A model generated the notes under the pieces. That model did not search any database and was not told the DNA's origin. It saw only the letters and a program-made list of their open reading frames with translations. Shown piece by piece: positions 1 through 64,000 of a DNA stretch of 64,000 nt. The stretch lies in the NCBI GenBank assembly GCA_963816145.1, contig CAWFJP010000014.1:352001-416000 (forward strand), in the 5' to 3' direction. Origin of the DNA: an uncultured delta proteobacterium (GTDB lineage Bacteria > Desulfobacterota > Binatia > UBA9968). The position numbers and the translations under genes were made by a program. The number at the start of each line of letters is the position of its first letter. Positions within the stretch are counted from its first letter, which is position 1.

Positions 1-2403
<2,403 letters not shown>

Positions 2404-2504
2404 TCTAACACATCCGATACGGCTCGATCTGGAGATTTGCAGTTCAAGCCGTGCAAAAGGTTCAAATCGTTCAAACCGTCGGGTGGAACTTTCAGATAGA
2501 CACC

Positions 2505-3164
2505 TCAAGCGCCTTTGTCCGACGTCAATTTTTCGACACGCTCGCGAAAATAGCTCCGCCAACTCTCCGGCAAAGCCTTGAGATCGGCGGCGCGCCGCAT
2601 GCTGCTGAGATCCTGTTTGTCGAAGGCATAGAGCCGGGTAATGTCGGCCACGGTCACGCCCCCGGGATCGCGGCCAAGGAGCGTAATGGTATCTTCCGCG
2701 CTCAGTTCGCCTTCCTGCATGACCGCGCAGTAAAACCCGGTGCGCCGGCTGCGCAGAAAGCGTTTCACCATGTCGTCGCGGTTGAACCTGACGCCCAACT
2801 TGTAGCAGGGCAGGCGCGGTTCGGTGACCGCCAGTTCGACGGAGCCGACGCACAATCGGTCGCCGATGTTGAGTTCTTTTTCCAGCAAACCTTCGGTGGT
2901 GAGGTTTTCACCGAAGGCGCCCGGCGTCAATTCTTCATCGCCGAGCTCGCGGCGCCAGAAATGGTAGTGCTCGGACGGGTAGACGTAGATCGCCTTGCTC
3001 GGCCCGCCGTGGACGGTCAAGTCGGCTTGGCGATCGCCGTCAATATTCAAAGCGCGCACGCGCACGCGCCCGGCCACGGGCGATTTGAAAATGCTTGTGC
3101 GAATCATCCGCCCATCGTGAACTATCTCGCGCGGCAGCCCGACATTGACAGATATGATCTTCAT
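2505..3164 (-). CDS. MOSC domain protein (YiiM-like, with 3-alpha domain)
   Basis: MKIISVNVG...[20 protein letters not shown]...FGENLTTEG...PRLPCYKL; ATG at 3164 within the longer ORF 2505..3491. Confidence 0.9.
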
Positions 3165-3174
3165 GGGTCCTCGA

Positions 3175-3203
3175 TTAGATGTTGCGGGGCGCGGGTTGGG
3201 TGC
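3175..3203 (-). promoter_or_regulatory. Putative ECF promoter GCACCC-N16-CATCTAA upstream of MOSC
   Basis: Matches recurrent motif; 10 nt before ATG; its TAA is the stop codon of the upstream remnant. Confidence 0.6.
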
Positions 3204-3498
3204 GCGCGACATTTTTCTCGGCAAGTACAATGCGATCGAGGCGCAGCAGTTCAGCGAGCGACCAAGCTTGAAACGAGCAGCCGCGCGGCGTACGCGGCGC
3301 ATCGGCGTCGGCGATCTCCATCGCGGCGTCAAAACCGTTGACCAAAATAGACCGTCCAGCCGGCGCTTTGGTCGCGCTGAGCAGTAGCGCCCGGTAGCGC
3401 CGCGTGCGGATGCCCGACACTGTGCCGGAAGCGAAGCCGCCAAGCCCTCGGTTTCCAGCCATTCGTCGCGCATCATGTGGGAAGAGGTCAAGCGTCAT
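3175..3498 (-). pseudogene. Internally deleted glycogen debranching enzyme (amylo-alpha-1,6-glucosidase) remnant
   Basis: N-terminal EWLET-GLGGFASGTVSGIRTRRY-ALLL (frameshifted) fused directly to C-terminal EIADADAP-TPRGC-FQAWSLAELLRL. Confidence 0.8.
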
Positions 3499-3655
3499 TG
3501 CCGGTGTCATCTAACGATTTTTTGAATAGCGCCAATGCCGATTTCTTACTCTCTCGCCCATTCCGATGGGAGAGAGCGGGGGTGAAGGCTATCTGCTTTC
3601 ACCAATCGCCCCCTCACACTTCCCGAAGGCGTGGCGGCGAGGAAACCAGATATGA

Positions 3656-4714
3656 TCACCGCTCGACTATCTGCAACCCGTGGCCGTCGGGGTCGCGTGC
3701 CAGAAAGCCCTTTGCGAAGCTGAGAGTATTCTCCGGCAAATTCGCCAGGCTCGGCGAAACTACTCGCCGCTTCGCTTGTCGCAGTTTTTGTGCGGCGTTT
3801 GCCGCGTTGTCAGTCGTCAGAGTCGTTTGCCAGTGCCACAAATCGTTTGCTCTGGTGTCGCTCGGCGCAGGCCGGCCGTCGCGCGGCGCCAGGTATTCCA
3901 ACAACTCGATGCCAGGCCCAGCGGCGGCCCTGAGGCCGCTGATATGCAAACGCGCGCCAGCGACATTGTTCAAATGCTCTTGTTCAGTGCCGTAGTTAAA
4001 GCTGTCGCCGGCGAGTTTCATACCAAGTAGGTCGCGATAATATTTCAAACTGCTCGGTGTGTTCGACACGACGATGGCGCTGTGGTCGATGCCGAGAAAG
4101 AGCTTGTCGTTATTCCTTTGCCAGCGCGGATCGCCCTTGCCTGGCGGAAAGTAGATGATCTCCAAATTGTGCCCGTCGGGATCTTTGAAATAAAAAGCTC
4201 GAATACCGGCGGCGGCCTTGTTGGTGACCGGAATCGTTTGCGGCGCGGTGGAGACGTGGCGCACTTTGTGGTTGCGCAGCTGCTGATAGGCCCGGTCCAT
4301 ATCGCTGACCACGATGGCGATATGCTGAAACCCATGATCGTGGCTGCGCCATTCCAGCGGGATCGGCCGGCCCTCCGGGGCGAGATACTGCGTCAGTTCG
4401 ATCATTTCTTCGCCAAGCTTAAGGCGCACCACGCGCATGCGCAGCCCGAACAATCCCTGCAATTTCTCATACTCGCTGCCGTGAACTTCAACGTCCGTGA
4501 TCTTTTCAAAGCGTAATACTTTCGAGAAATACTCAACCGATCGATCCACATCGGCGACGGTCATGCCGATCGTTTCTAGGGAGCGGATCAGCTGCGCGGA
4601 CCCCGCTGAAGTAACAAGTAAAAAGGAAAAAATGAAAATCGCCGTCGTCAACGCGATATGAATATTATAGCGAATCTGTTCCGACCTTTTCAATTTTCCA
4701 TTCTCCATTATCAA
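3656..4714 (-). CDS. VOC/glyoxalase family two-domain protein, probably exported
   Basis: FQHIAIVVSDMD, YFKDPDGHNLE, IDHSAIVVS, RDPDGHGLQ motifs; hydrophobic N-terminus. Confidence 0.85.
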   Translation of the reverse strand: MIMENGKLKRSEQIRYNIHIALTTAIFIFSFLLVTSAGSAQLIRSLETIGMTVADVDRSVEYFSKVLRFEKITDVEVHGSEYEKLQGLFGLRMRVVRLKLGEEMIELTQYLAPEGRPIPLEWRSHDHGFQHIAIVVSDMDRAYQQLRNHKVRHVSTAPQTIPVTNKAAAGIRAFYFKDPDGHNLEIIYFPPGKGDPRWQRNNDKLFLGIDHSAIVVSNTPSSLKYYRDLLGMKLAGDSFNYGTEQEHLNNVAGARLHISGLRAAAGPGIELLEYLAPRDGRPAPSDTRANDLWHWQTTLTTDNAANAAQKLRQAKRRVVSPSLANLPENTLSFAKGFLARDPDGHGLQIVER

Positions 4715-6282
4715 TTCATTCTTTGAATGAGGTGTTCGCCGACGCGTAGCGCGTTCGCCATGATCGTCAGCGCCGGATTGACCGCGCCGCTAGAGACGAA
4801 GAAGCTACCGTCTACGACATAAAGGTTGTCCAATTCATGGGCCTTGCAGTTGGCATCGAGCGCGCTGGTTTTAGGATCGTTGCCGAAACGCACGGTGCCG
4901 ACCTGGTGCGCCACGCCGGCGAGCGGAATGCGCTGGCCGACGAACAAGTTGCGCGAGAACAATCCTTCGTGGCAGTCGTGGCCATGTACGGCGCATTTAG
5001 TCTGCTGCTGCATCAGTTCTTTCAACTTGGCGATCAAACGTTTGTGTCCTTCCTCGTTGTTGGGCTTATAGCTCAGGACGATCTTGCCGTCGGCGTCGAC
5101 AGTGACTCGGTTGTTGGGATCGGGAAGATCTTCCGAGGTAAGCCAAAAGTCGAGAGAATGTTTGGCCATGAGATCCAAGGTCCAGCCCGGCGCGATCGCC
5201 GGCGCACCGCCCTTGAGTGTCTCGCCGTCGAGCTTGCCAACAAACGAGATGTGACCCATGGGAAAATTCCAACCCGGGGCGCCAAAGTAGAAGTCGTTTA
5301 TTGAAAGAGACTTTTGAAAGATCGTTGGGTTTGGGCATTTTGACAGCGCCATCAAGACAGAATTGACATGACCCATGTAGTGACGGCCGACGGTGTCCGA
5401 GCGGTTCGCCAGGCCTCGTGGGTGTTGGTCGTTTTTTGAGCGCAACAATAGCGCCGCGGAATTGATCGCGCCGCAGGCCGAGACAACGATATCGGCCGAC
5501 AGTTCTTCGCGGCTGCCGTTGTGACTTACGATGACTTTCGACACGCACCGGCCCGCGGCGTCGGTTGTCAGTTTTTCGACGTAGGCGTTGGTCATTAGGG
5601 AAACATTTTCATGTTGCAGTGCCGGATCGACGGCGCAGACTTGCGCGTCGGACTTGGCGTAGACCAAACAGGGAAAGCCGTCGCAGGTCTCGCAGCGGAT
5701 GCATTTGCTGGCGCGCGGGTTCATTTCATCCAACATCACCCCCAGCGGTGTGTGAAACGGATGCAGCCCGAGCCGGGCAAAGTCATCGGACAACTGCTGG
5801 ATGCGCGGCTCGTGGCTGACGGGCGGGTGGAGGTAGGGGCCGGATGCTTGTGGTTCCGTGGGGTCTTCGTTGCGTTGGCCATGGACGTGATAAAGCGCCT
5901 CGGCTTCACTGTAGTAAGGCTCCATGGCGTCGTAGGAGATCGGCCAAGCCGGCGAGATGCCGCCATGATGCTTAATCTCGCCGAAGTCTTCCTTGCGCAG
6001 GCGAAACAGCGCCGCGCCGAAGAACTTCGTGTTGCCGCCGACGAAGTAGTTCGTGTGCGGATGGAGATCTCGGCCGTCTTGGTCGCGCCACTTCTCTTTT
6101 GTCTGATATTTGCCGTCGAGATTGACCGCTTTCGGGCTCCAGTTGTCCTTTTCGCGCGGCACGTAATCGCCCCGTTCGAGGATCAAAATCTGTTTTCCCG
6201 TCGGCGCTAGTTTGTATGCCAGCGTCCCGCCGCCGGCGCCGCTGCCGATGATGATCACGTCATAATGGTTCTGTGTCGCCAT
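4711..6282 (-). CDS. GMC family FAD oxidoreductase
   Basis: IIIGSGAGGG FAD motif, CIRCETCDGFPC, AHQVGTVRFG, VNPALTIMANALRV. Confidence 0.92.
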   Translation of the reverse strand: MATQNHYDVIIIGSGAGGGTLAYKLAPTGKQILILERGDYVPREKDNWSPKAVNLDGKYQTKEKWRDQDGRDLHPHTNYFVGGNTKFFGAALFRLRKEDFGEIKHHGGISPAWPISYDAMEPYYSEAEALYHVHGQRNEDPTEPQASGPYLHPPVSHEPRIQQLSDDFARLGLHPFHTPLGVMLDEMNPRASKCIRCETCDGFPCLVYAKSDAQVCAVDPALQHENVSLMTNAYVEKLTTDAAGRCVSKVIVSHNGSREELSADIVVSACGAINSAALLLRSKNDQHPRGLANRSDTVGRHYMGHVNSVLMALSKCPNPTIFQKSLSINDFYFGAPGWNFPMGHISFVGKLDGETLKGGAPAIAPGWTLDLMAKHSLDFWLTSEDLPDPNNRVTVDADGKIVLSYKPNNEEGHKRLIAKLKELMQQQTKCAVHGHDCHEGLFSRNLFVGQRIPLAGVAHQVGTVRFGNDPKTSALDANCKAHELDNLYVVDGSFFVSSGAVNPALTIMANALRVGEHLIQRMN

Positions 6283-6337
6283 GGATCGCCCCGTTATTCG
6301 TCAGTGCCAGCGCTTAAGATCTTGTGCGTAATAGCCG

Positions 6338-6366
6338 TTAGATGCGCGAGAGCATCGATAGGATGC
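6338..6366 (-). promoter_or_regulatory. Putative ECF promoter GCATCC-N16-CATCTAA upstream of GMC oxidoreductase
   Basis: Intergenic, about 55 nt before ATG. Confidence 0.7.
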
Positions 6367-6443
6367 TAGGTGTATTGATTCGGAGTGATTCGCTGAGTCG
6401 GAGGATTCAACACAGAGGACACGGAGATCACAGAGAGCTACAG

Positions 6444-6920
6444 TCATGACAACCGCGCCGAGCCGAAATTGACGCTAAAGCGGGCGCACCAGATCGAGAC
6501 GTTCTTATACTTGGTTAGGTCCACGTCCGCCGGGATTACGTAGTTCTGGTCGCCTTTGTTGCCTTTCATCGAACCCAAGTCGACGAAGCCGGCGGCCATG
6601 ACGGCGTCGCTGCCCTTCTCCACTTCAGCTCCGGTTAGGTAGACATGCACGTCAGGGCCGTTGGAGGTCTCGAACTCGGTGAGTCGCAGCGTCTGCTTGC
6701 CATCGGCGAGTTTGTAGATCGTCGCTAAACCCTTGGTTTCATGGGCCAGGCTTTTGAAGTTACCTTGCACCAAACTCATCGGTCCGGCGGCAACCTGGGC
6801 GCCAACAGGAAACTGCTCGTTGACCTGTTTGTTGATGAACAGCAGCTCCGGGCGGAAGGCGTACCAAGCTATCGCCAATCCGACAATGCTAACTCCAACA
6901 AGGATTTGACGCTTATTCAT
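6444..6920 (-). CDS. DM13 domain protein, N-terminal membrane anchor
   Basis: LRLTEFETSNGPDVHVYL, DLGSMKGNKGDQNY, VSIWCARFSVNFG; GGAGG RBS before ATG 6920. Confidence 0.9.
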   Translation of the reverse strand: MNKRQILVGVSIVGLAIAWYAFRPELLFINKQVNEQFPVGAQVAAGPMSLVQGNFKSLAHETKGLATIYKLADGKQTLRLTEFETSNGPDVHVYLTGAEVEKGSDAVMAAGFVDLGSMKGNKGDQNYVIPADVDLTKYKNVSIWCARFSVNFGSARLS

Positions 6921-7001
6921 AATTATGATCCTCCGCAAACGATCTTGTTAATTTTCAACCTAGTGCATGACCTGATGCGCGGCCTCTTACGATCTGGTCT
7001 G

Positions 7002-7030
7002 TTAGATGCAAAATGGTGCGTGAAGGATGC
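7002..7030 (-). promoter_or_regulatory. Putative ECF promoter GCATCC-N16-CATCTAA upstream of DM13 gene
   Basis: Both boxes identical to the 6338 site with an unrelated spacer. Confidence 0.7.
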
Positions 7031-7151
7031 TGTAAGGCGGCTAACCGGGGCGAGCCCGGCTGTTGGCGTTGTTCTTGTACGAGTTGGGCGGTCGCCGTAG
7101 AATTGTCCGATCAGGTCAATTTCGAGAGAGGAATCAGTTACGGCGAGTAAT

Positions 7152-7748
7152 ATGAACATCATTTTCGATCTAGGTGGAGTCGTCGTGCGTTGGGAGCCCG
7201 AGGCGCTGCTGGCGCGGACCTTTAACGACCCTGCCGTCTGCGAAATCGTACACCGCGAATTCTTAGGCCATCCAGATTGGCTGGAACTCGACCGTGGAAC
7301 CCTGGCGCCGGAAGATGCGATTGCCAGCGCCGCACGGCGCACAGGTCTAATGGATCATCTGATCGCAAGTCTGCTGAACAATGTGCCGTCATCGTTAGTG
7401 CCGATTCCCGAAACAATTGCATTGCTCTACCGCTTAAAAGCCCAAGGCCACGCGCTCTATTGCCTGTCGAACATGCATTTGGCATCCATCGAATTTCTTG
7501 AACGTACACAGAGCTTCTGGGACGCCTTTAGCGGTAAAGTTATTTCCTGCCGCGTCAACCTGTGCAAGCCCGAAGCTGGGATGTACGCGCATTTGCTGGA
7601 AACTTTTCATATCGATGCGGCAAGCGCTGTCTTCGTCGACGATTTTGAGGTCAATTTAGTCGCCGCCCGGCAATTTGGCATTAGAACGATCCGATTTGAA
7701 AATTCAGCCCAATGCGCCGGCGAACTCAAGGCCTTGGGTTGTATTTGA
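7152..7748 (+). CDS. HAD family phosphatase (YihX-like)
   Basis: IIFDLGGV, LSN, CKPE, FVDD motifs. Confidence 0.88.
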   Translation: MNIIFDLGGVVVRWEPEALLARTFNDPAVCEIVHREFLGHPDWLELDRGTLAPEDAIASAARRTGLMDHLIASLLNNVPSSLVPIPETIALLYRLKAQGHALYCLSNMHLASIEFLERTQSFWDAFSGKVISCRVNLCKPEAGMYAHLLETFHIDAASAVFVDDFEVNLVAARQFGIRTIRFENSAQCAGELKALGCI

Positions 7749-7928
7749 ATCTTGAGTCGACGTGTGTTTGGCGCTTGATTCTTACTCCGGATGTTTTCGC
7801 CGCGAACGGCGGTTTTTTGCTAAGCCGCGGAAATCAAGATAGAATTGATAATGATGGTGATTTTGGACGTAAGACGAATTGGTCAACAAACTGATGGATT
7901 CAGGACCAATGAAGGCAAGCTTCCTTAA

Positions 7929-8135
7929 ATGGGCAACTCAGCAGCTTTACTTTGGGCGACGGTTTTTGGTGTGATCGGTCTCGCCTATTTTGTCTACGGG
8001 AAGAATCAGAATTGTTTCGTTCCACTGTTCTGTGGAATGGGGCTTATGGCATTCCCCTATTTTATCTCGAATACGGTTCTCCTGGTCGTTGTCGGGCTTG
8101 GCCTTTCGGCGGTTCCCTACTTTTTCCGGGATTGA
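7929..8135 (+). CDS. Small membrane protein (68 aa)
   Basis: Hydrophobic; FGVIGLAYFVYGK...LMAFPYF pattern of a widespread small conserved family. Confidence 0.7.
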   Translation: MGNSAALLWATVFGVIGLAYFVYGKNQNCFVPLFCGMGLMAFPYFISNTVLLVVVGLGLSAVPYFFRD

Positions 8136-8215
8136 AGCTTATGAAGCAGAGCGTTGCGCTCGTCAATCGTTTAGCCTAAACCAATTTAGCGTCTTCCATA
8201 AGATATCAGAACACC

Positions 8216-8678
8216 ATGCTGAATAAGCAATTTCCAACTGTTTTCATGCTCGTGTACATAGTTTCCGCATCCGCCGGCGCTAGTTTTTCCGCGCCAGTAT
8301 TCGCGCAGCCGGGCGGAACGGCTACGGTGATCGTTAAAATTATTGGTCTTCTTTCCGAAAAGGGGCAGGTGAAAATCGCCATGTTCAATTCGGCTGGATC
8401 CTGGCTAGGCGATCATCCGAAATACAATACGACGATCGATGTGAATAGTCAGTCGGTTTCATGGGAACTGGGCGATGTTCCGTATGGGGATTATGGCATC
8501 ACGGTTTTTCATGATGAAAACAAAAACGGCAAGATGGATAAAAACTTCTTGGGAATACCGCAAGAGCCCTACGGATTTTCGAACAACATGAGGGTCGATG
8601 TTCAGACCGCCGTTATGGGACAAATCCAAGTTTGTCGTCACTGGCCCAACTACCGACGTTTCCATTGAAGTTAAATAG
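8216..8678 (+). CDS. DUF2141 family exported protein (frameshift near 8598)
   Basis: VFHDENKNGKMDKNFLGIPQEPYGFSNN, then FRPPLWDKSKF...IEVK* in another frame. Confidence 0.85.
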
Positions 8679-8758
8679 GGCGCCGGTCGGGGTGCGAATC
8701 TTGCGCTCCGATCACTAAATGCTGCTGTTCATAGGCATCGCAAAAGGAGCTTTCGGAT

Positions 8759-9151
8759 ATGCCAAGAAACATTATCATGGCGGCTTCACTGCCCGCGCCT
8801 CCCGATAAACTCTTCGACATGTATCTCGATGCGGCTCAACACGCGGCATTGACCGGTTTACCCGTGACATTGGAACCTCGTGCCGGCGGTGCGTTTCATG
8901 CCTTCGACGGCATGCTTTCCGGTATCATCCTGCATATTCAGCCGAAGTCGCTGATCGTGCAAACCTGGAGGTCGGTGAATTGGCCACTCACTGCGATGGA
9001 CTCGGTGCTGACGCTCTCGTTCTACCCGGCGGAAGACGGAGGCCGGATCGAGCTCGTCCATATCAACGTGGCGGATGAAGACTTCGCCGGTGTCAGCCAG
9101 GGTTGGGAAAAATATTACTGGACGCCGTGGCGAGCCTATCTGACTAAATAG
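8759..9151 (+). CDS. SRPBCC/AHSA1-like domain protein
   Basis: LIVQTWRS..W, GWEKYYWTPWRAYL; AGGAG RBS. Confidence 0.85.
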   Translation: MPRNIIMAASLPAPPDKLFDMYLDAAQHAALTGLPVTLEPRAGGAFHAFDGMLSGIILHIQPKSLIVQTWRSVNWPLTAMDSVLTLSFYPAEDGGRIELVHINVADEDFAGVSQGWEKYYWTPWRAYLTK

Positions 9152-9237
9152 AACGGTCGTTAAGATCTCGCCTAATTGATTGTTAACCTCGGCAAAAGCG
9201 GCGACACCGATCACGACTGTAACTTGGCGAGGTTTAT

Positions 9238-9688
9238 TTGAACAGCGTAGGTGAACTTTCGATCGCGGCCACGGGCCTGTCGTTTACAGGATTCTTCGTG
9301 TTTTGCTTGGTGTCCTTTCTCGGCAGTCATATCGCCGGTGCGCTAGCACTGGTTGGCGGCGTGTTGGTGTTGGCGACGATGGCGTCTTGGTGGGATCGTT
9401 GGTCGCGCCGGCCTGTCCGGAGCGCCATCAGTTCGTCAGCACGCACTCTGTCGTGATGACGATCCAGCATGGCCTTAAAATCATTGTCTTCGTGCTTTGG
9501 GCTTTGCCTTCGGTCCTTACATCGCGCTTTTGATTGGTCTGGTAACTTTCAGTTTTATCGGCAGCTACGCCGGCAAGCTCTTGCTCAATCGTCGGCCGAA
9601 ACGGATTTTTCGCATGGCGTTAAAGGCGACCCTAACCATGCTCGCGTTGCAGCTGTTCTATTCGGCCTTGCGCCCAATCCTCGGATAG
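9238..9688 (+). pseudogene. TauE/SafE (TSUP) sulfite exporter remnant, internally deleted and frameshifted
   Basis: N-terminal SFLGS-IAGAL-L-GGVLVLATMA and C-terminal STHSVVMTIQHGLKIIVF / GFAFGPYIALL in three frames; middle missing. Confidence 0.65.
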
Positions 9689-9737
9689 TCGCTAGCCAAT
9701 TTGAAATAGCCAGATCCCATGCGTTGCAAATGGTTTG

Positions 9738-10466
9738 TTAGCGCATGCCCGAGTAGCTGTTCACCGTCGCGTGCAGGTTGCGGGCGAAGTCGGTGGCAGC
9801 TTGGGTGCTGATGCTGAATGCCGTGCGGGCGTATTCTTTGACCGCAAGCACCGCGGCGAGCGGCATGGATTTGAAATGATCGACCAGGCGATTGACGCTC
9901 GCGGCCAACTCGTCGTGCGTGACAACGTCACTGACGAGCGCATAGGTGAGGGCTTTGTGGGCGTCGATTTCTTGCGCCGAATAGATCATGAAGGTGGCGG
10001 CTTTGCGCGGCATGCGGTCGACCAGGGCGGAGAAGGCGATGGTCGGCATGATTTTATGCGCGGTTTCGGGAAACGAAAAACGCGCCTTGTCGCCGGCGAT
10101 GGTGATATCGCAGAGCGCTGCGAGGGCGCAGCCGAGACCCACCGCGCGCCCCTGGACGACGCCGATGATCGGAACTTTGGCGTTGCGAAAGGCGCCGTAG
10201 AGATTGAAGATCGTCTCGCTGCGCTCGCGAACTGAATAAGCTTCCGGGCCGGGAGTCGGCGGCGCGACGCCCATGGAGTCGCGCCCCAAACAGAAATCGT
10301 CACCGGCGCCTTTGAAAATAATCAGGCGAGACGACTTGGCAGCGTCATCGAACATCTGCGTCACCTGCGCCCAGGTGGCATCGCTCTGGCGGTTGCCGAC
10401 TTCCGGCCGGTTCAACAAGATAGTCGTGATGTCGTTATCTTTGGTTACGAGTACGGGGTCCGCCAT
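9738..10466 (-). CDS. Enoyl-CoA hydratase/isomerase family protein
   Basis: ILLNRPEVGN, GAGDDFCLG, VQGRAVGLGCALAALCDI, FSFPE. Confidence 0.88.
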   Translation of the reverse strand: MADPVLVTKDNDITTILLNRPEVGNRQSDATWAQVTQMFDDAAKSSRLIIFKGAGDDFCLGRDSMGVAPPTPGPEAYSVRERSETIFNLYGAFRNAKVPIIGVVQGRAVGLGCALAALCDITIAGDKARFSFPETAHKIMPTIAFSALVDRMPRKAATFMIYSAQEIDAHKALTYALVSDVVTHDELAASVNRLVDHFKSMPLAAVLAVKEYARTAFSISTQAATDFARNLHATVNSYSGMR

Positions 10467-10686
10467 GGTCATGCCTCCAAGGTTTGGTCGGGCCACTTTA
10501 GGGAGGCGCAGCGCGGCTGTCAACGGCTTAAACGGCGCCGCGCGTTCCAGTCGTTCCATCGGTTCCAAACGTTCCAAGTGTTTTCGTCACTGATCAATTG
10601 CCAAAACGCAAGCCTCTCGTCTTGCGAAGAAGTTAGTTTCAAAATAGACTTCGGGCGTTTAAATTCGAAAGATTTAGGAGAGTGCT

Positions 10687-11091
10687 ATGGCTGAGCAGAC
10701 TTTGAAGGGGAGTTGCCTGTGCAAATCGGTGCGCTATGAAGTGACCACGCCGTTCATGCGTTTCGGCCACTGTTATTGCTCGCGTTGCCGCAAGGCGACG
10801 GGCGGAGTGCGCTCGACCAATATTGCCGTGCCGATCGCGCAGTTTCGCTGGACTCAGGGGGAAAACCTGATCAAACGCTTCGACCTGCCCGAAGCGAAGA
10901 GTTTTGCGCGGCAGATATGCAGCAACTGTAATTGTCCGATCCCGCACGCCTCGCGCGATGGCACGCGGGTGATTGTTCCGTCTGGAACCTTGGACGACGT
11001 GCCTCCGGGCAAGCCCTCGGTACACGGCCACTGGAGCAGCCGGGTGCGTTTCGTCGAGACCAACGAGTCGGATCTGCCCTGCGAGAATTGA
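10687..11091 (+). CDS. GFA (CENP-V) family Zn-binding protein
   Basis: GSCLC..VRY, HCYCSRCRKATG, CSNC. Confidence 0.9.
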   Translation: MAEQTLKGSCLCKSVRYEVTTPFMRFGHCYCSRCRKATGGVRSTNIAVPIAQFRWTQGENLIKRFDLPEAKSFARQICSNCNCPIPHASRDGTRVIVPSGTLDDVPPGKPSVHGHWSSRVRFVETNESDLPCEN

Positions 11092-11109
11092 GTAGAGCTT
11101 TTCCGACCC

Positions 11110-11400
11110 ATGCATAGGACAACGGTGGGGCGGTTGCGCGCGGCGGGGATGGTCGAAGCGGTTTCGTTTCTGCTGCTGCTGGGCGTGGCGATGCCGCTCA
11201 AGTATTTTGCCGGCATGCCGCTGGCCGTGAAGATCGCCGGCTGGACTCATGGTTTGCTGTTCCTGGCATTTGTCGTGTGTTTGCTCGTCGCCCACGGCGA
11301 ACGGCAATGGCCGATGCGTTGGACCGCGATGATTTTCGTCGCGGCATTGTTGCCGTTCGGGCCGTTTGTCATCGATCGGCGGCTTAGGAACGAACAGTAA
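11110..11400 (+). CDS. DUF3817 membrane protein
   Basis: EAVSFLLLLGVAMPLKY, HGLLF, PFGPFVIDRRL. Confidence 0.88.
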   Translation: MHRTTVGRLRAAGMVEAVSFLLLLGVAMPLKYFAGMPLAVKIAGWTHGLLFLAFVVCLLVAHGERQWPMRWTAMIFVAALLPFGPFVIDRRLRNEQ

Positions 11401-11431
11401 GAGTTTAAATTGAGTCACTAAGGAGCAACTG

Positions 11432-11926
11432 ATGGCTGATGAAATGCAAGTGAACCGCGAGATCGTCATCGAAGCCGATGCTGAGTCCATCGAGCGTTTG
11501 CGCAAGGAAGGGCATGTGCGCGGCTTCACGGTGTTCTGCGACGAGCAGCAACGCACCGGCGGCGACAACTCGGCGCCGTCTCCTATGGGATACTTCGCTT
11601 TATCCGTGGCGTTTTGACTGCTCACCCAAGTTTCCCGGTACGGGGAAATGATGAAGGTGAAAGTCGACAAGATGAAAATCTATGTTACCACGCGCTTTCG
11701 CGCCGAGGGCTCGGTGCTGCGCGAGACCATCAAGTCGGGCGGTGTCGGCGTCGAGTTGCGCAGCGAGGTTTCCTCGAGCGCGCCGGCGGAGCGAGTTGCC
11801 GCGCTGATGCGCAACGCCGAGGCAGGCTGTTACATTATGCAGACGATTCTCAATCCGACGCCGGTGACGCGCGAGTTCAAACTTAACGGCGCCGCCTTCG
11901 ATCCCGACAGTTACAAAAAGCCGTAA
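11432..11926 (+). CDS. OsmC-like protein with in-frame TGA (11615-11617), probable selenoprotein
   Basis: ORFs 11432..11617 and 11648..11926 are one frame: CDE...GGDNSAPSPMGYFALSVAF-U-LLTQVSRYG...NAEAGCY; hairpin follows TGA. Confidence 0.8.
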
Positions 11927-11995
11927 GCGATCCGCGGATTGCCGAACGACCAGGGGCCACGCTTGTGGGACTTGGCATTATGAACTGCGGCTCTT

Positions 11996-13108
11996 TCAAT
12001 GCAGCAGCATGTGGGCGACGACTTCGAACGCAACGATCCCGAGCGTGATCACCGATGCGACGAGCACGAACGTGGTGCGCTGCTTTTCCAACGTGGTCAT
12101 GGTCTTGAGTTGTTCGGGGACTTTCGCTTCACTTCTAAGCTTTCTCGCATGCCAGACCGTGTAGAAGTTCGCTAGAGCGGCGAGGGTCGTTAATATCAGC
12201 ACCGGAACGCGCAAGCTACTTTGATCGAGAAACGTCAGCAAGCCGGCCAGGCCGAAAAGGCTGCCGGCTCCGAGCGCGACCGCCAACGGACCGATCAGAG
12301 TGACCACCGCACAAGGGGCGCCGAGGATGCCGAAGACGATTGCGCCAATGCTGGTTTTTTCTCCCGCGGACGATTCCGGTGGATCGCCGATCAATCGCAC
12401 GGCTTGATTGGCGTGCAGACGATAGGCGGTCACTGGATCGCGAAAACCCTTGAGAATAACCTGTTCGGAGGTTGCCTCGGTGAAGTCCACGGGATGTTTG
12501 CGATAACTTTCCTCGCTGATGAGCACTTCGCCGGCGCTGGCTTTGCTTTGCAGGCGCGCCGCGAGGTTAACGACGTCGCCGATCGCCGTATAGTCCTTTG
12601 AGTCGTCGGAACCCAAGCGACCGACACGGGCGAAGCCGGTGGCGATGCCTATGGAAGCCTTCAAGTTCAAGCCAAAATTCGCACCGAGAGTCGTTAGCGC
12701 CGCGCTCAGTTCGATCGCCGCGGCCACGGCGCGCAAGGCGTGGTCGTCGTGGCGCAGCGGCACGTTGAACAGCGCCATGACCGCGTCGCCGACATATTTG
12801 TCGATGAAGGCGCCATGCTTGACCAGTACTTCGGTTGCCATGCGCAAGAAGGCATCGACGACTTCATGGGTTTTCTCCGCGCCCAAATCTTGAGTCAGCT
12901 CGGTGAACGACGACAGGTCGGCGAACAGCACAGTGATCTCCACCATGCGCCCTTCTTCGACATGGGTGCTGCAGCGGGTGCAGATGTTCGGATTGCGCGG
13001 GCTGCGCTTGATGCCGAAGGTACGGTAGACCGCGCTCAGCGCGCCGGACAGCATGGTGCCGCAGACGCTGCATTGTGCCGCCAGTCGCGGGCTCGAATGG
13101 ACATGCAT
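11996..13108 (-). CDS. Class III adenylate/guanylate cyclase with N-terminal CxxC..CxxC and C-terminal 3-TM domain
   Basis: VLFADLSSFT, DKYVGDAVMALF, YTAIGDVVNLAARLQ. Confidence 0.88.
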   Translation of the reverse strand: MHVHSSPRLAAQCSVCGTMLSGALSAVYRTFGIKRSPRNPNICTRCSTHVEEGRMVEITVLFADLSSFTELTQDLGAEKTHEVVDAFLRMATEVLVKHGAFIDKYVGDAVMALFNVPLRHDDHALRAVAAAIELSAALTTLGANFGLNLKASIGIATGFARVGRLGSDDSKDYTAIGDVVNLAARLQSKASAGEVLISEESYRKHPVDFTEATSEQVILKGFRDPVTAYRLHANQAVRLIGDPPESSAGEKTSIGAIVFGILGAPCAVVTLIGPLAVALGAGSLFGLAGLLTFLDQSSLRVPVLILTTLAALANFYTVWHARKLRSEAKVPEQLKTMTTLEKQRTTFVLVASVITLGIVAFEVVAHMLLH

Positions 13109-13206
13109 GGGTCAACAACTTACGTAGGCTCGGCAGCGCTGTCAACGCGATTGCTTCGTATGGCGATTACGGGAATAATGCGGCAACTTTCAGGAGGATT
13201 ATTTAA

Positions 13207-13557
13207 ATGTCGGACCATTACCATGATGAAAACGATTTGAAGTTGATGCGCGACATGCGCAAGTTGGCGCCGGACGATTTCAACGCGTGGCTTGGACTGG
13301 AGAAAATTGTTGGGCGAGACAACGGCGCGATCCCGCGAAAATACCGAGAGTTGATCGCCGTCGCGGTGTCGGCGACGACCCAGTGTCCCTACTGCATGGA
13401 GGCCCACGCCAAAGCCGCCCACGCCGCGGGTGCGACGCGGGAAGAAGTCGTCGAAGCGTCCTTTATCGCCGCGGCATTGCGTGCCGGCGCGGCGGCAACC
13501 CACGGTACAATGGCGCTTAAGTTTTTCGACAAGCAGGCAGAGCAGAAGAAGGATTAG
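13207..13557 (+). CDS. Carboxymuconolactone decarboxylase/AhpD-like protein
   Basis: KYRELIAVAVSATTQCPYCMEAH. Confidence 0.9.
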   Translation: MSDHYHDENDLKLMRDMRKLAPDDFNAWLGLEKIVGRDNGAIPRKYRELIAVAVSATTQCPYCMEAHAKAAHAAGATREEVVEASFIAAALRAGAAATHGTMALKFFDKQAEQKKD

Positions 13558-13563
13558 CCCGGG

Positions 13564-14043
13564 GTGTCGGTCAGCGCGAACTTGAAGCAGCAGATTCTCC
13601 CTTTACTGGCTATCTGGATCATAACGATGCCGCTATTTTCATGCTCCGGAACACGGCCCACCAACTTGGGGGTCAGAGACGGCCGGTTGACCGTCTGTCC
13701 GGCATCGCCCAACTGCGTGTCGAGCGACGCCGTTGATGGCGCCCACGCCATCGCGCCGTTGCAGCTTATTGTCTCGTCGCCCGATGGTTGGCGCGCGGTT
13801 CGAAAGATTATCGATGAACTGCCCCGCACGAAAATCATCAGTTCGACGGACGATTATCTCCACGCCGAATGCACCAGCGCGGTATTTGGCTTCGTCGACG
13901 ATCTCGAACTACACCTTCGGCCGGCGGAGAAGCTGCTCGCGGTGCGTTCGGCCTCGCGTCTTGGTTACAGCGATCTTGGCGTGAACCGCAAACGAGTCGA
14001 GAGTTTACGCGGGGTGTTGCGCGAACGCGGGGTGATTCGTTAA
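13564..14043 (+). CDS. DUF1499 family lipoprotein
   Basis: CPASPNCVSS, FGFVDDLE, RSASRLGYSDLGVNRKRVE. Confidence 0.88.
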   Translation: MSVSANLKQQILPLLAIWIITMPLFSCSGTRPTNLGVRDGRLTVCPASPNCVSSDAVDGAHAIAPLQLIVSSPDGWRAVRKIIDELPRTKIISSTDDYLHAECTSAVFGFVDDLELHLRPAEKLLAVRSASRLGYSDLGVNRKRVESLRGVLRERGVIR

Positions 14044-14066
14044 CCAAGGGTTCGCAATTCGATTCC

Positions 14067-15122
14067 ATGCTGAGCTACGACGTTATCGAATGGGGCAAGC
14101 CGCTTGAGAAGCGCGAACGCCAGACGCCAGTGCCGACCGGCACAGAGGTGCTGGTCAAGCTCAAGTACTGCGGTGTCTGTCACAGCGATGTGCATATCCG
14201 CGACGGTTATTTCGATCTCGGCGGCGGCAGACGCTTGCAGATGAGCGAGCGCGGCATGGCGCCGCCGGTGACTTTGGGGCATGAACCTTACGGTACTGTT
14301 ATCGCGGCCGGTCCTGACGCGGGCGCGGTGCCCATCGGCGCAGACCGCTTGGTCTATCCTTGGATCGGGTGCGGCGGCTGCGTCCGTTGCCGCGAAGGAT
14401 TGGATAACTACTGCATGGCGCCAAACATGATCGGCATCCAGCGTCCCGGCGGTTACGCCGATCACTTGCTCGTGCCGCATCCGCGCTATCTCGTCGACGC
14501 CAGCGGCGTCGATCCGGTGTGGGCGGCGACTTTGTCGTGCTCGGGGCTCTCGACTTATTCGGCGGTGTCGAAGCTTTTGCCGATTCCTTCCGACGAATGG
14601 ATCGCGGTGATCGGAGCGGGTGGGTTGGGTTTGTCGGCCATCGGCATGTTACGTGCGCTGGGCCATGCGCGAGTTGTTTCAGTCGACATCGACGATAAAA
14701 AACTCAACGCGGCCAATGGGGCAGGAGCGGCTGCGACGCTGAATAGCCGGAAGAGTGGCGCGGAGGAGAATCTCAAAAGTATCACGCACGGGGCTCTTTA
14801 CGGCGCAGTAGATTTCGTCGGCAGTACGGAAACCGCGGAGTTGGCCGTCGGCGTTTTGCGCAAGGGCGGCAGGCTAATTTTGGTTGGCTTGTTCGGTGGC
14901 GAAATCAAACTGTCGATCGCTGGCACGATCCTGCGCGCTGTCACGGTTCAAGGCTCCCACCTCGGCAGCGTGGCGGAATTAAAGGCCGTCGTCGCCTTGG
15001 CGCGGGAAGGGAAGATCAACCCGATTCCAATTGAGACGCGGCCCATGTCGGAAGTCAGTCGGACGTTGGATGAGTTGATGGCAGGAATGATTGTGGGGAG
15101 AGTGGTGGCAACGATTGGCTGA
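14067..15122 (+). CDS. Zn-dependent alcohol dehydrogenase (MDR)
   Basis: CGVCHSD, LGHE, CGGCVRC, GAGGLG; ATG at 14067. Confidence 0.9.
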   Translation: MLSYDVIEWGKPLEKRERQTPVPTGTEVLVKLKYCGVCHSDVHIRDGYFDLGGGRRLQMSERGMAPPVTLGHEPYGTVIAAGPDAGAVPIGADRLVYPWIGCGGCVRCREGLDNYCMAPNMIGIQRPGGYADHLLVPHPRYLVDASGVDPVWAATLSCSGLSTYSAVSKLLPIPSDEWIAVIGAGGLGLSAIGMLRALGHARVVSVDIDDKKLNAANGAGAAATLNSRKSGAEENLKSITHGALYGAVDFVGSTETAELAVGVLRKGGRLILVGLFGGEIKLSIAGTILRAVTVQGSHLGSVAELKAVVALAREGKINPIPIETRPMSEVSRTLDELMAGMIVGRVVATIG

Positions 15123-15189
15123 GGGTTTGCTGAATATCGTCTCGCTCCATTCAGGCTACGTGAAGATTGGATGCTGGTGCAATTCGGAA

Positions 15190-15257
15190 AGATCCCTCTC
15201 TTCGTTCGGGATGACGGCGGCTTATGGATTTGTCATTTCGAGCGAAGCGAGAAATCT
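15190..15257. repeat. REP-like palindromic element (GTCATTTCGAGCGAAGCGAGAAATCT type); similar copy at 51506-51532
   Basis: Near-identical 27-mer at two intergenic sites. Confidence 0.6.
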
Positions 15258-15323
15258 ATTCGACAAACTTGCGAAGGACCAGTATGAAACTGAACCACGA
15301 TCGAAGACTGGGTCATATTGACG

Positions 15324-16541
15324 ATGCTTGAAAAAAACAAAAACTCCTGGCGCTACATCACGCTCGCCGCAGCGGCGATGCTGATGATCACCATGGGGGC
15401 GCGCCAGGCGCAGGGGCTATTCGTCTTTCCGATCAGCGGTTCGACGGGAGTGAGCATCGTTGCGATCAGTTTCGCCATGGCGGTGGGGCAGTTCATGTGG
15501 GGGTTGGCGCAGCCAGTCGCGGGGGCGTGCGCGGATCGTTTTGGCTTCACCCCCGTGTTGATTGGCGGAGTGCTTCTGCTTGCGGTCGGCACGGCATTGA
15601 CTCCGTTATTCACCAGCAGCTTTGGCTTAGTCGTGACCATCGGCATTGTCTCGGCCATAGGTTCCGGCGCGGGGAGTTTTTCGGTCATGATCGGCGCACT
15701 GGCGCAGCGCTTGGCGCCCAAAGAGCGAGCGACGGCGTCCGGACTCATCACTGGCGGCGGCTCGTTCGGTCAGTTTCTCTTCGCGCCGATAACTCAGAAA
15801 CTAATTTCAACCTGGGGTTGGATGGGGGCGATGTGGTCGCTTGGCGCCATCGCGCTGTTGGCGTTGCCGCTGGTGAAACCAATCATTGGGCCTGCGCGCC
15901 ATAGCGGTGTCATTGGTATCTCTGGCCGCGATGGCGGCATGAAGGCAACGCTGCGCACGGCTTTTGGCAACTCCAGTTATCTCTTGCTGCACGGCAGTTT
16001 TCTCACCTGCGGATTTCACATTGCATTTCTGGTCACTCATCTGCCGGGTGAAGTCGACCTTTGCGGTTTGCCTGCTTCGGTCGCAAGCTGGTCGCTGGCG
16101 ATCATCGGTCTTTCCAACATCGCCGGCAGCTTCGCTGCGGGCTGGATGCTCAATCACTTCCGCGGCAAGTATATCCTGTTCGGCATGTACGGCTCACGCA
16201 CGCTCTTGATTCTGATTTATCTTGCCGCACCCAAAACCGAGTGGACGTTTTATCTTTTGGCGATCGGACTCGGCTTCTCGTGGTTGGGTACCGCGCCGCC
16301 GACCGCCGGTGTGGTCGGCAAACTCTTCGGCACGCGTTACCTGGCGACGCTCTATGGTCTAACCATGCTGTCGCATCAGACCGGCGCATTTTTCGGCGCT
16401 TGGTTGGGCGGACTTGCGTTCGCGCATTACGGCAATTATTTGTGGATGTGGTACGCGGATGCTTTGTTCGCGGCGGGAGCGGCGCTATTAAATCTGCCGA
16501 TTCGCGAACCACGCGTCGAGCGCGCGGCGGTGCCGGCATGA
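15324..16541 (+). CDS. MFS transporter
   Basis: About 12 TM, ADRFG motif, CGFHIAFLVTHLP. Confidence 0.9.
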   Translation: MLEKNKNSWRYITLAAAAMLMITMGARQAQGLFVFPISGSTGVSIVAISFAMAVGQFMWGLAQPVAGACADRFGFTPVLIGGVLLLAVGTALTPLFTSSFGLVVTIGIVSAIGSGAGSFSVMIGALAQRLAPKERATASGLITGGGSFGQFLFAPITQKLISTWGWMGAMWSLGAIALLALPLVKPIIGPARHSGVIGISGRDGGMKATLRTAFGNSSYLLLHGSFLTCGFHIAFLVTHLPGEVDLCGLPASVASWSLAIIGLSNIAGSFAAGWMLNHFRGKYILFGMYGSRTLLILIYLAAPKTEWTFYLLAIGLGFSWLGTAPPTAGVVGKLFGTRYLATLYGLTMLSHQTGAFFGAWLGGLAFAHYGNYLWMWYADALFAAGAALLNLPIREPRVERAAVPA

Positions 16542-16732
16542 TTTTAAGTTGGTGCTACCGGCATTAGTGCGAAGATTTATTCACCACGAAGGACACGAAG
16601 ACCACGAAGTTAGGAGATTGGGCAATCCGATCCCCTCATGCTCATGCTGGTGAACGTCACAAATTGATCGAGATACACTGTTCGTATCAGTGTCTGAACA
16701 ATCGTTGAGATAGATCGGGAAGAAAAATCGCA

Positions 16733-17050
16733 ATGTCAGAATTTACCAATGTCACTGTCATCAAAAAGGCCAATGTTTATTTCGACGGTAAGGTCGTCAG
16801 CCGGACCGTAGTCTTTGCCGACGGCTCCAAGAAAACCCTCGGCATCATGCAGCCGGGCGAATACGAGTTCAACACCGGCGACAAAGAGCTCATGGAAATC
16901 ATCAGCGGCGAGTTAGCTGTGGCGCTTCCGGGCGCCGCGGGCTTCAAACCGATCAAAGCCGGGGAGTCTTTCGAAGTGCCGGCGAACTCTAAATTTCGCA
17001 TGACGGTCAAGACTTTGACCGACTACTGCTGCTCGTTTATTGCGTCGTAG
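16733..17050 (+). CDS. ppnP: Pyrimidine/purine nucleoside phosphorylase (DUF1255)
   Basis: [32 protein letters not shown]. Confidence 0.9.
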
Positions 17051-17296
17051 ACCCGCCGACAAATGTCAACAGTTTTTGTGACTCAACGCTGCTCGGGCCA
17101 CCGATGCTCTGAACGCGCCTCTCTTCGTTTGTAATGAATGCTGCACGATATTCGTCGTTTCGAGCTTAGCGAGAAAGCTATTCGACTCATTTCCACAGTC
17201 GCAGTATGAAATTCAACCACGTGCCAGCATCGCTAACGCTTAGCCTCTAATTGCGGCGCCATTGAGAAGTTTGCCTGGTCGTGCCTATATAGTGGT

Positions 17297-18505
17297 ATGC
17301 CATTTGCTACGCTTGGTTTGTCCGACAAGGTACTTGAAGGGGTTAAGGCGGCAGGTTACACCGTTCCTACACCAATCCAGCTACGGGCGATTCCGCTAGC
17401 GCTCGCCGGCCGCGATCTCATCGGCTCGGCACAGACGGGCACGGGTAAAACCGCCGCGTTTGCCTTGCCGATCATTTCTCGTCTTGGCCAGCATGGCAAA
17501 ACCCGCGCCCTGATACTCGAGCCGACCCGCGAGTTGGCGGCACAGGTTGAAACCGCTTTTCATGACTATTCCCGCTTTACCGACCTGCGTACGGTGGTGT
17601 TGTTCGGCGGCACGGGCTACGGCAAACAAGATCAAGCACTACGCCGCGGTACCGATATCGTGGTCGCCACGCCTGGCCGGTTGCTCGATCAATTGCAGCG
17701 CCAGATGCTGCGCCTGAACGACATCGAATTTTTGGTGCTGGACGAGGCCGACCGCATGCTCGATATGGGCTTTATGCCGGACGTGCGCAAGATCGTCGAC
17801 CGCGTGCCCAAGACCCGCCAGACCATGTTGTTCTCGGCGACCATCCCGCCCGAGATCGATGCGCTGGTGCGCTGGGCGATGAAAAATCCCGAAACGATTC
17901 AGATCGGCCTGCGCCGCTCACCTGCCGAAACCATCACTCACGCGCTCTATCCCGTCGATGTCGGGCAGAAACAAGAACTGTTGGCGGAGCTGTTAGAGCG
18001 CACCGAGTACGATCAAGTGTTGATCTTCTGCCGCACCAAGAACGGTGCCGACCGGGTGGCGCGCCGACTCACCGAGAAGGGCCATTCGGTCGCGGTGCTG
18101 CATTCCAATCGAACCCAGCGCGAGCGCGAGCAGGCGCTCAATGGATTCCGCAACGGCCGTTACGAAGTCATGGTCGCCACCGATATCGCCGCCCGCGGCA
18201 TCGACGTCGAGCAGATCAGCCACGTGATCAATTACGACGTGCCGCATCATCCGGAAGATTACGTTCACCGCATCGGCCGCACCGGACGGGCGCAAAGCGT
18301 CGGCGATGCTTTCACCCTGATGACCGCGGAGGATTTGCAGGAAGTCGCCGCCATCGAACATTTCATCGGGCAGAAAATTCCCCGGCTCAAACTGGAAAAT
18401 TTCAACTACGCATTCACACGTTTGCTCGATCCCAATCCTAAACCGACCTTCGGTGCTCGCGCCGGCTCCAAACGTTCCTATGGCCCGGGGCGGGGACGCT
18501 GGTAG
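17297..18505 (+). CDS. DEAD-box RNA helicase (RhlE-like)
   Basis: AQTGTGKT, PTRELA, DEAD, SAT, HRIGRTGR. Confidence 0.95.
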   Translation: MPFATLGLSDKVLEGVKAAGYTVPTPIQLRAIPLALAGRDLIGSAQTGTGKTAAFALPIISRLGQHGKTRALILEPTRELAAQVETAFHDYSRFTDLRTVVLFGGTGYGKQDQALRRGTDIVVATPGRLLDQLQRQMLRLNDIEFLVLDEADRMLDMGFMPDVRKIVDRVPKTRQTMLFSATIPPEIDALVRWAMKNPETIQIGLRRSPAETITHALYPVDVGQKQELLAELLERTEYDQVLIFCRTKNGADRVARRLTEKGHSVAVLHSNRTQREREQALNGFRNGRYEVMVATDIAARGIDVEQISHVINYDVPHHPEDYVHRIGRTGRAQSVGDAFTLMTAEDLQEVAAIEHFIGQKIPRLKLENFNYAFTRLLDPNPKPTFGARAGSKRSYGPGRGRW

Positions 18506-18581
18506 GTTATCCTCATCCGAATATACGACTCAGGTTACCGAGTGTTGCTAGCCGGTAGTGGTCATTTACTTCTAGTAAACT

Positions 18582-18665
18582 CGTCATGCCGGTGAAAACC
18601 GGCATCCATCTTCGTATTCGCTGGATCAGGAAGAACCTGGATTCCGGCCTCCGCCGGAATGACGA
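18582..18665. repeat. REP doublet (GTCATGCCGG..CCGGCATCC / TGGATTCCGGC..GCCGGAATGAC), copy 1
   Basis: Two inverted hairpin units; six related copies in window. Confidence 0.8.
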
Positions 18666-18731
18666 AAGATCGATCGACTTCCAACCCAAGTGCCCAAGGA
18701 AACTTCGCTAAGGGCTTCCCGCTTCCAAGCG

Positions 18732-19781
18732 CTATTGTACGAATAATTTCTTGATCTGCTCGGTCACTTCCGGCGGTTGCTTGATGATGTCGACGGCGGT
18801 TTTCTGCAATTGCTCGCCGCGCAGGGGCACGACTTCGATGGAAAGCTTTTTGGCTTCGGCGAGTAATTCCGGGTCCTTCGAAGCTCTTTCGTAGGCGTCG
18901 CGCAAGATTTTGACCAGGTCGGCCGGGGTCGCCGGCGGGGCGATCAGCGGGCGCGCCCACTCGCCGCCTTGGAGCATCGCCTCGGCGACGCGCCGTTTGT
19001 TCGCCGGGGTTTTATATTCGTCCATCAATTCGTAAATCGTCGGCGCGTCAGGGACGCGCGGCGAACGCTTATGGCCGCTCTGGGCGAGGAAGCGGACGAA
19101 CTTGGTCTTGAGCCAGCCCAAAAAAGGCTCGCGGCCATAGTAGGTCGCGATGGTCAGTCCCATGCAGGCAACCTCGCCGCGCTCCATGGCCAAGGCGATC
19201 TCGCTGCTGCCGGGATAGCCGGTGACATGACCGACTTTCATGCCCACGGTCTCGTCCAAAATCTTCGACATCACATAGTCCGAGCTTCCGACCCCGGTGG
19301 AGCCGCATTTGGGCGGCTCCTTCGAGCGAATGATGTCGGCGACGGACTTGAACGGCGCGTCGGCACGGGCAAACATGATCATGTCGTCGTTCTCCAAAGA
19401 GCCGATCCACTGAAATTTGGTCAGGTCGAACTTCGCTTCCTTCTGGCCGGATAGCTGGGCCAGATAAAAATTGTTGTGCGGCGCCAACAAAGTCAGTCCA
19501 TCGGGTTTGGCCACGCCCCAGACATAATTCGCCGCGCTCACGGAACCCGCGCCGGGCATGTTCTGCACGGCGAAGTCGGGATTGCCAGGAATGTACTTAC
19601 CCATGTAGCGGGATATCAGTCGGGCGGCGCGATCGTAGCCGCCGCCGGTGCTTAGGCCGACAACGATGCGGATCTGTTTGCCCTTGAAATAGGGTTCCTG
19701 GGCATGCAGCGAGGGCAGCGGCAAAATCGCCGCAGCCGTGACGGCTAGGGCCGGCCAAATGGTTTTGTATAGAGCTCTCAT
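18732..19781 (-). CDS. Bug/TctC-like tripartite tricarboxylate transporter substrate-binding protein
   Basis: IVVGLSTGGGYD, NMPGAGS, KPDGLTL, GYPGS. Confidence 0.88.
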   Translation of the reverse strand: MRALYKTIWPALAVTAAAILPLPSLHAQEPYFKGKQIRIVVGLSTGGGYDRAARLISRYMGKYIPGNPDFAVQNMPGAGSVSAANYVWGVAKPDGLTLLAPHNNFYLAQLSGQKEAKFDLTKFQWIGSLENDDMIMFARADAPFKSVADIIRSKEPPKCGSTGVGSSDYVMSKILDETVGMKVGHVTGYPGSSEIALAMERGEVACMGLTIATYYGREPFLGWLKTKFVRFLAQSGHKRSPRVPDAPTIYELMDEYKTPANKRRVAEAMLQGGEWARPLIAPPATPADLVKILRDAYERASKDPELLAEAKKLSIEVVPLRGEQLQKTAVDIIKQPPEVTEQIKKLFVQ

Positions 19782-19970
19782 TTTGATCTCCTTCGGGCCG
19801 CTTCGGTGGCGCAGTAAATATAATTGCTGACACGGCTAATGCAACCGGGTTTGAAGCCCTCTGCTTGACAGTAGATTCCCCGGCAGTGATATTCTACCGA
19901 TGCTCCACGACAGCTCATCCGAATTGATTTGCGCGCGAATGTTGGGCGCGGTGACGCGAGATCCTGATTC

Positions 19971-20047
19971 CGTCATACTCGCGAAAGCGGGTATCCAGGC
20001 TAATTCGGCGCGTTTCAAATCTGGATTCCCGCCTGCGCGGGAATGAC
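19971..20047. repeat. REP doublet copy 2 (divergent)
   Basis: CGTCATACTCGCGAAAGCGGGTATCC...TGGATTCCCGCCTGCGCGGGAATGAC. Confidence 0.75.
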
Positions 20048-20162
20048 AATCCGGAGAACGGAGCCTGTGGTACGAAAATTCGCTAATTTCGCAGCCAGGA
20101 GACGAGCGTTAGCTCGTGGACACTTGGTTGTATCCTGAAGTCAGGCAGGTTGTCAGCACGCA

Positions 20163-20804
20163 ATGTATCTACCGAGTCATTTTGAAGAAACCCGCACAGA
20201 TGTTTTGCACGAGTTGGTGGGCCAATATCCGCTCGGCACTTTGGTGACCTTGGGGAGCGAAGGGCTCAATGCCAACCATATCCCGTTCGAACTCGATGCG
20301 ATGCCCGCGCCCTATGGGACATTGCGTGGTCATGTGGCGCGGGCCAATCCGGTGTGGCGCGATTATTCCCGCGACATGGAGGCGTTGGTGATTTTTCACG
20401 GGCCGCAGGTCTACATTTCGCCGTCATGGTACGACACCAAGAAACAAACCGGCGAGGTGGTGCCGACCTACAATTATGCCGTCGTCCACGCCTATGGCCG
20501 ATTGCAAATCGTCGAGGACCGCAACTGGCTGCGCGGTCTCGTCACCCGGTTAACGGAGCGTTTCGAGAAGGGCAGCGCGGCGCCGTGGCAGGTGAGCGAC
20601 GCGCCACAGCCGTTTATTGAGAAGCAGTTGGACGCCATCGTCGGTATCGAGATCGTGATCAGCAAATTGTTCGGTAAATGGAAGGCGAGCCAGAATCGCC
20701 CGGTCACGGATCGCGCGGGTGTCGTCGAAGCGCTTGGTGCTGCGGCCGACGCCGACAGTTTGGCGATGGCGCAATTGATTAAAGAACGTTCCACGCCGTC
20801 GTAA
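20163..20804 (+). CDS. PaiB-like FMN-binding negative transcriptional regulator
   Basis: MYLPSHF, GHVARANP, YISPSWY, VPTYNY, KASQNR. Confidence 0.9.
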   Translation: MYLPSHFEETRTDVLHELVGQYPLGTLVTLGSEGLNANHIPFELDAMPAPYGTLRGHVARANPVWRDYSRDMEALVIFHGPQVYISPSWYDTKKQTGEVVPTYNYAVVHAYGRLQIVEDRNWLRGLVTRLTERFEKGSAAPWQVSDAPQPFIEKQLDAIVGIEIVISKLFGKWKASQNRPVTDRAGVVEALGAAADADSLAMAQLIKERSTPS

Positions 20805-20880
20805 CCACGGACAACCGATGCGAGGCTTTGCAGCGCCCACGGTAGCGCGCTAAAGTTCTCTAAACCAGGTTGCAACATCG

Positions 20881-21270
20881 ATGATCTCTCCGGTTTACTT
20901 AGTCCTTGGCGGAATCCTGTTGCTTGTCACCTTGGGCCGGGTGGTTGTCCGCGGTGGAGCCAAAGGCACGGACTGGGCCCTCGAAACCGCGTTCATCCGT
21001 CTCGACTTTCCGCCTGAGCATAGAGCCGTGGCGCAGCAACTCGCCGCTGGCCTCGCCGAAGTGGTCGGCATGAAGATCAAACAATTATCGCCGGATCATA
21101 ACCTCGCCCAGATCGCCGATTGGGCCGATGACCATATATATGCCAAGGATTTGATCACGCTATTCCTCGTCGCCTTCGATGTCCGGTGCGACGCAAATAC
21201 GACTTTTCGCACTCTAGTCGAGAAGGTTGCCGAGAAGAAAGCGCTGGATAACACTAATGCCACGGCGTGA
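20881..21270 (+). CDS. Hypothetical membrane-anchored protein
   Basis: 129-aa ORF fills gap; N-terminal TM helix. Confidence 0.65.
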   Translation: MISPVYLVLGGILLLVTLGRVVVRGGAKGTDWALETAFIRLDFPPEHRAVAQQLAAGLAEVVGMKIKQLSPDHNLAQIADWADDHIYAKDLITLFLVAFDVRCDANTTFRTLVEKVAEKKALDNTNATA

Positions 21271-21396
21271 TGGAGTCTCGGATGTTAATGTTCGGAGTTA
21301 TGATACTAGAATCGCGCAGCTTCAGTCGGCAGTTGCCAGCGGGCAGTTCAATCCTGGGCTAATAGCTGACCACTGACACCTGACGACTATTTCACC

Positions 21397-22068
21397 ATGA
21401 TTAAAGCGCTCATCTTCGATTTCGACGGCATTATCATTGACAGTGAAAGCCCGGAGCTATTGGCTTGGCAGGAAGTGTTCGCCGCGCATGGGCGGGAACT
21501 CGATCTGGAGGTCTGGGCCGATCTGGTCGGGCGGCCGCGCACTCATTTCGATCTTTACAGCTATTTCCAAGAGCAGATCGATCCATCTGCCGACATTGCC
21601 GCGTTGCGCAAGGATCGGCGCGCCCGCGTGATCGCGCTCACCGAGCAGCAGCCAGTACTGCCCGGTGTGCACGACTATCTGCGCGGCGCGCGCGATCTTG
21701 GATTGAAAATAGGCATGGCGTCCAGTTCGTCATCGGATCATGTGCATGGCCACTTGCAGCGGCTCGAGCTCATTCATTTCTTTCACACGACCAAATGTTT
21801 TGAAGATACCGAAGCTCATAAGCCCGAGCCGGCGCCTTATCAAGCGGTGCTCGACGAGCTTGGGGTCTTCCCTGACGAAGCGGTGGCGTTCGAAGATTCG
21901 CCCAACGGCGTGACCGCGGCGCGGGCCGCGGGCATCTTCTGCGTCGCCGTGCCCAATCCTGTCACCTGCCGTTTGTCTCTCGACCATGCTGACCACCGTC
22001 TAGCGTCGCTCGCCGAGGAACCGCTCGAACAAGTGCTGCGGCTGGCCTTGGCAAAGATCGAGTCGTGA
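21397..22068 (+). CDS. HAD-IA family hydrolase
   Basis: FDFDG, KPEPAPY, FEDSPNGVTAARAAG. Confidence 0.9.
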   Translation: MIKALIFDFDGIIIDSESPELLAWQEVFAAHGRELDLEVWADLVGRPRTHFDLYSYFQEQIDPSADIAALRKDRRARVIALTEQQPVLPGVHDYLRGARDLGLKIGMASSSSSDHVHGHLQRLELIHFFHTTKCFEDTEAHKPEPAPYQAVLDELGVFPDEAVAFEDSPNGVTAARAAGIFCVAVPNPVTCRLSLDHADHRLASLAEEPLEQVLRLALAKIES

Positions 22069-22161
22069 AAATTACCGTCGGACACGGCGGAGCCGGCCGC
22101 TTGGTGAGCGGTTTGAGCGTGTGATGAATAGGGGTTGCCAAGTTATAGAAAAGGAATCGCG

Positions 22162-23157
22162 ATGCATAAACTTTTCGTCTTAATTCTCACTCTTGGCCTC
22201 GGCGTTCTCTCGTTTGCCGCGCCGGCGGCGGCGCAGCCGTTGGAGAAGTTGCGTTTGACCTACAGCGCCATCGGCGGATCGCAGGCGTCTTTCTGGGTTC
22301 CTTACGAAGCGGGCCTATTTCGCAAGTATGGACTCGACGTCGAATTGCTCTACGTCGCCGGCGGCGGCCGCGCCGCGCAGGTCGTGCAGTCGGGCGAAGT
22401 GCCCATCGGCGTGTTTACCGGCGGCGCGGTGATCAATTCCAACCTTGCCGGCGGCGATCTGGCGGTCATCGCCAGCTCGATGAACGTGATGACTTTCGCT
22501 GTCATGGCACGGCCCGAGATCCGTCGGGTCGAGGATCTCAAAGGCAAAAAGATCGGCGTGTCGCGCTTCGGTTCGGCCACCGATTTCGGCCTGCGTTACG
22601 TCGAAGAGCAGTGGCCGGTCAAGCGCCAGCGCGATTTTGCCGTGCTGCAAATGGGCGGCGTCAGCGACGTTTACAATGCGCTGCGCGCCGGAGTGTTGGA
22701 TGCGGCGGTGATCAATGCCGAGCTGGCGATTCTCGCCCGGCGCGAAGGTTTTCGCGAACTTGCCGACATCGCCAAGATGGGCATTCAGTTTCCGACTTCA
22801 TCGGTGATCACGACACGCAGTTATATCAAGCGAAATGAAAACACCCTGCGCAAATTCATCCGCGGTTTCGTCGAAGGCGTTCATTACGCTAAAACCCAGC
22901 GCGCGCCGACGATCAAGATCATGATGAAATACCTGCGCAGCAGCGACGCGTCGATGTTCAACGAGCTCTACGACATGTACATCCTGCAAAATATCCCGCG
23001 CATCCCGCGGCCGTCGCCGGAGTCCTTGAAGACCGTCATCGACCAGATGGCCGAAACCGATCCGCGAGTTGCGGGTTTAAAACCGGAGCAATTTATCGAC
23101 GGACGGTTTCTTGCGGAATTGGAGAAGGAAGGTATTATTCAAAAACTGTGGAAGTGA
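22162..23157 (+). CDS. ABC transporter substrate-binding protein (SsuA/NMT1-like)
   Basis: Signal peptide, GLDVEL, DLKGKKIGVSRFGSATD. Confidence 0.88.
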   Translation: MHKLFVLILTLGLGVLSFAAPAAAQPLEKLRLTYSAIGGSQASFWVPYEAGLFRKYGLDVELLYVAGGGRAAQVVQSGEVPIGVFTGGAVINSNLAGGDLAVIASSMNVMTFAVMARPEIRRVEDLKGKKIGVSRFGSATDFGLRYVEEQWPVKRQRDFAVLQMGGVSDVYNALRAGVLDAAVINAELAILARREGFRELADIAKMGIQFPTSSVITTRSYIKRNENTLRKFIRGFVEGVHYAKTQRAPTIKIMMKYLRSSDASMFNELYDMYILQNIPRIPRPSPESLKTVIDQMAETDPRVAGLKPEQFIDGRFLAELEKEGIIQKLWK

Positions 23158-23178
23158 GAATTAGACGAACAAGATATG

Positions 23179-23228
23179 GACTAACACGATTCCTCTGACC
23201 CGGTATTGGGTCAAGCGGCAGGTTAGGC
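23179..23228 (-). mobile_element. Degenerate integron attC site
   Basis: Minus strand GCCTAAC (overlaps DUF2283 stop)...TGACCC-N6-GGGTCA hairpin...GTTAGTC. Confidence 0.55.
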
Positions 23229-23420
23229 CGTAATCTGCCCGTAGGAAAACTTCGGAATGTCGGTTCGCTCGCTCGCGTGCTCGATGGTTATCCCGCAGAT
23301 GTTGCCGCTATCGTCGAGATCAAGGATCGTGTTCTCATCAAGGTCTTTGGTTTCAGCCACTTCGATAGCGCGAAACTCGATGTATAGGGTGTCCGTGTCT
23401 TGAAAGTATTTGATCTTCAT
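23223..23420 (-). CDS. DUF2283 family protein (putative antitoxin)
   Basis: MKIKYFQDTDTLYIEF...DLDDSGNICGITIEHAS. Confidence 0.88.
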   Translation of the reverse strand: MKIKYFQDTDTLYIEFRAIEVAETKDLDENTILDLDDSGNICGITIEHASERTDIPKFSYGQITA

Positions 23421-23601
23421 GGCGTGAATGATCGGTCAAAAAACGCGTTGTGCACCGTTTCTCCGTCTGGTAGGAGTATAACCCTCAAGTACCTTCCCTC
23501 CGCCTCATCGATCGGTGCCCACTGACGAATGCGACCATCCTCATTGGATCACCTCCTTCACTGGGCGGTTTATGACAAACTCAATCCACACATCTGTAAT
23601 A
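23417..23601 (-). pseudogene. 5'-truncated, frameshifted RelE-like (DUF4258-like) toxin partner of DUF2283
   Basis: Manual read: WIEFVINRPVKEVIQ / DGRIRQWAPIDEAEGRYLRVILLPDGETVHNAFFDRSFTP*, ATGA-coupled to DUF2283; no start codon. Confidence 0.7.
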
Positions 23602-23985
23602 TTAGCCACTTCTTGCTTGCAGCGGTCTCAGAGTGACATTTCCACCGCGTTGGACTTGAACAGTCAGCTCATATCCCTCAACCAGAGACATTCCAACGAG
23701 CGGAAAAGTTTCGGCTTCGTCCACGGGAATGCGTCTTGGCTCTCCGTCCCAATCCACCGTGGCTTCGTAGATATCGAAAACGCTCTCACTGCCGTCTGCC
23801 AAAAGCGCACGACCTCGTTGGCGCCACGTCAAACCAAGTTGGGCGATAATGGACGATGGGAGACTAAGCCACCCGTCAAACCCTGTGTCGATAATCGCTT
23901 CGATCTCTTGATCTTGTCCGGTGGGACCACGCACCTTGAGGCGGATAACCGCTTCGCGGCGGTCCGTCACAATGCCGGTAATCAT
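23602..23985 (-). CDS. Clan AA aspartic protease (AF_0612-like)
   Basis: IDTGFDGWLSLP, LADGS, PLVGMSL. Confidence 0.88.
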   Translation of the reverse strand: MITGIVTDRREAVIRLKVRGPTGQDQEIEAIIDTGFDGWLSLPSSIIAQLGLTWRQRGRALLADGSESVFDIYEATVDWDGEPRRIPVDEAETFPLVGMSLVEGYELTVQVQRGGNVTLRPLQARSG

Positions 23986-24254
23986 GCCGCCGGTAATCGT
24001 GGGTAGGAACCGAAGTGGCGAACATAACGGGAGCCAATCCGCCTCAACCATATCTGAGCGTCTGGAACCCGAGTCAAGAGGCGATCGGAAGCAGTTAATT
24101 CGTCACTGTCAACCTCAAAAGTCCCGGTTTCAATATCAATCGCAACGAATTTCCCTTCGTTCTCCGGTTCCAGAACGGAACGAAGTTTATTCTCATAAAT
24201 CGCATCGCCGCGGCAAGCGAACTCTTCTTTCGTGTAACGTGGCTTGGACTTCAT
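23982..24254 (-). CDS. DUF5678-like small protein, coupled to aspartic protease
   Basis: RGDAIYE...GKFVAIDIETGTFEVD...RIG; ATGA overlap. Confidence 0.8.
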   Translation of the reverse strand: MKSKPRYTKEEFACRGDAIYENKLRSVLEPENEGKFVAIDIETGTFEVDSDELTASDRLLTRVPDAQIWLRRIGSRYVRHFGSYPRLPAA

Positions 24255-24323
24255 CGTGGCAACCTCTTTTGGAACCTGATTTCAATATACATCAGCTCTG
24301 ACAAACTTACGAACTTGGTGAGT

Positions 24324-24377
24324 GGCTAACGTTGTGGTCTGCGGCGGCAAAGCCGTCCGCAGCACCTAAAGTTGGGC
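24324..24377 (-). mobile_element. Integron attC site
   Basis: Minus strand GCCCAAC...GCTGCGGACGGC-TTT-GCCGCCGCAG...GTTAGCC; imperfect hairpin with an extrahelical base; overlaps stop of upstream cassette gene. Confidence 0.75.
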
Positions 24378-24914
24378 GGCATTTGCGCGAACATGCGTGT
24401 ACTCGTCTTTCATCCCTTGCAGAAAGCTCCCTAGTTCCTGGCGAGAACAGAGGTGAAAAACTCTCTTATTTGCCACTTGCGAAACGTATGATCGGTACCG
24501 CGGTGTAAGACGCGTATGGCAAGGCCAGAGTACCCGATAACTTTGAATTGAACTGCTGATCACCGGACTTCCTTTGGGCCAGCCTGGTGAATCGACAAAT
24601 AGTCCTTTGACCAGCCGTTTCGTGACCCACAAAGCATGCATCGCCAAGGGTAAGTCCACGAGAACCAGTGTATCTGCTGCTTCAAACCTTTCCCACGCAA
24701 ACTTGATAGATTCAAAACCGTCGATGATCCATTTTTCGCGACTCACCAGCGCAGACTGCAGTTGAAGATACTCTTCGTGTGGAACCTCAGAACCTCCCGG
24801 CCGGAACTTGACCATATCGATCACGTAAAGAGGCAATCCGGTGATTGTCGCCAACTCACGGGCGAGAGTTGACTTACCGCCACCCGCGTTCCCGAATATC
24901 GCCACTCGCTTCAT
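24366..24914 (-). CDS. FlaR/topology modulation protein-like P-loop kinase (gene cassette)
   Basis: MKRVAIFGNAGGGKSTLA, WIIDG, ADTLVLVDLP; preceded by GTTGGGC core site. Confidence 0.85.
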   Translation of the reverse strand: MKRVAIFGNAGGGKSTLARELATITGLPLYVIDMVKFRPGGSEVPHEEYLQLQSALVSREKWIIDGFESIKFAWERFEAADTLVLVDLPLAMHALWVTKRLVKGLFVDSPGWPKGSPVISSSIQSYRVLWPCHTRLTPRYRSYVSQVANKRVFHLCSRQELGSFLQGMKDEYTHVRANAAQL

Positions 24915-25078
24915 GCGGCCCAACCATTGAGTGAACAGATCTCGTATATTGGAAATCCAACAATCACCAATTCGAAAATTACTCCTGCAATCAACAGCTT
25001 GTCAATTGTCACTGCGGCTCGTATATCCAATATCGCTAGTCTCGTATATTCAATATACGAGCACCGAGGACCCATGAC

Positions 25079-25186
25079 TTACAGACCGTCGGCCAGGTTC
25101 CGCATTTCCTTGCCGCCGCGATTTAGCACATGCGTAGAGATCATCGTCGTGCCGACACACCGCTGCACCAGTAAGTCCCGGGTCAT
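25079..25186 (-). pseudogene. intI: Degenerate C-terminal remnant of integron integrase IntI
   Basis: DLLVQRCVGTTMISTHVLNRGGKEMRNLADGL* resembles ELLGHxDVxTTMIYTHVLNRGGxGVRSPxD. Confidence 0.7.
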
Positions 25187-25268
25187 AGACGAGCGCAATT
25201 CTTCCAATTAGAATCGGCTCCATGACGAAAATTGACAGCTCAGTGATTTCGAGGAGAATTTCAATCCT

Positions 25269-25862
25269 ATGAGTAATTTGAACGGGCGGATCTGCGTTTT
25301 CACCGGCTCCCGTCATGGCCAACTTCCGGAGTATACCGACGCGGCGCGGCAGCTTGGCCGCCAATTGGTCGCGCATGGTTACGGCTTGGTTTACGGCGGC
25401 GGCAACGTTGGCTTGATGACGGTGATCGCCGACGCCGTTCTCGAATTGAGTGGCCATGTCACTGGCGTGATTCCCAATTCGCTGGTTAGCAAGGAAGTGG
25501 CGCATCTCGGCTTGTCCGATTTGCGCATTGTCGATTCGATGCATGAGCGCAAGGCGCTGATGGCGGAGTTGTCCGACGGCTTTATCGCCATGCCCGGTGG
25601 TATCGGCACCATGGAGGAGTTTTTCGAGGTGCTGAGCTGGGCGCAGTTGGGGTTGCATGAGAAGCCCTGCGCTTTGCTCAATGTCGCCGGTTATTACGAT
25701 CCACTAGTTCAGTTTCTCGACCACGCCGTTGAGCAGGATTTTATCAAGCCGAAGCATCGAGCTTTGATGATTGTGGAAAGCGATCCGGGCCGGCTGCTCG
25801 ATCGCTTTGGCGAATTGATTGACGTTCATCCGGCCAAGAGATTTGATCCGAAATTGACGTAG
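25269..25862 (+). CDS. LOG family (TIGR00730) phosphoribohydrolase
   Basis: LVYGGGNVGLM, MHERKALM, PGGIGTMEE. Confidence 0.92.
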   Translation: MSNLNGRICVFTGSRHGQLPEYTDAARQLGRQLVAHGYGLVYGGGNVGLMTVIADAVLELSGHVTGVIPNSLVSKEVAHLGLSDLRIVDSMHERKALMAELSDGFIAMPGGIGTMEEFFEVLSWAQLGLHEKPCALLNVAGYYDPLVQFLDHAVEQDFIKPKHRALMIVESDPGRLLDRFGELIDVHPAKRFDPKLT

Positions 25863-25916
25863 TTGAAGAACAATCGACGATGGGGGGTGTCTTAGCTTCA
25901 CGGGAATAGAAGGTTT

Positions 25917-25992
25917 GTCATGCCGGCGCACGCCGGCATCCAGTTGTTTGCCACCCCGCCGCACCTGGATACCGGCCTGCGCCGGTATGACG
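25917..25992. repeat. REP doublet copy 3
   Basis: GTCATGCCGGCGCACGCCGGCATCC...TGGATACCGGCCTGCGCCGGTATGAC. Confidence 0.78.
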
Positions 25993-26046
25993 AAAAGAAC
26001 ACTAGACGAATTAAACTATGAGGTGGCAGCAACAATCGGAGGAATC

Positions 26047-27066
26047 ATGCCACGCTTCCTTTGTCTGACGCTTTTGCTCGGTTGCAGCATTCACTGTCAT
26101 CTTTTCACCGCCGCGTGGGGACAAACCGTTGCGTCGCCGACAGCCTTGGTCGAAGCCGCAAAAAAAGAGGGGCAGGTGGTTTTCTACACGCCGCTCAACA
26201 TCAACGACTCGCGGCCATTGTTGCAGCGCTTCGAGCAGAGATATCCGTTTATCAAGACCGAGCTTTTGCGCATGAGCGCGGAGCCGCTGCTCAATCGCAT
26301 CCTTACCGAAGATCGCGCCGGACGAAACGTCGTCGATGTGATCAATAACACTGTGATCAACGCTTTGAAAAAAGCCCGCTTGCTGCAGGCTTATCGCTCG
26401 CCTGAGTTTCCGGCTTATCTCGATCAGTTCAAAGACGCCGAGGGCTACTGGGCCTCGCTCAACAATAATTATTATGTCCTCGGCTACAACACCAAACTGG
26501 TAAGCGCCAAAGAGGCGCCCAGCGATTGGCAGGACCTGCTTAATCCCAAGTGGCGCGGCAAGATTGGCATGGATCAAGAAGAGATCGAATGGTTTGCCGC
26601 CACCGCCGACGCCTGGGGACGCGAGCGCGCGGGCAACTATCACCGCGCCCTGGCGCAGCAGCAGATTCATTGGCGCAAGGGCCACACTTTGATTTCGCAG
26701 CTGATCGCGGCTGGCGAGTTTCCTCTCGGCATCGTTTACGCGCACCGTATCGAGTCGATGAAAAAGGCCGGCGCGCCCATCGAATGGATAAAGACCGTCA
26801 ATCCGGTGTTCGTGGCGATGTCGCCGGTGGCTGTCGCTGCCAAAGCGCCTCACCCGAACGCGGCGCGCTTGCTGCTCGATTTTCTCCTGTCCAAGGATTC
26901 CCAGCAGTTTTTGCGCAACTCCAACCGGGTTTCCGGCCGCGCCGATATCGAACCGCTGGTTCCCGAGATGCATCATAGCAAACTGAAACTGTTCGCCATC
27001 GATCCGCAGATCGGCGAGGATCTGAATCGCCATACCAGCGAATTCCGCGAGATTTATTTTCGCTAA
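26047..27066 (+). CDS. ABC transporter extracellular solute-binding protein (AfuA/FbpA-like)
   Basis: AAKKEGQVVFY, DLLNPKWRGKI, APHPNAARLLLDF. Confidence 0.88.
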   Translation: MPRFLCLTLLLGCSIHCHLFTAAWGQTVASPTALVEAAKKEGQVVFYTPLNINDSRPLLQRFEQRYPFIKTELLRMSAEPLLNRILTEDRAGRNVVDVINNTVINALKKARLLQAYRSPEFPAYLDQFKDAEGYWASLNNNYYVLGYNTKLVSAKEAPSDWQDLLNPKWRGKIGMDQEEIEWFAATADAWGRERAGNYHRALAQQQIHWRKGHTLISQLIAAGEFPLGIVYAHRIESMKKAGAPIEWIKTVNPVFVAMSPVAVAAKAPHPNAARLLLDFLLSKDSQQFLRNSNRVSGRADIEPLVPEMHHSKLKLFAIDPQIGEDLNRHTSEFREIYFR

Positions 27067-27093
27067 CCCGCATAGCTCGGACTCGGAATCGAC

Positions 27094-27207
27094 TCTCGCA
27101 AAGGCGCAAAGACGCTAAGTTAGGAGCGGAATTTTAGAGCGTTCTCGCGAATGCTCGGCACCCTTCTTTTCTTTTCCGAACTTTGCGGCCTTTGCGCCTT
27201 TGCGAGA
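27094..27207. repeat. Inverted repeat element (CTCGCAAAGGCGCAAAG type)
   Basis: Arms TCTCGCAAAGGCGCAAAG / CTTTGCGCCTTTGCGAGA. Confidence 0.7.
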
Positions 27208-27312
27208 TATACTCCGAAATTTCGCTGCTAATTGCTGAGCAAGTGCTACCATTTTACCTGCGATCTCTGCTATTCAAATTAGATACCTGAAGATAAGGAG
27301 CGGCTTGTTGTA

Positions 27313-27818
27313 ATGGACTCGAATGTAAAGATTCTAACCAATCTTGAGCGCCGAACGTTGGAGGCGATTGCCGAGCGGATTTTTCCCAAGACCGATAGCC
27401 CGGGCGCCGTGGAGATCGGCGCGTTGGATTACATCGAGATCGCGCTGGCGGGCGATTATGCGGCGTTGCTGCCGCTCTATCGCGCTGGTTTGCGGGCGTT
27501 AAATCGTTACGCCAAAGTGAAGTGCGCCGGGCAGTTCGCCCGGCTCGACGGGCAGCAACAGGATCGACGTTCTCAAAGACTTCGAATCCGGCTCGGATAG
27601 CGGGATTCAAAAAAGCCGCGGAGTTTTTCGAGACGGTCAAATATCATGTTTTCGAAGGCGTATTTTGCGAGCCGCATTATGGCGGTAACAAAAATATGGA
27701 CGGCTGGCGTGTCGTCGGTTTTCCCGGTCAGCAGTGGGGTTATCCCGATCCTTACATCAACAAGCCGGTCGACATCGAGCCGGTGGCGGTGGATTACACC
27801 AAAGCGGAGGTCAAGTAG
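27313..27818 (+). CDS. Gluconate 2-dehydrogenase subunit 3 family protein (frameshift near 27567)
   Basis: ERIFPKTDSPGA...FARLD / EGVFCEPHYGGNKNMDGWRVVGFPG. Confidence 0.85.
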
Positions 27819-27819
27819 C

Positions 27820-29520
27820 ATGGCGGATTCCATTGCGGATGTTTGCATTGTCGGCGTCGGCGGCATGGGCGGCATCATGGCCAAGGAGCTGGCCTCCGCC
27901 GGTTTGAAAGTGGTCGGCTTCGAGCGCGGTCCGGCACCGAAGAAAGAGGACTACGCGCCGCGCGACTCGATTCGCTTTTTGATCCGCCCCGAGCAACTCG
28001 AATGGGTGCGCCATGAACCGACGACGACGCGGAAGAAGGCCGGACAAAAAACCAACTTGCAATACCGCACCAGCCCCTTGAACGTGTTAGGCGGGGCGCT
28101 GCTGCATTGGACTGGGCAGTCGTCGCGCTATATGCCCGGTGACTTCAAGCTCCATAGCAATGAAATCGAGAGCGGCAACGCCGAGCGCGCCAAGGCGGAT
28201 CTCACCGGCTACGATATTATCGACTGGCCGCTCAGTTACGACGATCTCGAACCGTATTACGAGAAGTTCGAGTGGGAGTTCGGCATCTCCGGACAGGCGG
28301 GACTCAATCCTTTCGCCGGGCCGCGCAAGCGCGGCTTCCCGCTGCCGCCGCTGCGCCACAGCGGCAAGATGCAGTTGTTTGCCGAAGCATGTAAAAAACT
28401 CGGCTATCATCCCTACGACACCGCGGCGGGCATCGCTTCCGAACCTTACAAGCCGGTGGCGCCGTTCGATACGCGCATTGGAGAACGGCCGGCCTGCGTT
28501 TACTGCGCGCACTGCAACTTCTACGGTTGTCATGTGCATGCTAAGTCGGCGTCGCTCTATATTACAATTCCGGTCGCGCTGCAGACCGGCAACTTCGAGC
28601 TCAAGACCAATACAAAAGTCTGCCGCATCAACAGCGACGCCAGCGGCCAGGTGACCGGCGTGAATTACTTTGACGCTGACGGCTCTGAGCATGAGCAACG
28701 CGCGCGAGTGGTGATCTTGAGCGCGTTTATCTTCGAGCATGCGCGTTTGTTGCTGTTGTCGAAAACGGATACCGGCAAGTTCGCCAAAGGGTTGGCCAAC
28801 TCGAGCGGTTACGTCGGCCGCAATATTCTCGCCCATGGCGACGTCCGCGCCATGGGGGCTTTCGACGACTTCATCGTCAACGGTTACATCGGACCGGGAT
28901 CGGCGGCCATGCGTATCGACGATTTCAACGGCAACAATTTCGATCACACCGGCTTGGGCTTTATCCGCGGCGGCACCATCGGCACCAGCGGCGATGGCAC
29001 GCCGGTAACGCGGGTCGATGTCCTGCCGCCGGACGTGCCGACCTGGGGCAGGGAGTTCAAAGAATTCTACACGCGCTATTACAACCGGATCATGGATCTG
29101 AACATGCAGCCGGAGACCTTGCCGCACAAAACCAATCGCATCGATCTCGATCCGCGCGCGCGCGACCGCTGGGGATTGCCGCTGCCGCGGGTGACCTTCG
29201 ATTTTCACCAGAACGAGCACCGGCTGCAAAAGTACATGGCCGGTGTCGGCGATCGCATCATGCGCGCCACCGGCGCGAGCAAGGTGTGGACGGAGGAGAA
29301 GGGCCGCCCCAACCGCTGGGCCGGCGGCACGCGGATGGGTGCCAACCCGAAAAATTCCGTCGTCAACCAATATTGTCAGACCCATGATATTGCCAATCTC
29401 TTCATCGTCGGCGCTTCGGTATTCCCGACCATGGCCGGTTATCCGCCGACCGCGACCGTCGCGGCGCTGAGTTATCGGACCTCCGAGTTTATCTTGCGGC
29501 AGAAAGATTGGTTCAAGTAG
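27820..29520 (+). CDS. GMC oxidoreductase (gluconate 2-dehydrogenase flavoprotein-like)
   Basis: IVGVGGMGG, DWPLSYDDLEPYY, CVYCAHCNFYGC, GGTRMG. Confidence 0.9.
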   Translation: MADSIADVCIVGVGGMGGIMAKELASAGLKVVGFERGPAPKKEDYAPRDSIRFLIRPEQLEWVRHEPTTTRKKAGQKTNLQYRTSPLNVLGGALLHWTGQSSRYMPGDFKLHSNEIESGNAERAKADLTGYDIIDWPLSYDDLEPYYEKFEWEFGISGQAGLNPFAGPRKRGFPLPPLRHSGKMQLFAEACKKLGYHPYDTAAGIASEPYKPVAPFDTRIGERPACVYCAHCNFYGCHVHAKSASLYITIPVALQTGNFELKTNTKVCRINSDASGQVTGVNYFDADGSEHEQRARVVILSAFIFEHARLLLLSKTDTGKFAKGLANSSGYVGRNILAHGDVRAMGAFDDFIVNGYIGPGSAAMRIDDFNGNNFDHTGLGFIRGGTIGTSGDGTPVTRVDVLPPDVPTWGREFKEFYTRYYNRIMDLNMQPETLPHKTNRIDLDPRARDRWGLPLPRVTFDFHQNEHRLQKYMAGVGDRIMRATGASKVWTEEKGRPNRWAGGTRMGANPKNSVVNQYCQTHDIANLFIVGASVFPTMAGYPPTATVAALSYRTSEFILRQKDWFK

Positions 29521-29624
29521 AATAGAAGAAAATCCGGAAAGATGGAGTGTCGGAGTATTGGAGTGTTGGGTAACCGGACCCACTACTCCACCGCTCCATT
29601 ACTCCAGCTCCCCAAGGAGTTGTT

Positions 29625-30647
29625 ATGAAACGCATCGTTATTTGTTTCGATGGGACTTGGAACAAGCCGGCGGATGAGTCGCTGCCGGCCGATCGGCAGG
29701 TGGAAACCAATGTGCGGCGATTTTACGAGTCGGTGCGGCCGCAGTCCGCGGATGGCGTGAAGCAAGTTAAATGGTACGACGAAGGCGTCGGCACTAAATG
29801 GTACGATCAGGTAATCGGCGGCGGTATTGGCTCCGGATTGGAGATGAATATCGTTCAGGGCTACGAGTTCTTGGCCAAGGAGTACGAGGAAGGCGACGAG
29901 ATTTATGTACTCGGTTTTAGCCGCGGCGCGTACACGGCGCGCAGTTTGGTCGGGATGGTGCGTAACTGCGGTCTCATCCAGGCCAAGCATCTTGGGCTAC
30001 GTACCGTGATGGCCTACGGAATTTATCGCACGCGGGGTGATAAAGCCGATTCCGTCACGGCGAAGCTGTTCCGGTCATCGTTTAGCCGCGAAGTGAAGAT
30101 CAAATTCATCGGTGTTTGGGATACCGTCGGCGCGCTCGGCGTACCGCTCGACATTCTCAAAGATGTGAACATGAAGTTTTACGAGTTCCACGACACCAAT
30201 CTCAGCGGCATCGTTGAAAATGCTTATCACGCGATGGCGGTCGACGAGCATCGACAAGACTACGATGTCTGCCGCTGGAATCCGGTGGAAAAGCCGCAGC
30301 AGAATATTGAGCAACGCTGGTTCATCGGCGCGCATTGCGATGTCGGTGGCGGCTACCCGGACCGGCGCTTGTCCGACATAGCGTTACGCTGGATTCAGGA
30401 CAAAGCGAGCGAGTTGGGTTTGGCGCTCGATGCCGTCAATATCGACGCGAAGATTTATCTCGGTGAATACACCGACTCCTACGCCGAGTTTCTTAAGGGC
30501 CTCTACGCCAAACGCATTGCCCGCCACTACCGTCCCATCGATATCGCTAAGTTTGGCAACGAAGTCGTCGATCCGTCGGTGCAACAGCGCCGCAAAGATG
30601 ATCGTGACTACGAGCCGCAAAACGATGGGATGCCGAAGCTCGGGTAA
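29625..30647 (+). CDS. DUF2235 alpha/beta hydrolase (Tle1-like)
   Basis: CFDGTWN, GFSRGAYTAR, GVWDTVGALG, GAHCDVGGG. Confidence 0.92.
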   Translation: MKRIVICFDGTWNKPADESLPADRQVETNVRRFYESVRPQSADGVKQVKWYDEGVGTKWYDQVIGGGIGSGLEMNIVQGYEFLAKEYEEGDEIYVLGFSRGAYTARSLVGMVRNCGLIQAKHLGLRTVMAYGIYRTRGDKADSVTAKLFRSSFSREVKIKFIGVWDTVGALGVPLDILKDVNMKFYEFHDTNLSGIVENAYHAMAVDEHRQDYDVCRWNPVEKPQQNIEQRWFIGAHCDVGGGYPDRRLSDIALRWIQDKASELGLALDAVNIDAKIYLGEYTDSYAEFLKGLYAKRIARHYRPIDIAKFGNEVVDPSVQQRRKDDRDYEPQNDGMPKLG

Positions 30648-30717
30648 CGGCGCTCGCGGCTCGACTGATTTGTCCAGCGCGAAGCGCATTGTCGATACGA
30701 GCGGGAAAATTTCTTAA

Positions 30718-31380
30718 ATGACAACACCTCTGGATATTCTTGTTACCGGCGGCACCGGTTACATCGGCCGGCATCTTATCCCATTACTCGTCGCGCGCGG
30801 TCATCAGGTGCGCGTGCTGGCGCGCGAGCAATCGCTCGGCCGGGTGCCCACCGGTGCGGCGGGAGTGGCCGGCGACGCGCTCAACGCCGAGTCGGTGGCG
30901 AGCGCGCTGCGGCCGGGCGATACGGTGATTCATCTGGTCGGCACGCCCCATCCGAGTCCGAGCAAAGCGGATCAATTCGAGAAAGTCGATTTGGTGTCTA
31001 TTCGTTCGACCGTCAGCGCAGCGCGAAAAGTCGGTATCGCGCAGCTGATTTACGTGAGCGTCGCCCAGCCGGCGCCGATTATGCAATCTTACCTCTGGGT
31101 GCGCATGTTGGGCGAGACGATGATTCGCGAAGCCGGGTTGACGGCGAGCATAGTCCGGCCTTGGTATGTCTTGGGCCCGGGCCACTGGTGGCCCAAGCTC
31201 ATCCGGCCGCTGTATCAACTTGCCGACATGATCCCGCCGCTCCGGCCCATGGTCGAGCGCTTGGGTTTGCTGAATATCGAGCAAATGGTGACCGCGATGG
31301 CCTATGCGGTGGAAAACCCGCCGCAGAACGGACAGCGGCGGATCTACGACGTGCCGGCGATCCGCCGGGCGCGGCTGTGA
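30718..31380 (+). CDS. NAD(P)-binding SDR/epimerase family protein
   Basis: VTGGTGYIG, RPWYVLGPGHWWP. Confidence 0.85.
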   Translation: MTTPLDILVTGGTGYIGRHLIPLLVARGHQVRVLAREQSLGRVPTGAAGVAGDALNAESVASALRPGDTVIHLVGTPHPSPSKADQFEKVDLVSIRSTVSAARKVGIAQLIYVSVAQPAPIMQSYLWVRMLGETMIREAGLTASIVRPWYVLGPGHWWPKLIRPLYQLADMIPPLRPMVERLGLLNIEQMVTAMAYAVENPPQNGQRRIYDVPAIRRARL

Positions 31381-31549
31381 GTGGTGCGACTGTGCACTCA
31401 AAATTTTGAACAACAAGTTTGAGCATCGATTCAGATGCCCCCCTTTGAAAAAGGGGGGGTGGGGGGATTTTCTTAAGCGAGCAGTGATTAAATCCCCCTA
31501 AGTCCCCCTTTTCCAAAGGGAGAAGGTCGGAGTCGTCAGGAGGTGAACT

Positions 31550-31864
31550 ATGGATGTGAAAAATCTATTCGCCAATCTTTCGAACTCCCAGGCTGGCGAA
31601 GAGTTCGTGACGCTGTTTGAAAACACCAGCGTAAAGATCGAGCGCATCGTATCTCATGCGCAGGCGAGCCCGGCAGGCTTTTGGTACGATCAGGAAGAAG
31701 ATGAATGGGTGTCGGTCTTGCGCGGCACCGCGACCCTCGAATTCGCCGGCGGTGAGCTATTGGAGCTAAAAGAAGGCGACTCCCTAATGATTCTGCGCCA
31801 TGTGCGGCATCGCGTCGCGCGGACTAGCGAAGAAACGATTTGGTTGGCCGTTCATATAAAATAA
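31550..31864 (+). CDS. Cupin domain protein
   Basis: IERIVSH, WYDQEEDEWV, HVRHRV..T...TIWLAVH. Confidence 0.88.
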   Translation: MDVKNLFANLSNSQAGEEFVTLFENTSVKIERIVSHAQASPAGFWYDQEEDEWVSVLRGTATLEFAGGELLELKEGDSLMILRHVRHRVARTSEETIWLAVHIK

Positions 31865-31969
31865 ATGGCGGTTCAAGGTTCAAGGGATCAAAAGTTCAAG
31901 GTCGGATATCCCAAGGTCTTCTCGGATTGCGAACCTTGAACCCTGGGACGTTGAACTTTTGAACCGCCG

Positions 31970-33223
31970 CTACTGCGGCTTGGGCCTGACCCACGGCTTT
32001 GCCAGCAGGCTGTACAAGATTCCCGACAGAAAAAACATCACGACTAGCCCCCAAAGCATCGGTTCGTAGGTGTGCCAGCGGTCCCAGATCGCGCCCGCGA
32101 CCACCGGGCCGGTGACGCTGCCCCAGACGTAAAATACGCTCATGTAGCCGCGAATCTTGGCGAAGTGTTTGCGGCCGAAGATATCGCCGACCATCGCCCA
32201 CGCGACCGGGTAGGTTGATTCGACGGTGGTAAACAACAGGACGAAGAGTAAGAGCGGTGCCATCGATGAGCCGAAGATCGGCAATAAGATCGACGCGCCG
32301 GCGACAAATAGGATCGCCGCGATCATTCGCGGCTTGTTCATCGAGTCGGCGAGCCAGCCCAACAGCACCGTCGAGGTGAAGCCGAGAAAAGCAAAGGCGC
32401 TCAATAGAAACGTCGCCTGCTGCGCGCTCATGCCTTTCCAGATCATCATCGGGATGAAATGGGTCGAGATCGCGTGGTACGAGGCGTTGCGTACGGCGGC
32501 GCCGAAGACCAGCGCCCAGAAGGCAAATGAGCGCATCGCTTGACGCGGTGTGATGGCGATTTCCACGCCGCCGTCCTGCGCGCTGGTGCGAACGTGAAAA
32601 GCCTCCTGAGTCTCGCCGTCCGGCAGCAACCCCATGCTCTCGGGTGAACGGCGAATAGTGAGACAGATCGGGATGCCGACCACTAAAAATATAATTCCTG
32701 CGAAGGCCGCGCCCCAGCGCCAACCCCAGCTGTTGACGATCATGCTCAGGATCGGCGCGATCAGCACGCCGCCGAGGCCGTAGGCCGCGCTGTTAATCGT
32801 CATGGCGCGGGCGCGCCAGCGGATGAACCAAGTATTGATCAGCGTCATCGGCGCGTGCATGAATCCGCCGGAGTGGGTGAGCGAGATCAGCACGGTGTAA
32901 ACCAGAACGAAGCTCCAGTAGCTGTCGACTTGCGAAAGCAGCAGATAGCCGATGCCCATGAGCGAAACTGACGCGATCATCACCGGACGCGGACCGTAGC
33001 GCTCGAGCAAGTGGCCGACGATCGGTCCCTCGATGGCGCCTTCGGCGCGCGACAATGAGAACGCGAACGACGTCGCCGTGCGGCTGAGGTTTAATTCTTG
33101 ACTGAGCGGCAGGAAGAAGACCGTGAAGCCGTAACTATGCAGTCCGGCGCCGAGCAAGCGCACAGCGGCGGAAGCGCCGACCATATGCCAGCCGTAAAAA
33201 AGGCCGAAAAACTTTTTGAACAT
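31970..33223 (-). CDS. MFS transporter
   Basis: About 12 TM; close paralog of 35925..37181. Confidence 0.9.
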   Translation of the reverse strand: MFKKFFGLFYGWHMVGASAAVRLLGAGLHSYGFTVFFLPLSQELNLSRTATSFAFSLSRAEGAIEGPIVGHLLERYGPRPVMIASVSLMGIGYLLLSQVDSYWSFVLVYTVLISLTHSGGFMHAPMTLINTWFIRWRARAMTINSAAYGLGGVLIAPILSMIVNSWGWRWGAAFAGIIFLVVGIPICLTIRRSPESMGLLPDGETQEAFHVRTSAQDGGVEIAITPRQAMRSFAFWALVFGAAVRNASYHAISTHFIPMMIWKGMSAQQATFLLSAFAFLGFTSTVLLGWLADSMNKPRMIAAILFVAGASILLPIFGSSMAPLLLFVLLFTTVESTYPVAWAMVGDIFGRKHFAKIRGYMSVFYVWGSVTGPVVAGAIWDRWHTYEPMLWGLVVMFFLSGILYSLLAKPWVRPKPQ

Positions 33224-33260
33224 CGATTTAGTTTATGAAGCACGGAAGCAAGAAGTGACA

Positions 33261-33346
33261 AATGGATAATGGATAATTGAAAATTGATAATGGGAGAATT
33301 CGGAATTCCGGAAATTATCCATTGTCCATTTTCAATTATCCATTGA
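33261..33346. repeat. Inverted array of 7-bp (ATGGATA/ATTGATA-like) repeats; related arrays at 57049-57158 and 62333-62360
   Basis: AATGGATAATGGATAATTG...CAATTATCCATT. Confidence 0.7.
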
Positions 33347-33348
33347 TT

Positions 33349-34428
33349 TTATTCCGCCTCGCCGTTTTCGGCGGCTTTGAGGCGGCGCTGGCGCACGGCG
33401 TCGGCAAAGGTATCGATCAAGGCGCGGCTGTCTTCCCAGCCGACGCAGGCGTCGGTGATGCTTTGGCCATAGACGAGCGCTTTGCCCGGAATGAGATCTT
33501 GGCGGCCGGCTTTGAGGTGGCTTTCGATCATGACGCCAAAGATGCGCGCATCCCCGGCGGCGATTTGCCCGGCGACATCGCGGCCGACGCCGACTTGCTT
33601 GGCTGGCTCCTTGCCGCTGTTGCCGTGGCTGCAGTCGATCATGATGCGCGCGGCGGTGCCGGCTTCGGCGAGACTCTTGGCCGCGGCATCGACGTTGGCG
33701 GCGTCGTAGTTGGGCTGCTTGCCGCCGCGCAGAATGATATGGCAGTCTTCGTTGCCGAGAGTCGAGACGATCGCCGAGTGGCCGTCCTTGGTGACCGAGA
33801 GAAAATGATGCGGCGCCTGGGCGGCGCGGATAGCGTCCATGGCGATGCGCACGTTGCCGTCGGTGCCGTTCTTGAATCCGACGGGGCACGAGAGGCCTGA
33901 GGCAAGTTCACGATGCACCTGGCTCTCGGTGGTTCGCGCGCCGATGGCGCCCCAGGAGACCAGGTCGGCGGTGTATTGCGGCGTGATCATGTCGAGAAAT
34001 TCGCAGCCGGCGGGCATGCCCGACTCGTTCAATTCGCGCAGCAATTGCCGGCCGATGCGCAGTCCTTCGTTGATTTGAAAACTGCCGTCGAGATTGGGAT
34101 CGTTGATCAAGCCTTTCCAGCCTACGGTGGTGCGCGGTTTTTCAAAATAGACGCGCATGACGATCAACAGATCGGCGAAGCAGCGTTGTTTGGCTTCCTT
34201 CAGGCGCGTGGCATACTCTTTCGCCGCTTTGACGTCGTGGATCGAGCAGGGGCCCATGATGACCAGCAGACGATCGTCGGCGCCGTGCAAAATCCGATGG
34301 ATATCGCGGCGCGCCTCGAACACGGTCTGCGCCGCCTTTTCGCCGATGGGAAAATCCTCGAGCAATCGGGCGGGCGGTAGCAGCTCTTTGATTTCTTTAA
34401 TTCTCAGGTCGTCGGTTTGGTAGGTCAT
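33349..34428 (-). CDS. aroG: DAHP synthase class I (AroG/AroF type)
   Basis: GPCSIHD, RVYFEKPRTTVGWKG, IGARTTESQVHR, DCSHGNS, GQSITDAC. Confidence 0.93.
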   Translation of the reverse strand: MTYQTDDLRIKEIKELLPPARLLEDFPIGEKAAQTVFEARRDIHRILHGADDRLLVIMGPCSIHDVKAAKEYATRLKEAKQRCFADLLIVMRVYFEKPRTTVGWKGLINDPNLDGSFQINEGLRIGRQLLRELNESGMPAGCEFLDMITPQYTADLVSWGAIGARTTESQVHRELASGLSCPVGFKNGTDGNVRIAMDAIRAAQAPHHFLSVTKDGHSAIVSTLGNEDCHIILRGGKQPNYDAANVDAAAKSLAEAGTAARIMIDCSHGNSGKEPAKQVGVGRDVAGQIAAGDARIFGVMIESHLKAGRQDLIPGKALVYGQSITDACVGWEDSRALIDTFADAVRQRRLKAAENGEAE

Positions 34429-34511
34429 GGCGGTTCTTTTCACGATTCGATCGAACGATTATAGACGATATTCGGGGAAAATCTATCCGACGATTCAGCG
34501 GCGGTGTTGGG

Positions 34512-35735
34512 CTACTTTTCGAGTGTTTCGCGCGCCACGACGGCCAGTAGGAACGCTGCTAGGATGAGCAAAGGGGCATAGGCGAGGAAGGGCACGCCGG
34601 GATTGAACTTGTCGGCGAGGAAGCCGCCGATCAACGGTGCGCTGACGCCGCCGATCTCAGCCAGGGTGCGGCGCGCTGCCTGGAGCCGGCCGCGCGCGTG
34701 GGCCGGCACGACATCGAAAGTCGATGTCGCCAAGGAGCCAAGGGACAGTCCGTTGGAGATGCCGAGAAACGACAACAGAATGGCTAACTGCAAAAACGAG
34801 TCGGCGAACGGAATCAGCAGAAACGCGATCGCCGGTATCCCCGTGCTCGGCACGGTGGCCCATTTGCGCCCGACTTTGTCGATGACAAACCCCGCCGGCA
34901 AAATCATCACGAACACCGATAGCCCGGAGATGGTAAATAGCAAGCCAATATCTTTGGGCGTCATGTGCAGCATCTCGCTGGCAAACACCGGCACGATGCT
35001 CTGGGTGGTCACCCGGTGCACGAAGCTTGTGAAAGTCGCGAGCACGATCACGAGATAAGTCGCGCGCAGCTCAGGACGAATCTCGTAGAATAGATTTCTG
35101 ATGCCGCGCAGGCGCTCGGCGATGGCGGCGAAGCTCCGGCCGGTCGCGGCCCGGCCCGGGGTGTTTGCAGGGGCCGGGTGATGGCGCGCTTCGATCTTCC
35201 AGCCGATGACCGTCGATAGTCCGGCGCAAGCGGCGTAGGCTAGGAACACGGCGCGAAAGCCGATGCGCTCGGTGAGCATTCCGCCGATCAGCGGGCCGAA
35301 GGCTAGCCCGAGATAATTGATGCCGTGAAAGCCGCTGAGCACGCGGCCGCGCTGATCGGCGCGCACCAGGTCGACGCCGGCGATCTCACGGGCGATTACC
35401 CAGATACTGTCGGCGATGCCGATGAAAAATACCGGAATTAAAATCAGCGAAAACCATGGCATGAGCGAAGCGATGATCGCGGAAACGCAAGCGATGAGCG
35501 GTCCGGCGATCATCGCCGTGCGCGCGCCAAAGCGATCGAGGACGAAGCCGCTAATCGGCATGCCGGCAAAGCGGCCGACGGAAAGCGCGGTGATCAGCTG
35601 CGCCGCGGTGCCGGGGGTGATGGCAAAATTTTTCGCCAACACCGGAATCGTCGGCACCACCATCGCCCACATGCCGGCCATCAACGTGCTGGTGTAAAGC
35701 GTGATCAGGCTGCGAGTCGTCGGTGTGAGTGGCAT
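34512..35735 (-). CDS. MFS transporter
   Basis: SGFVLDRFGAR, DKVGRK, about 12 TM. Confidence 0.88.
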   Translation of the reverse strand: MPLTPTTRSLITLYTSTLMAGMWAMVVPTIPVLAKNFAITPGTAAQLITALSVGRFAGMPISGFVLDRFGARTAMIAGPLIACVSAIIASLMPWFSLILIPVFFIGIADSIWVIAREIAGVDLVRADQRGRVLSGFHGINYLGLAFGPLIGGMLTERIGFRAVFLAYAACAGLSTVIGWKIEARHHPAPANTPGRAATGRSFAAIAERLRGIRNLFYEIRPELRATYLVIVLATFTSFVHRVTTQSIVPVFASEMLHMTPKDIGLLFTISGLSVFVMILPAGFVIDKVGRKWATVPSTGIPAIAFLLIPFADSFLQLAILLSFLGISNGLSLGSLATSTFDVVPAHARGRLQAARRTLAEIGGVSAPLIGGFLADKFNPGVPFLAYAPLLILAAFLLAVVARETLEK

Positions 35736-35798
35736 ACGGTGTCGGCGCGACGTTGTCTGCGTTAGGTCAAATTTTTCTACTAAGACGATCTTGATTTT

Positions 35799-35879
35799 TC
35801 ACCACGAAGGCACGAAGGACACGAAGGTTTCGGAAGAATAATATTCCGAAACTTCGTGCTCTTCGTGCCTTCGTGGTGA
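35799..35879. repeat. Inverted repeat element (CACCACGAAGGCACGAAG type); half copy at 16581-16610
   Basis: Long near-perfect hairpin. Confidence 0.75.
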
Positions 35880-35924
35880 GAGAATCCGATGACTGTACTA
35901 CCGCCGTGACAATATTTCCTATTC

Positions 35925-37181
35925 TCAGCGCAGACGGCCCGTGGCGCGGTTCCAGGAGTTGGTCAGGCTGGCGAAAAAAATCCCGGCGCCGGCGAAGACG
36001 CCGACCAGCGACCAGAGCAGCGGTTGGTAGGTTCCCCAGCGGTCAAACACCGCGCCCGCCAGGACTGGTCCGAGGACGCCGCCCCAAGTGTAAAATAGCC
36101 CCATGTAGCCGCGGATCTTGGCGAAGTGTTTGCGCCCGAACAAATCGCCGGCGATGGCCCAGCCGACGGTGTAGGTTGCTTCTACTGCGGCAAACAGCAT
36201 GGTGAAAAGCGCCATGAGCCAGAATGAGCTGGTGTAGATCGGCAACAGCATGGCGATGGCGGCGCTGAATAATATCATTGCGCATAAACGCGGCTTATGC
36301 GCGCGGTCGGCGTACCAACCAAAGATCAGAGTCGACGCCATGCCGAGAAAGGCAAAGCCACTTAGCAACCAAGCTGCTTCTTGCTGGCTCAGCCCTTTCC
36401 ATATCATCAGCGGAATGAAATGCACGGACACGGCATGATAGGAGGCGTTGCGCACGCCGCTGGCGAGCACCGCGCCCCAGAAGGCGAAGGAAGCCAATGC
36501 TTGAGCGAGTGTGACCTCAACTTCGACGCGCGGCGTTTGGCTGCCGCTCGCTGCCGCGTCCGGCGGCGCGTCGCCGTCGGGCAATAGTCCCATGCTTTCA
36601 GGCGAGCGGCGGATTGTCGAACAGATCGGTACGCCGATGACGAGAAACGCAACTCCTGCGACCACCGCGCCCCAACGCCAACCCCAGGCTTGGACGACCA
36701 GGCTCAAGAGCGGTGCGATCAGCACGCCGCCCAAGCCGAAGGCGGCGCTGTTCAGCGTAATCGCGCGGGCCCGTCGGCGGATGAACCAGGTGTTGATCAG
36801 CACCATCGGCGCATGCATGAAGCCGCCGGCGTGGACCAGTGAAATGATGCCGAGATAGACGATTAAAAAACTGGCGTAGCTGTTGACCTGGGAAAGGATC
36901 AAATAGCCCGCGCCCATGAGCAACGCCGCCGCCAGCATGATCGGCTTGGGACCGTAGCGGTCGAGCAGATGACCGACGATGGGGCCTTCGAACGCGCCTT
37001 CGGCGCGCGCCAGCGAGAACGCCAATGACGTCGCTGTCCGATTGATGTTCAAGTCTTGGCTTAACGGCAGAAAGAAAACCGTGAAGCCGAAACTATGCAA
37101 CCCGGCGCCGAGCACACGCAATGCCGATGCGGCGCCGACCATGCGCCAACCGTAGTAAAGCCCGGAGAGTTTAGCGAGCAA
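35925..37181 (-). CDS. MFS transporter
   Basis: Shares GLHS-GFTVFFLPLSQ, GGFMHAPM-LINTWF, FGRKHFAKIRGYM with 31970..33223. Confidence 0.9.
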   Translation of the reverse strand: MLAKLSGLYYGWRMVGAASALRVLGAGLHSFGFTVFFLPLSQDLNINRTATSLAFSLARAEGAFEGPIVGHLLDRYGPKPIMLAAALLMGAGYLILSQVNSYASFLIVYLGIISLVHAGGFMHAPMVLINTWFIRRRARAITLNSAAFGLGGVLIAPLLSLVVQAWGWRWGAVVAGVAFLVIGVPICSTIRRSPESMGLLPDGDAPPDAAASGSQTPRVEVEVTLAQALASFAFWGAVLASGVRNASYHAVSVHFIPLMIWKGLSQQEAAWLLSGFAFLGMASTLIFGWYADRAHKPRLCAMILFSAAIAMLLPIYTSSFWLMALFTMLFAAVEATYTVGWAIAGDLFGRKHFAKIRGYMGLFYTWGGVLGPVLAGAVFDRWGTYQPLLWSLVGVFAGAGIFFASLTNSWNRATGRLR

Positions 37182-37386
37182 GAATATTGTCCTGTACGGC
37201 GAATTGGCAATTCACGAATCATGTCTGACTTAGCACGAGGTCGTCTGAAAAGGGAAGAACCGCTCAAGACCCAACGTCGGATATCGACCTCCCTTAGTGC
37301 TATTGAACGTCGAACGGCCGACATTGAATAACCATCGGTTGTAAGTCGGATTCTGAATTCGTCGACTAGAAGTCGACTCTTCTATT

Positions 37387-37472
37387 CGTCATGCCGGCGG
37401 AGGCCGGCATCCATCTTCATTTGCACTATAGGGTCAGAAAAAAACTGGATTCCGGCATGCGCCGGAATGACG
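37387..37472. repeat. REP doublet copy 4
   Basis: CGTCATGCCGGCGGAGGCCGGCATCC...TGGATTCCGGCATGCGCCGGAATGACG. Confidence 0.8.
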
Positions 37473-37523
37473 ATTCTTTACTTTCTTGAAGACGAGGGGT
37501 TTCGGTTATCCGTGAATTGGCAA

Positions 37524-38916
<1,393 letters not shown>

Positions 38917-39069
38917 AGGGTCGAAGTATCGGATAACCGATTAAGATGTCAACGGGTTGCGCGCCAGAGTCTCCGGCGATCGATTGACGATTCTGTGCTA
39001 ACTGTCGATCGTCGATAGCGACCGCAGTGGCAAGCCAGGGGAACCGCGGCGGCGATAAATGATTTCGCC

Positions 39070-39107
39070 AAAAAAAAACGGGCAGCATCGACGCGATGCT
39101 GCCCGTT
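39070..39107 (-). terminator. Rho-independent terminator
   Basis: CGGGCAGCATCG-cgt-CGATGCTGCCCG followed by T9 on the minus strand. Confidence 0.8.
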
Positions 39108-39134
39108 GACCGTGACGGGATGGTAGCGGCGTGG

Positions 39135-39852
39135 TTACATCATGCGGCTTGATCGTCACGCGAAGCACTTTATCGGCTGCGGAGTAGGTCTTACCGTCCT
39201 GGACCTTGCTCACGATGCCGTTTTCCGCTGCACCCGTATTGGCGACCTTTTGCCGCGGGCCCTGGTCGGGGCCGATGCCGGGCTCTTGATCGACTTCGGT
39301 GCCGGCGTTCCAGAGTATGATCTGACCGCTGATGTCGCCGCTGATCGCCTTGCCGTCCGTGAACAACTCGATACCGGATTCCGCCGGGGCGTAGAACCAG
39401 TCATTGGACTGGCCCATCATCAGTGTCAGCGAAAGCTTGTCGCCGGGCACAGCCAACACGGTCGTTTCATATGCGGCGCCGGGGGTGATCGGTCCGGGAT
39501 TCTTCGCGCCCACCGGAGTATTGTAGACGGCGACTGATTTGATTCCCTTGGCGCCGTTCAGCGCCTGGGCGAGCTTACTCGGATCGCCGTCTTCGGACTG
39601 GGCTTCAAGACCTTGTCCGCGGTCTTTCTTGCCTGAAGTGAAAATCGGCGCGCTATCGTTATGGACCACCGCGGTTCCTGGTGAAAATGCTAGTGACCAT
39701 TTCACTCCGTTGGACGCCGTAAACGCATCCGGCTTGGTGGTGTTTTCGATGCGGATGGTGAACTTGGTCGGCTTGTCGCCGTTTGCCGATACAAGCCCGG
39801 TTAAGCCGTTGCTGCCGATGAGCATTGCCGCTGCGACGGTTAAGAATTTCAT
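39135..39852 (-). CDS. Spondin_N domain exported protein (true stop probably near 39135; track ORF reads through terminator)
   Basis: FSPG, GLEAQSEDGDP, MMGQSNDWFY, WNAGTEVDQEPG. Confidence 0.85.
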
Positions 39853-39925
39853 ATGACGTTGGACTCCTTATATTTTTGGTTTTGCTACTTGCGATGAAAA
39901 AAAGCTCGAACCGGTTCTTGCGGAA

Positions 39926-39954
39926 TTAGATGCGCCGCCGGCGCTGAAAGGTGC
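39926..39954 (-). promoter_or_regulatory. Putative ECF promoter GCACCT-N16-CATCTAA upstream of spondin gene
   Basis: Recurrent motif, intergenic. Confidence 0.65.
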
Positions 39955-40094
39955 GCTCGTGCGATCAACTAACGTCTGGGACGGTTCGGAGACTAGATTT
40001 TCACAATCAATGGTATTGGGTCGGCGTAGGGCTGGGGCGGTTTTGAGCTTTAAGATCCGTTGCCCGAGCCGTTGACACCGGAGGATTTGGGTTG

Positions 40095-41125
40095 TTAGAA
40101 GCCGGCACCTTTGGTTGTTAGCTTTAAGCGATAGACGTTAGTGTTCGAGGTGATGAACAGCGTTGAACCGTCTTCGCCCCAAGCGAGATTGCCGGTGGGA
40201 ACGCCGGTTTCGATGCTGCCGAGATGCTTGCCGACGGGCGAGATTACGTGAATACCGCCGGGGCCGGCGCCGAAGATGTTGCCTTCGCGGTCGACTTTCA
40301 TGCCGTCGGGCACGCCCGCTTAGTTTTCGTCCACGCTGTGGCGTTGAACAGCACTTGCCATTCTCGATGGCACCGTCCGGTTTGACATCGAAGACCAACC
40401 AGACGGCATTGGCCGGGTCGGCGTTGCTGACGTAGAGCTTTTTCTCATCCGGCGAGAAGGCGATGCCGTTGGGCGCTGTCATTTCTTTCGTCAGCAGCGT
40501 GAGCTTGCCGTCCTTGGCATAGTGATAAACCCCGTGGAACGGTGTCTCTTTGCGCGGGTCGTCGTAGGATTTCGGCAGCCCGAACGGCGGGTCGGTGAAA
40601 TAGAGATCGCCGTTGGATTTGAACACGACATCGTTGGGGCTGTTGATGCGCTTTCCTTCGTAACGGTCGACCAGGGTGATTTTCTTGCCGTTCTTTTCCA
40701 AGCGCGGCGACGCGCCGGTCGCCATGTTCCGCGGACACCAAGGCGACCTTCGGGGTCGAACGCTAAGCCATTGGATCCTGGTTCTGGTCCGTCGAAAGGC
40801 GCCTTTCCGGTGTAGCCGCTCGGAGCACAAACACACTGGTGCCTTTGCCCTCCTGCCACTTGATGATCGAGTTGGTCGGAATGTCGGAAAACAGCAGATA
40901 CTTTTCCTCTCGGTTCCATACGGGTCCTTCGACCCAACTACGGCCGCTGACGATGCGTTCGACCTTGACGTTACGCGGCACCAGTTTGTCGAACCGCGGG
41001 TCGAGCCGGACGATGTCGATTTGCTGAATCGGTTTGACGGGTTGCGGCTGGGCGAAGGCGCTGGAACCGATGGCCATGCCGGCAGCAAGCAATGTGAATG
41101 CGGCTAATCGTAATATGGGTTTCAT
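40095..41125 (-). CDS. SMP-30/gluconolactonase family protein (several frameshifts)
   Basis: WVEGPVW, LLFSDIP, GSNGL, NSPNDV, FTDPPFGL, PNGIAFSPDE, PDGMKVD. Confidence 0.85.
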
Positions 41126-41126
41126 A

Positions 41127-41306
41127 TCAGTCGGCAATTCTGGTCGCCATGGCGCCGCAGCCTGGACAGCAATGATTTTCTTCGATCAAGCCACCCAGAG
41201 CTGGGTCGGTGGTCTCGCTTTTGAGCTCAGCGAGGTAAATCAATTTGTCGGCGTGATGATTCATTTCCGCGCCGCACTTGGGGCAAATTATTTTTCGATT
41301 TGGCAT
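41127..41306 (-). CDS. 59-aa zinc-ribbon protein (below ORF-track cutoff)
   Basis: MPNRKIICPKCGAEMNHHADKL...GGLIEENHCCPGCGAMATRIAD*; GGAG RBS; fills the gap between operon genes. Confidence 0.75.
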   Translation of the reverse strand: MPNRKIICPKCGAEMNHHADKLIYLAELKSETTDPALGGLIEENHCCPGCGAMATRIAD

Positions 41307-41319
41307 TGGCGTCTTCTCC

Positions 41320-41895
41320 CTAGCCGTCGAGCGCGATGTGTTCTCGGCCGTGGCGCAGCGTCTTCGCCATCCAGACGAGCTCGTTCAAGAATTTATCGGC
41401 ACGTTTGATAAACGGCTTGATCGAGCAGGTTGCCGGAGTGCGTCGAAGACACTCGCGACGTTGCCGAAATTGACGTCCCAAAAAATGTTGACCAAGCCGA
41501 GTTCGCGAATCACCGGAAGAAAGTCTTGAATCGCCCGCACGCCGCCGAATGGGCCGGCGGAAACACCGACGATGCCGGCGGCCTTGTGGATGTATTCTTT
41601 CAGACAGCTGTCCAACACGTGTTTGAGCAAACCGGGAAAGCTGTGGTTGTACTCGGGGGTGACGATGACCAGGGCGTCGGCTAGCGCCATCCTGTTCGAG
41701 AAGGTGGAATCCTTGATGGCTTCTCGCCGCGTCGTCAATCGGCATGGGCAGGTCCGATAGATCGATTAGCGCGGTCGGTAATACACGGGCGTTTTTCGAT
41801 CTGTGCAACCATGAAGCGCGCGGCGTGAGCGCTCATCCGCCCCTTGCGGGTGTCCCGAGGATAACCGGTATGTTCAGAGGCCGGTTGGTTGTCAC
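41320..41895 (-). CDS. NADPH-dependent FMN reductase (frameshifted)
   Basis: ILGTPRKGRMS, VIVTPEYNHSFPGLLK, SAGPFGGVRA. Confidence 0.82.
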
Positions 41896-41934
41896 GTGCG
41901 CTCAACTATTCGCATTAATTCCGCTGTGGTAAGG

Positions 41935-43755
41935 TTATCGACCGATCGGTGCCAGGTCTGATCGCCGGACACATTCAATGGCATGCGATAGAGAGTGTCC
42001 TGCGCGGTGATGTAGAGCGTCTTGCCGTCGGCGCCGCCCCAGGCGATGTTGTGCGGATGTCTTCGGCGCCATGATCGTGCCGAGGTGTTTGCCTTCGGCC
42101 GAGATCATCCAGATACCGCCGGGGCCGCAGACGTAGAGGTTGCCGTGCTGATCGACTTTGATGCCGTCGATCGCGTCTTCGCCGGGCGCTTGGGTCATGT
42201 CGAAGAAGACTTTGCCGTTGGAGGCGTTGCCGTCGCGCGTCGATGTCATAGCGCATGACGATCTTTTTTCGTCGGATCCCAGTTGCCGACGTAGAGAAAT
42301 TTCTCGTCCGGTGAGAAGGCGATACCATTGGGACCTTTGAGATCGGTGCTGACCAGTTTCAGCTTGCCATCTTTCAGGCTGAAGACGCCGCTGTAGGGCA
42401 GTTGTTTTCGCGGATCGTCGTAGAACTTGGGCAGACCGAAGGGCGGATCGGTGATGAACAGAGCGCCGTCGGAGCGATAGACCAGATCGTTGGGACTATT
42501 CAGCCGCTTGCCTTCGAAGTTGTCGGCCAGCACGGTGATGCGCCCGTCATTTTCCATGCGCACGACGCGGCGATTGCCGTGCTGGTTGATCGTCAGCCGG
42601 CCGTGTTTGTCGAGGGTGAGGCCGTTGGAACCAGGCTGGCCGTATTCGGCGATGTCCTTGCCCGACGTAACCGCTCTGGGTCTTGAAGTACCGACAGTTG
42701 CCCTTCCGGGCTCGTATTTGTAAATCTTGTTGGCGTTGGGATCACTGAAGAGCAGAATAGCCGGGCTTTGACCCAGATCGGACCCTCGGTGAATTGAAAA
42801 CCTTCGGCGAGTTTAAAGATCTTCGGATTGAGCGGCACGATGGCATCGATGGCAGGATCGACACGCTCGACGTCGACGTTGACTTCCTGCGGCGCGACGG
42901 CAACCGGTCCGGCCGGGACTTTGTGGAATTCCAAGCGGCGTAGCGCATCCAGATATAGTTGGTCGGCGGCTGCGATAGCGGACCGTTGACGCCGAAGATG
43001 GCGAACTGGATGGTTTGCCCGGGCTTGACGCCGCGGCCGACGACTAGACGATTCGCCGCGTTCCAGCCTTTGATCACCGAGCCGCCACTCTGGCCCGTCG
43101 CACGCGGCAATTCGCCGTCGACCCAGATCTCGGCGTAGTCATCGAGCGAAGTCGCGAACACGACCGTCGAGCCGGTCGGATCGAAGTTGCCGATGCGCTC
43201 GGGGACGGTGATCTTGATTCGATACCAATTGAAGGAGAGCCTGCCGTTGGTACGCCGTTTGTCCAGGTTGGTCGGTTCGATTACTTCCCAATTGGAGTCG
43301 TCGAAATCGGCCCGTCCGGCATGCGGCGTGATGTCGTAGGTCTTGTTCGGCGTCGTCGACGGTTGTCCGTCTGCGCCGACGGCTTTGAAATCGACTTCGA
43401 TGATCTTCGTGTCGCTGTAGCGCCACTGGGCTTTGACCAGTTCGGTGCCGGCTTTGGTGCCGAGGTCGATGCGCGCTTCGGGGATGCGTTTACCGAGAGT
43501 CTCGTCGAGGGCGGCGGCGTGAATTGATTTCGGCAGCCAAAGTGAAATTGCCGCCACCAGGGTTGCCGCAGTGAGCCTTATGGTGGCGCTCCGAGCCTGC
43601 TCTCGCTGGAGGGGCGCGGATTGACGGGAGAGTGCTGGATGGATATTACCCCTCACCCTCGCCCTCTCCCGCAAGGGGAGAGGGAACCGGAACAGCGGAC
43701 AGGATAAACGCTGCGAGAGTGAATTATATGAGTGAAAAAGGTTCTTCGATGTCAT
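41935..43755 (-). CDS. Large SMP-30/gluconolactonase with N-terminal sugar-binding jelly-roll domain (several frameshifts)
   Basis: ADFDDSNWEVI, LSFNWYRI, DDYAEIWVDG, then FTEGPIW, NSPNDLV, PNGIAFSPDE, DGIKVD. Confidence 0.82.
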
Positions 43756-43763
43756 GATGAGCC

Positions 43764-44632
43764 TCAATTGGCGGCGCGGACTTTGACGACGTAGTAGTTG
43801 AGCGGGCCTTTGACTTCCTTGAACCAGTGCGGCGTGTTGTGCGGCACGACGATCACGTCGCCTTTGCTGACGCTGCGGCTCTCGCCGCCATCGACATCGC
43901 TGCCGCGAATCTCTTCGGGTTCAATGTTTTTACCGGCGACAATAGTGCCGCCGGTGACCAATGTCGCGCTGCCGTCGAGCATGTAGATTATGTCGGTATC
44001 TCGGGTGTTGACTTCGACCACGCCAGGATCGTCACGGTGGCTGGCGTGGACTTTATAGTTGGCGATTTCCAGTAGCGGCATGCCTTTTTCAAATGCCTTG
44101 CTCACTTGACCTGCGGAAAAGTATTTCACCTTGGGCGCCGCTGCTTGCGCCACGTCAGTTTCTGCGGTGAACGCCAACACGCCGGCCTTGGCGATGTCTT
44201 CGTCTTCCTGCGGCGTGTTGCCGCTGACGCCGATGGCGCCGATGTCTTGCCCTCGTAGATCAGCGGCAGTCCGCCTTGCAGCGGTGTCGCGCCAGGCAAG
44301 ACCAGCGACGCCACGCGGCCGTTCTTGATCTGGTCTTCGAAATCCCGGCTCGGCCGGCGAAAGATCGCCGCGGTGCGCGCCTTGCCGATGCCGACGTCGA
44401 CGCTGGCAACCTGCGTGTCGTCGAGACGCTTGACGATCACGGATACCCGCCGTCGTCGACGACGACAATGACCACGGTGGCGTTGCGTTTCTTGGCTTCT
44501 GTTTCCGCGGCAGCGGCAATCTTCTCCGCCGCAGCCAGTGTGAGTATCTTCTTGTCTGATAGCTGTGCCGAGCCAGTTGAAGGCGCGATCAGCAAGAGAA
44601 ACAAACATCGAAAAAATTATGTTGAGTTGCAT
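43764..44632 (-). CDS. GlcG/HbpS heme-binding domain fused to cupin domain (frameshifted)
   Basis: GKARTAAIFRRPS, LQGGLP, GAIGVSG, then YKVHASHR...GDVIVVPHNTPHWF. Confidence 0.8.
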
Positions 44633-44694
44633 AGCTGCTCTCCTTGATCCGGAGCTCGAACTTTTGAACCTGGAACCTTTGAACGGTGCTTTTC

Positions 44695-45168
44695 TTATCG
44701 CAGCGCTGCCGCGCCGGCCATGGCGAGATCTTCATCCTGCTGGGCGCTGGCGGCGCCGCTGACGCCGATGGCGCCGACGATTTGGCCATCGACCATGATC
44801 GGCACACCGCCTTGCAACGGTGTGAAGTCGTTGAGCGAAGTCATGGCGGTGCGGCCTTGATTGATGATGTCTTCAAAGGCTTTGGTCGGCTTTTTGAAAA
44901 TCGCCGCGGTGCGCGCTTTGCCGATGGATATGTTGGCGCCGGCGGCGAAAGTGTTGTCCAAGCGCTCGACGGCCATCAAATTGCCGCCCTCGTCGACCAC
45001 CGCGATAGCTGCACCGGGCGCGTTCAATTTTTTCGCTTCAGCGACCGCTGCGGCGATGACTTTCTTGGCGCCGTCGCGGTTGAGGCCGATTTTTGCCGCG
45101 GTCTGTGCGTTCGCATTGGAAAAGACCAGGATGAAAAACAAACCTACCGTGGCTGGTAAATCTCTCAT
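44695..45168 (-). CDS. GlcG/HbpS heme-binding protein, signal peptide
   Basis: IAVVDEGG, GKARTAA, LQGGVPI, GAIGVSGA. Confidence 0.9.
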   Translation of the reverse strand: MRDLPATVGLFFILVFSNANAQTAAKIGLNRDGAKKVIAAAVAEAKKLNAPGAAIAVVDEGGNLMAVERLDNTFAAGANISIGKARTAAIFKKPTKAFEDIINQGRTAMTSLNDFTPLQGGVPIMVDGQIVGAIGVSGAASAQQDEDLAMAGAAALR

Positions 45169-45203
45169 GGCATCTCCTATCGGATCTGTGGACGATTTGC
45201 GGG

Positions 45204-45232
45204 TTAGATGCGCGGTGTCGCCAAAGAGATGC
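45204..45232 (-). promoter_or_regulatory. Putative ECF promoter GCATCT-N16-CATCTAA upstream of GlcG operon
   Basis: 35 nt before ATG. Confidence 0.7.
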
Positions 45233-45532
45233 GCGGCACAGGGCGGAAGGGATAATCGATAATGGGGAATGCAGGTTTTGTTGTTTGGACGATGGATGAG
45301 AAAATGACTTGGCGGATTGTGGACGTGAAGCGAAAATGAAATTCGGCAGTCAGAAATCACACGAGGGCCGGTCGCGTTTCTGATTGCCGATAGCGGATTT
45401 CTGAATTGGTTATGGGGTCTGACACAACAATCTATCAATCTTTGGTTTTGACGCTAAAGGTGAACAGGACCCGCGCGTTGGTGAACCCATTTGCGCTTAT
45501 TGCGTTGGCCGGCGCGTGAGACCGGCGCTTCC

Positions 45533-45757
45533 TCACACCTTTGACAGCCGTTTTTCGATCGCGTCAAACTCGGCTTTGGCAATGCCACAGGGATCTAGAA
45601 CGCGTTGTAGTCTACCGGATCTCCCAATAACAAAAACGCCTCTAGTCTCTGCTCGTATCAGTCGACAGGTCATCCCGCATATTTGAAGGGCATCTCTGTT
45701 GTCCGCCGACTTAGGGTAATATTCCGCCCAAACCCGGCCGATCTCTTTTTCATCCAT
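45533..45757 (-). CDS. Hypothetical protein (74 aa)
   Basis: ATG with AGGTG RBS; no motif recognised. Confidence 0.5.
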   Translation of the reverse strand: MDEKEIGRVWAEYYPKSADNRDALQICGMTCRLIRAETRGVFVIGRSGRLQRVLDPCGIAKAEFDAIEKRLSKV

Positions 45758-45868
45758 TGGTCACCTTAGTAGTCGAGGATCAGGAACTCGTCTCGGCGGG
45801 CGCACCTACTCACGTTGCGTCACTCGCCTGACGCACTGTACGCGCAAAAAGCCGTGGCGGATATCAAG

Positions 45869-46150
45869 TTAGCGCTTTTTCGGTTTCTTTTTCTTGGGTT
45901 TAGCTATCGGCAGCGATTGTTGCCCGAGCAAGGTTGCCAGGGTCTTACCGAGTGGAAACTTCTTTACGACGGTTTGAATAACGTCGTGCAGCTGCTTTTC
46001 GCTGCAAGTAAAGGCACGTTTTCCGTCGGCCACCGGAAGGGCGAGATCGAGCGCGTTATAGCCGATGGAGTTCCTAGGGAGGCAATCTTTCAAAAGCCTA
46101 AATTCGTCAGTGGGCAAAATAATAAAGAAGTCGCGAACCGGTTCACTCAT
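45869..46150 (-). CDS. Hypothetical protein (93 aa), basic tail
   Basis: Open frame co-oriented with neighbours; no motif recognised. Confidence 0.45.
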   Translation of the reverse strand: MSEPVRDFFIILPTDEFRLLKDCLPRNSIGYNALDLALPVADGKRAFTCSEKQLHDVIQTVVKKFPLGKTLATLLGQQSLPIAKPKKKKPKKR

Positions 46151-46239
46151 TACAGTGGTTAGTCAATACCAAATCAGGAGAATAGCAAGTCCCAGTACGG
46201 TCTCTCGCGGCCGAGACATGAAAAACGCTCGGTTCTCAC

Positions 46240-47202
46240 CTAAGCGAATTGCGCCGCGCCGGGCTCGGCCCAGCGCGGCCGGATGCCGGCCATGTCGAGG
46301 GACGCCATAACGCGTTTCGGTTCGCCGAGGTCGTTCCAACGCACGCCGGTGACTTTCAAGACCGCCAGCCGTTCGGGTTTGAGCGCCAACACTTGGTGCG
46401 AAAAGTTGACTTCGGCCAGGCGGCTATAGAGCAACTCGATCGCTTTCACTTCTGCTGTAGTGCTGAATAGCGGGGTCAGTGCGGTGAAGGAGCGATAGAG
46501 TTCTGGAATCGCGCTTTCAATTATGTCGAGCAACGCTTGCACCGAGGCGACCATGACAAAGCTGTTCCACAGGCAGCCGCGCAGTTGCAGGACCTGGGCG
46601 AGCATGTGGTTGGGTTTTTCCCAGAAGCGCCGCACGCCGAACAATTTCGCGTCGCCATGAACTGCCTGTGCCGGTTCGATCCAACCATACTCCACTTCCG
46701 GGCTTTCCGGCTCGACGCCGAGGAGCACGACCAGATCGGGCCGCATGGCGGCGGTATCGAGAGCGCTGCGGATCTGCGCCATGAACTTGGCGTTATCGGA
46801 GATGTAATGATCGGAAGGAAAGAAAGCGACGATGGCGCGCGGATCCCGCGCCGCGATGCGCAGGAGGCTATAAAGGATCGCCGGCGCGGTGCCGCGATTG
46901 CCCGGCTGCACGACTAAGCTGTCAGTCGGTTCATTGATCAACAGCGGCCGGTAAAAGTTTTCATGGGCGCGGTTGACGACAAAGAGCGTGCGCTCCGGGA
47001 TGATCTCCAAAGCCGCGCGGTCTTGGGTTTCTTCGAGCAGCGTGGCGCGGCCGAGCACCGAGCAGAATTGTTTGGGCCTCTCGTCGCCGGCGATATGCCG
47101 AGTCAGAGATTTGAGCCGGGTGCCGTCGCCGCCGGCCAAGATCACCGCCCAGTCGTTGCTGTGCGCGTTGCCCGAGATGTTTTGCTCCTGCCGTTTCGTC
47201 AT
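46240..47202 (-). CDS. Mannose-1-phosphate guanylyltransferase-like sugar nucleotidyltransferase
   Basis: ILAGGDGTRL, PKQFC, NRGTAPAI, FPSDH, EYGWIEP, FWEKP, WNDLG. Confidence 0.9.
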   Translation of the reverse strand: MTKRQEQNISGNAHSNDWAVILAGGDGTRLKSLTRHIAGDERPKQFCSVLGRATLLEETQDRAALEIIPERTLFVVNRAHENFYRPLLINEPTDSLVVQPGNRGTAPAILYSLLRIAARDPRAIVAFFPSDHYISDNAKFMAQIRSALDTAAMRPDLVVLLGVEPESPEVEYGWIEPAQAVHGDAKLFGVRRFWEKPNHMLAQVLQLRGCLWNSFVMVASVQALLDIIESAIPELYRSFTALTPLFSTTAEVKAIELLYSRLAEVNFSHQVLALKPERLAVLKVTGVRWNDLGEPKRVMASLDMAGIRPRWAEPGAAQFA

Positions 47203-47284
47203 TCTGTCCTCGTGGTCTGCTGTTGATCGGTAAGTCTGCACGGTTGTTGTTTGTTTCGTTACGGTTACGCTTTTGCTTGTTTTT

Positions 47285-47313
47285 TTAGATGCCGCGGGCG
47301 GCGTGATCGGTGC
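47285..47313 (-). promoter_or_regulatory. Putative ECF promoter GCACCG-N16-CATCTAA upstream of nucleotidyltransferase
   Basis: Recurrent motif in intergenic gap. Confidence 0.65.
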
Positions 47314-47318
47314 ACCGA

Positions 47319-47936
47319 TCACATGCCGCCATCTCCGCCGGCGCCACCCGATCGGGTGCTTGATTCGTCGCGCCGAGCGCGGTCGATCTCTTGGTCAAAT
47401 TCCTCGGCGATGTCCTGGGCCGCTGTCGCCAACTCGTTATCACCCAATCTGGCGGCCAAGGTTTGCTTGACTGCGCCGCGAATCGCCATACCGGGGTCCC
47501 AATAGAGACCGTACACCCGGTCCGCAGCGATGTACTCAAGCGTGTCGTCGATCGCTTTGAGGCCAGCTTCGATCTCTTTCCGGCCGCGTTCGCGTTCGCT
47601 TGTCCGCAGCATGGCCAAACCGAGATAGACATGTGCTAACGGATCGCCTGGGTGAATGCTGACCGCCTTTTCCAGGGTCTTCCGCGCTGCGGCGTAATCG
47701 CCGGTTTCGTAGTAGGCCCGGCCCAAATAGGTAAGCACTCGTTCCGGCACCCGATCGGGGGTTTTGTAATTGGGATCCAATTCCGCCGCGCGCGCCAGAT
47801 AGCCGATGGCCTCGTTGGGCCGTCCGGTCTGCAGCGCATTGCGGCCGGCAAGAAAGTCGGTGCCGACACTGCTGCAGCCGGAGAGGTAGATGAGTGCCGA
47901 TAAGCAGGCTGGCGCCATGAGCTTGGTTACTTTCAT
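47319..47936 (-). CDS. TPR-repeat lipoprotein
   Basis: LSGC lipobox, YLGRAYYETGDYAAA, YLGLA. Confidence 0.85.
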   Translation of the reverse strand: MKVTKLMAPACLSALIYLSGCSSVGTDFLAGRNALQTGRPNEAIGYLARAAELDPNYKTPDRVPERVLTYLGRAYYETGDYAAARKTLEKAVSIHPGDPLAHVYLGLAMLRTSERERGRKEIEAGLKAIDDTLEYIAADRVYGLYWDPGMAIRGAVKQTLAARLGDNELATAAQDIAEEFDQEIDRARRDESSTRSGGAGGDGGM

Positions 47937-47977
47937 GGAGAACCTTCCGATTTTTGTTTGACGCTACACCTCTCCGT

Positions 47978-48767
47978 TTAGCTGTGGAAGGGCGGTTTGC
48001 CGCAGAAGATGCAGCGCTTGGGATTATCATGATGCAACTTGGCGCAGGCGACGCGTGAAACGCCTTGCTTTCGGACATAGACTTCGGCAGCGGCGAGCAT
48101 GCCGATCAGCGGTGCTGTGAAATAAACCCACAGGCTCGTCCAAGAGTTCCCGACTAACGCCGAGGCGAAGCTGCGCGCCGGATTCATGCTCATGCCCGAG
48201 ATCGGCGCTTCGAGCGTAATGTAAGTCGCTACCAATATGCCGGCGCACACACCGGTGAATTTATGCAGCTTGGCGTGACTCGACACATGCAAAATGACCG
48301 TCATGAGAATGAAGCTGATAATAACTTCGGCGCTGAACGCTGCGAGAGCGCCCCACGCACCAGGAATGGTCACGACATAATTGACCGACGCATGCGCCGC
48401 CCTGGGATGAAGCAACTGTGCTGCGGCGATGCGCACCGATGGTGCCGCCGAGAAATTGCCCGGCGACGTAAAAGACCGCGTCCCACCTGGCGACCTTGCC
48501 GAGCCTAAAAAAAGTTAAGGTCGTCGCCGGATTGATGTGCGCGCCGGATTGTTGGCCCCAGGGGGAATATATGATGGCGATCGCCGTGCCGCCCATCGCC
48601 AGGCCCATCAAGAAACGGCGCAGTGTGGCATTAGCGATAGCCTGGTGGACGGCGGAGGATGGGTGTTCGAGCAGGGTGGCGAAGCTGAACGCCGAGATCA
48701 TGAACAGACCCAGGCAAATCGCTTCGATCAAGTATTCCGGCCAGTGGTGTTTGAGAGCATCCGCCAT
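47978..48767 (-). CDS. Aquaporin (MIP family), frameshift near 48435
   Basis: SGAHINPA and SMNPARS; Cys/His-rich C-terminal tail. Confidence 0.9.
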
Positions 48768-48868
48768 GCGCTATTGGATGACGGTGCGCAAGCGAACGGT
48801 GCGGATAATCGTGATCGTGCCTCGTGTTCGTGATTCCGAGCGAACACGAGCCACGAGCACGAACACGT

Positions 48869-49982
48869 TTAATTCAGTTGGATTACATTTTTGATCCCGG
48901 TGGCTTTGCCGAGCAGCAGCTCGCGATGGTCGGCCATGGCAAAGCGGCCGGTGATCAAAGATTTGACCGCCTCGGGCCAGCTGTCGTTGAAGGTCTGCAA
49001 CTCACGAATCGCAGTTTCGAAGGTATCGCGTCCGGCGTTGACGGTGCCGAAGACCACTTGGTTCTTGAGTACCAGATTGCGCATCATTAGATCGGTGTCG
49101 ACTTCCACCGGCCCTTTGCGGCCGGGAACGCCGGTAAAAATAAAGATGCCGTTGGTGCCGAGATATTGCATCATGTCGAAGGACAAGCGCGACGCGCCGG
49201 TGGCCTCGTAGACCAAGTCGACGTTGCCGATCTCCGACCGCCAATTGTTCGAGCGAATGGGTCTGCGCCGAGCGGTATTGGGCGCCAATCATTTCGGCGA
49301 CGGCGGATTTGGCATTGGGGGCCGGTTCGCGGGCGTAAACGTAGGTGTCGAAATCGGCATTCACCAGAGCCATCGCTCCTAAGAGTCCGACTGGACCGGC
49401 GCCCAGCACCACGGCTTTATGGCAGTGAGCCTGGGCTTTGCCCGGCGCCACAGAGCACCCCCAAGGCAACCGTTGCTGGATGTTCCAGACCTGGGCCAAA
49501 CCTTTTTCCGCGATGGTGAGCGGCTCGACGAGAACGGCGATGTCGCGCAGAGCCGTGGGCACGAGGTTCATAAATTTTTCATCGTCGACGACAAACTGCG
49601 CCATGAAGCCGTGCTGCTCTTTAATCCCCCGTTCGGTGAAATCGCCGGTGAAGCAAAAGTCCTGGCGGCTTGCGCGGCAGGCCATGCAATAATCGTGGGG
49701 GCAGGGACGGCGCACCATTGGCACCACCAGGTCGCCGACTTTGACCCTGGTAACATTGGCGCCGACCTCGACGACTTCGCCAAGCGATTCATGACCGATC
49801 ACGAGATCCGCCATGCCGGACGGCGGCGTGCCATATTCGAAGGAGCAGATTTCCCGGTCGGTGCCGCAGACACCCGCTTCGACCATGCGCAGCTTGACGT
49901 CGGTGGGCGATGACAGTTTGGGTTCGGCCAGGTCGATCAGCGAAACAGCTTTGCTTGACGCGGTGACAGCGATGGCGCGCAT
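48869..49982 (-). CDS. Zn-dependent glucose 1-dehydrogenase (MDR, archaeal-type), frameshift near 49235
   Basis: GVCGTDREI, GHESLG, VRRPC, TERGIK, EPLTIAEK, GAGPVG, VFGTVNA. Confidence 0.85.
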
Positions 49983-50097
49983 GGTGTGCTCCTATATTTT
50001 TGTACTCCGAAATAGTTAAATCGTTAGTTCGAATCGCGGGAAAGTTTGGCAGGGAAATCCACCGACAATCAGCCGCCTGCCTTGCAATTGTAACTTC

Positions 50098-50126
50098 TTA
50101 GATGAGGCTGGTCGGAGAATAGTTGC
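50098..50126 (-). promoter_or_regulatory. Putative ECF promoter GCAACT-N16-CATCTAA upstream of glucose dehydrogenase
   Basis: Recurrent motif, intergenic. Confidence 0.7.
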
Positions 50127-50157
50127 AGCTCAATCGATCTGGCAGCCGGATCGAATG

Positions 50158-50418
50158 CTACGGCCGTAGCGTCAAATGCAACGGCGGCTGGTTCGGCAAG
50201 TGTCCGCGCAGAAAGCTCCGGCTCAATTCGATGGTCTTTTTGTAGGTTGCCAAAAATGCGCCGCAGTCTCGGCAGGCGCTCAGGTGGTTTTCGAACGCTA
50301 GGCGATCGGATCTGCTCAGATTGTTAGTGAGATAATCGCTGATCAGACTGACTTCGTCTCGACAGGTCGAGATCGGGCGGTGAGCGCTGCGGTTTTTTCT
50401 GGCTGGCTTCGAAATCAT
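50158..50418 (-). CDS. zf-HC2 (ZAS) anti-sigma-like protein 2
   Basis: TC...ISDYL...FENHLSACRDC...YKKT. Confidence 0.85.
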   Translation of the reverse strand: MISKPARKNRSAHRPISTCRDEVSLISDYLTNNLSRSDRLAFENHLSACRDCGAFLATYKKTIELSRSFLRGHLPNQPPLHLTLRP

Positions 50419-50514
50419 GTGTGTATCCGGCGCGGCGGCGGTGCTATTTCACCCGGTGAATGGTCACCTGATCAGCTCGGCCCTTGGTATCCTCAGAGCA
50501 ATTTTGGAGTTGCC

Positions 50515-50739
50515 CTAAGCGCATGCCGCGCCACGCCGCCTCGGTCTGCCGCTGGCCAGACGTACCGGCGCTAATTTATGACCGAATCGGACGCGATATG
50601 AGGAGAATATATTTTCTAGACTCTCGATCACCGAAGCATCGTCCGTGGTCTGGCTGGTCAGCGCCTGTAAGATTTCCAGCAAATTCGTCTTGATTGTCGT
50701 GGCTTTGATTTTTACGTAGTTGTTTCGGCTGGTTTTCAC
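50515..50739 (-). CDS. Hypothetical small protein (74 aa)
   Basis: GTG start with GGGAGGGG RBS, directly after motif at 50774. Confidence 0.7.
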   Translation of the reverse strand: MKTSRNNYVKIKATTIKTNLLEILQALTSQTTDDASVIESLENIFSSYRVRFGHKLAPVRLASGRPRRRGAACA

Positions 50740-50773
50740 GTGGGACCCCTCCCTGTTGGTTGCATTCCTACAG

Positions 50774-50802
50774 TTAGACGTGTGTTCTTGGAAATAGGTT
50801 TC
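50774..50802 (-). promoter_or_regulatory. Putative ECF promoter GAAACC-N16-CGTCTAA
   Basis: Classical ECF AAC/CGT arrangement. Confidence 0.72.
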
Positions 50803-51069
50803 AGATTATCCAGGTTTTCTTACGCCGCCGCAGCCAGACCTGCGGGACGGCTATAAATCTCCGGGCTCTCGACCGATTCGTACATTAGCCCGAGACCTAG
50901 GTTTCCTTAGCGCATCGTCCGAAGATCTTGCGAGCCGTCATGTCAGTGCCAATGCGGGCCACCGCGCGATTCCCCGGAAAGTGGCGCCGCGTTAGCGATT
51001 CATATCAGTTGGTTAATGTTTCAATCCAGGGTGTTGGGAATCCCTCACCTTTAGGCGAAGCGAGGATTT

Positions 51070-51153
51070 GTCATGCCGGCGCAGGCGGCATCTATCGTTG
51101 GTTACATTGGAAGGCCGAAGAAAACCTGGATTCCGGCCTGCGCCGGAATGACG
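51070..51153. repeat. REP doublet copy 5
   Basis: GTCATGCCGGCGCAGGCGGCATC...TGGATTCCGGCCTGCGCCGGAATGACG. Confidence 0.78.
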
Positions 51154-51215
51154 AAAGAGAGTGTCGACTTCCAGTCGACGAATTCAGAACCCATTGGCTT
51201 GGAGCCGAGGGTGAT

Positions 51216-51389
51216 TCAGTTTCGGCTGGCGTTATCGGTCTGGGTTGGTTGACGCTTACGCAGATAATTCCGGCGCGCCTGCAACCAAGTGGCGCTTGGC
51301 CACTCCCAGCGCAGGTGCGGCAGTTCGTGCTCGTCGTAGTAGCCGTCATTGACCGGGCTTTGGCTGAAAATCGCTTCCCAGGAATTCAT
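51216..51389 (-). CDS. Hypothetical 57-aa Trp-rich protein
   Basis: MNSWEAIFSQ...; GAGGAG RBS; downstream of motif at 51460. Confidence 0.55.
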   Translation of the reverse strand: MNSWEAIFSQSPVNDGYYDEHELPHLRWEWPSATWLQARRNYLRKRQPTQTDNASRN

Positions 51390-51459
51390 GGTTATTGCTC
51401 CTCGTCTAGGGTCTCGACGTTGTTGCTGTGCCAAGGGGTCGGCCGTCAGCATTTGTCGG

Positions 51460-51488
51460 TTAGACGCTAGTGGAGCTGTTTTCGGTGC
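51460..51488 (-). promoter_or_regulatory. Putative ECF promoter GCACCG-N16-CGTCTAA
   Basis: Recurrent motif, intergenic. Confidence 0.62.
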
Positions 51489-51587
51489 GGGTAGTCGATA
51501 TGCGTTGTCATTTCGAGCGCAGCGAGAAATCTCTTCGCCTTGCGGCTCAGGAAGGAATATGCAACAGAACCAAGTCGCGAACGGCGA

Positions 51588-51908
51588 TTACGCCGCCAGC
51601 TGGCAAATCTGGGTAATCAGGTATAAAACGATGGCGCTGATACGGCGGAGTTTTTTGCGCAGGAAGCCGAGAACGTTGTCGCGCACTTTGGGCGGAATCT
51701 CTTCCGTATGCAAAGTCGCCGTGCTTTGCACGGTCTTTTTGTAAGTATTCACAAAACTGACGCAGTCGGGACAGATGCTCAGGTGCCTGGCAAATTCCTG
51801 CTTAACGGTTGGGCTGAGTTTGTCGGTCAGGTAGTCCAACATCAGATCCGCGATCTGTTTGCAGGTTTTTGCGGACAATGGGCGGCGTGTGGTTTTTACT
51901 TGGGGCAT
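51588..51908 (-). CDS. zf-HC2 (ZAS) anti-sigma factor 1
   Basis: TCKQIADLMLDYL...FARHLSICPDC...YKKT; directly after the ECF sigma gene. Confidence 0.88.
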   Translation of the reverse strand: MPQVKTTRRPLSAKTCKQIADLMLDYLTDKLSPTVKQEFARHLSICPDCVSFVNTYKKTVQSTATLHTEEIPPKVRDNVLGFLRKKLRRISAIVLYLITQICQLAA

Positions 51909-51922
51909 CGGTGACTCTTTCT

Positions 51923-52633
51923 TTACGCTGCGGAGTAGCCGAGTTGGACGGCCAGTTTGCCGCGCAGGAACAGGCGCGCGCGATGCAGCCGGGTCTTGAC
52001 TGCCGAGACGGTCAAGCCGGTGGCAGCGGCGATTTCCTTGTCGGACAAGCCTTCGAGATCGCTCAAGACGATGACGGTTTTGTCTACCGGCTTCAATTGA
52101 TCGAGGGCTCTGGCGATCAGACCCTGGGTTTCGCTCTTGGCGTAGTGTTCGTCGAGGGTATCCGACCAGTCGACCACCGGCCGCATTCGGTGGTGGCCGT
52201 CGTCTTGAAACTTGGGCAAAAATTCATCGTAGGCCACTTCCTTGGATTTCTTGCTGCGGCGAATCCGACCCAAAGCTGCGTTGACGGTGAGCCGATAGAG
52301 CCAGGTGGAGAATTGCGAATGGCCCTGGAACAAATGGGCTTTGCGGAACGCGGTATGAAAAACGTCCTGGATCACTTCTTCGGCATCCGGAGCATCGCCG
52401 CCGAGTATGCGCAAGGCGAGGTTGTAAAGTTTGCCCGAGTAGAGATGGAAAATATTCTCCAGCGCGTCGTGATCGCCGGCCTTGAGGCGCTCGATCAAGC
52501 CGGTATCGGCTTCGGCGCCTTTGGCGCGACGTGTCGGTGCGCTCGAGCGAACCACACCGCGCTGTGGCAATGGCCGAGCCATCCGTGTCTCGGTGAGCTT
52601 GGGAGTGATGGCGAAGTTGGTTTCGCGGGACAT
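51923..52633 (-). CDS. ECF RNA polymerase sigma-70 factor
   Basis: DAEEVIQDVF, FSTWLYRLTVN, EGLSDKEIA, VKTRLHRARLFLR; GAGGAG RBS. Confidence 0.93.
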   Translation of the reverse strand: MSRETNFAITPKLTETRMARPLPQRGVVRSSAPTRRAKGAEADTGLIERLKAGDHDALENIFHLYSGKLYNLALRILGGDAPDAEEVIQDVFHTAFRKAHLFQGHSQFSTWLYRLTVNAALGRIRRSKKSKEVAYDEFLPKFQDDGHHRMRPVVDWSDTLDEHYAKSETQGLIARALDQLKPVDKTVIVLSDLEGLSDKEIAAATGLTVSAVKTRLHRARLFLRGKLAVQLGYSAA

Positions 52634-52680
52634 AAGAATCTCCTCGTTTGCTGTAATCGACTCGGCAAAACTTCTTTGAA

Positions 52681-52965
52681 TCATTCCGCTAACTCCCCTT
52701 TGGCAATTGTCTCTAAGAGCGTAGCGATGAACGGCGAGCAGTTGATGATCCGCAGTTTTTCATTGCTCATATCGATCAAACCGCGCGCCGCTTGATCGTT
52801 CATGAACTCGACTCCCGCCATGTCCAAGATGACGGTGCATTCGACGCCGTCGCGATGCGCCGTACAGGCATCGGTCAAGTCGCTAAAGGCCTCATTCGAT
52901 AGGGTACCGTCGAGACGCAGGCGAACGGTGTTGCCAGTTTCAAAGCTTTCGGTGATTTTGAGCAT
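52681..52965 (-). CDS. STAS domain protein
   Basis: LRLDGTL, ILDMAGVEFM, NCSPFI. Confidence 0.82.
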   Translation of the reverse strand: MLKITESFETGNTVRLRLDGTLSNEAFSDLTDACTAHRDGVECTVILDMAGVEFMNDQAARGLIDMSNEKLRIINCSPFIATLLETIAKGELAE

Positions 52966-53000
52966 TTACGGTAACTCCCTGTGAACTGTTAAGCTTATAG

Positions 53001-53016
53001 AGCAGGGCTCGTGCCA
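53001..53016 (-). promoter_or_regulatory. Sigma54 -24/-12 promoter TGGCACGAGCCCTGCT
   Basis: GG-N10-GC, one mismatch to TGGCACG-N4-TTGCW; divergent from an enhancer-binding protein gene. Confidence 0.8.
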
Positions 53017-53081
53017 ATAAGCTAACTAATTGGAATTACGCATTTTTTAAATTTTAGGTCGCCTACTGGTTGTGGTATTTC

Positions 53082-53118
53082 GTCGCGATATTTCGCAACG
53101 GTTGTGAAATATCACAAT
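53082..53118. promoter_or_regulatory. Putative upstream activator sequence (double palindrome)
   Basis: GTCGCGATATTTCGCAAC-G-GTTGTGAAATATCACAAT, 66-102 bp upstream of the -24 box. Confidence 0.6.
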
Positions 53119-53169
53119 CGGGGGTAGTAACGGGGGAGTTGGGGATCTATCGCAGAATTTGGAGCGATT

Positions 53170-56100
53170 ATGGCGGGAGAAAAACTGGCGGATGTGGACT
53201 TGGGAGGCACCCAGAGCGGCTGGCCCGAATCGGCGCATGTCGCGTACTTTTGGAACACCGCAGAAGAATTCTCTGACGGCGTCACGTTTCTTGAAGTCGG
53301 CCTGCGTGGCGCAGATCACGGCGTAATCTTCGGCCACGACGATGCTAACCGTGAGGTTTGCCGGATCCTCGAAAGTCGCGGTTTGGATCTCACCCAGCTC
53401 GCTGCCGATGGTCGGCTAACGATTTTGCGCGGCCACCCCGATGTCGACCAGATGCTCGATGAGATCGGTCAAGCCTTCGAGCGCGCACTTGCGGGCGGTG
53501 CCAGCCTGGTTCGGCTGTTGGGCAATATCGGCTGGAGCCACGCTGATTGGCCCGATGAACAGGCTTTGCTCAGGTTCGAAGCACGAGTCACCGACGCAGC
53601 GAAACAGTTTCCCTGCGTGGTGGTCTGCATGTATGACGTCGCGGGTCTGCCGGGGACCATCGTCCATCATGGCGGGCTCGGCACCCATCCGCATGTACTT
53701 CGTAACGGTCATCCGCAGAACAACCCGCAATATCTTCCGCTGGATATTTTCTTGCGCCGAATTGAAACTCTGGCTGGCGCCATCGGCGAGCGCCGGCGCC
53801 ACGACGAGACGCTGCACCATATTACCGAAGGCACGGTGCAGTTCATCGGCGACGAATTTTTTCGCCAGTTGGCGCGCCATTTGGCTGACGCACTGCATGT
53901 CCGTTATTGTTTCGTCGCCGAATGCACCGACGACTCGCAAACGCGGCTGCGCGCGCTGGCGTTCTGGGACGGTCAAGGGTTCGCGCAAAACGTCGAGTAT
54001 CCGATACGCGGCACTCCCTGCGAAAAAGTCATCGAGGGCAACATCTGTTCCTATCCGGATCGGATTCAACAACTCTTTCCGGAGGACCAAGATCTGGTCA
54101 CCCTCGGCGCCGAAAGCTACGCCGGCGTGCCGTTGCCGAACTCACAGGGAAAGGTGCTTGGCCACTTGGTGGTGATGGACAACCGGCCGCGCCACTTCGA
54201 CGAAAATGAGCTGCGCGTATTGCGTATCTTCGCCAACCGCGCCGGCATCGAACTCGAAAGGTTGCGCGCCGATCGCAAGGTCAGCCAGCTCAATGGCGAA
54301 CTGACCGCGCTGCTCGAAATCAACCGCGCCATCGGCCGCCAACTGGAGCGCGAGCATTTATTTGGCGCGCTGTCCGATTGCTTGAAAAGCGTCGTGCCGA
54401 CCGAACGATTCGGCATCGAAATTCCGCTCGACGGTAACCGCCTCGAAGGGCATATTCTTTCCAATGGCGCGTCGATCGGCGCGCCCACCGAGCCGACGAT
54501 TTTGCCGGCTGCCGGAACCGCGTGTGATTGGGTGCTGCAAACGCATCAATGGTTTATCGCCGGCAGTCGCGACGAGTTTCGCGACCGCTTTCCGGTCACC
54601 TACAGGGTCATGAGCGAGCAAGGCATGGAATCGCTGTGCGCCGTCGCCTTGGTCAGCGGCGGGCGCAACCGTGGCGCGCTGTTTTTCATGGCGTCTGTCA
54701 AGGATGCCTATCGCGATTTGCGCCGTAACTTCATCGAACAGGTCGCCAATCAAATCGCCCTCGCCATCGAAAACGTCAACTCCTACGAAGAAATCGCGGC
54801 ACTCAATCAAAAGATCGCGGCGACCGCAGCGCGCCGGCAAACTCTGCTCGAAGTCAACAATGCGATTGTCACCAAGCTGACCAGGGAGGAGCTTTTGGCG
54901 GTGGCCTGCGACGCTCTTAGCAAGGTGATCTGGTTCGACCGGCTGGCGCTTTCCCTCTACGATCCCGCCATCGAATCTCTGCGGATTGTCGCTTGCGCCG
55001 GTCCTTATCAGCGGCAGGACTATTCGCCGATCGGACGTCAGCTGAAGCTTGACGATAGTCCGGCGGGGCAAGCGTTTCAGAGCCAGCGGCCGATACTGTG
55101 CGGCGATCTTGAAACCGAGCGCCGGACCGCCTCCGAGGAGCGCGCTTACGGCCACGGCTTCCGCTCCATCTGTGTCCTGCCCTTGGTTGTTCATGGCAGA
55201 TCTCTCGGGGCGATCACCGTCGGCAGCCTGACCCGTTGCCAATATTCCGCAGCCGACGCCGAGTTTCTCATGGAGGTGGCTAATCAGATCGCCATCGCGG
55301 TTGAGAATATGCAGCTGCACGAAGAGACCGCCGCTTTGAAAGCACGCTTCGAAGCCGAGACGGTTTACTTGCAGGAAGAGATCAAGACCGAACACAATTT
55401 CGAAGAGATCATCGGCCAGAGCGAAAAGGTGCGCGAGCTGCTGCGCAAGGTCGAACAGGTCGCGCCCACCGACGCTTCGGTTTTGATCTGCGGCGAGACC
55501 GGCACCGGCAAGGAGTTGTTGGCGCGCGCGGTGCACGATCGCAGCAAGCGCAAAGATCGCGCCTTGGTGAAGGTGAACTGCGGCTCGATTCCGTCCGGCT
55601 TGGTCGAAAGCGAGCTGTTCGGCCACGAAAAGGGCGCCTTTACCGGTGCCATGCAGCAACGCATCGGCCGCTTCGAGCTCGCCCACGGCGGCACGATCTT
55701 TCTCGACGAAGTCACCGAGCTGCCGCTCGATACTCAAGTGAAACTCTTGAGAGTGTTGCAAGAAGGGGAGTTCGAGCGGGTCGGCAGCAGCAAGACGATG
55801 AAAGTCGACGTGCGCGTGATCGCCGCGACGAACCGCGATCTGAACCAGGTAGTCAGCAAGGGCAGTTTCCGCGCCGACTTGTATTATCGTCTTAATGTTT
55901 TTCCGCTCGAATCGCCGGCGCTGCGCGATCGCAAGGACGACCTTCCCTTGTTGGTGAGTTTTTTCTTGAGCCGTTTCGGCAAGAAACTCGGCAAAGAGGT
56001 GCGCGGCGTGGCGCAAAAATCGATGGAGAGTCTAGTTCGCTACAACTGGCCAGGCAACATTCGCGAACTGCAAAACGTCGTCGAACGCGCGGTGGTGCTG

Positions 56101-56337
56101 GCCCGCGGCCCGGTGGTGCAAGTGGACGAATCGATGCTGCGCAGCGACTCGGCCGCGGCGGCGGAAGTTTCGGCCATCGATACGTTGGAAAATAACGAGC
56201 GCAATCATATCCTGCACGCTCTGGCTGAAACTAATTGGGTGATCCATGGCAAAAAAGGCGCGGCAGAGCTGCTTGGCATCAATCCCAGCACGTTGCGCTC
56301 GCGCATGGATAAACTTGGCATCAAGCGGCAGGCGTGA
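53170..56337 (+). CDS. Sigma54-dependent activator (FhlA-like): MEDS + 3 GAF + AAA+ + Fis HTH
   Basis: N-terminal HVAYFW...CMYDV...THP (MEDS-like); GETGTGKE, GAFTGA, RADLYYRL, WPGNIRELQN, GAAELLGINPSTL. Confidence 0.92.
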   Translation: MAGEKLADVDLGGTQSGWPESAHVAYFWNTAEEFSDGVTFLEVGLRGADHGVIFGHDDANREVCRILESRGLDLTQLAADGRLTILRGHPDVDQMLDEIGQAFERALAGGASLVRLLGNIGWSHADWPDEQALLRFEARVTDAAKQFPCVVVCMYDVAGLPGTIVHHGGLGTHPHVLRNGHPQNNPQYLPLDIFLRRIETLAGAIGERRRHDETLHHITEGTVQFIGDEFFRQLARHLADALHVRYCFVAECTDDSQTRLRALAFWDGQGFAQNVEYPIRGTPCEKVIEGNICSYPDRIQQLFPEDQDLVTLGAESYAGVPLPNSQGKVLGHLVVMDNRPRHFDENELRVLRIFANRAGIELERLRADRKVSQLNGELTALLEINRAIGRQLEREHLFGALSDCLKSVVPTERFGIEIPLDGNRLEGHILSNGASIGAPTEPTILPAAGTACDWVLQTHQWFIAGSRDEFRDRFPVTYRVMSEQGMESLCAVALVSGGRNRGALFFMASVKDAYRDLRRNFIEQVANQIALAIENVNSYEEIAALNQKIAATAARRQTLLEVNNAIVTKLTREELLAVACDALSKVIWFDRLALSLYDPAIESLRIVACAGPYQRQDYSPIGRQLKLDDSPAGQAFQSQRPILCGDLETERRTASEERAYGHGFRSICVLPLVVHGRSLGAITVGSLTRCQYSAADAEFLMEVANQIAIAVENMQLHEETAALKARFEAETVYLQEEIKTEHNFEEIIGQSEKVRELLRKVEQVAPTDASVLICGETGTGKELLARAVHDRSKRKDRALVKVNCGSIPSGLVESELFGHEKGAFTGAMQQRIGRFELAHGGTIFLDEVTELPLDTQVKLLRVLQEGEFERVGSSKTMKVDVRVIAATNRDLNQVVSKGSFRADLYYRLNVFPLESPALRDRKDDLPLLVSFFLSRFGKKLGKEVRGVAQKSMESLVRYNWPGNIRELQNVVERAVVLARGPVVQVDESMLRSDSAAAAEVSAIDTLENNERNHILHALAETNWVIHGKKGAAELLGINPSTLRSRMDKLGIKRQA

Positions 56338-56367
56338 AATGCGTCTCTGTTCCAATTGTTCAAAGGT

Positions 56368-57042
56368 TCAAGTTCCAACGCTTCGGATCCTGGCACTTCG
56401 TGCCAACTCGTCTATGGAACGTTTTGAACGACTGGAACGATTGGAAGCTTTGGAACTTCCTAACGATAGTGATGCCCAGCTTGGCGACCAGACCGATAGC
56501 CCAACAGAAGCAGCCAGCACCGCGCCGTACTGAACCGGGCGGCGGATATCGGCTTTGACCAACCAATAGAAGTGCACCACGCCTAACATTGCGATCCCAT
56601 AGACGAGATAGTGGAGTTGTTGCCAGCGTTTGCCGAGGCGCCGGATCATCGCCGCGTTCGAAGTCAGCGCCAGCGGGATCATCAACACCAGCGCGCTGAA
56701 GCCGACCGTGATATAGGGCCGCTTCAAGATATCTTTGCCGATGGCGGAGAAATCGAAAAACAGATCGAGCACCATGTAGGTGGCGAAGTGGAGGGCGGCA
56801 TAGAAAAAAGCGAACAAGCCGAGCATGCGGCGTAATTTTATCAGCTCGTTCCAGCCAGTGAGCTTCCGTAGCGGCGTGACCGCCAAGCTTGAGAGTAAAA
56901 TTAGCAATGCATAGGAGCCGGTGAAGCGGGTGATGTACTCGATCGGGTTGGCGGTCAGATTGTCGCTGTAATAATTAAAGACAAGCTGGCCTAATGGAAT
57001 AAGACAGATCAGAAAGGCGGCGGATTTGACCAGGCGAAACAT
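56368..57042 (-). CDS. msrQ: Methionine sulfoxide reductase heme subunit MsrQ (3' frameshift, end uncertain)
   Basis: LAVTPLR, RRMLGLFAFFY..LHF, KRPYITVG, WQQLHYLVY. Confidence 0.9.
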   Translation of the reverse strand: MFRLVKSAAFLICLIPLGQLVFNYYSDNLTANPIEYITRFTGSYALLILLSSLAVTPLRKLTGWNELIKLRRMLGLFAFFYAALHFATYMVLDLFFDFSAIGKDILKRPYITVGFSALVLMIPLALTSNAAMIRRLGKRWQQLHYLVYGIAMLGVVHFYWLVKADIRRPVQYGAVLAASVGLSVWSPSWASLSLGSSKASNRSSRSKRSIDELARSARIRSVGT

Positions 57043-57161
57043 CGGAGTAATGGATAATTGATAATGGAGAATGGAAAATTAGAAGAGTTGCTGCCTCAGT
57101 CGAGTACGGTTTCGATCCCTTCCGGACATTATCAATTCTCAATTATCCATTCTCCATTGTT

Positions 57162-58124
57162 TCAGTAATATTTTTTCAGGTCCATGCCGCTGTACAAGCT
57201 TGCGACTTGGTCGCCATAGCCGTTGAACATCAGGGTTTTGCGCCGGCGGAATTCGCCGATGCGCCGTTCAGTGGCCTGGGTCCAGCGCGGGTGATCGACT
57301 TCGGGATTGACATTGGAGTAGAAGCCGTACTCTTGCGGCTGCATCATGTTCCACGACGCGGCTGGCTGCTTTTCGACGAAGCGGACTTTGACGATCGACT
57401 TGATGCTCTTGAAGCCATATTTCCAGGGTACGACGATGCGGATCGGCGCGCCGTTCTGGGCCGGCAGGACCTCACCGTAAAGACCGACCGAGAGAATCGT
57501 CAGAGGATGCATCGCCTCGTCCATGCGCAATCCTTCGACATAGGGCCATTCCAAGGTCGCAAGTTTTTGACCAGGCAGCCGTTTGGGATCGTTGAGGGTG
57601 ACGAACTGGATGAACTTGGCGTTGCCGGTGGGCTCGGCCTGCTTGATCAGCGAACTGAGCGGAAAGCCTATCCACGGAATCACCATCGACCAGGCTTCGA
57701 CGCAACGCAGGCGGTAGATTCGTTCTTCCAGCGGCGCTAATTTAGTCAGTTCTTCGATGTCATAGGTTTTGACTTTCTTGACTTCGCCCTCGACTGCGAC
57801 TGTCCATGGACGAGTGGTGAGATACTTGGCGTTGGCTGCCGGATCTTCTTTGTCCGGGCCAAGTTCATAGAAATTATTGTAGTTGGTGATTTCTTTCAGC
57901 GTGTTCAGTTTTTCGTTGGTGCTGAACGAACTCTTCTTGACGTTGGCAAGTTTCTCGGCGCCGTACGCCGAGGCGAAATCCTTGCCGGGCTCGATGCCGC
58001 TGAGAATCGCGCCAGCGCCTAGCGCCATGGCGGACGCCGAAAGCATGAACTGCCGGCGGTTCAGGTAGTGCTCTTTGGGGGTGATCTCCGCCGACTTGAT
58101 GTCGGCAGGCTTTTTAATAAGCAT
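57162..58124 (-). CDS. msrP: Methionine sulfoxide reductase molybdo-subunit MsrP
   Basis: Tat [42 protein letters not shown]. Confidence 0.96.
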
Positions 58125-58155
58125 GGATTCTTCTCCTCGGTATTCGCGTGCGCCG

Positions 58156-58677
58156 CTATTCAGCGATCAGTTGTTTGATCGTCGCTTCGGTTACGCTGTA
58201 GGCGCCTTCGCCAATATGGCTGTAACGAATTACGCCCTTTTTGTCGACCAGCACGATGGTTGGCCAAGCCCAGACGCCGTAGCGGTGCCAAATGTCAAAG
58301 TTGTTGTCTTGCACCACTGGGAACTTGATACCGAGACGCGCGGTCGCTTCCTTCACTTTGGCCAAGGGTTTTTCCCAGGGAAATTCCGGCGAATGGACGC
58401 CGACGATGGTCAACCCGGCTTGTTCAAACTTATCATGCCAACCCCGCAACTGCGAGATGATGTTTCTACAGTTGATTCAGCCATAGGTCCAAAACTCGAC
58501 CAAAATCACCCGGCCTTTGAGGCCTGTGATGTTGAGAGGTTTGCTGTTGATCCAGTTTTCGCCGGCGAGCTCGGGCGCAGGTGTACCGTTGGTGAGCGCC
58601 GTGCCGGCGCGCGGCCAAGCCGCCCAAAGCGCCAAGGCGAGAACGAGAGCCGTTGAAAAAGCTGCCAGACGTACCAT
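58156..58677 (-). CDS. Exported thioredoxin-like redoxin (DipZ/TlpA type) with UxxC, probable selenoprotein
   Basis: WINSKPL...[11 protein letters not shown](58477-58479)-INCRN...GVHSPEF...AWPT...HIGEGAY in one frame. Confidence 0.85.
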
Positions 58678-58743
58678 GATTTTGCCAGTTCTCTTTGCCC
58701 CGCCTGGCCGGATGAATCGCCGTGCCAAGCTATCGTTGTACGA

Positions 58744-58772
58744 TTAGATGACACCCAGCCAGTCCGGGTTGC
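58744..58772 (-). promoter_or_regulatory. Putative ECF promoter GCAACC-N16-CATCTAA upstream of trx-msrPQ
   Basis: Recurrent motif, 66 nt before ATG. Confidence 0.72.
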
Positions 58773-58894
58773 AAGATTTTCTTGATTGCTTTTAGAACGT
58801 TAACTTACCTGGCAAAGTTCCCCGGCGGCGGAATCGCAGTGGTCTAAAATGCGCGGCCGGAGCCCCTGTGGGCCCCGGCGCGCTTGGCGGGCGG

Positions 58895-59107
58895 TTAGTG
58901 GATGAGTTGCGAGGGGGACGAGAGATTTTCTAATTCTTCAGTTAAGTCGGTCGGATGGGCGCTCTTCTTGATCATTTCCATTAGCGCCAACTGCGCCAGT
59001 TTGTAGGCATCCTTGTCGTTGTCGGTACATGCGAACGCAACTTCGCTGGCGGCGGCGATCAAATCTCCCAGGGTGGTGTCGATTCTTCGGCTGTTGGATT
59101 TTTCCAT
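58895..59107 (-). CDS. Hypothetical small protein (70 aa, IDTTLGDLIAA motif)
   Basis: ATG at 59107 with AAGGA RBS; preceded by motif. Confidence 0.7.
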   Translation of the reverse strand: MEKSNSRRIDTTLGDLIAAASEVAFACTDNDKDAYKLAQLALMEMIKKSAHPTDLTEELENLSSPSQLIH

Positions 59108-59138
59108 ATTCTCGCGGGTCCTTTCTTCCCTTGCTTGT

Positions 59139-59166
59139 TTAGACGATGGCGGGGAAAAAAGGATGT
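59139..59166 (-). promoter_or_regulatory. Putative ECF promoter ACATCC-N15-CGTCTAA (spacer contains homopolymer runs)
   Basis: Weaker match; the 1-nt shorter spacer may be a homopolymer error. Confidence 0.45.
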
Positions 59167-59238
59167 AGTGTGAAATTGTGGCCAGCGGCCATAATGGCCG
59201 TGACTCCAGCAGCATTGATCCTTGTGAGGTGAAAGCCA

Positions 59239-59321
59239 GTCATGCCGGTGGAAACCGGCATCCATTTGAATCTCCAGTTCTCGGCACAATCGCCTGGATT
59301 CCGGCCTACGCCGGAATGACG
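59239..59321. repeat. REP doublet copy 6
   Basis: GTCATGCCGGTGGAAACCGGCATCC...TGGATTCCGGCCTACGCCGGAATGACG. Confidence 0.8.
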
Positions 59322-59420
59322 GATCGGAGGATGCGCCTATCAGACAAACTCATGACCCGCCGGTTTGGCGCCGCCGGTTGTTAAGTTCGGTTGAATCGAC
59401 AATCACTTAGTCATGGCAAA

Positions 59421-60182
59421 TTAATCATCTCCTGGTTGTTCAATCTCAGCCTCTTCAGCCTTCCTGGCCGGGGGAGCCTTTTGGGCATTTTGATTTTCGC
59501 TCTGACTCAGGTAGCCGACGCTGGCGAGGCGATTCAATATTAGATTGCGCCGGGCGGCCAGACCGCGTTCTTTAGAATTGCGCGGGCTGGGCAGCAGGGC
59601 GGCCAATGTCGCCGCTTCCACCAGGTCGACGTCAGCGGCGGACTTGCCGAAGTAGCGCTGCGCCGCCGCTTCGACGCCGTAGATGTTGCGGCCCAACTCG
59701 ACGACGTTCAAGTAAATCTCAAAGATGCGTTGTTTGGACAGGGCATTTTCCAGCTGGTGGGCAATGACGATTTCCTTCAATTTACGCAGTGGGTTTTTCG
59801 ACGGGTTGAGATAAAGGTTCTTGGCGAGCTGCATGGTGAGGGTGCTGCCGCCGCGGCTGAAGCTCAGAGTCTCGAGGTCTTTTTTGAGCGCGGCTTTAAG
59901 CTCGGTCATGTCGACGCCCTTATGGCTGAAGAATGCCGCGTCCTCGCTGACCAGGATGGCCTTTTTGATATGCTCCGACACGGCGCCGTAGGACACCCAG
60001 GTTTGCCGGCGCGGACCGCGGATGTTGTGCTTTTTATATTCGCGCTCGCGCAATTCTATCAGCGCTGTAGTCGCGGGGTTCTTCTGCTTGAGCACTGCAA
60101 CATCGGGCAAGGAGAAGTAGAAATAATAGCCGGCGCTGACCAGCAAAGTCGCAAGCAGGGTGCTAAGCAGGAGTCTTTTCAT
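59421..60182 (-). CDS. mtgA: Monofunctional peptidoglycan transglycosylase
   Basis: SEDAAFFSHKGVD, GGSTLTMQLAKNLY, RKLKE, IYLNVVE. Confidence 0.92.
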   Translation of the reverse strand: MKRLLLSTLLATLLVSAGYYFYFSLPDVAVLKQKNPATTALIELREREYKKHNIRGPRRQTWVSYGAVSEHIKKAILVSEDAAFFSHKGVDMTELKAALKKDLETLSFSRGGSTLTMQLAKNLYLNPSKNPLRKLKEIVIAHQLENALSKQRIFEIYLNVVELGRNIYGVEAAAQRYFGKSAADVDLVEAATLAALLPSPRNSKERGLAARRNLILNRLASVGYLSQSENQNAQKAPPARKAEEAEIEQPGDD

Positions 60183-61227
60183 AATCGATAAATAGCTTGA
60201 CGGCTTTGCTGGTCAGCGCCGAAGTCGCGTAGTGATGCAGCTGGGTTGGGACGATCCAACGCCACTCGGGCTTGTCTTGGGGCACGGGTGTGTTCACCGG
60301 CCAGCGATATAGTAACACCGGCGCATGGATGCGCCGGTTGGTGATGCTATGGCGCAGCTCGCCCAAACACTGCGCCTCCAGGCCCGTGACTGAAAGCGGT
60401 CTTAGTTCTTTCTTGATGACTGCTTCAGGCTTTGCCGTCGGTTCAATTTCAGCACCCGGCAGTTCCCATAATTTAGCGAGCAAGCCATCGGCTTGACGGC
60501 GTCGCAGGAGGATTTTGCCCCGATAGTTGACGATGGCGAGCGGCCAGGTGACCTCGCGAAAAGTTACTTTCGCCCGTGGCGCTTTCGCGAGACGCTGGCC
60601 CGGTTGGCTTCGGCTCCGGCAATGGGCGGCCACCGGGCAGTTGTCGCAGTCGGGCTCGCTGGGCGTGCAAACCGTTGCGCCAAGTTCCATCAAGGCTTGG
60701 TTGAGATTTCCTGGTTGCGAGGTTTTCGCTAGTTTAGCGGCGTAGGTGTGAATCTCCTGGTTCGATTTTGTCACAACCAGTCGGCCAACCACGCGGCGCA
60801 CGTTGCCGTCGATGGCGGGATATTTTTCGCCGAAGGCGATGCTCAGCAGCGCGCCGGCGGTGTAGTCGCCGATGCCGGGGAGGGCGCGCAGTCGTGCATA
60901 GTCACGCGGCACGATGCCGTCATACTGCCGAACAATCTGGCGCGCGGCCTTGTGCAAATTCTCCGCGCGCCGGTAGTAGCCGAGCCCGGACCACGAGCGC
61001 AGAACTCTTGGCAATGGCGCGCGGGCGAGCGACTGCACGGTCGGAAACGCCGTCATGAAGCGGCCGTAGTAGGGCAGGACGGTTTTGACTTGAGTTTGTT
61101 GCAGCATGGTCTCCGAGATCCAGATGGCGTAGGGATCGCGCGAGCGGCGCCAGGGTAAATCGCGCCGGCTTTGCCGGTACCAGTTGAGCAGCCGGCGCCG
61201 CATGAGAGAAAGATTCGCTTCAATCAT
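60163..61227 (-). CDS. mutY: A/G-specific adenine glycosylase
   Basis: SETMLQQTQV, GLGYYRRA, LPGIGDYTA, DGNVRRV, CxxxxxxCxxCxxxxxC. Confidence 0.95.
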   Translation of the reverse strand: MIEANLSLMRRRLLNWYRQSRRDLPWRRSRDPYAIWISETMLQQTQVKTVLPYYGRFMTAFPTVQSLARAPLPRVLRSWSGLGYYRRAENLHKAARQIVRQYDGIVPRDYARLRALPGIGDYTAGALLSIAFGEKYPAIDGNVRRVVGRLVVTKSNQEIHTYAAKLAKTSQPGNLNQALMELGATVCTPSEPDCDNCPVAAHCRSRSQPGQRLAKAPRAKVTFREVTWPLAIVNYRGKILLRRRQADGLLAKLWELPGAEIEPTAKPEAVIKKELRPLSVTGLEAQCLGELRHSITNRRIHAPVLLYRWPVNTPVPQDKPEWRWIVPTQLHHYATSALTSKAVKLFIDYEKTPA

Positions 61228-61286
61228 GAATGCAGTGGGGCGGGTTTTCAGTTATGGTTAATGCAGGTTTCCTGTTAAGAAGAATT

Positions 61287-61371
61287 CACCGCCGAGACAC
61301 GGAGCGCGCAGAGTTCGAAGAATTTCTTAATCAAAAATTCTTTACTCCGCGTTCTCCGCGTCCCGGCGGTG
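61287..61371. repeat. Inverted repeat element (CACCGCCGAGACACGGAG type); related half at 6409-6436
   Basis: Imperfect hairpin of 9-bp-period arms. Confidence 0.6.
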
Positions 61372-61466
61372 CAAATTCCGAAATCTGTTTCACGGGAACT
61401 CCAGAAGCGCTTCAATTATGAGGCACTTTAAATGAAATCTACTTTGAAGGGAACTCGCTGCGCGCC

Positions 61467-62333
61467 GTGCTGCCAATCTTATTCGGACTGTTGACCTCGG
61501 TTTGCTTTGCGGTGGCGAGTCTTTTGGCGCAGCGCGGCTACCATCTAGGGCCGGCGCCCTGGGGCGCGTGGATCACCATCGTTGCCAACGCCGCGTTCCT
61601 CTTGGCCGGCCATCTCCTTCTCGAAGGCGAGACCCGTCTGTTCGTCGTCGACAATCTCATATTTATCGCTGTTGGTTTGTTCGTTCCTGGCGTCACGCGG
61701 GTTTTGAGTTTTCGTGGCATCCGTACCATGGGCAGCTCGATAACGTCGACCATCGTCAATACCACGCCGATGTTTTCGACGGTATTGGCGATTCTCATCC
61801 TCGGCGAGCGCCCGAGCGCGTTGGTACTTGGCGGCGTGCTTCTCACCGTCGGCGGGCTGATTACGGTGTCCTGGGGCGGCGAGAAAACCTCGTATTCAAA
61901 GGTCGAGCTGGTATTTCCGTTTCTCTGCGCGTTGTTGTTCTCGATGAAAGATATTTCGGTGCGCTGGGGGTTGGGCGCCGGCGGGGCGCAGCCGATTCTC
62001 GCCGCCGCGATTGCGGCGCTGACTTCGACCGTCGAGATTTTTTTGATTACCCGCTACCTCCAGGGTCAGAAGTTCGCATTACCGCCTTTGCCGGTGCTGC
62101 GCTGGTTTGTCTGGTCGGGGATTTTTACCGGCGGCTCATTCTTGTTCATGTACGTCGCATTCAGCATGGAGCGCGTCTCGATTGTTGCGCCGCTAGTGAA
62201 CAGCTATACGGTCTTCGTCGCCGTCTTGACGCCGTTCATGGCGCGCCAGATCGAAAGCTTAACGCCGCGCAAATTGGCTGGTGCCGCATTGGTAGTTGCG
62301 GGGATTTTTGCCGTGTCGCTCGGCAGGAATTGA
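61467..62333 (+). CDS. DMT/EamA family transporter
   Basis: About 10 TM, AILILGERP, VSIVAPL. Confidence 0.88.
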   Translation: MLPILFGLLTSVCFAVASLLAQRGYHLGPAPWGAWITIVANAAFLLAGHLLLEGETRLFVVDNLIFIAVGLFVPGVTRVLSFRGIRTMGSSITSTIVNTTPMFSTVLAILILGERPSALVLGGVLLTVGGLITVSWGGEKTSYSKVELVFPFLCALLFSMKDISVRWGLGAGGAQPILAAAIAALTSTVEIFLITRYLQGQKFALPPLPVLRWFVWSGIFTGGSFLFMYVAFSMERVSIVAPLVNSYTVFVAVLTPFMARQIESLTPRKLAGAALVVAGIFAVSLGRN

Positions 62334-62406
62334 GAATGGATAATTGATAATGGAGAATTGTCGATCGAGTTTTGTGATCCGCTAACCTCGATCATCCATT
62401 TTCGAT

Positions 62407-62808
62407 TTATTTCCCGACACCACCGACGGTCAGCGATAAGACCGTATCCTTTTCTTGCTTGCTGATGCCGATGAGCACAGACTTGCCATCTTTGCTGTAG
62501 GCGAGCACGGCGCCGCCGCTGACCAGGTTCATGCTCTCCTGCCAGCCTCGGGCTGGCAATTCCTTTTTGTAAAACTCGACGAGCTTGGCGCTCTCCATGT
62601 TGCCATGAAAGCTCGCTTGGCCCGCGCCAAAACCGAAGATAGAGATTTCCACCGGCTTCTCTGCGTCTTTCTTCATGGCGCTCGGCACAGGCAGGATTGC
62701 GCCCGCGACGGTCTCATCGCGGGGGCCGGCGCAGGCGCTTGCCAGCATCAACAGCAGAAGCACAGCGAATGAAGAACCAGCGCGAACTGAGTTAAATGCC
62801 CCACGCAT
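62407..62808 (-). CDS. Hypothetical lipoprotein
   Basis: LASAC lipobox; FYKKELPARGW. Confidence 0.7.
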   Translation of the reverse strand: MRGAFNSVRAGSSFAVLLLLMLASACAGPRDETVAGAILPVPSAMKKDAEKPVEISIFGFGAGQASFHGNMESAKLVEFYKKELPARGWQESMNLVSGGAVLAYSKDGKSVLIGISKQEKDTVLSLTVGGVGK

Positions 62809-62842
62809 GGGATCTCCAAAGGAACCTTTGAGTACTGGCATC

Positions 62843-64000
62843 CTACGTATCGGATTGGGGCGGCACCGGCAGGCCGAGAAAAAACCAGCTAATTAGCACG
62901 CCGACGCCGATCAATTCCGGCAGCGCCGGTGAAATATGGATCAAAGCGCCGCCAAGCATGCCACCGAGGGACGAGCCGATGAAGCCAAAGGAGTTATAGA
63001 CGCCGCTCGCCGTGCCGCGTCCGGCGGCGGGCACTTGCTGGGTTAGAAATGTCGGCAGTATCGGCTGGTAGATGCTGTAGCCAAGGAAAAATGCCGCGCC
63101 GCTGACGTAGAGCAACAGCTCGTATTGCGCGCCGAAAAGGTAAATCGCGTAGCCTACGGTGGCGCTAAGCCAGCCGATCATGATCGGCCGGCGAAACCGT
63201 CCAGCTTTCTCGGCACGCCGCATGTAGGGGAAGACCAGTAGGACGCTGGGCGAGAATATAATCAAGTAGACCTTCCAGAGCTGGGCTTTGTCGAAGCCAA
63301 CCTCGGTCCAACTCAATGGATAGGTGAAAAAAAACAGATTGAGTGCGAACGACAGCACGAACGTCGCGATGAAAATCGGTCGCAATCGCGCTTGGGCGAG
63401 GACGGATTTGAATCCCATCGGCGATTCGGACCCGGTGCGCGGTTGCTCCAGTGGGAACGAAGTGGCGGTTAAAACCATCGAGAGAAATCCCAGGGCGGCC
63501 AATAGATAAAACAAACCGTTAAGACCGATTTTCGCGGCAAGAAACGGCCCGGCCAGCAGGCCGATCATGAACGACGCGCCGATGGCGATCCCGGTGATCG
63601 TGTAGGCTTGGGCGCGCACGCTCGGTCGGGTGAGATCGGCGAGCACGGCGAAGGCAACCGCGCCCACAGCGCCGGTCCCTTGGAGCGCCCGCGCCAGAAT
63701 CAGTCCGTAAATGTCGTGCGCCCAAGCGCAACCGACGCTGCCCAAAGTAAACAGCAGCAGACCAGCCAGCAGGACCGGTTTGCGTCCCCAGCGGTCGCTG
63801 GCCCACCCTAAGGGAATTTGAAAGAAGCATTGCACCAGCGCGTAAATGCCGAAGGCGACACCAGCCAAAGCGGGCGACGCGCCCGGGTAGCGCACCGCGT
63901 AGGCGCTGAAGATCGGCAGCATGAGGAAGATTCCAAGCAGCCGCAGGGCGGAGATCAGGCTAACGGTAATGACCGGCGCGATCTCTGCGCGAGTGAAGGA
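62843..64000 (-). CDS. MFS transporter (YajR-like), start lies beyond window end
   Basis: ALRLLGIFLMLP, GWASDRWGRKP, RALQGTGAVG. Confidence 0.88.
   Translation of the reverse strand, partial: SFTRAEIAPVITVSLISALRLLGIFLMLPIFSAYAVRYPGASPALAGVAFGIYALVQCFFQIPLGWASDRWGRKPVLLAGLLLFTLGSVGCAWAHDIYGLILARALQGTGAVGAVAFAVLADLTRPSVRAQAYTITGIAIGASFMIGLLAGPFLAAKIGLNGLFYLLAALGFLSMVLTATSFPLEQPRTGSESPMGFKSVLAQARLRPIFIATFVLSFALNLFFFTYPLSWTEVGFDKAQLWKVYLIIFSPSVLLVFPYMRRAEKAGRFRRPIMIGWLSATVGYAIYLFGAQYELLLYVSGAAFFLGYSIYQPILPTFLTQQVPAAGRGTASGVYNSFGFIGSSLGGMLGGALIHISPALPELIGVGVLISWFFLGLPVPPQSDT

Follow-up and report, generated by a model that had tools for sequence, protein, structure and literature searches.

The ECF sigma factor HrpL drives many clustered operons from a single promoter box, the hrp box. 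In the HrpR/HrpS–sigma-54–HrpL cascade, the ECF gene itself has a sigma-54 promoter, which depends on an adjacent enhancer-binding protein (PMC5263251). Other described systems include the ZAS-controlled oxidative-stress ECF sigma factors, namely SigR–RsrA of Streptomyces, SigE–MseR of Neisseria and RpoE2–HrsE of Haemophilus (ECF group 13 in PMC7907618), and the ECF16 pairs SigF–NrsF, BcrS–AbcS and EcfF–OsrA (Caulobacter, Azospira, Brucella, Bradyrhizobium), in which msrPQ-type genes are induced under oxidant or hypochlorite stress (PMC8315932).

Here we analyze a 64-kb stretch of DNA, referred to in full as the window, from contig C14 of G000, the genome under study; the host genome is soil/wetland deltaproteobacterium-like. 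An earlier sequence-only reading of the window had picked out a recurring bipartite element and ascribed it to an ECF sigma factor encoded nearby. We find that the island carrying the element reads as a two-step stress switch, in which a sigma-54 promoter would serve an ECF sigma gene whose product would in turn serve one ECF-type promoter sequence, found before nearly all of the redox-repair and sugar-handling genes of this 61-kb block. We assign a probability of about 0.72 to the interpretation that the element is an ECF (group 4) sigma promoter whose regulon is local, with 14 or more transcription units in a conserved 61-kb island, that the in-island sigma factor is its most likely reader, and that the circuit is as proposed below.

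Results

A bipartite element is clustered in one island

The pattern GCAHC-N17-CRTCTAA, in which 16 nt separate the hexamer GCAHCN from the CRTCTAA box, occurs nine times in exact form in the window, always on the minus strand, where 0.07 matches were expected, and none of 100 shuffles reached nine (Table 1). Together with relaxed sites at 50774 (GAAACC, N16) and 59139 (ACATCC, N15), these account for all eleven sites that the sequence-only reading had named; three further sites were added, a variant at 48774 (GCACCG-N16-CATCCAA) and two exact copies just left of the window (window positions -317 and -1937). Across the 7.8-Mb genome we counted 13 exact matches, as against 1–7 in five null genomes (3 in the reversed genome; 4, 1, 7 and 2 in four 3rd-order Markov genomes), and 11 of these fall within 61 kb on a single strand (G000:C14:350063–410772). 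Genome-wide counts for spacers of 12 to 21 nt were 2, 0, 2, 0, 13, 3, 0, 0, 1 and 1, in agreement with the fixed 16-nt spacing proposed earlier.

PWM matches of at least 22 bits numbered ten in the real genome and 0–1 in the null genomes. Outside the island, matches of at least 17 bits (about 15) equal the null level (12–17), and the motif signal is thus local: the predicted regulon, of at least 14 transcription units, hardly reaches beyond the island. Since the G000 sites themselves served to train the PWM, its scores for them are circular and the independent test is provided by relatives. As had also been noted, the 7.1–39 kb portion of the window holds no site; its sole CRTCTAA (23161) has no -35 box. 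The spacers and flanks of the sites are mutually unrelated, which indicates that the motif is not a repeat. A REP-like repeat family occurs near two sites (51060–51190 and 59265–59330) and overlaps none.

Table 1. Features of the island, in window coordinates, with relatives in which the orthologue of a downstream gene has a site.
Feature	Position	Strand	Details and downstream genes	Orthologues with a site
ECF-type promoter site	3175..3203	-	Exact; MOSC/YiiM-like 2505-3164, GH63/MGH1-like hydrolase (off left end); Pfam, NCBIfam	G014, G018, G004
ECF-type promoter site	6338..6366	-	Exact; GMC oxidoreductase 4711-6282, VOC/glyoxalase 3656-4714; Pfam	G008, G014, G043
ECF-type promoter site	7002..7030	-	Exact; DM13 protein 6444-6938; Pfam	See text
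ECF-type promoter site	39926..39954	-	Exact; spondin-domain protein 38998-39852; NCBIfam	G004
ECF-type promoter site	45204..45232	-	Exact; co-oriented run 45168 down to 40138; Pfam	G004, L024
ECF-type promoter site	47285..47313	-	Exact; sugar-1-phosphate nucleotidyltransferase 46240-47241; Pfam, NCBIfam	G004, G008
Variant site (CATCCAA)	48774..48802	-	6 nt before ATG of MIP aquaporin 47978-48767, then TPR 47319-47936	
ECF-type promoter site	50098..50126	-	Exact; glucose dehydrogenase-like gene 48869-49982; Pfam	
ECF-type promoter site, GAAACC variant	50774..50802	-	74-aa ORF 50515-50739, ZAS2 50158-50418	74-aa ORF: 7 loci
ECF-type promoter site	51460..51488	-	Exact; conserved 57-aa ORF 51216-51389	L024, L025, G019
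ZAS1 zinc-finger anti-sigma, 106 aa	51588..51908	-	Pfam zf-HC2	
ECF sigma factor, 253 aa from first ATG	51923..52684	-	Regions 2 and 4 only; Pfam r2 + r4_2; TIGR02937 above cut-off	
STAS-domain protein, 94 aa	52681..52965	-	First gene of sigma operon; Pfam STAS 24.3 bits vs cut-off 22.6; conserved in 9 loci	
Sigma-54-type promoter	53001..53016	-	TGGCAC-N5-CTGCT; 35 nt before STAS ATG; sole match in window	
Two 14-nt palindromes	53084..53116	-	YGCGAWATWTCGCR; 19 nt apart; putative targets of the activator	
Sigma-54 enhancer-binding protein	53170..56337	+	Divergent from sigma operon; Pfam, NCBIfam	
ECF-type promoter site	58744..58772	-	Exact; thioredoxin/TlpA-like 58156-58677, MsrP 57162-58124, MsrQ 56368-57042; Pfam, NCBIfam	G008, G014, G019, L025
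Weaker variant site (ACATCC-N15-CGTCTAA)	59139..59166	-	68-aa ORF 58895-59101	Variant before 3/4 orthologues, 13.8-15.2 bits

The sites are conserved in relatives and accompany the in-island sigma factor

The G000-trained motif finds sites upstream of orthologues in G004, G008, G014, G019, G043, L024, L025 and L026, the genes concerned being those for DM13, GMC, MOSC, GH63, spondin, GlcG, nucleotidyltransferase, MIP, GlcDH, the 74-aa and 57-aa ORFs, the Trx-like protein and cytochrome b. Upstream of DM13 the motif scores at least 20.7 bits in 20 of 22 genomes, and a footprint over 19 genomes gives 1.78 and 1.82 bits per column for the two boxes against 0.15 for the 5' flank, 0.29 for the spacer and 0.38 for the 3' flank; boxes are kept across congeneric genomes at orthologous targets while spacers and flanks diverge. 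The check on related genomes that the sequence-only reading had suggested thus came out in favor of conservation.

Within the island, an ECF sigma gene lies between genes for a STAS-domain protein and a zinc-finger anti-sigma factor (ZAS1), in whose alignments C16 and H42-x3-C46-x2-C49 are invariant. The nearest solved structures to this sigma factor are those of SigW, AlgU and RpoE. The gene order MutY-PBP-ORF68-Trx-MsrP-MsrQ-EBP-STAS-sigma-ZAS1-sORF57-ORF74-ZAS2-GlcDH-MIP is kept in 10 loci. Co-oriented matches of at least 16 bits were found at 13 of 14 genus loci and all seven named loci with sigma orthologues (60–80%), but at none of those with sigma paralogues of 35–40% (0/5 at 16 bits or more; 0/8 at 17 bits or more). 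We assign the motif to the in-island sigma factor, its likely owner, since each usable locus has sites beside the orthologue, whereas the paralogues have none, and since synteny is conserved.

It is possible, though we think it unlikely, that another ECF sigma factor, with its gene elsewhere, reads this genuine ECF promoter, alone or along with the in-island one, whose specificity would then be other or overlapping. No copy of the motif was found upstream of the sigma gene in 9 of 9 loci (best score, 10.5 bits), so that autoregulation, the usual argument for ownership, does not apply here. Besides this gene, G000 has 11 small sigma-70-family genes, one of which, the ECF gene at C13:221163, is preceded by a similar CGTCTAA -10 box; however, no PWM match in the 700 nt upstream of any of the 11 exceeds 10.4 bits and none of them adjoins a site, whereas sites flank the in-island sigma gene, at most 130 nt downstream in G000 and 26 to ~900 nt away in relatives. 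The genomes in which no orthologue was found also bear on this alternative. Of the genus genomes with a sigma orthologue, 16 of 17 have DM13 with the motif; among the 14 without one, four have DM13 with the motif (G018, G023, G020 and G015, where the site is strong), two have a degraded site (G017 and G045, with one gene broken) and eight are without DM13, and exact-pattern counts are not clearly lower than in genomes with the orthologue. A site also precedes MOSC among the genomes in which no orthologue was found, and sites precede cytochrome b, rhodanese and disulfide reductase genes in G007, which is 98% complete. Against this, failure to find an orthologue is weak evidence: the genomes concerned are mostly incomplete or fragmented MAGs, and in G007 the contig runs on for just 770 nt beyond the site. 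G017 and G045, with their degraded sites, lack the sigma gene. The earlier proposal that the in-island sigma factor drives the regulon therefore stands as the best reading, on the strength of the orthologue loci and synteny, tempered by the lack of a self-promoter, by the four genomes that keep the DM13 site, by the near-restriction of the regulon to the island and by the predicted sigma-54 control of the sigma operon itself. (The exact-pattern, sigma-locus, sigma-54-promoter and orthologue/DM13 counts each include one from the unpublished genome G005, on which alone no claim is based.)

The element has the geometry of an ECF-type promoter

Each of the 14 sites, exact or variant, precedes a co-oriented open frame, as the sequence-only reading had claimed for those it listed; the frames begin 6–115 nt past the sites. 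An A is found at +7 in 11 of 13 G000 sites, and a purine at +7/+8 in 27–28 of 36 sites in relatives; the aquaporin ATG lies 5–6 nt past the motif in G000 and at the loci of five relatives, a leaderless signature. The TCTAA -10 box resembles the RpoE type but is not specific on its own, since the ECF gene at C13:221163 has a similar one, and most G000 sites have a -35 box (GCATC/GCACC) without the canonical AAC. With two conserved blocks at fixed spacing, purines at +7/+8 and boxes kept in other species, the motif appears to behave as an ECF-type promoter, a reading first made from the letters alone and supported here.

Two conserved boxes could in principle be contacts for some other protein, that is, the half-sites of an operator for a repressor or activator. 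We regard this as very improbable, given that the boxes are asymmetric (neither palindrome nor direct repeat), strictly gene-oriented with the 16-nt spacing typical of ECF promoters and followed by purines, that they can lie 5–6 nt from a start codon, where only a promoter of a leaderless mRNA makes sense, and that no other conserved promoter-like blocks were found in the DM13 upstream alignment. An origin by chance, or as a relic of duplicated or mobile sequence such as the REP-like repeats close to two sites might suggest, is ruled out by the window statistics, the null genomes, the unrelated spacers and flanks, and the conservation and footprint of the DM13 site.

A putative sigma-54 promoter precedes the sigma operon

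A tier of control absent from the earlier reading is predicted above the sigma operon. Its sigma-54-type promoter occurs as the strict pattern in 17 of 20 loci, with near-matches in two more, and rpoN is present in G000. The two palindromes are at a conserved distance in 11 of 11 loci and occur nowhere else in the window. The divergently encoded enhancer-binding protein has MEDS, three GAF, AAA+ sigma-54 interaction and HTH_8 domains, and its orthologue adjoins STAS in all 10 relatives' loci covering that side. By sequence, then, the sigma operon would depend on sigma-54 and this activator.

Predicted targets and a proposed circuit

The gene content named earlier was upheld by Pfam and NCBIfam. 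The run from 45168 to 40138 comprises GlcG/HbpS-like, GlcG2-cupin, a 341-aa unknown, an SGL lactonase, a 162-aa unknown and a second SGL lactonase; co-orientation suggests that these form one operon. A 1-nt assembly indel at 49237 breaks the glucose dehydrogenase-like gene in two, the thioredoxin/TlpA-like gene has an in-frame TGA (Sec-thioredoxin-like), and the zinc anti-sigma motif of ZAS2 is invariant in alignment. Further motif targets are ZAS2, a second zinc anti-sigma, and a cytochrome b/Mo-enzyme pair, the second of its kind. One metatranscriptome has RNA contigs that overlap the genes for sigma, GlcDH, nucleotidyltransferase and MsrP solely in fragments of 177–363 nt, which may stem from DNA carry-over.

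We propose that the MEDS/GAF-sensing enhancer-binding protein binds the two palindromes and activates the sigma-54 promoter, yielding a STAS-sigma-ZAS1 transcript. ZAS1, a short zinc anti-sigma (C...HxxxCxxC), would hold the sigma factor until a thiol-oxidizing or related signal releases it, whereupon free sigma would direct RNA polymerase to GCAHC-N17-CRTCTAA promoters, with starts ~7 nt downstream and some mRNAs leaderless. Induction of ZAS2 and two small conserved proteins would suggest feedback, and the STAS protein may likewise have a part in the circuit. The predicted output is envelope and redox repair plus sugar and solute handling, with the Sec-thioredoxin-like/MsrPQ operon, the second cytochrome b/Mo-enzyme pair, MOSC, GMC, DM13, GlcG, glucose dehydrogenase, lactonases, nucleotidyltransferase, GH63 hydrolase and aquaporin among the products.

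Discussion

The island shares parts with several known systems. As in partner-switching modules (RsbV/SpoIIAA; BtrV with the ECF BtrS of Bordetella), the sigma/anti-sigma genes are accompanied by one for a single-domain STAS protein, although a Pfam scan of 44 frames revealed neither an RsbW-type kinase nor a PP2C phosphatase domain. The K-T-R of the island sigma recognition helix aligns with that of B. subtilis SigW; SigW, E. coli RpoE and P. aeruginosa AlgU nevertheless differ in anti-sigma type, regulation and regulon, and the ECF equivalog models all score far below cut-off for the island sigma.

In ECF16, as here, an ECF sigma gene adjoins msrPQ-type genes; the ECF16 anti-sigma is a DUF1109 membrane protein with six helices and the promoter is (T/C)GTAAC-N17-CGAA (PMC8315932), where the island has a zf-HC2 anti-sigma and a CRTCTAA -10 box. 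With SigR–RsrA, SigE–MseR and RpoE2–HrsE the island shares a short cytoplasmic zinc/thiol anti-sigma and a regulon with thioredoxin-like and methionine sulfoxide reductase genes (PMC7907618). SigR, SigE and RpoE2 are described there as belonging to their own regulons, whereas no self-promoter was found for the island sigma. The RsrA equivalog model scored 22.1 against a cut-off of 62.5, and the island has periplasmic MsrPQ, not MsrAB, together with a second ZAS gene, a STAS gene and predicted sigma-54 control.

The regulatory logic resembles that of HrpR/HrpS–HrpL (Pseudomonas syringae, Erwinia; ECF32), where a sigma-54 promoter and an adjacent enhancer-binding protein likewise lead to an ECF sigma factor and clustered operons with one box. 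HrpL, however, governs type III secretion, lacks a cognate anti-sigma gene in the same operon and uses a different box, whereas the island sigma comes with STAS and ZAS proteins, a MEDS/GAF activator and a predicted redox-repair and sugar output. What appears to be new is a sigma gene that has no ECF-type promoter of its own; a conserved sigma-54 promoter would serve it instead, together with two conserved palindromes and a divergently encoded GAF/AAA+ activator.

A bipartite promoter-like motif is concentrated in one genomic island

The pattern GCAHC-N17-CRTCTAA, described by the sequence-only reading as a recurrent minus-strand motif, was recovered in the window as nine exact matches, all on the minus strand and where that reading had placed them, against an expectation of 0.07; none of 100 shuffles of the 64-kb window gave nine. 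Two relaxed sites proposed at the same time, 50774 (GAAACC) and 59139 (ACATCC, N15), were likewise found, and a scan with a weight matrix (PWM) trained on the island sites of the source genome G000 (7.82 Mb, 31 contigs) added a further in-window site at 48774 (a CATCCAA variant). Because CRTCTAA alone was barely enriched in the window (13 occurrences versus 8.06 expected), the signal lies in the combination of both boxes. The spacing is fixed, as claimed, with genome-wide counts of 2, 0, 2, 0, 13, 3, 0, 0, 1 and 1 for spacers of 12 to 21 nt, and the spacers and flanks of the sites are unrelated.

Eleven of the 13 exact matches in the genome lie on the minus strand of contig C14, two of these just left of the window; of the remaining two, one is internal to a uvrA-like frame (C4) and one precedes a rhodanese gene (C5). 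Null genomes contained 3 exact matches (reversed sequence) and 4, 1, 7 and 2 (third-order Markov). PWM matches of at least 22 bits numbered 10 in the real genome versus 0–1 in the nulls, the scores of the training sites themselves being circular. With the threshold lowered to 17 bits, there were roughly 15 matches outside the island, equal to the null level of 12–17; the enrichment is therefore real and essentially local to the island. The best outside matches, which precede the rhodanese gene, an AhpC-like gene and a pyridine-nucleotide disulfide reductase gene, score at chance level, with the exception that the rhodanese site recurs in G007, another genome of the genus. Exact-pattern counts in the 31 genomes of the genus did not separate sigma-bearing from sigma-less genomes, and some of the matches belong to conserved coding sequence, among them the one within the uvrA-like frame and its homologues.

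Features discussed in the text (coordinates are those of the window, G000:C14:352001-416000, unless prefixed)
Feature	Location	Strand	Remark
Span of 11 exact motif matches	G000:C14:350063-410772	-	
uvrA-internal motif match	G000:C4:130435		
Cytochrome b561 and 261-aa molybdopterin oxidoreductase	L096 16332-18009 = G000:C14:348332-350009	-	behind site -1937, left of the window
Tle1-like phospholipase catalytic domain	29625-30644	+	268 bits
Apparent frameshift, one SGL lactonase	~42240		A-run
Apparent frameshift, GlcG2-cupin	~44250		
Apparent frameshift, aquaporin (MIP)	~48420-48445		
Apparent frameshift, glucose dehydrogenase	49237		
ZAS2	50158-50418		86 aa
Dispersed repeat, two copies	51060-51190; 59265-59330		REP/MITE-like
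ZAS1	51588-51908		106 aa
In-island sigma	51923-52684	-	
Divergent activator gene	53170-56337	+	
Thioredoxin/TlpA-like gene	58156-58728	-	upstream of msrP
In-frame TGA in that gene	58477-58479		WTYG-TGA-INC
Sigma54_DBD match of rpoN	G000:C11:303484		
AhpC/TSA-like frame	G000:C29:361619-362131	-	GIW-TGA-PYC
Another ECF gene	G000:C13:221163-221696	+	
Strongest site of locus L025	L025 10612-10640		24.6 bits
Sigma orthologue in pieces	L085 (G019:C46) 10216-10913		
Cluster with two motif-like sites	L089 (G007:C168:62001-82000) 7831-13557		

Conservation and geometry of the sites

The genus search covered 31 genomes, G000 included. Relatives are MAGs and carry the labels Binatia, Syntrophobacter-like or Deltaproteobacteria, and the stretch itself is present in wetland, soil and sediment metagenomes. 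Conservation upstream of orthologues, put forward earlier as a check, was observed: using the G000-trained PWM, we found that 13 different genes of the island have orthologues (41–89% amino acid identity) preceded by sites in G004, G008, G014, G019, G043 and three named MAG contigs. The DM13 gene, the target of site 7002, has an orthologue in 22 genomes, and in 20 of these a motif of at least 20.7 bits lies 74–125 nt upstream; the two exceptions, G017 (10.8 bits) and G045 (17.2 bits, with stops in the gene), are both sigma-less. Across 19 motif-anchored DM13 upstream regions, the two boxes carry 1.78 and 1.82 bits per column, against 0.15 in the 5' flank, 0.29 in the spacer and 0.38 in the 3' flank. 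(The unpublished genome G005 was left out of these 19 regions and is one genome within the genus counts of exact matches, sigma orthologues, site loci, sigma-54 loci and DM13.) Even the weak variant at 59139, in the form ACATCS-N15-CGTCTAA, precedes three of four orthologues of its 68-aa ORF.

Each of the 14 island sites is followed, 6–115 nt downstream, by the start of an open frame in the same orientation. ECF-type promoters have AAC in the -35 box, a -10 box of the CGT/TCTAA type, a 16–17-nt spacer and a start about 6–8 nt downstream. The motif has this spacing and this -10 box; AAC occurs in the -35 box of just 4 of 13 G000 sites (GCAAC twice, GAAAC, plus variants) and is common among the sites of relatives (GCAACC, GTAACC, GAAACT). 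Position +7 after TCTAA is A in 11 of 13 G000 sites, and in relatives' sites of at least 19 bits (n = 36) a purine is found at +7 in 27 and at +8 in 28, with T in 3. In G000 the ATG of the aquaporin gene lies 6 nt past the motif, and in five relatives' loci 5–6 nt past it; equally short spacing is seen for the MOSC and spondin orthologues, in single genomes each. The aquaporin spacing would fit initiation on the A of the ATG, so that the mRNA would be leaderless, and it is difficult to account for without a promoter. From the +7/+8 purines and this spacing we infer the position of the start site. One metatranscriptome held 0.06 of the sampled words, in short contigs, too little for starts, strand or induction, and was discounted. 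At the gathering threshold, Rfam gave zero matches within the window.

The in-island sigma as candidate owner of the motif

The sigma factor encoded in the island matches Pfam Sigma70_r2 (48 bits) and r4_2 (58.7 bits) and not region 3, and scores 84.9 bits against the ECF superfamily model TIGR02937 (cut-off 42.9), the profile of a group 4 ECF sigma; it passes none of the equivalog models. Its nearest solved structures are SigW, AlgU and RpoE, and in an alignment to RpoE the positions named by Todor et al. read G for N84, K for R171 and T for S172. G000 has 14 Sigma70_r2 matches, 12 of them in small frames.

Provided that the motif is a promoter, we consider it quite probable that the in-island sigma owns it. 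Orthologues of the sigma (60–77% identity) occur in 16 of 30 other genomes of the genus and in none of 16 genomes of the order's other families, and gene order around it is kept in 10 loci. Among loci with an orthologue, co-oriented matches of at least 16 bits were found in 13 of 14 from the genus (the exception is a contig end of 2 kb) and in all 7 of the named ones; the loci of paralogues at 35–40% identity gave 0 of 5 and, in another set, 2 of 8 at 16.5–16.9 bits and 0 of 8 at 17 or more. Among genomes, 16 of the 17 that bear the sigma have a motif-bearing DM13, versus 4 of the 14 that do not (2 more have a degraded motif and 8 have no DM13), although these are mostly MAGs of kin that are not independent. 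Against exclusive ownership count two genomes in which no sigma orthologue was found: G018 (92% complete, 30 contigs), in which strong sites remain before DM13 and MOSC, and G007 (98% complete), with sites before cytochrome b, rhodanese and VTT-disulfide reductase genes. Because the G007 contig stops 770 nt past the cytochrome b site, however, the island of that genome may simply be unassembled.

G007, which has no sigma orthologue, also contains a cluster (L089) with two motif-like sites and genes for a methyltransferase, a radical-SAM/DUF3641 protein, a PHO4 transporter, the VTT-disulfide reductase and a DUF547 protein; homologues of these sites are found in G003, G009 and G022. In G019 the sigma orthologue is in pieces, in different frames and with stops, and the target sites are intact; the gene may have been lost recently, or the long-read MAG may be misassembled there.

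ECF sigma factors typically, though not universally, have their target promoter before their own operon. Here the best PWM score before the STAS gene, the first of the STAS-sigma-ZAS1 operon, is -1.5 in G000; across 9 of 9 orthologous loci it stays at or below 10.5, and nothing above 10.4 bits lies in the 700 nt upstream of any G000 ECF gene, the in-island sigma included. Both results also speak against exclusive ownership. Another ECF gene, on C13, has GTTAACC-N15-GCGTCTAA before it, at its start; this string shares the -10 box, differs in -35 box and spacing, and may serve as a self-promoter.

A putative sigma-54 promoter precedes the sigma operon

Sigma-54 promoters served by a bacterial enhancer-binding protein have GG at -24 and GC at -12 at exact spacing, activator sites, an AAA+ activator and rpoN. 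The sequence TGGCAC-N5-CTGCT lies 35 nt ahead of the STAS ATG and is the sole TGGCAY-N6-TGCT match in the window. Of 20 loci, among which three pairs probably represent the same genomes, 17 retain the strict pattern at 330–540 nt ahead of the sigma match, and two of the loci without it have near-matches. About 95–115 nt further upstream are two 14-nt palindromes (YGCGAWATWTCGCR), 19 nt apart, which are present in 11 of 11 loci and occur nowhere else in the 64-kb window or in most loci. The divergent gene, which adjoins STAS in relatives too, encodes MEDS, three GAF domains, a sigma-54 interaction domain (Sigma54_activat, 249 bits) and HTH_8, and G000 carries rpoN. [quoted passage not shown] The weak strings of sigma-54 type that follow sites 51460 and 58744 have no -12 GC and were discarded.

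Two predicted zinc anti-sigma proteins and a STAS protein

Class I ZAS anti-sigma factors carry H-x3-C-x2-C and an upstream Cys in an N-terminal anti-sigma domain. ZAS1 and ZAS2 show these features and match zf-HC2 (32.0 and 33.6 bits; cut-off 22.2); C16, H42, C46 and C49 of ZAS1 are invariant in 10 of 10 sequences, and the same motif is present in 10 of 10 ZAS2 sequences. Identity with RsrA was rejected (equivalog TIGR03988, 22.1 bits versus a cut-off of 62.5), and redox release of the sigma by ZAS1 would be by analogy with RsrA-type ZAS proteins. In most relatives the sigma operon is directly followed by ECF sites and, behind these, by ZAS2 and two conserved small ORFs without a family match (57 and 74 aa), an arrangement that suggests feedback. 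In locus L025, ZAS1 is missing between the sigma and the 57-aa ORF and only ZAS2 remains; the strongest site of that locus lies 26 nt beyond the sigma stop codon.

Partner switching of the RsbV/RsbW type involves a STAS antagonist, an anti-sigma kinase of the HATPase type and a PP2C phosphatase. The STAS protein here, conserved and narrowly above the Pfam cut-off, stands alone, kinase and phosphatase domains being absent among the 44 frames scanned.

Predicted target genes and candidate selenoproteins

The gene content named in the sequence-only reading was borne out by Pfam and NCBIfam. MsrP (484.1 bits versus 207) and MsrQ (195.3 versus 130) are adjacent and both pass their equivalog cut-offs. 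The other predicted targets, in operons whose extents are taken from co-orientation, are a thioredoxin/TlpA-like protein; a GMC oxidoreductase with VOC; DM13; a spondin-domain protein; a MOSC/YiiM-like protein with a GH63/MGH1-like hydrolase; GlcG/HbpS-like proteins, a cupin and two SGL lactonases; a sugar-1-phosphate nucleotidyltransferase; and a glucose dehydrogenase with a MIP channel and a TPR protein. The cytochrome b561 and molybdopterin oxidoreductase genes left of the window form a second YedYZ-like pair besides MsrPQ. The theme of the regulon is thiol, methionine and envelope redox repair together with sugar and solute handling, and we infer that it is tied to oxygen exposure or drying. 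The DM13, spondin-domain and GlcG/HbpS-like proteins, the 57-aa and 74-aa ORFs and unknowns of 341 and 444 aa probably have a role in oxidant defence, since they are predicted to be co-regulated with MsrPQ.

Bacterial UxxC selenoproteins are marked by a conserved in-frame TGA at a redox Cys, tRNA-Sec, a SECIS hairpin and SelA/SelB/SelD. In the thioredoxin/TlpA-like gene an in-frame TGA replaces the first Cys of CxxC, at the identical codon in 4 of 4 species (G000, G014, G008 and G019) and with conserved protein sequence beyond it, and a tRNA-SeC is encoded on C30 of G000. The product is likely a periplasmic UxxC selenoprotein. An AhpC/TSA-like frame on C29, behind a 20.1-bit motif, also contains an in-frame TGA and could represent another selenoprotein associated with the regulon.

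Island layout, split genes and repeats

The stretch from 7.1 to 39 kb is free of sites, as had been noted, but its content, on both strands, is miscellaneous and not the housekeeping set then supposed: MFS transporters, DAHP synthase, solute-binding proteins, a DEAD helicase, a cyclase and others. In G004, where the spondin gene adjoins DM13, the island forms a compact unit of about 20 kb, from which it follows that in G000 and G014 the block interrupts it. Within it lies a T6SS Tle1-like phospholipase domain, with T6SS genes not seen nearby.

Four places in target genes show apparent frameshifts, and the 'break' in the thioredoxin-like gene is its in-frame TGA. Decay of the regulon through pseudogenes was rejected: at the exact shift in the glucose dehydrogenase gene one base is missing in three independent DNA runs, and contigs across the MIP shift are also gapped. 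Indels of the assembly or of strains account for the split genes, at least for that of glucose dehydrogenase. Similar fragmentation is seen at the G018 and G019 loci. A dispersed repeat with the inverted-repeat core GTCATTCCGGCGCAGGCCGGAATCCAGG (about 120 copies on 20 contigs, at very high metagenome-contig depth) lies close to two ECF sites and overlaps neither.

A possible two-key switch and its relation to known systems

Taken jointly, these observations raise the possibility, to which we assign a probability of about 0.3, of a two-key switch that would be new for ECF sigma factors outside Hrp. The first key would be the MEDS/GAF enhancer-binding protein, which with sigma-54 would set whether the sigma is made; the second would be the thiol-sensitive zinc anti-sigma, the co-transcribed STAS protein and the ECF-induced second anti-sigma, which would set its activity. 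The sigma would never amplify itself. If so, strictly or mostly anaerobic bacteria of soil and wetland would arm a selenoprotein-containing programme of envelope repair and solute handling only when two conditions coincide, for example a drop in the water table plus an oxidant, and STAS, coupled with a ZAS anti-sigma, would control an ECF sigma in a way that is new. A complete putative circuit, from sensor/activator through the sigma-54 promoter and ECF/anti-sigma pair to at least 14 promoters and a defined set of redox-repair genes, can be read here from sequence alone, in an uncultured lineage. Sigma, promoter and anti-sigma would make an orthogonal set. Promoter discovery through ECF autoregulation, as in Todor et al. 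2020 (PMC7776599, in excerpt), would miss this sigma.

Within the literature covered, which leaves out most subscription journals and supplements, neither this system nor a STAS-ECF-ZAS operon preceded by a sigma-54 promoter was found described; the main text of the ECF reclassification by Casas-Pastor et al. 2021 (PMC7826278) mentions neither STAS, sigma54 nor enhancer. ECF16 (SigF/NrsF), described in part of PMC8315932, likewise drives msrPQ, and has a six-helix DUF1109 anti-sigma and a GTAAC-N17-CGAA promoter; membership was rejected, as DUF1109 is absent from the frames scanned and the promoter motif differs. The present system does not share the defining features of ECF16 or of RsrA, and it lacks autoregulation. 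Its top tier resembles HrpRS/sigma-54/HrpL, where hrpL depends on sigma-54 and an activator (PMC5263251, in excerpt), and its middle tier resembles the ZAS-controlled oxidative ECFs SigR-RsrA, Neisseria SigE-MseR and Haemophilus RpoE2-HrsE (PMC7907618, in excerpt).

Follow-up and report, generated by a model that had tools for sequence, protein, structure and literature searches.

A cascade in which a sigma54-dependent activator switches on an ECF sigma factor is not new in principle. HrpR/HrpS in Pseudomonas syringae and HrpS in Pantoea/Erwinia activate the sigma54 promoter of the ECF gene hrpL (ECF32) (PMC8999054, PMC8103513, PMC5263251), and HrpL, as described there, has no anti-sigma and runs type III secretion. 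This is the closest precedent for the locus considered here. The SigF/NrsF (EcfF/OsrA) systems of oxidative and chlorine stress offer a second point of comparison: the ECF factor controls yedYZ (= msrPQ) beside its own gene, under a cysteine-dependent anti-sigma (PMC4436054, PMC3511200). NrsF is reported to be a six-helix membrane protein, and sigF to have a promoter of its own that depends on SigF (PMC3511200).

The window, a stretch of 64,000 nucleotides from an uncultured Binatia bacterium, contains an ECF operon divergent from the gene of a sigma54 activator. Its central features are as follows.

53170..56337, plus strand: sigma54 enhancer-binding protein, 1055 aa (Pfam domain search)
53072..53115, no strand: putative upstream activator sites, two palindromes and a degenerate third (fixed positions in relatives)
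53104-53115: putative activator site, 12-bp palindrome GTGAAATATCAC
53085-53096: putative activator site, 12-bp palindrome GCGATATTTCGC
53072-53083: putative activator site, degenerate third unit
53001..53016, minus strand: sigma54 -24/-12 promoter TGGCACGAGCCCTGCT, GG at 53015-53014 and GC at 53003-53002 (pattern and conservation)
52681..52965, minus strand: mini-STAS protein, 94 aa (PF01740, 24.3 bits; cut-off 22.6)
51923..52684, minus strand: ECF sigma factor, sigma2 and sigma4 (Pfam)
51588..51908, minus strand: anti-sigma 1, ZAS type, zf-HC2, 106 aa (Pfam)

The activator and the sigma54-type control region

The activator has a MEDS domain (residues 23-173, 68.9 bits against a Pfam cut-off of 29.8), three GAF stretches (the best at residues 571-712), an AAA+ Sigma54_activat domain (residues 747-913, 249 bits), AAA_lid_14 and HTH_8 (residues 1005-1049), with Walker A at residue 775 and GAFTGA at residue 822. 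These Pfam matches bear out the predicted domain composition, and the gene lies, as predicted, divergent from STAS-ECF-anti-sigma. The best NCBIfam matches are FhlA (464 bits), NifA (423) and NorR (380), with which the protein shares its layout of GAF sensor(s), AAA+ and HTH_8, but it scores under every equivalog cut-off (830, 529, 476), appears to target a sigma factor operon and has N-terminal modules that vary among its orthologues.

The promoter element TGGCACGAGCCCTGCT has one mismatch to TGGCAC-N5-TTGCW, its -12 element being CTGC instead of TTGC. Transcription of STAS-ECF is predicted to start near 52990, and an RBS, GGGAG, precedes the ATG at 52965. Across the window, the bare sigma54 consensus occurs no more often than expected (21 matches at up to two mismatches, against 32 expected; two at one mismatch), so the element alone is not beyond chance, but its conservation argues that it is real, because the same distance to the STAS start is kept across loci. 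In all 25 assessable related loci it lies at about -50 from that start; it is kept in all 12 same-genus loci, in which the flanks have diverged and the GC-to-ATG distance is 29-37 nt. In the wider Binatia set a pattern search recovered it from 22 of 24 loci; L033 has the variant TGGCGC-N5-TTGC and L046 is too short to be assessed. The genome encodes RpoN (TIGR02395, 453.6 bits against a cut-off of 277). Measured upstream from the -24 element, the putative activator sites are about 70-100 bp away; measured upstream from the ATG of the activator itself, 55-98 bp. Like the -24/-12 element, two or three such palindromic sites are kept in 25/25 assessable related loci, with units at fixed positions (-98/-99 and -79/-80); a strict palindrome pattern recovers at least two units in nine of the 12 genus loci, one in two and none in one. 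Genome-wide (7.8 Mb), there are 156 single units and only one pair within 45 nt, that of the 53072-53115 region.

Gene order is equally stable: it is the same in 11/11 genus loci (10/10 without L021, which comes from the unpublished genome G005), and in the wider loci activator and STAS are divergently arranged in all 21 assessable cases and STAS is adjacent to ECF in 24/24. The predicted promoter and the linkage of activator, STAS and ECF were thus both retained in every related locus that could be assessed.

The ECF factor, its anti-sigmas and the putative regulon

The true start of the ECF protein is likely to be Met18 at 52633, behind a GAGGAG RBS, and the sigma2-sigma4 linker carries the conserved DGHH..RPVVDWS. 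No other sigma-70-family gene lies in C14:349-411 kb, in a genome with about 15-17 ECF-type genes; among the best 15 of 17 matches (two short-ORF matches left out), only the local ECF gene is preceded by a sigma54 match at 400 nt or less. Both anti-sigmas have an invariant Cys...His-x3-Cys-x2-Cys motif (C16, H42, C46 and C49 in anti-sigma 1, which has a hydrophobic C-terminal tail), and the ZAS residues are invariant in 34/34 anti-sigma sequences. Anti-sigma 1 is missing from three of 24 loci (L039, L044, L046), so not every locus has two anti-sigmas.

A second motif, GCA[ACT]C-N17-C[AG]TCTAA, precedes 12 operons in 61 kb. Exact copies number 17 genome-wide, 12 of them in C14:350091-410772, all on one strand. 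At up to two mismatches, the window has 15 matches, all on the minus strand, against 6.6 +/- 2.3 expected (0/100 shuffles reached 15). Copies begin 7-115 nt ahead of an ORF start, with one exception just outside the window (105-227 nt), and the motif is retained at orthologous places in relatives. We infer from this co-location that the motif is a promoter for the local ECF factor. The predicted promoters and genes of the regulon, all on the minus strand, are listed below.

58744..58772: ECF-type promoter GCAAC-N17-CATCTAA before redoxin-msrP-msrQ (in 8/9 relatives having the region)
58156-58728: redoxin-like gene, split (frameshifted in assembly)
57162-58124: MsrP (484 bits; cut-off 207)
56368-57042: MsrQ (195 bits; cut-off 130)
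51460..51488: ECF-type promoter GCACC-N17-CGTCTAA before orf67 (motif scan, relatives)
51216..51389: orf67-family gene, small conserved protein, 57 aa from internal ATG, begins MNSWEAIFSQSPVNDGYY (conservation; no Pfam or Atlas match)
50774..50802: ECF-type promoter GAAAC-N17-CGTCTAA before orf74 and anti-sigma 2 (in 11/11 relatives)
50515..50739: orf74, small conserved protein (conservation)
50158..50418: anti-sigma 2, ZAS type, zf-HC2, 86 aa, soluble, behind ECF-type promoter (Pfam)
50098..50126: ECF-type promoter before Zn-alcohol dehydrogenase (motif scan, relatives)
48872-49982: Zn-dependent alcohol dehydrogenase (frameshifted here, intact orthologue)
47951-48767: MIP channel (frameshifted here, intact orthologue)
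47285-47313: ECF-type promoter, nucleotidyl transferase (motif scan)
45204-45232: ECF-type promoter, HbpS-like (motif scan)
39926-39954: ECF-type promoter, spondin-domain protein (motif scan)
7002-7030: ECF-type promoter, DM13 (motif scan)
6338-6366: ECF-type promoter, GMC oxidoreductase and glyoxalase-fold (motif scan)
3175-3203: ECF-type promoter, MOSC/YiiM-like (motif scan)

With its protein-repair and detoxification genes, this set looks like a redox/electrophile repair regulon.

Alternative readings of the promoters and sensors

The STAS-ECF operon might be made at all times from an unrecognised housekeeping promoter, the activator only boosting it and control lying almost wholly with the anti-sigmas; the locus would then be no gate but a standard ECF/anti-sigma pair to which an enhancer has been added. 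Most ECF systems are reported to be controlled after translation (PMC8103513), and near-identical metatranscriptome contigs of 150-275 nt from three studies (DNA carry-over possible) match stretches of the STAS, ECF and activator genes and of the orf74 region, those on STAS and ECF coming from three unrelated habitats; for the circuit itself these contigs are weak support. A simple sigma70 scan scored no site in 51400-53300, but it is insensitive, missing the activator's own promoter too, so a second, constitutive operon promoter is conceivable. We nevertheless consider this reading unlikely: the conserved sigma54 element, the activator sites and an A/T-rich spacer take up the whole intergenic region, no other conserved block was seen from the -12 element to the ATG, and no ECF-type autoregulatory promoter was found, the ECF motif having no copy at up to two mismatches in 52966-53169, as predicted, or in the matching STAS/activator intergenic region of 11/11 relatives. 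Slightly less probable still is that some other sigma factor or regulator reads GCA[ACT]C-N17-C[AG]TCTAA and that the local ECF has other targets. The genome has other ECF-type genes, and the -10-like CGTCTAA is found with other -35 boxes elsewhere in it, but 12 of the 17 exact copies cluster around the local ECF gene with no other sigma gene in that stretch, the first begins 100 nt past anti-sigma 1, another precedes the paralogous anti-sigma, and motif and ECF travel together in all relatives.

The input to the activator had been predicted to be a small hydrocarbon derivative sensed by a MEDS domain heading the cascade. The Pfam match is solid, MEDS regulators have been linked to dichloromethane and epoxyethane/ethylene gene clusters (PMC11507031), and Binatota have been predicted to be methylotrophs and alkane degraders (PMC8262859). 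However, a MEDS N-terminus is present in only four of 26 distinct loci (the window, L014=L043, L015=L048, in which it is broken, and L041), the orthologues at the same locus elsewhere having GAF-only or PAS-GAF sensors; the structure model of the domain (pLDDT 89.4) has a KaiC/RecA-like fold with no visible P-loop, which says nothing on ligand; and the regulon does not resemble hydrocarbon catabolism. MEDS as the primary input is therefore doubtful, and a hydrocarbon-derivative signal is a guess; the domain is a lineage-specific accessory, and the conserved sensor is a Cys-bearing GAF. The mini-STAS protein, which has a 6-residue deletion and a short C-terminus and was predicted to be a partner-switching anti-anti-sigma, does have an SpoIIAA/RsbV-like fold (TM 0.73-0.78) and comes first in the sigma operon in 24/24 loci. 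Classical control by phosphorylation is nonetheless highly improbable: the phospho-serine position is D/E/N/A/G/P/T among orthologues, as against FMDSSG in four canonical STAS proteins, the TIGR00377 score is 17.6 bits (cut-off 53.45), and a scan of 67 distinct ORFs of the window turned up neither an RsbW-type kinase nor a PP2C phosphatase.

A probable two-tier circuit

The wiring of a two-tier transcriptional circuit, from sigma54 activator to ECF factor to neighbouring operons, is well supported by comparison of sequences (the sigma54 element, the activator sites, the second motif and the sole local ECF gene), and such a circuit is the probable reading of the locus. In the first tier, the GAF-type activator, with its extra MEDS in this species, would bind the palindromes (two or three) that precede -24/-12 by about 70-100 bp; the sensor domains would release the AAA+ motor, the promoter would open, and mini-STAS, ECF sigma and anti-sigma 1 would be transcribed as one unit. 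In the second tier, the ECF factor would be made together with a zinc/cysteine anti-sigma, and would therefore presumably be active only once the anti-sigma thiols were oxidised or alkylated or the anti-sigma was otherwise neutralised. Free ECF would then direct RNA polymerase to the promoters of about 12 neighbouring operons, including msrPQ with redoxin, alcohol dehydrogenase and channel, GMC oxidoreductase and glyoxalase-fold, MOSC, HbpS-like and DM13 genes. It would also drive orf74 and anti-sigma 2, closing a negative feedback loop. Of the two-input switch originally proposed, the wiring, the linkage, rpoN and the ZAS motif of both anti-sigmas hold, whereas the leading role of MEDS and the partner switching by STAS are not supported in the form proposed.

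As in the published accounts of HrpR/S and HrpL, an enhancer-binding protein would act on the sigma54 promoter of an ECF gene, whose product reads a dedicated box before a gene cluster. The ECF factor here, unlike HrpL, would share a transcript with a mini-STAS and a ZAS anti-sigma, and a second ZAS is under its predicted control. HrpR/S are not known to have sensor domains, whereas this activator bears GAF (plus MEDS or PAS) sensors, and the regulon is one of redox and detoxification. Compared with SigF/NrsF as reported, msrPQ would be a common target and the -35 boxes are alike (GTAACC in Caulobacter, G[CT]AAC(C) here), but the -10 is CGAA there and C[AG]TCTAA here. Small ZAS proteins take the place of the six-helix membrane anti-sigma, and whereas sigF is reported to depend on SigF, the sigma gene here is preceded by a sigma54 promoter without any copy of the ECF motif. 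SigR, too, is autoregulated. SigR/RsrA and RpoE/ChrR resemble this system in their small cytoplasmic anti-sigma with Cys...H-x3-C-x2-C and in the thiol/oxidation repair genes of the regulon, but the anti-sigmas here score only 22.1 and 18.3 bits on the RsrA equivalog model (cut-off 62.5), and the system has a second, paralogous ZAS as well as a STAS partner. An uncultured soil/wetland Binatia bacterium thus appears to switch on a stress sigma factor via a second, sigma-54-type layer.

Promoter and putative activator sites of the sigma operon

Comparative sequence evidence provides good support for the two-tier wiring of the original prediction, a sigma54-to-ECF cascade in which an enhancer-binding protein (the activator) would control the divergent minus-strand operon encoding a STAS protein, an ECF sigma factor and anti-sigma 1. 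The observation itself is confirmed, with the elements concerned located as follows.

Elements of the predicted cascade (coordinates, strand, description)
50158-50418, minus, anti-sigma 2, zf-HC2 type, 86 aa, about 1.2 kb beyond anti-sigma 1
51588-51908, minus, anti-sigma 1, zf-HC2 type, 106 aa
51923-52684, minus, ECF sigma; the likely real start is Met18 at 52633 (alignment and GAGGAG box)
52681-52965, minus, STAS-like gene, 94 aa
53001-53016, minus, sigma54 -24/-12 element, reading TGGCACGAGCCCTGCT, GG at 53015-53014, GC at 53003-53002, transcript start predicted near 52990
53072-53083, putative activator-site palindrome, degenerate
53085-53096, putative activator-site palindrome
53104-53115, putative activator-site palindrome
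53170-56337, plus, activator, ORF of 1055 aa

The sigma54 consensus is matched 21 times in the window with up to two mismatches, against 32 matches expected, and the element at 53001-53016 is unremarkable alone. Although the bare pattern is thus no better than chance, the promoter is considered real because it is conserved. All 12 loci of the genus set (the window and 11 same-genus loci) have the motif TGGCA[CT]-N5-nTGC 29-37 nt upstream of the start codon of STAS, and the sequence flanking the element has diverged among them. When single genomes representing each species were scanned with the STAS alignment, a wider set of 24 true loci was obtained, of which ten coincide with loci of the genus set; the pattern recovered the element in 22 of these 24, L033 has the variant TGGCGC-N5-TTGC, and L046, with only 28 nt of upstream sequence, is not assessable. 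Over the window, L024 and the 24 wider loci, the promoter element originally predicted is kept in 25/25 assessable distinct loci, and every count stands without L021 (= L038), which comes from an unpublished genome (G005). The sole other sigma54-like match in the window with one mismatch (TGGCACCGCTCTTACT, 32247-32262, minus strand) falls within the ORF of an MFS transporter (31970-33223) and probably arose by chance.

Two 12-bp palindromes with the consensus GCGAAATATCGC, fixed at -98/-99 and -79/-80 from TGGCAC, are putative activator sites; a third, degenerate palindrome is located 13 bp beyond these conserved copies, and an A/T-rich stretch lies between the palindromes and the sigma54 promoter. 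With a strict pattern, nine of the 12 genus loci have two or more units, two have one and L022 has none, its degenerate copies being recognizable by eye. There are 156 single units genome-wide and the pair in the window is the only one within 45 nt, so the activator looks like a dedicated local regulator. The palindromes are also 55-98 bp upstream of the activator's own ATG, which makes autoregulation plausible.

Short assembled metatranscriptome contigs, which carry no information on start, strand or level and the gaps between which are meaningless, overlap the STAS gene (52771-52932), the ECF gene (52294-52698), the promoter region of the conserved small ORF orf74 (50686-50859) and the activator (53631-53899 and 55010-55197), with DNA carry-over possible in all cases; the high depth at 55421-55821 is due to other organisms, in which this AAA+ core is conserved.

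The activator and its sensor domains

The MEDS, GAF and Sigma54_activat domains claimed for the activator were all matched in a Pfam profile scan: MEDS at residues 23-173 (PF14417, 68.9 bits, gathering score 29.8), GAF in three stretches, and Sigma54_activat at residues 747-913 (PF00158, 249 bits), together with an AAA lid and a C-terminal HTH_8 domain (residues 1005-1049, 34 bits). The GAFTGA motif (residue 822) and the Walker A motif GETGTGKE (residue 775) are retained in 11/11 orthologues. The source genome (7.8 Mb, 31 contigs) contains rpoN, and the predicted protein combines the features of a bacterial enhancer-binding protein: an AAA+ domain, GAFTGA, a helix-turn-helix and putative cognate sites near a -24/-12 element. 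Its best NCBIfam equivalogs all scored below the curated cut-off (FhlA 464/830, NifA 423/529, NorR 380/476 bits), so that assignment to FhlA, NifA or NorR is not supported.

Sensor domains of orthologous activators at related loci
L014: MEDS and GAF, 885 aa
L016, L017, L018, L020, L021: two GAF domains only, 671-713 aa
L023: GAF only, with neither PAS nor MEDS, 854 aa
L019, L022, L024: PAS and GAF, 952-1129 aa

The MEDS domain had been placed at the head of the cascade, a position that the comparison does not bear out: it is present at only 4/26 distinct loci (the window, L014 = L043, L041 and L015 = L048, in which stops interrupt the gene), with GAF-only or PAS+GAF sensors elsewhere. Judging from these domain assignments, MEDS is an accessory part of the activator, the sensor domains of which vary among orthologues at a fixed locus. 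In metagenomes, MEDS-GAF and MEDS-PAS-GAF activators are common, accounting for the majority of the first 55 clusters listed. The predicted MEDS model (pLDDT 89.4) resembles KaiC/RecA-like folds in Foldseek (E 1e-6, TM 0.54-0.62), and no P-loop was seen in the MEDS sequence. The sensing of small hydrocarbon derivatives by MEDS is a literature proposal, which passages of one source trace back to a 2005 description (PMC11507031).

The first GAF domain is the part common to all orthologous activators and contains a pair of cysteine motifs, F[VL][AT]EC.D in 9/11 orthologues and GTPC..V in 10/11 by strict pattern. In the window they read FVAECTD and GTPCEKV (residues 248-287, with the cysteines at 252 and 284) and are kept in most orthologues, whatever the N-terminal module; together they might make up a site that senses redox state or a ligand. 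In L015, a close relative, the ECF sigma, orf74 and a homologue of a second small ORF, orf67, are broken by stops or frameshifts along with the activator, msrPQ and the anti-sigmas look intact, and decay seems to affect the regulatory module as a whole.

The STAS protein, the ECF sigma and the anti-sigmas

The STAS protein matches its Pfam family (PF01740, 24.3 bits, cut-off 22.6) and scores 17.6 bits against TIGR00377 (cut-off 53.45). A STAS fold is supported by its AlphaFold (AF2) model (pLDDT 81.5), which is best matched in Foldseek by SpoIIAA (1th8/1tid), RsbV (6m36) and RsbS, with TM values of 0.73-0.78; a sequence search of the PDB gave no meaningful match (best E 0.28). The gene is the first of the sigma operon in 24/24 loci, and a profile search identified 681 representative clusters (E<=1e-3) of this mini-STAS family, mostly of 85-100 aa. 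Relative to canonical STAS proteins, the family lacks six residues and is shorter at the C-terminus, and the phosphorylation site, FMDSSG in four canonical proteins, becomes FM[NKHSQ][DENAGPT]..A, with a variable residue at the serine position. Neither an RsbW-type (HATPase) kinase nor a PP2C phosphatase was found among the 67 distinct window ORFs scanned. The partner-switching role originally suggested for STAS is thus not supported in its classical, phosphorylation-controlled form. A complex prediction with ECF residues 60-253, anti-sigma 1 residues 1-90 and STAS scored 0.00 against a mark of 0.32 and, having been run without controls, speaks neither for nor against binding.

The sigma factor contains only the sigma2 and sigma4 domains, as group 4 (ECF) proteins do (Sigma70_r2 48 bits, r4_2 58.7 bits, TIGR02937 84.9 against 42.9 bits). 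Across 23 orthologues, the N-terminal 60 or so residues are unconserved and the sigma2-sigma4 linker (residues ~150-185) is unusually long and near-invariant (EYEEFLPKFQ.DGHH.VRPVVDWSDTLDE). Both anti-sigmas match PF13490 (32.0 and 33.6 bits, cut-off 22.2), and C16, H42, C46 and C49 (H-x3-C-x2-C and an upstream cysteine) are invariant in 34 aligned sequences from the two paralogue groups; encoded beside the ECF gene, both are predicted to be zinc/cysteine anti-sigmas of the ZAS type. Anti-sigma 1, which is absent from 3/24 loci, usually has a hydrophobic C-terminal tail. Anti-sigma 2, a short soluble protein, is encoded downstream of an ECF-type promoter motif (the ECF box), an arrangement that would fit negative feedback.

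A structured RNA was considered for the 1.2-kb gap between the two anti-sigma genes and rejected: the conserved blocks in this gap are two small ORFs, orf67 and orf74, and an Rfam scan of 49900-53300 gave no credible match, the only one being a chance plant miRNA match (E 0.93). In an Atlas search, orf74 was matched as 'hypothetical protein, Binatota', with no usable match for orf67. Their non-conserved spacer contains, at ~51100-51200, a short palindromic element absent in relatives, in which the spacer measures 240-290 nt, against 479 nt in the window. The two strands of this element translate as ..IPAQAGIQ.. and ..IPACAGMT.., peptides of a kind typical of small repeat elements.

The ECF regulon and the proposed circuit

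Alignment of the region downstream of anti-sigma 1 revealed a shared box, G[CT]AAC-N17-CGTCTAA. With up to two mismatches, the ECF box occurs 15 times in the window, always on the minus strand, against 6.6 +/- 2.3 expected, and 0/100 shuffles reached 15. The relaxed pattern AAC-N16-18-CGTCTA lacked specificity, its 71 matches across the genome including other ECF types, and was replaced by a -35-specific one: exact matches to G[CA]A[ACT]C-N17-C[AG]TCTAA number 17 genome-wide, against ~8.6 expected from base composition, and 12/17 fall within C14:350091-410772 of the source contig, all on the minus strand. The boxes are 7-115 nt upstream of ORF starts, except for one copy just outside the window (105-227 nt).

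Genes located behind ECF boxes
split redoxin, then MsrP (484 bits, cut-off 207) and MsrQ (195 bits, cut-off 130); box at 58744-58772
orf67; box at 51460-51488
orf74 and anti-sigma 2; box at 50774-50802
Zn-alcohol dehydrogenase, then MIP channel; box at 50098-50126
nucleotidyl transferase
HbpS-like protein
spondin-domain protein
DM13 protein
GMC oxidoreductase and glyoxalase-fold protein
MOSC/YiiM-like protein

In relatives, the box is present upstream of orf74 (11/11), upstream of the redoxin-msrP region (8/9 loci reaching that far), downstream of anti-sigma 1 (7/11) and upstream of the dehydrogenase (6/9). Between STAS and the activator no box was found in the window (up to two mismatches) or in 11/11 relatives, in agreement with the absence originally claimed. 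Control of the activator by the ECF sigma was also considered; the plus strand of the window has no ECF box. The ECF gene is the only sigma-70-family gene within this regulon island, and the clustering of the box around it argues strongly that the local sigma reads the box. It is also the only one of 15 ECF-type genes (the top 15 of 17 matches, two short-ORF matches being left out) for which a sigma54 match lies in the 400 nt before the gene. The start of another ECF gene, on a different contig (ORF from C13:221085), coincides with a TTAACC-N-CGTCTAA box (C13:221068-221095); this looks like ordinary autoregulation, unlike the arrangement predicted for the ECF gene of the window.

Boxes left of the window, at C14:350091 and C14:351711, precede ORFs of 300 and 444 aa, so the regulon reaches beyond the window. 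The Zn-alcohol dehydrogenase and the MIP channel (47951-49982 region) are frameshifted relative to intact L018 orthologues, the former near 49238 (residues 1-248 / 249-370) and the latter near 48410-48430; apparent splits are also seen in the redoxin (58156-58728) and in an SGL-family gene (41975-42563), and these breaks are either assembly indel errors or real decay. A class III adenylate/guanylate cyclase domain protein (11996-13108, minus strand) lies between two ECF-box operon groups without a box of its own. Unrelated to the cascade, an ORF at 29625-30647 (plus strand) strongly matches the catalytic domain of Tle1-like T6SS phospholipases (268 bits).

The gene content of the island points to oxidative, chlorine or electrophile stress, because it comprises methionine-sulfoxide repair, a redoxin, dehydrogenases, a glyoxalase-fold protein and a MOSC protein. 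Two papers place yedYZ/msrPQ under ECF control in other bacteria, in agreement with this reading (PMC4436054, PMC3511200).

In the proposed cascade, the AAA+ motor would be restrained by the sensor domains in the absence of a signal; once one is received, an activator hexamer at 53072-53115 would remodel sigma54-RNA polymerase at 53001-53016, leading to production of STAS, sigma and anti-sigma 1. As the sigma would be made together with an anti-sigma, a further step is probably required for output, either at the ZAS thiols or through neutralisation by STAS. Free sigma would switch on the island and anti-sigma 2, which would then reset the island. A more specific reading, which we consider unlikely, is that the locus is a kinase-independent ECF partner-switch acting as a signal-triggered pulse generator, with input modules exchanged among species. 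The mini-STAS, sigma and anti-sigma 1 would appear together on sigma54 induction, the non-phosphorylatable STAS would titrate anti-sigma 1, and the sigma would be briefly free before ECF-dependent anti-sigma 2 reset the system; MEDS, PAS or GAF-only inputs would be swapped from one species to another, with the Cys-bearing GAF core staying constant. If so, one redox-repair island would be wired to differing environmental cues.

The usual description of ECF sigma factors is one of autoregulation, with an anti-sigma as the sole control. To our knowledge, HrpL is the one textbook ECF driven by sigma54, and it has no anti-sigma. The sigma54-to-ECF cascade is itself already known, from the activation of hrpL by HrpR/S at a sigma54 promoter (PMC8999054, PMC8103513, PMC5263251). 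HrpL (ECF32) is controlled by transcription only, whereas the window locus has two ZAS genes and therefore falls outside the ECF32 type. SigF/NrsF (ECF16-like) controls msrPQ, but this system has a six-helix membrane anti-sigma and an autoregulated sigF (PMC3511200), whereas the window has ZAS proteins of 86-106 aa and no ECF box before the sigma operon. A search of the open-access literature turned up no description of a sigma54-driven ECF that is paired with ZAS anti-sigmas or with a STAS protein.

For the two-tier cascade, the locus would thus join both layers of control, sigma54-driven transcription and an anti-sigma. It is unusual for all the cis elements to be recognisable and conserved across an uncultured class, and the circuit (promoter, sites, sigma, two anti-sigmas and boxes) could therefore be rebuilt in E. 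coli without culturing. The locus also points out a widespread mini-STAS family that should be unable to operate by classical phosphorylation, illustrates the swapping of sensor domains at a fixed regulatory position, and allows a defined regulon, including msrPQ, to be predicted for Binatia.

What the first reader, a model, noticed from the sequence alone, without database searches (positions are those of the whole stretch)
56368..58677. Exported UxxC thioredoxin (probable selenoprotein) heading msrPQ
Seen: ORF fragments 58477..58728 and 58156..58449 are one reading frame interrupted by TGA exactly at the first Cys of FWTxxCxNC. It has a signal/anchor peptide and lies 31 nt upstream of msrP. 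A stem (CAACTG...CAGTTG) follows the TGA, but its loop lacks the G typical of bacterial SECIS. Known: UxxC thioredoxin-fold selenoproteins exist; MsrP normally takes electrons from MsrQ/quinol, not from thioredoxin. Inference: an extracytoplasmic Sec-redoxin co-expressed with MsrPQ for combined thiol and Met repair, possibly with an atypical SECIS or UGA-Cys recoding.
Basis: partly seen in the sequence, partly recalled or inferred. Interest (0 to 1): 0.75.

Follow-up and report, generated by a model that had tools for sequence, protein, structure and literature searches.

The report
Exported selenocysteine redoxin gene before msrPQ
This is a real, wrongly split gene for an exported thioredoxin-like protein that most likely carries selenocysteine at its active site, read with an ordinary bacterial recoding hairpin, and it sits with genes that repair oxidised proteins of the cell envelope.

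Summary
One minus-strand frame (58677..58156) has a single in-frame TGA (58479..58477) at the first position of a thioredoxin-type xxC motif (FWTYG-U-INC). msrP starts 31 nt downstream, then msrQ.

The TGA is not a strain oddity. In 80 related loci from different species, this codon is TGA in 53, TGC or TGT in 27, and never TAA or TAG.

A canonical bacterial SECIS is present. It is a 7-bp hairpin (58458..58441) with loop AGUU, 25 nt after UGA. All 54 of 54 TGA forms keep a hairpin there, in three different stem sequences. Only 3 of 27 Cys forms do. So an atypical SECIS or UGA-Cys recoding is not needed.

The protein is a stand-alone relative of the thioredoxin-like domain of M. tuberculosis DipZ. 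Relatives are fused to CcdA or to MsrB. Sec forms usually lie beside msrPQ, a two-component system, or both.

UxxC "Prx-like" selenoproteins have been known since 2005, so this is a new member of a known kind. Sec machinery could not be checked in 64 kb, and the function is inferred.

The parts
58156..58677 (-). Gene for an exported DipZ-type thioredoxin-like redoxin, 173 residues with U67; annotated by ORF finders as two fragments
   Evidence: frame; Pfam AhpC-TSA/Redoxin/Thioredoxin_8; Mtb DipZ 2hyx, E 2.1e-37 over residues 32-171
58597..58677 (-). N-terminal signal peptide or signal anchor (about residues 1-27, [27 protein letters not shown])
   Evidence: By inspection. Hydrophobic N-termini occur in all 13 full-length homologues. 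The DipZ alignment starts at residue 32. No signal-peptide predictor was run.
58477..58479 (-). In-frame UGA, proposed selenocysteine codon (U67), first position of the UxxC motif
   Evidence: same column is TGA 53, TGC 21, TGT 6 of 80 loci
58468..58470 (-). Resolving cysteine C70 (TGT) of U-I-N-C
   Evidence: the C of xNC is kept in all 80 loci
58441..58458 (-). Proposed bacterial SECIS hairpin: 7-bp stem (two U.G pairs), apical loop AGUU at 58451..58448, invariant G at 58450, 25 nt after UGA
   Evidence: searches (54/54 TGA forms, 3/27 Cys forms; three stem versions; G30 and U32 invariant; positional profile), criteria
58125..58155 (-). 31-nt spacer between the redoxin stop and the msrP start, with GAGGAGAA ahead of the ATG; no terminator-like site on this strand
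57162..58124 (-). msrP, molybdopterin methionine-sulfoxide reductase catalytic subunit, with RRQF twin-arginine motif; ends in TGA; a single Cys in the protein
   Evidence: NF003767, 484 bits
57049..57151 (.). AT-rich inverted repeat in the msrP-msrQ spacer; a copy of a repeat found at other intergenic sites of the window
56368..57042 (-). msrQ, haem-binding membrane subunit; ends in TGA; about 40 residues of tail beyond the profile match
   Evidence: NF003831, 195 bits, residues 4-183

Best explanation
The two ORF fragments are one gene for an exported, stand-alone DipZ-type thioredoxin-fold redoxin. The first residue of its active site, U67 in U-I-N-C, is selenocysteine.

Shown or directly supported:
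- The UGA is conserved across many species and alternates only with Cys codons.
- It is followed at a fixed distance by a small hairpin that fits the consensus bacterial SECIS. That hairpin is kept through compensatory changes.
- UGA still works as a stop for msrP and msrQ in the same cluster, so the recoding is local.

Inferred mechanism:
- SelB with Sec-tRNA(Sec) binds the hairpin at 58458..58441 while the ribosome is at UGA67.
- The protein is exported by its N-terminal signal sequence.
- In the periplasm the selenolate attacks an oxidised substrate: a disulfide, a sulfenic acid, possibly a peroxide, or an oxidised thiol-dependent Msr.
- This forms a selenenylsulfide with C70. A CcdA/DsbD-type membrane electron carrier encoded elsewhere then re-reduces the protein.
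- It is probably co-transcribed with msrPQ as part of an envelope module that repairs oxidised proteins. In Rokubacteria/Methylomirabilota the cluster also holds a two-component system.
For: 1. Codon. TGA in 53, TGC/TGT in 27, TAA/TAG in 0 of 80 loci from different species. By my count, 45 of the 120 listed 'near'-length homologues are 97-101-aa C-terminal fragments at 77-98% identity. These are genes cut at the same place in other assemblies, one of them 98% identical. Full-length Cys forms reach at most 77% identity.

2. SECIS.
- 54 of 54 TGA forms have a hairpin of -7.3 kcal/mol or better around invariant G30, against 3 of 27 Cys forms.
- There are three stem versions: CCCGC-AGUU-GCGGG (47), GCCUUG-GGU-CAAGGC (4) and UUCCCUC-GUU-GAGGGAA (3).
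- At any other position, at most 16 of 54 have such a hairpin.
- Synonymous codons are fixed in Sec forms. Leu TTG is 48/48 against 8/23 in Cys forms, Pro CCG 46/53 against 10/27, and Arg CGG 47/50 against 5/10.
- The window hairpin meets the published constraints: loop 3-9 nt, stem 4-16 bp, G in the first two loop positions, spacing 16-37 nt, MFE <= -7.5 (passages of PMC13188914).

3. Local recoding. msrP and msrQ end in TGA.

4. Fold. Pfam, and Mtb DipZ thioredoxin-like domain at E 2.1e-37.

5. Function leads.
- Of 120 listed longer relatives, 32 carry the CcdA/DsbD membrane domain PF02683 and 12 carry MsrB PF01641 (my counts).
- Six Acidobacteriota Cys loci are Trx-MsrB fusions, two of them with CcdA nearby.
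- msrP lies on the same strand within 4.5 kb in 28 of 53 Sec loci.
- An orthologous HK and RR follow directly in 24 of 53, and one of the two in 6 more.

6. Lineage. The review says a Methylomirabilota MAG was predicted to hold 63 selenoprotein genes (passage).
Against: - No selA, selB, selD or tRNA-Sec was seen in the 64-kb window: ARAGORN found 0 tRNAs, Rfam found 0 matches, and Pfam on 45 large ORFs found none. No tRNA-Sec was found in the 80 loci either. These pieces are small, so this neither supports nor refutes Sec use by the organism.
- The window taken alone is weak evidence. Folding z-scores are -1.33 and -0.29. In 780 of 5000 synonymous resamplings of the window peptide, a hairpin at least as stable appears at the same place.
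- A single-register count on the alignment gives little formal covariation: 1 pair with double changes and a score of 0.111 against 0.089. The two minor clades use a 3-nt loop, which shifts the register.
- 14 of 53 Sec loci with enough sequence have no msrP nearby.
- The window holds no CcdA, MsrA or MsrB.
- MsrP has a single Cys, so it is no obvious thiol-disulfide substrate.
- One metagenome homologue (P0007) shows W at the position.
Confidence: 0.8

Rival explanations
1. The redoxin works mainly as a selenol peroxidase or oxidant scavenger (peroxide, HOCl, chloramines) in the periplasm, not as a protein disulfide or sulfenate reductase. It would be the detoxifying first gene ahead of the repair enzymes MsrPQ.
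For: - The best Pfam match is AhpC-TSA. The known selenoprotein class with this motif is called 'Prx-like'.
- Some longer relatives also carry the glutathione-peroxidase family PF00255 in their precomputed domain lists.
- In E. coli the gene ahead of msrPQ (hiuH) is proposed as a periplasmic detoxifier. I saw only the listing and the start of the abstract of PMC13252058.
Against: - The motif is thioredoxin-type UxxC, not TxxU.
- The closest solved relatives are reductases of the DipZ/ResA/TlpA type.
- Fusions to MsrB and CcdA point to an electron-relay role.
Confidence: 0.2
2. UGA67 is decoded without the Sec machinery, as Cys, Trp or by near-cognate read-through, or through a SECIS of an unusual class.
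For: - No Sec machinery was seen in the window.
- Homologue P0007 has W at the position.
- The review notes that some bSECIS elements do not fit the consensus.
Against: - A consensus-type hairpin is present and conserved in 54 of 54 TGA forms.
- TGA is a normal stop for msrP and msrQ.
- The codon alternates only with Cys codons.
- The Methylomirabilota lineage is reported as rich in selenoproteins.
Confidence: 0.05
3. The gene is broken: the TGA is a true stop (pseudogene or assembly error) and only fragments are made.
For: Table-11 gene callers predict fragments here and in many relatives.
Against: - The same TGA is in 53 species, with both halves conserved down to about 50% identity and no other stops.
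- The stop is never TAA or TAG.
- A conserved hairpin lies downstream.
Confidence: 0.03
4. It is a housekeeping maturation reductase (cytochrome c or copper-centre assembly, like ResA, CcmG or TlpA), and its place beside msrPQ has no functional meaning.
For: - There are weak NCBIfam matches to ResA, TlpA, DsbE and StoA.
- 14 of 53 Sec loci have no msrP nearby.
Against: - All those NCBIfam scores are far below their cutoffs, for example ResA at 59 against 170.
- The linkage to Met-sulfoxide reductases of two unrelated kinds recurs: msrPQ beside the gene, and MsrB fused to it.
- No cytochrome c maturation genes were seen among the neighbours scanned in 27 loci.
Confidence: 0.1

Closest known systems
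Thioredoxin-like domain of Mycobacterium tuberculosis DipZ (PDB 2hyx, 5cyy)
   Same: Closest solved relative (E 2.1e-37 over residues 32-171). It has the same FW-x-Y-x-C-I-N-C motif, the HSPEF..EK block and the WP loop.
   Different: - DipZ has Cys where this protein has Sec.
- DipZ proteins carry a CcdA-type membrane domain and a further C-terminal domain (PF17991).
- This protein is a stand-alone 173-residue domain behind a signal sequence.
'Prx-like (thiol:disulfide oxidoreductase)' selenoprotein family of Zhang, Gladyshev and colleagues
   Same: Distant homology to peroxiredoxin (PF00578) with a thioredoxin-like UxxC site. It is listed as 'predicted with high confidence' (passages of PMC13188914, PMC1088965 and PMC1794560).
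   Different: - I could not compare with that family's reference sequence, so identity of family is untested.
- The papers I searched do not mention DipZ-type members or msrPQ linkage.
Extracytoplasmic Trx-to-Msr relays (Neisseria PilB N-terminal domain; CcdA-Etrx-MsrAB2 of Streptococcus pneumoniae; names recalled)
   Same: - Weak sequence matches to the PilB thioredoxin domain (2h30, 2fy6, 2jzr) and to 'thioredoxin family proteins' 2yp6, 4hqz and 4hqs.
- Relatives of this protein are fused to MsrB behind a membrane anchor, and CcdA lies nearby.
   Different: Here the neighbour is the molybdenum enzyme MsrP with MsrQ, which is not known to use thioredoxin. No MsrA, MsrB or CcdA is in the window.
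E. coli hiuH-msrP-msrQ operon with the HprSR (YedVW) two-component system
   Same: A small periplasmic protein gene heads msrPQ. In Rokubacteria-type loci a histidine kinase and an OmpR-type regulator sit in the cluster. The kinase sensor has conserved Met and no conserved Cys.
   Different: - The first gene is a Sec-redoxin, not a transthyretin-like HiuH.
- The kinase and regulator match only generic families, HprR included, all below cutoff.
- The window's own cluster has no such two-component system.
ResA / TlpA / CcmG(DsbE) / StoA
   Same: Same fold class, exported, CxxC-type reductases.
   Different: All NCBIfam scores are far below the family cutoffs, and this protein has Sec instead of Cys.

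Membership tests
Bacterial SECIS/SelB-dependent selenoprotein gene | In-frame UGA aligned with a redox Cys of homologues, ORF conserved on both sides | tested here: met
   TGA 53, TGC 21, TGT 6 of 80 loci at the column. tblastn runs through the stop over residues 1-173 in several loci. Pfam domains span the TGA.
Bacterial SECIS/SelB-dependent selenoprotein gene | bSECIS consensus: apical loop 3-9 nt, upper stem 4-16 bp, G in the first two loop positions, 16-37 nt from UGA, MFE <= -7.5 kcal/mol (criteria read in PMC13188914) | tested here: met
   Window: 7-bp stem, loop AGUU, spacing 25 nt, -7.7 kcal/mol. Among the 54 TGA forms, 53 are <= -7.5 and one (L057) is -7.3. All loops have G in position 1 or 2.
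Bacterial SECIS/SelB-dependent selenoprotein gene | Structure conserved beyond what the protein sequence demands (compensatory change, loss in Cys forms) | tested here: met
   Three stem versions at one place; 54/54 against 3/27; codon fixation; positional profile. Caveats: the single-register count is weak, and the window alone is not significant.
Bacterial SECIS/SelB-dependent selenoprotein gene | selA, selB, selC (tRNA-Sec) and selD in the same genome | not testable with these tools
   Only 64 kb is held, and none was seen there.
Bacterial SECIS/SelB-dependent selenoprotein gene | Selenium actually incorporated | not testable with these tools
   Needs 75Se labelling or mass spectrometry.
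DipZ-type thioredoxin-like domain (TlpA/ResA-like superfamily) | Thioredoxin-like/Redoxin domain above the curated cutoff with a CxxC-type site and the cis-Pro (WP) loop | tested here: met
   AhpC-TSA 58.4 (cutoff 26), Redoxin 46.8 (26.6), Thioredoxin_8 45.4 (27). UxxC is present, and WP aligns with DipZ.
DipZ proper (CcdA-thioredoxin fusion) | N-terminal CcdA/DsbD membrane domain and C-terminal PF17991 domain in the same protein | tested here: not met
   The protein has 173 residues and one domain behind a signal sequence. Fused forms exist among relatives.
ResA, TlpA, DsbE/CcmG, StoA (NCBIfam) | Score above the curated family cutoff | tested here: not met
   ResA 59.2 against 170, StoA 39.6 against 210, TlpA 32 against 230, DsbE 30.5 against 123. 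The selenoprotein models WAxxUGC_long (28.5 against 300) and SelL_rel_redox (24.5 against 120) are also not met.
Prx-like thiol:disulfide oxidoreductase selenoproteins | PF00578 homology with a UxxC site | tested here: met
   The family description was read.
Prx-like thiol:disulfide oxidoreductase selenoproteins | Direct similarity to the family's reference proteins | not tested
   The reference accession named in the review could not be fetched with these tools.
MsrPQ | MsrP and MsrQ equivalog models above cutoff, adjacent genes | tested here: met
   MsrP 484.1 (cutoff 207), MsrQ 195.3 (cutoff 130).
Trx-to-MsrA/B extracytoplasmic relay | Thiol-dependent MsrA/B fused to or beside the redoxin, with CcdA/DsbD as donor | tested here: not met
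   There is no MsrB or CcdA match in the window (Pfam). The feature is met in relatives: 6 fused loci, and 12 of 120 listed longer proteins.

The most novel reading that the evidence does not exclude
The Sec-redoxin, a Met-sensing type histidine kinase with its regulator, and MsrPQ form one conserved selenium-dependent envelope oxidant-defence module in Rokubacteria/Methylomirabilota and Binatia-like bacteria. In this reading the redoxin is not a general reductase. It is a dedicated partner of the module: either the fast selenol trap for the oxidant that the kinase senses, or a redox partner that keeps MsrP substrates or an exported Msr reduced. That would link selenium supply to periplasmic methionine repair.
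Probability: 0.15. Interest if true: 0.6.

Novelty: new member of a known kind. Interest (0 to 1): 0.4.

Why it matters
- **Annotation.** This gene is split or truncated in many public assemblies. By my count, 45 of the 120 best hits are such fragments, labelled peroxiredoxin, AhpC or thioredoxin. No NCBIfam selenoprotein model covers it. A model for the FWT[YFH]G-U-[IYT]NC family would repair those annotations.
- **Biology.** It adds an exported selenoprotein to soil and groundwater lineages (Rokubacteria/Methylomirabilota, Binatia-like, some Chloroflexota). It also shows a recurrent tie between one thioredoxin subfamily and two unrelated methionine-sulfoxide reductases: MsrB by fusion and MsrPQ by neighbourhood.
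- **A testable question.** Does periplasmic Met repair by MsrPQ have a thiol/selenol-based companion?

Tried and rejected
It pairs in 95.9% of cells but has 0 double changes, and all 500 shuffles match it. It excludes the conserved hairpin. Rejected as the functional element, though it is the window's own MFE.
- **Single-register covariation count and RNAalifold on the 54 sequences**. These gave weak numbers because the two minor clades have a 3-nt loop. I replaced them with a per-sequence hairpin analysis.
- **Other selenoprotein candidates in the window.** I scanned all in-frame TGAs flanked by at least 60 codons. Of 53 sites, only 58479 has a redox-motif context.
- **Sec machinery.** Nothing turned up in ARAGORN on the window and 80 loci, in Rfam, or in Pfam on 45 ORFs. 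This is uninformative at this size.
- **Kinase and regulator as HprSR.** They match only generic families, all below cutoff.
- **Thiol relay from the redoxin to the kinase.** No Cys column is conserved in 29 kinase sensor domains, so this is unlikely.
- **Redoxin as reductant of MsrP itself.** MsrP has a single Cys. Considered unlikely.
- **Literature.** I found no paper linking a Sec-thioredoxin with MsrP/msrPQ or DipZ. One search (selenocysteine + Rokubacteria) gave 3 papers of no direct relevance by title. One search found only the review.
- **Not run.** I ran no complex prediction or structure prediction. The PDB sequence match was judged enough, and binding is not claimed.
Full report
**Observation**

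On the minus strand, 58677..58156 is one reading frame of 173 codons plus a stop. It has a single internal stop, TGA at 58479..58477. The TGA falls in VEFWTYG-U-INC, the first position of a thioredoxin-type CxxC motif.

Read through, the protein matches AhpC-TSA, Redoxin and Thioredoxin_8 above their cutoffs, across both sides of the TGA. The N-terminus has three residues including an Arg, then 18 hydrophobic residues, then PRAGTA. It looks like a signal peptide or anchor. This is by inspection only. The 13 full-length homologues aligned have the same kind of N-terminus.

msrP starts 31 nt after the stop. It is followed by a 119-nt spacer and then msrQ. Both match their NCBIfam equivalog models well above cutoff. 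No terminator-like site lies between the redoxin gene and msrP on that strand.

**Is the TGA real and conserved?**

A search of the protein collection found full-length Cys-containing homologues at 77% identity or less. By my count, 45 of the 120 listed hits are 97-101-residue proteins at 77-98% identity that cover only the part after the TGA. These are the same gene cut at the same place by gene callers in other assemblies. One of them, P0049, is 98% identical.

I then fetched 80 related loci from one-genome-per-species contigs and read the codon in the U67 column. It is TGA in 53, TGC in 21, TGT in 6, and TAA or TAG in none. The motif around it is FWT[YFH]G-*-[IYT]NC in most of them.

The TGA forms come from records titled Rokuibacteriota/Methylomirabilota, Binatia, 'delta proteobacterium', Chloroflexota and one Acidobacteriota. 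Identities go down to about 50%. The 80 loci are the best of 592 matches to a Sec-type query, so the fraction is not an unbiased frequency.

On a quick maximum-likelihood tree with the column masked, the Sec/Cys label needs 10 changes, and at least 7 are forced by well-supported branches. The window sits in a clade of 54 rows, 47 Sec and 7 Cys. The tree has few columns and is only a sketch.

**The recoding signal**

On the alignment of the 54 TGA forms it pairs in 95.9% of cells. But it has no compensatory change, and every column shuffle does as well. Its conservation follows from the conserved codons.

A different element stands out. It is a small hairpin centred on an invariant G at position 30, counting the U of UGA as 1. 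In the window it is AUCUCGC-AGUU-GCGGGGU (58458..58441). It has 7 pairs, two of them U.G, and a loop AGUU. It lies 25 nt after the UGA, with dG -7.7 kcal/mol.

The evidence for this hairpin:
- All 54 of 54 TGA forms have a hairpin of -7.3 kcal/mol or better there. Only 3 of 27 Cys forms do (L001, L007, L040), and all three are close relatives of Sec forms.
- The stem comes in three versions: CCCGC-AGUU-GCGGG in 47 sequences, GCCUUG-GGU-CAAGGC in four Methylomirabilis-type sequences, and UUCCCUC-GUU-GAGGGAA in three Chloroflexia sequences. The structure is kept while the sequence and the encoded peptide change.
- At other positions along the gene, at most 16 of 54 sequences have such a hairpin.
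- Synonymous codons inside the hairpin are fixed in Sec forms and free in Cys forms. Leu TTG is 48/48 against 8/23, Pro CCG 46/53 against 10/27, and Arg CGG 47/50 against 5/10.
- The hairpin meets the consensus bSECIS constraints as given in a 2026 review, of which I read passages (PMC13188914). These are a loop of 3-9 nt, a stem of 4-16 bp, G in one of the first two loop positions and often followed by G or U, 16-37 nt from UGA, and MFE <= -7.5.

The evidence against it, or that weakens it:
- Single-sequence folding of the window is not significant (z -1.33 and -0.29).
- In 780 of 5000 synonymous resamplings of the window peptide, an equally stable hairpin appears at that spot.
- A single-register pair count gives little formal covariation, because the two minor clades have a 3-nt loop that shifts the register.

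The case therefore rests on the comparison, not on the window alone.

msrP and msrQ both end in TGA. So UGA is an ordinary stop in this cluster, and the read-through must be local. An atypical SECIS or a UGA-Cys code is not needed.

**What could not be checked**

The window holds no tRNA, no Rfam match, and no SelA, SelB or SelD domain among 45 large ORFs. ARAGORN found no tRNA-Sec in the 80 loci. No other in-frame TGA in the window has a redox-motif context; 53 sites were examined.

In 64 kb this says nothing either way. Indirect support comes from two places. The review states that a Methylomirabilota MAG was predicted to hold 63 selenoprotein genes (passage; the primary paper was not in the library). 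And locus L009 has a second candidate just upstream of its redoxin (see 'In passing').

**What the protein is**

The closest solved structure by sequence is the thioredoxin-like domain of M. tuberculosis DipZ (2hyx, E 2.1e-37 over residues 32-171). It has the same FW-Y-CINC motif, HSPEF block and WP loop. Next come the thioredoxin-like domains of SOQ1 and NHLRC2. ResA, TlpA, CcmG and the PilB N-terminal domain follow far behind.

NCBIfam models for ResA, StoA, TlpA and DsbE, and the selenoprotein models WAxxUGC_long and SelL-related, all score far below their cutoffs. So it is a stand-alone DipZ-type domain and not a member of those named families.

Among the 120 listed longer relatives (my counts):
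- 32 carry the CcdA/DsbD membrane domain PF02683. Sources name these 'cytochrome c biogenesis protein CcdA/thiol-disulfide isomerase' or DipZ.
- 12 carry MsrB (PF01641) after the redoxin domain, behind a membrane anchor.

Six Acidobacteriota Cys-form loci in my set are such Trx-MsrB fusions. Two of them have a CcdA-like gene within about 4 kb. These fusions suggest where electrons come from (CcdA) and one place they go (a thiol-dependent Msr).

**Neighbourhood**

msrP at 45% identity or more to the window's lies on the same strand within 4.5 kb in 28 of 53 Sec loci:
- 10 directly adjacent, as in the window;
- 2 after a small gap;
- 14 after about 2 kb;
- 2 upstream.

Another 14 Sec loci have none, and 11 are too short to tell. 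Among Cys loci the figure is 7 of 27.

The 2-kb insert is a histidine kinase plus an OmpR-type regulator. Orthologues of both follow the redoxin gene directly in 24 of 53 Sec loci, and one of the two in 6 more. Among Cys loci it is 4 of 27. They match only generic families.

The kinase sensor domain has no conserved Cys. It has Met conserved at two positions, in 29/29 and 25/29 sequences. That argues against a thiol relay from the redoxin to the kinase. By recall, it resembles the Met-based sensing proposed for E. coli HprS, which controls hiuH-msrPQ.

The window's own clade (L001-L007) shares mutY - transglycosylase - small ORF - redoxin - msrP - msrQ, without the two-component system. The window has no MsrA, MsrB or CcdA. 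MsrP has a single Cys, so it is not an obvious disulfide substrate.

**Mechanism**

Shown:
- a conserved UGA/Cys column;
- a conserved consensus-type hairpin;
- local recoding;
- a thioredoxin fold of the DipZ type;
- recurrent linkage to msrPQ and to a two-component system;
- fusions of relatives to CcdA and MsrB.

Inferred:
- SelB-dependent Sec insertion at U67;
- export;
- attack of the selenolate on an oxidised periplasmic substrate, forming a selenenylsulfide with C70;
- recycling by a CcdA/DsbD carrier encoded elsewhere;
- co-expression with MsrPQ as an envelope module that repairs oxidised proteins.

The main functional rival is a peroxidase or oxidant-scavenger role.

**Comparison with what is known, and novelty**

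UxxC thioredoxin-fold selenoproteins are well known. They include a 'Prx-like' family with PF00578 homology and a UxxC site, reported since 2005 (passages of PMC1088965, PMC1794560 and PMC13188914). This gene fits that description, but I could not compare it with the family's reference sequence.

Searches for MsrP with thioredoxin-like and selenocysteine, for msrPQ operons with thiol-disulfide oxidoreductases, and for DipZ with selenoprotein found no paper describing this linkage. Subscription journals, and the groundwater MAG survey cited by the review, were not visible to me.

I rate it a new member of a known kind. The finding is solid and useful for annotation. The neighbourhood is moderately interesting. 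There is no new recoding mechanism.

**In passing**
- An AT-rich repeat occupies the msrP-msrQ spacer as an inverted pair. It recurs at three other sites in the window, with 10 matches against 0 expected.
- L009 has, just upstream of its Sec-redoxin, a pyridine-nucleotide-disulfide oxidoreductase whose N-terminal redox motif reads GTCLARG-U-IPKK through a TGA. By eye, a perfect GGUGCU-GGUU-AGCACC hairpin follows 17 nt later in the sequence shown. The MFE does not use it.
- Homologue P0007 has W at the Sec position. Its DNA could not be seen.

Noticed in passing
window 57049-57158; also 4690-4709, 33261-33330, 62328-62354: An AT-rich repeat with a roughly 7-nt period (AATGGAG/AATGGAT/AATTGAG units) forms a 25-nt inverted pair in the msrP-msrQ spacer. 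It recurs at three other sites: 10 matches with up to 3 mismatches against 0 expected. It looks like a REP-like intergenic element.
   Followed up: partly
L009:5623-5625 (gene about L009:5488-6834, + strand): Just upstream of the Sec-redoxin in this Binatia-titled MAG, a pyridine nucleotide-disulfide oxidoreductase reads GTCLARG-U-IPKK through an in-frame TGA, where such enzymes normally have CxxxxC. A perfect hairpin GGUGCU-GGUU-AGCACC follows 17 nt after the UGA. It is a second selenoprotein candidate, which would support Sec use in that lineage.
   Followed up: partly
loci L008-L051 (for example L014:10537-12731): An orthologous histidine kinase and OmpR-type regulator follow the redoxin gene directly in 24 of 53 Sec loci (one of the two in 6 more), often ahead of msrPQ. 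The kinase sensor domain has two conserved Met (29/29 and 25/29) and no conserved Cys.
   Followed up: partly
protein P0007 (metagenome homologue, 64% identical): It has Trp at the Sec position (FWTYG-W-INC). This is either a TGA-to-TGG change or a gene call under a code that reads TGA as Trp.
   Followed up: no
protein P0074 (94% identical over the C-terminal half): In another assembly the post-TGA fragment runs by a frame change into the start of MsrP ([21 protein letters not shown]...). This shows the same redoxin-msrP adjacency in an independent contig.
   Followed up: no
window 56368-56500: The msrQ ORF runs about 40 residues past the MsrQ profile (match ends at residue 183 of 224) into a Ser/Arg-rich tail. 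The DNA of that tail holds a 20-nt inverted repeat (56370-56389 with 56439-56458).
   Followed up: no
window 47978-48767: The ORF 47978..48436 (-) matches only the second half of the MIP/aquaporin profile (positions 102-222). An overlapping ORF 48261..48767 (-) lies in another frame. This may be a frameshifted or mis-assembled aquaporin gene.
   Followed up: no
window 53170-56337 (+): A large sigma-54 activator with a MEDS domain, three GAF domains, an AAA+ domain and an HTH domain converges on the end of msrQ. There is no evidence that it regulates the cluster.
   Followed up: no
window 29625-30647 (+): An ORF with a strong match to the T6SS Tle1-like phospholipase catalytic domain (E 1.4e-79). 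No other type VI secretion genes were noted among the ORFs scanned.
   Followed up: no
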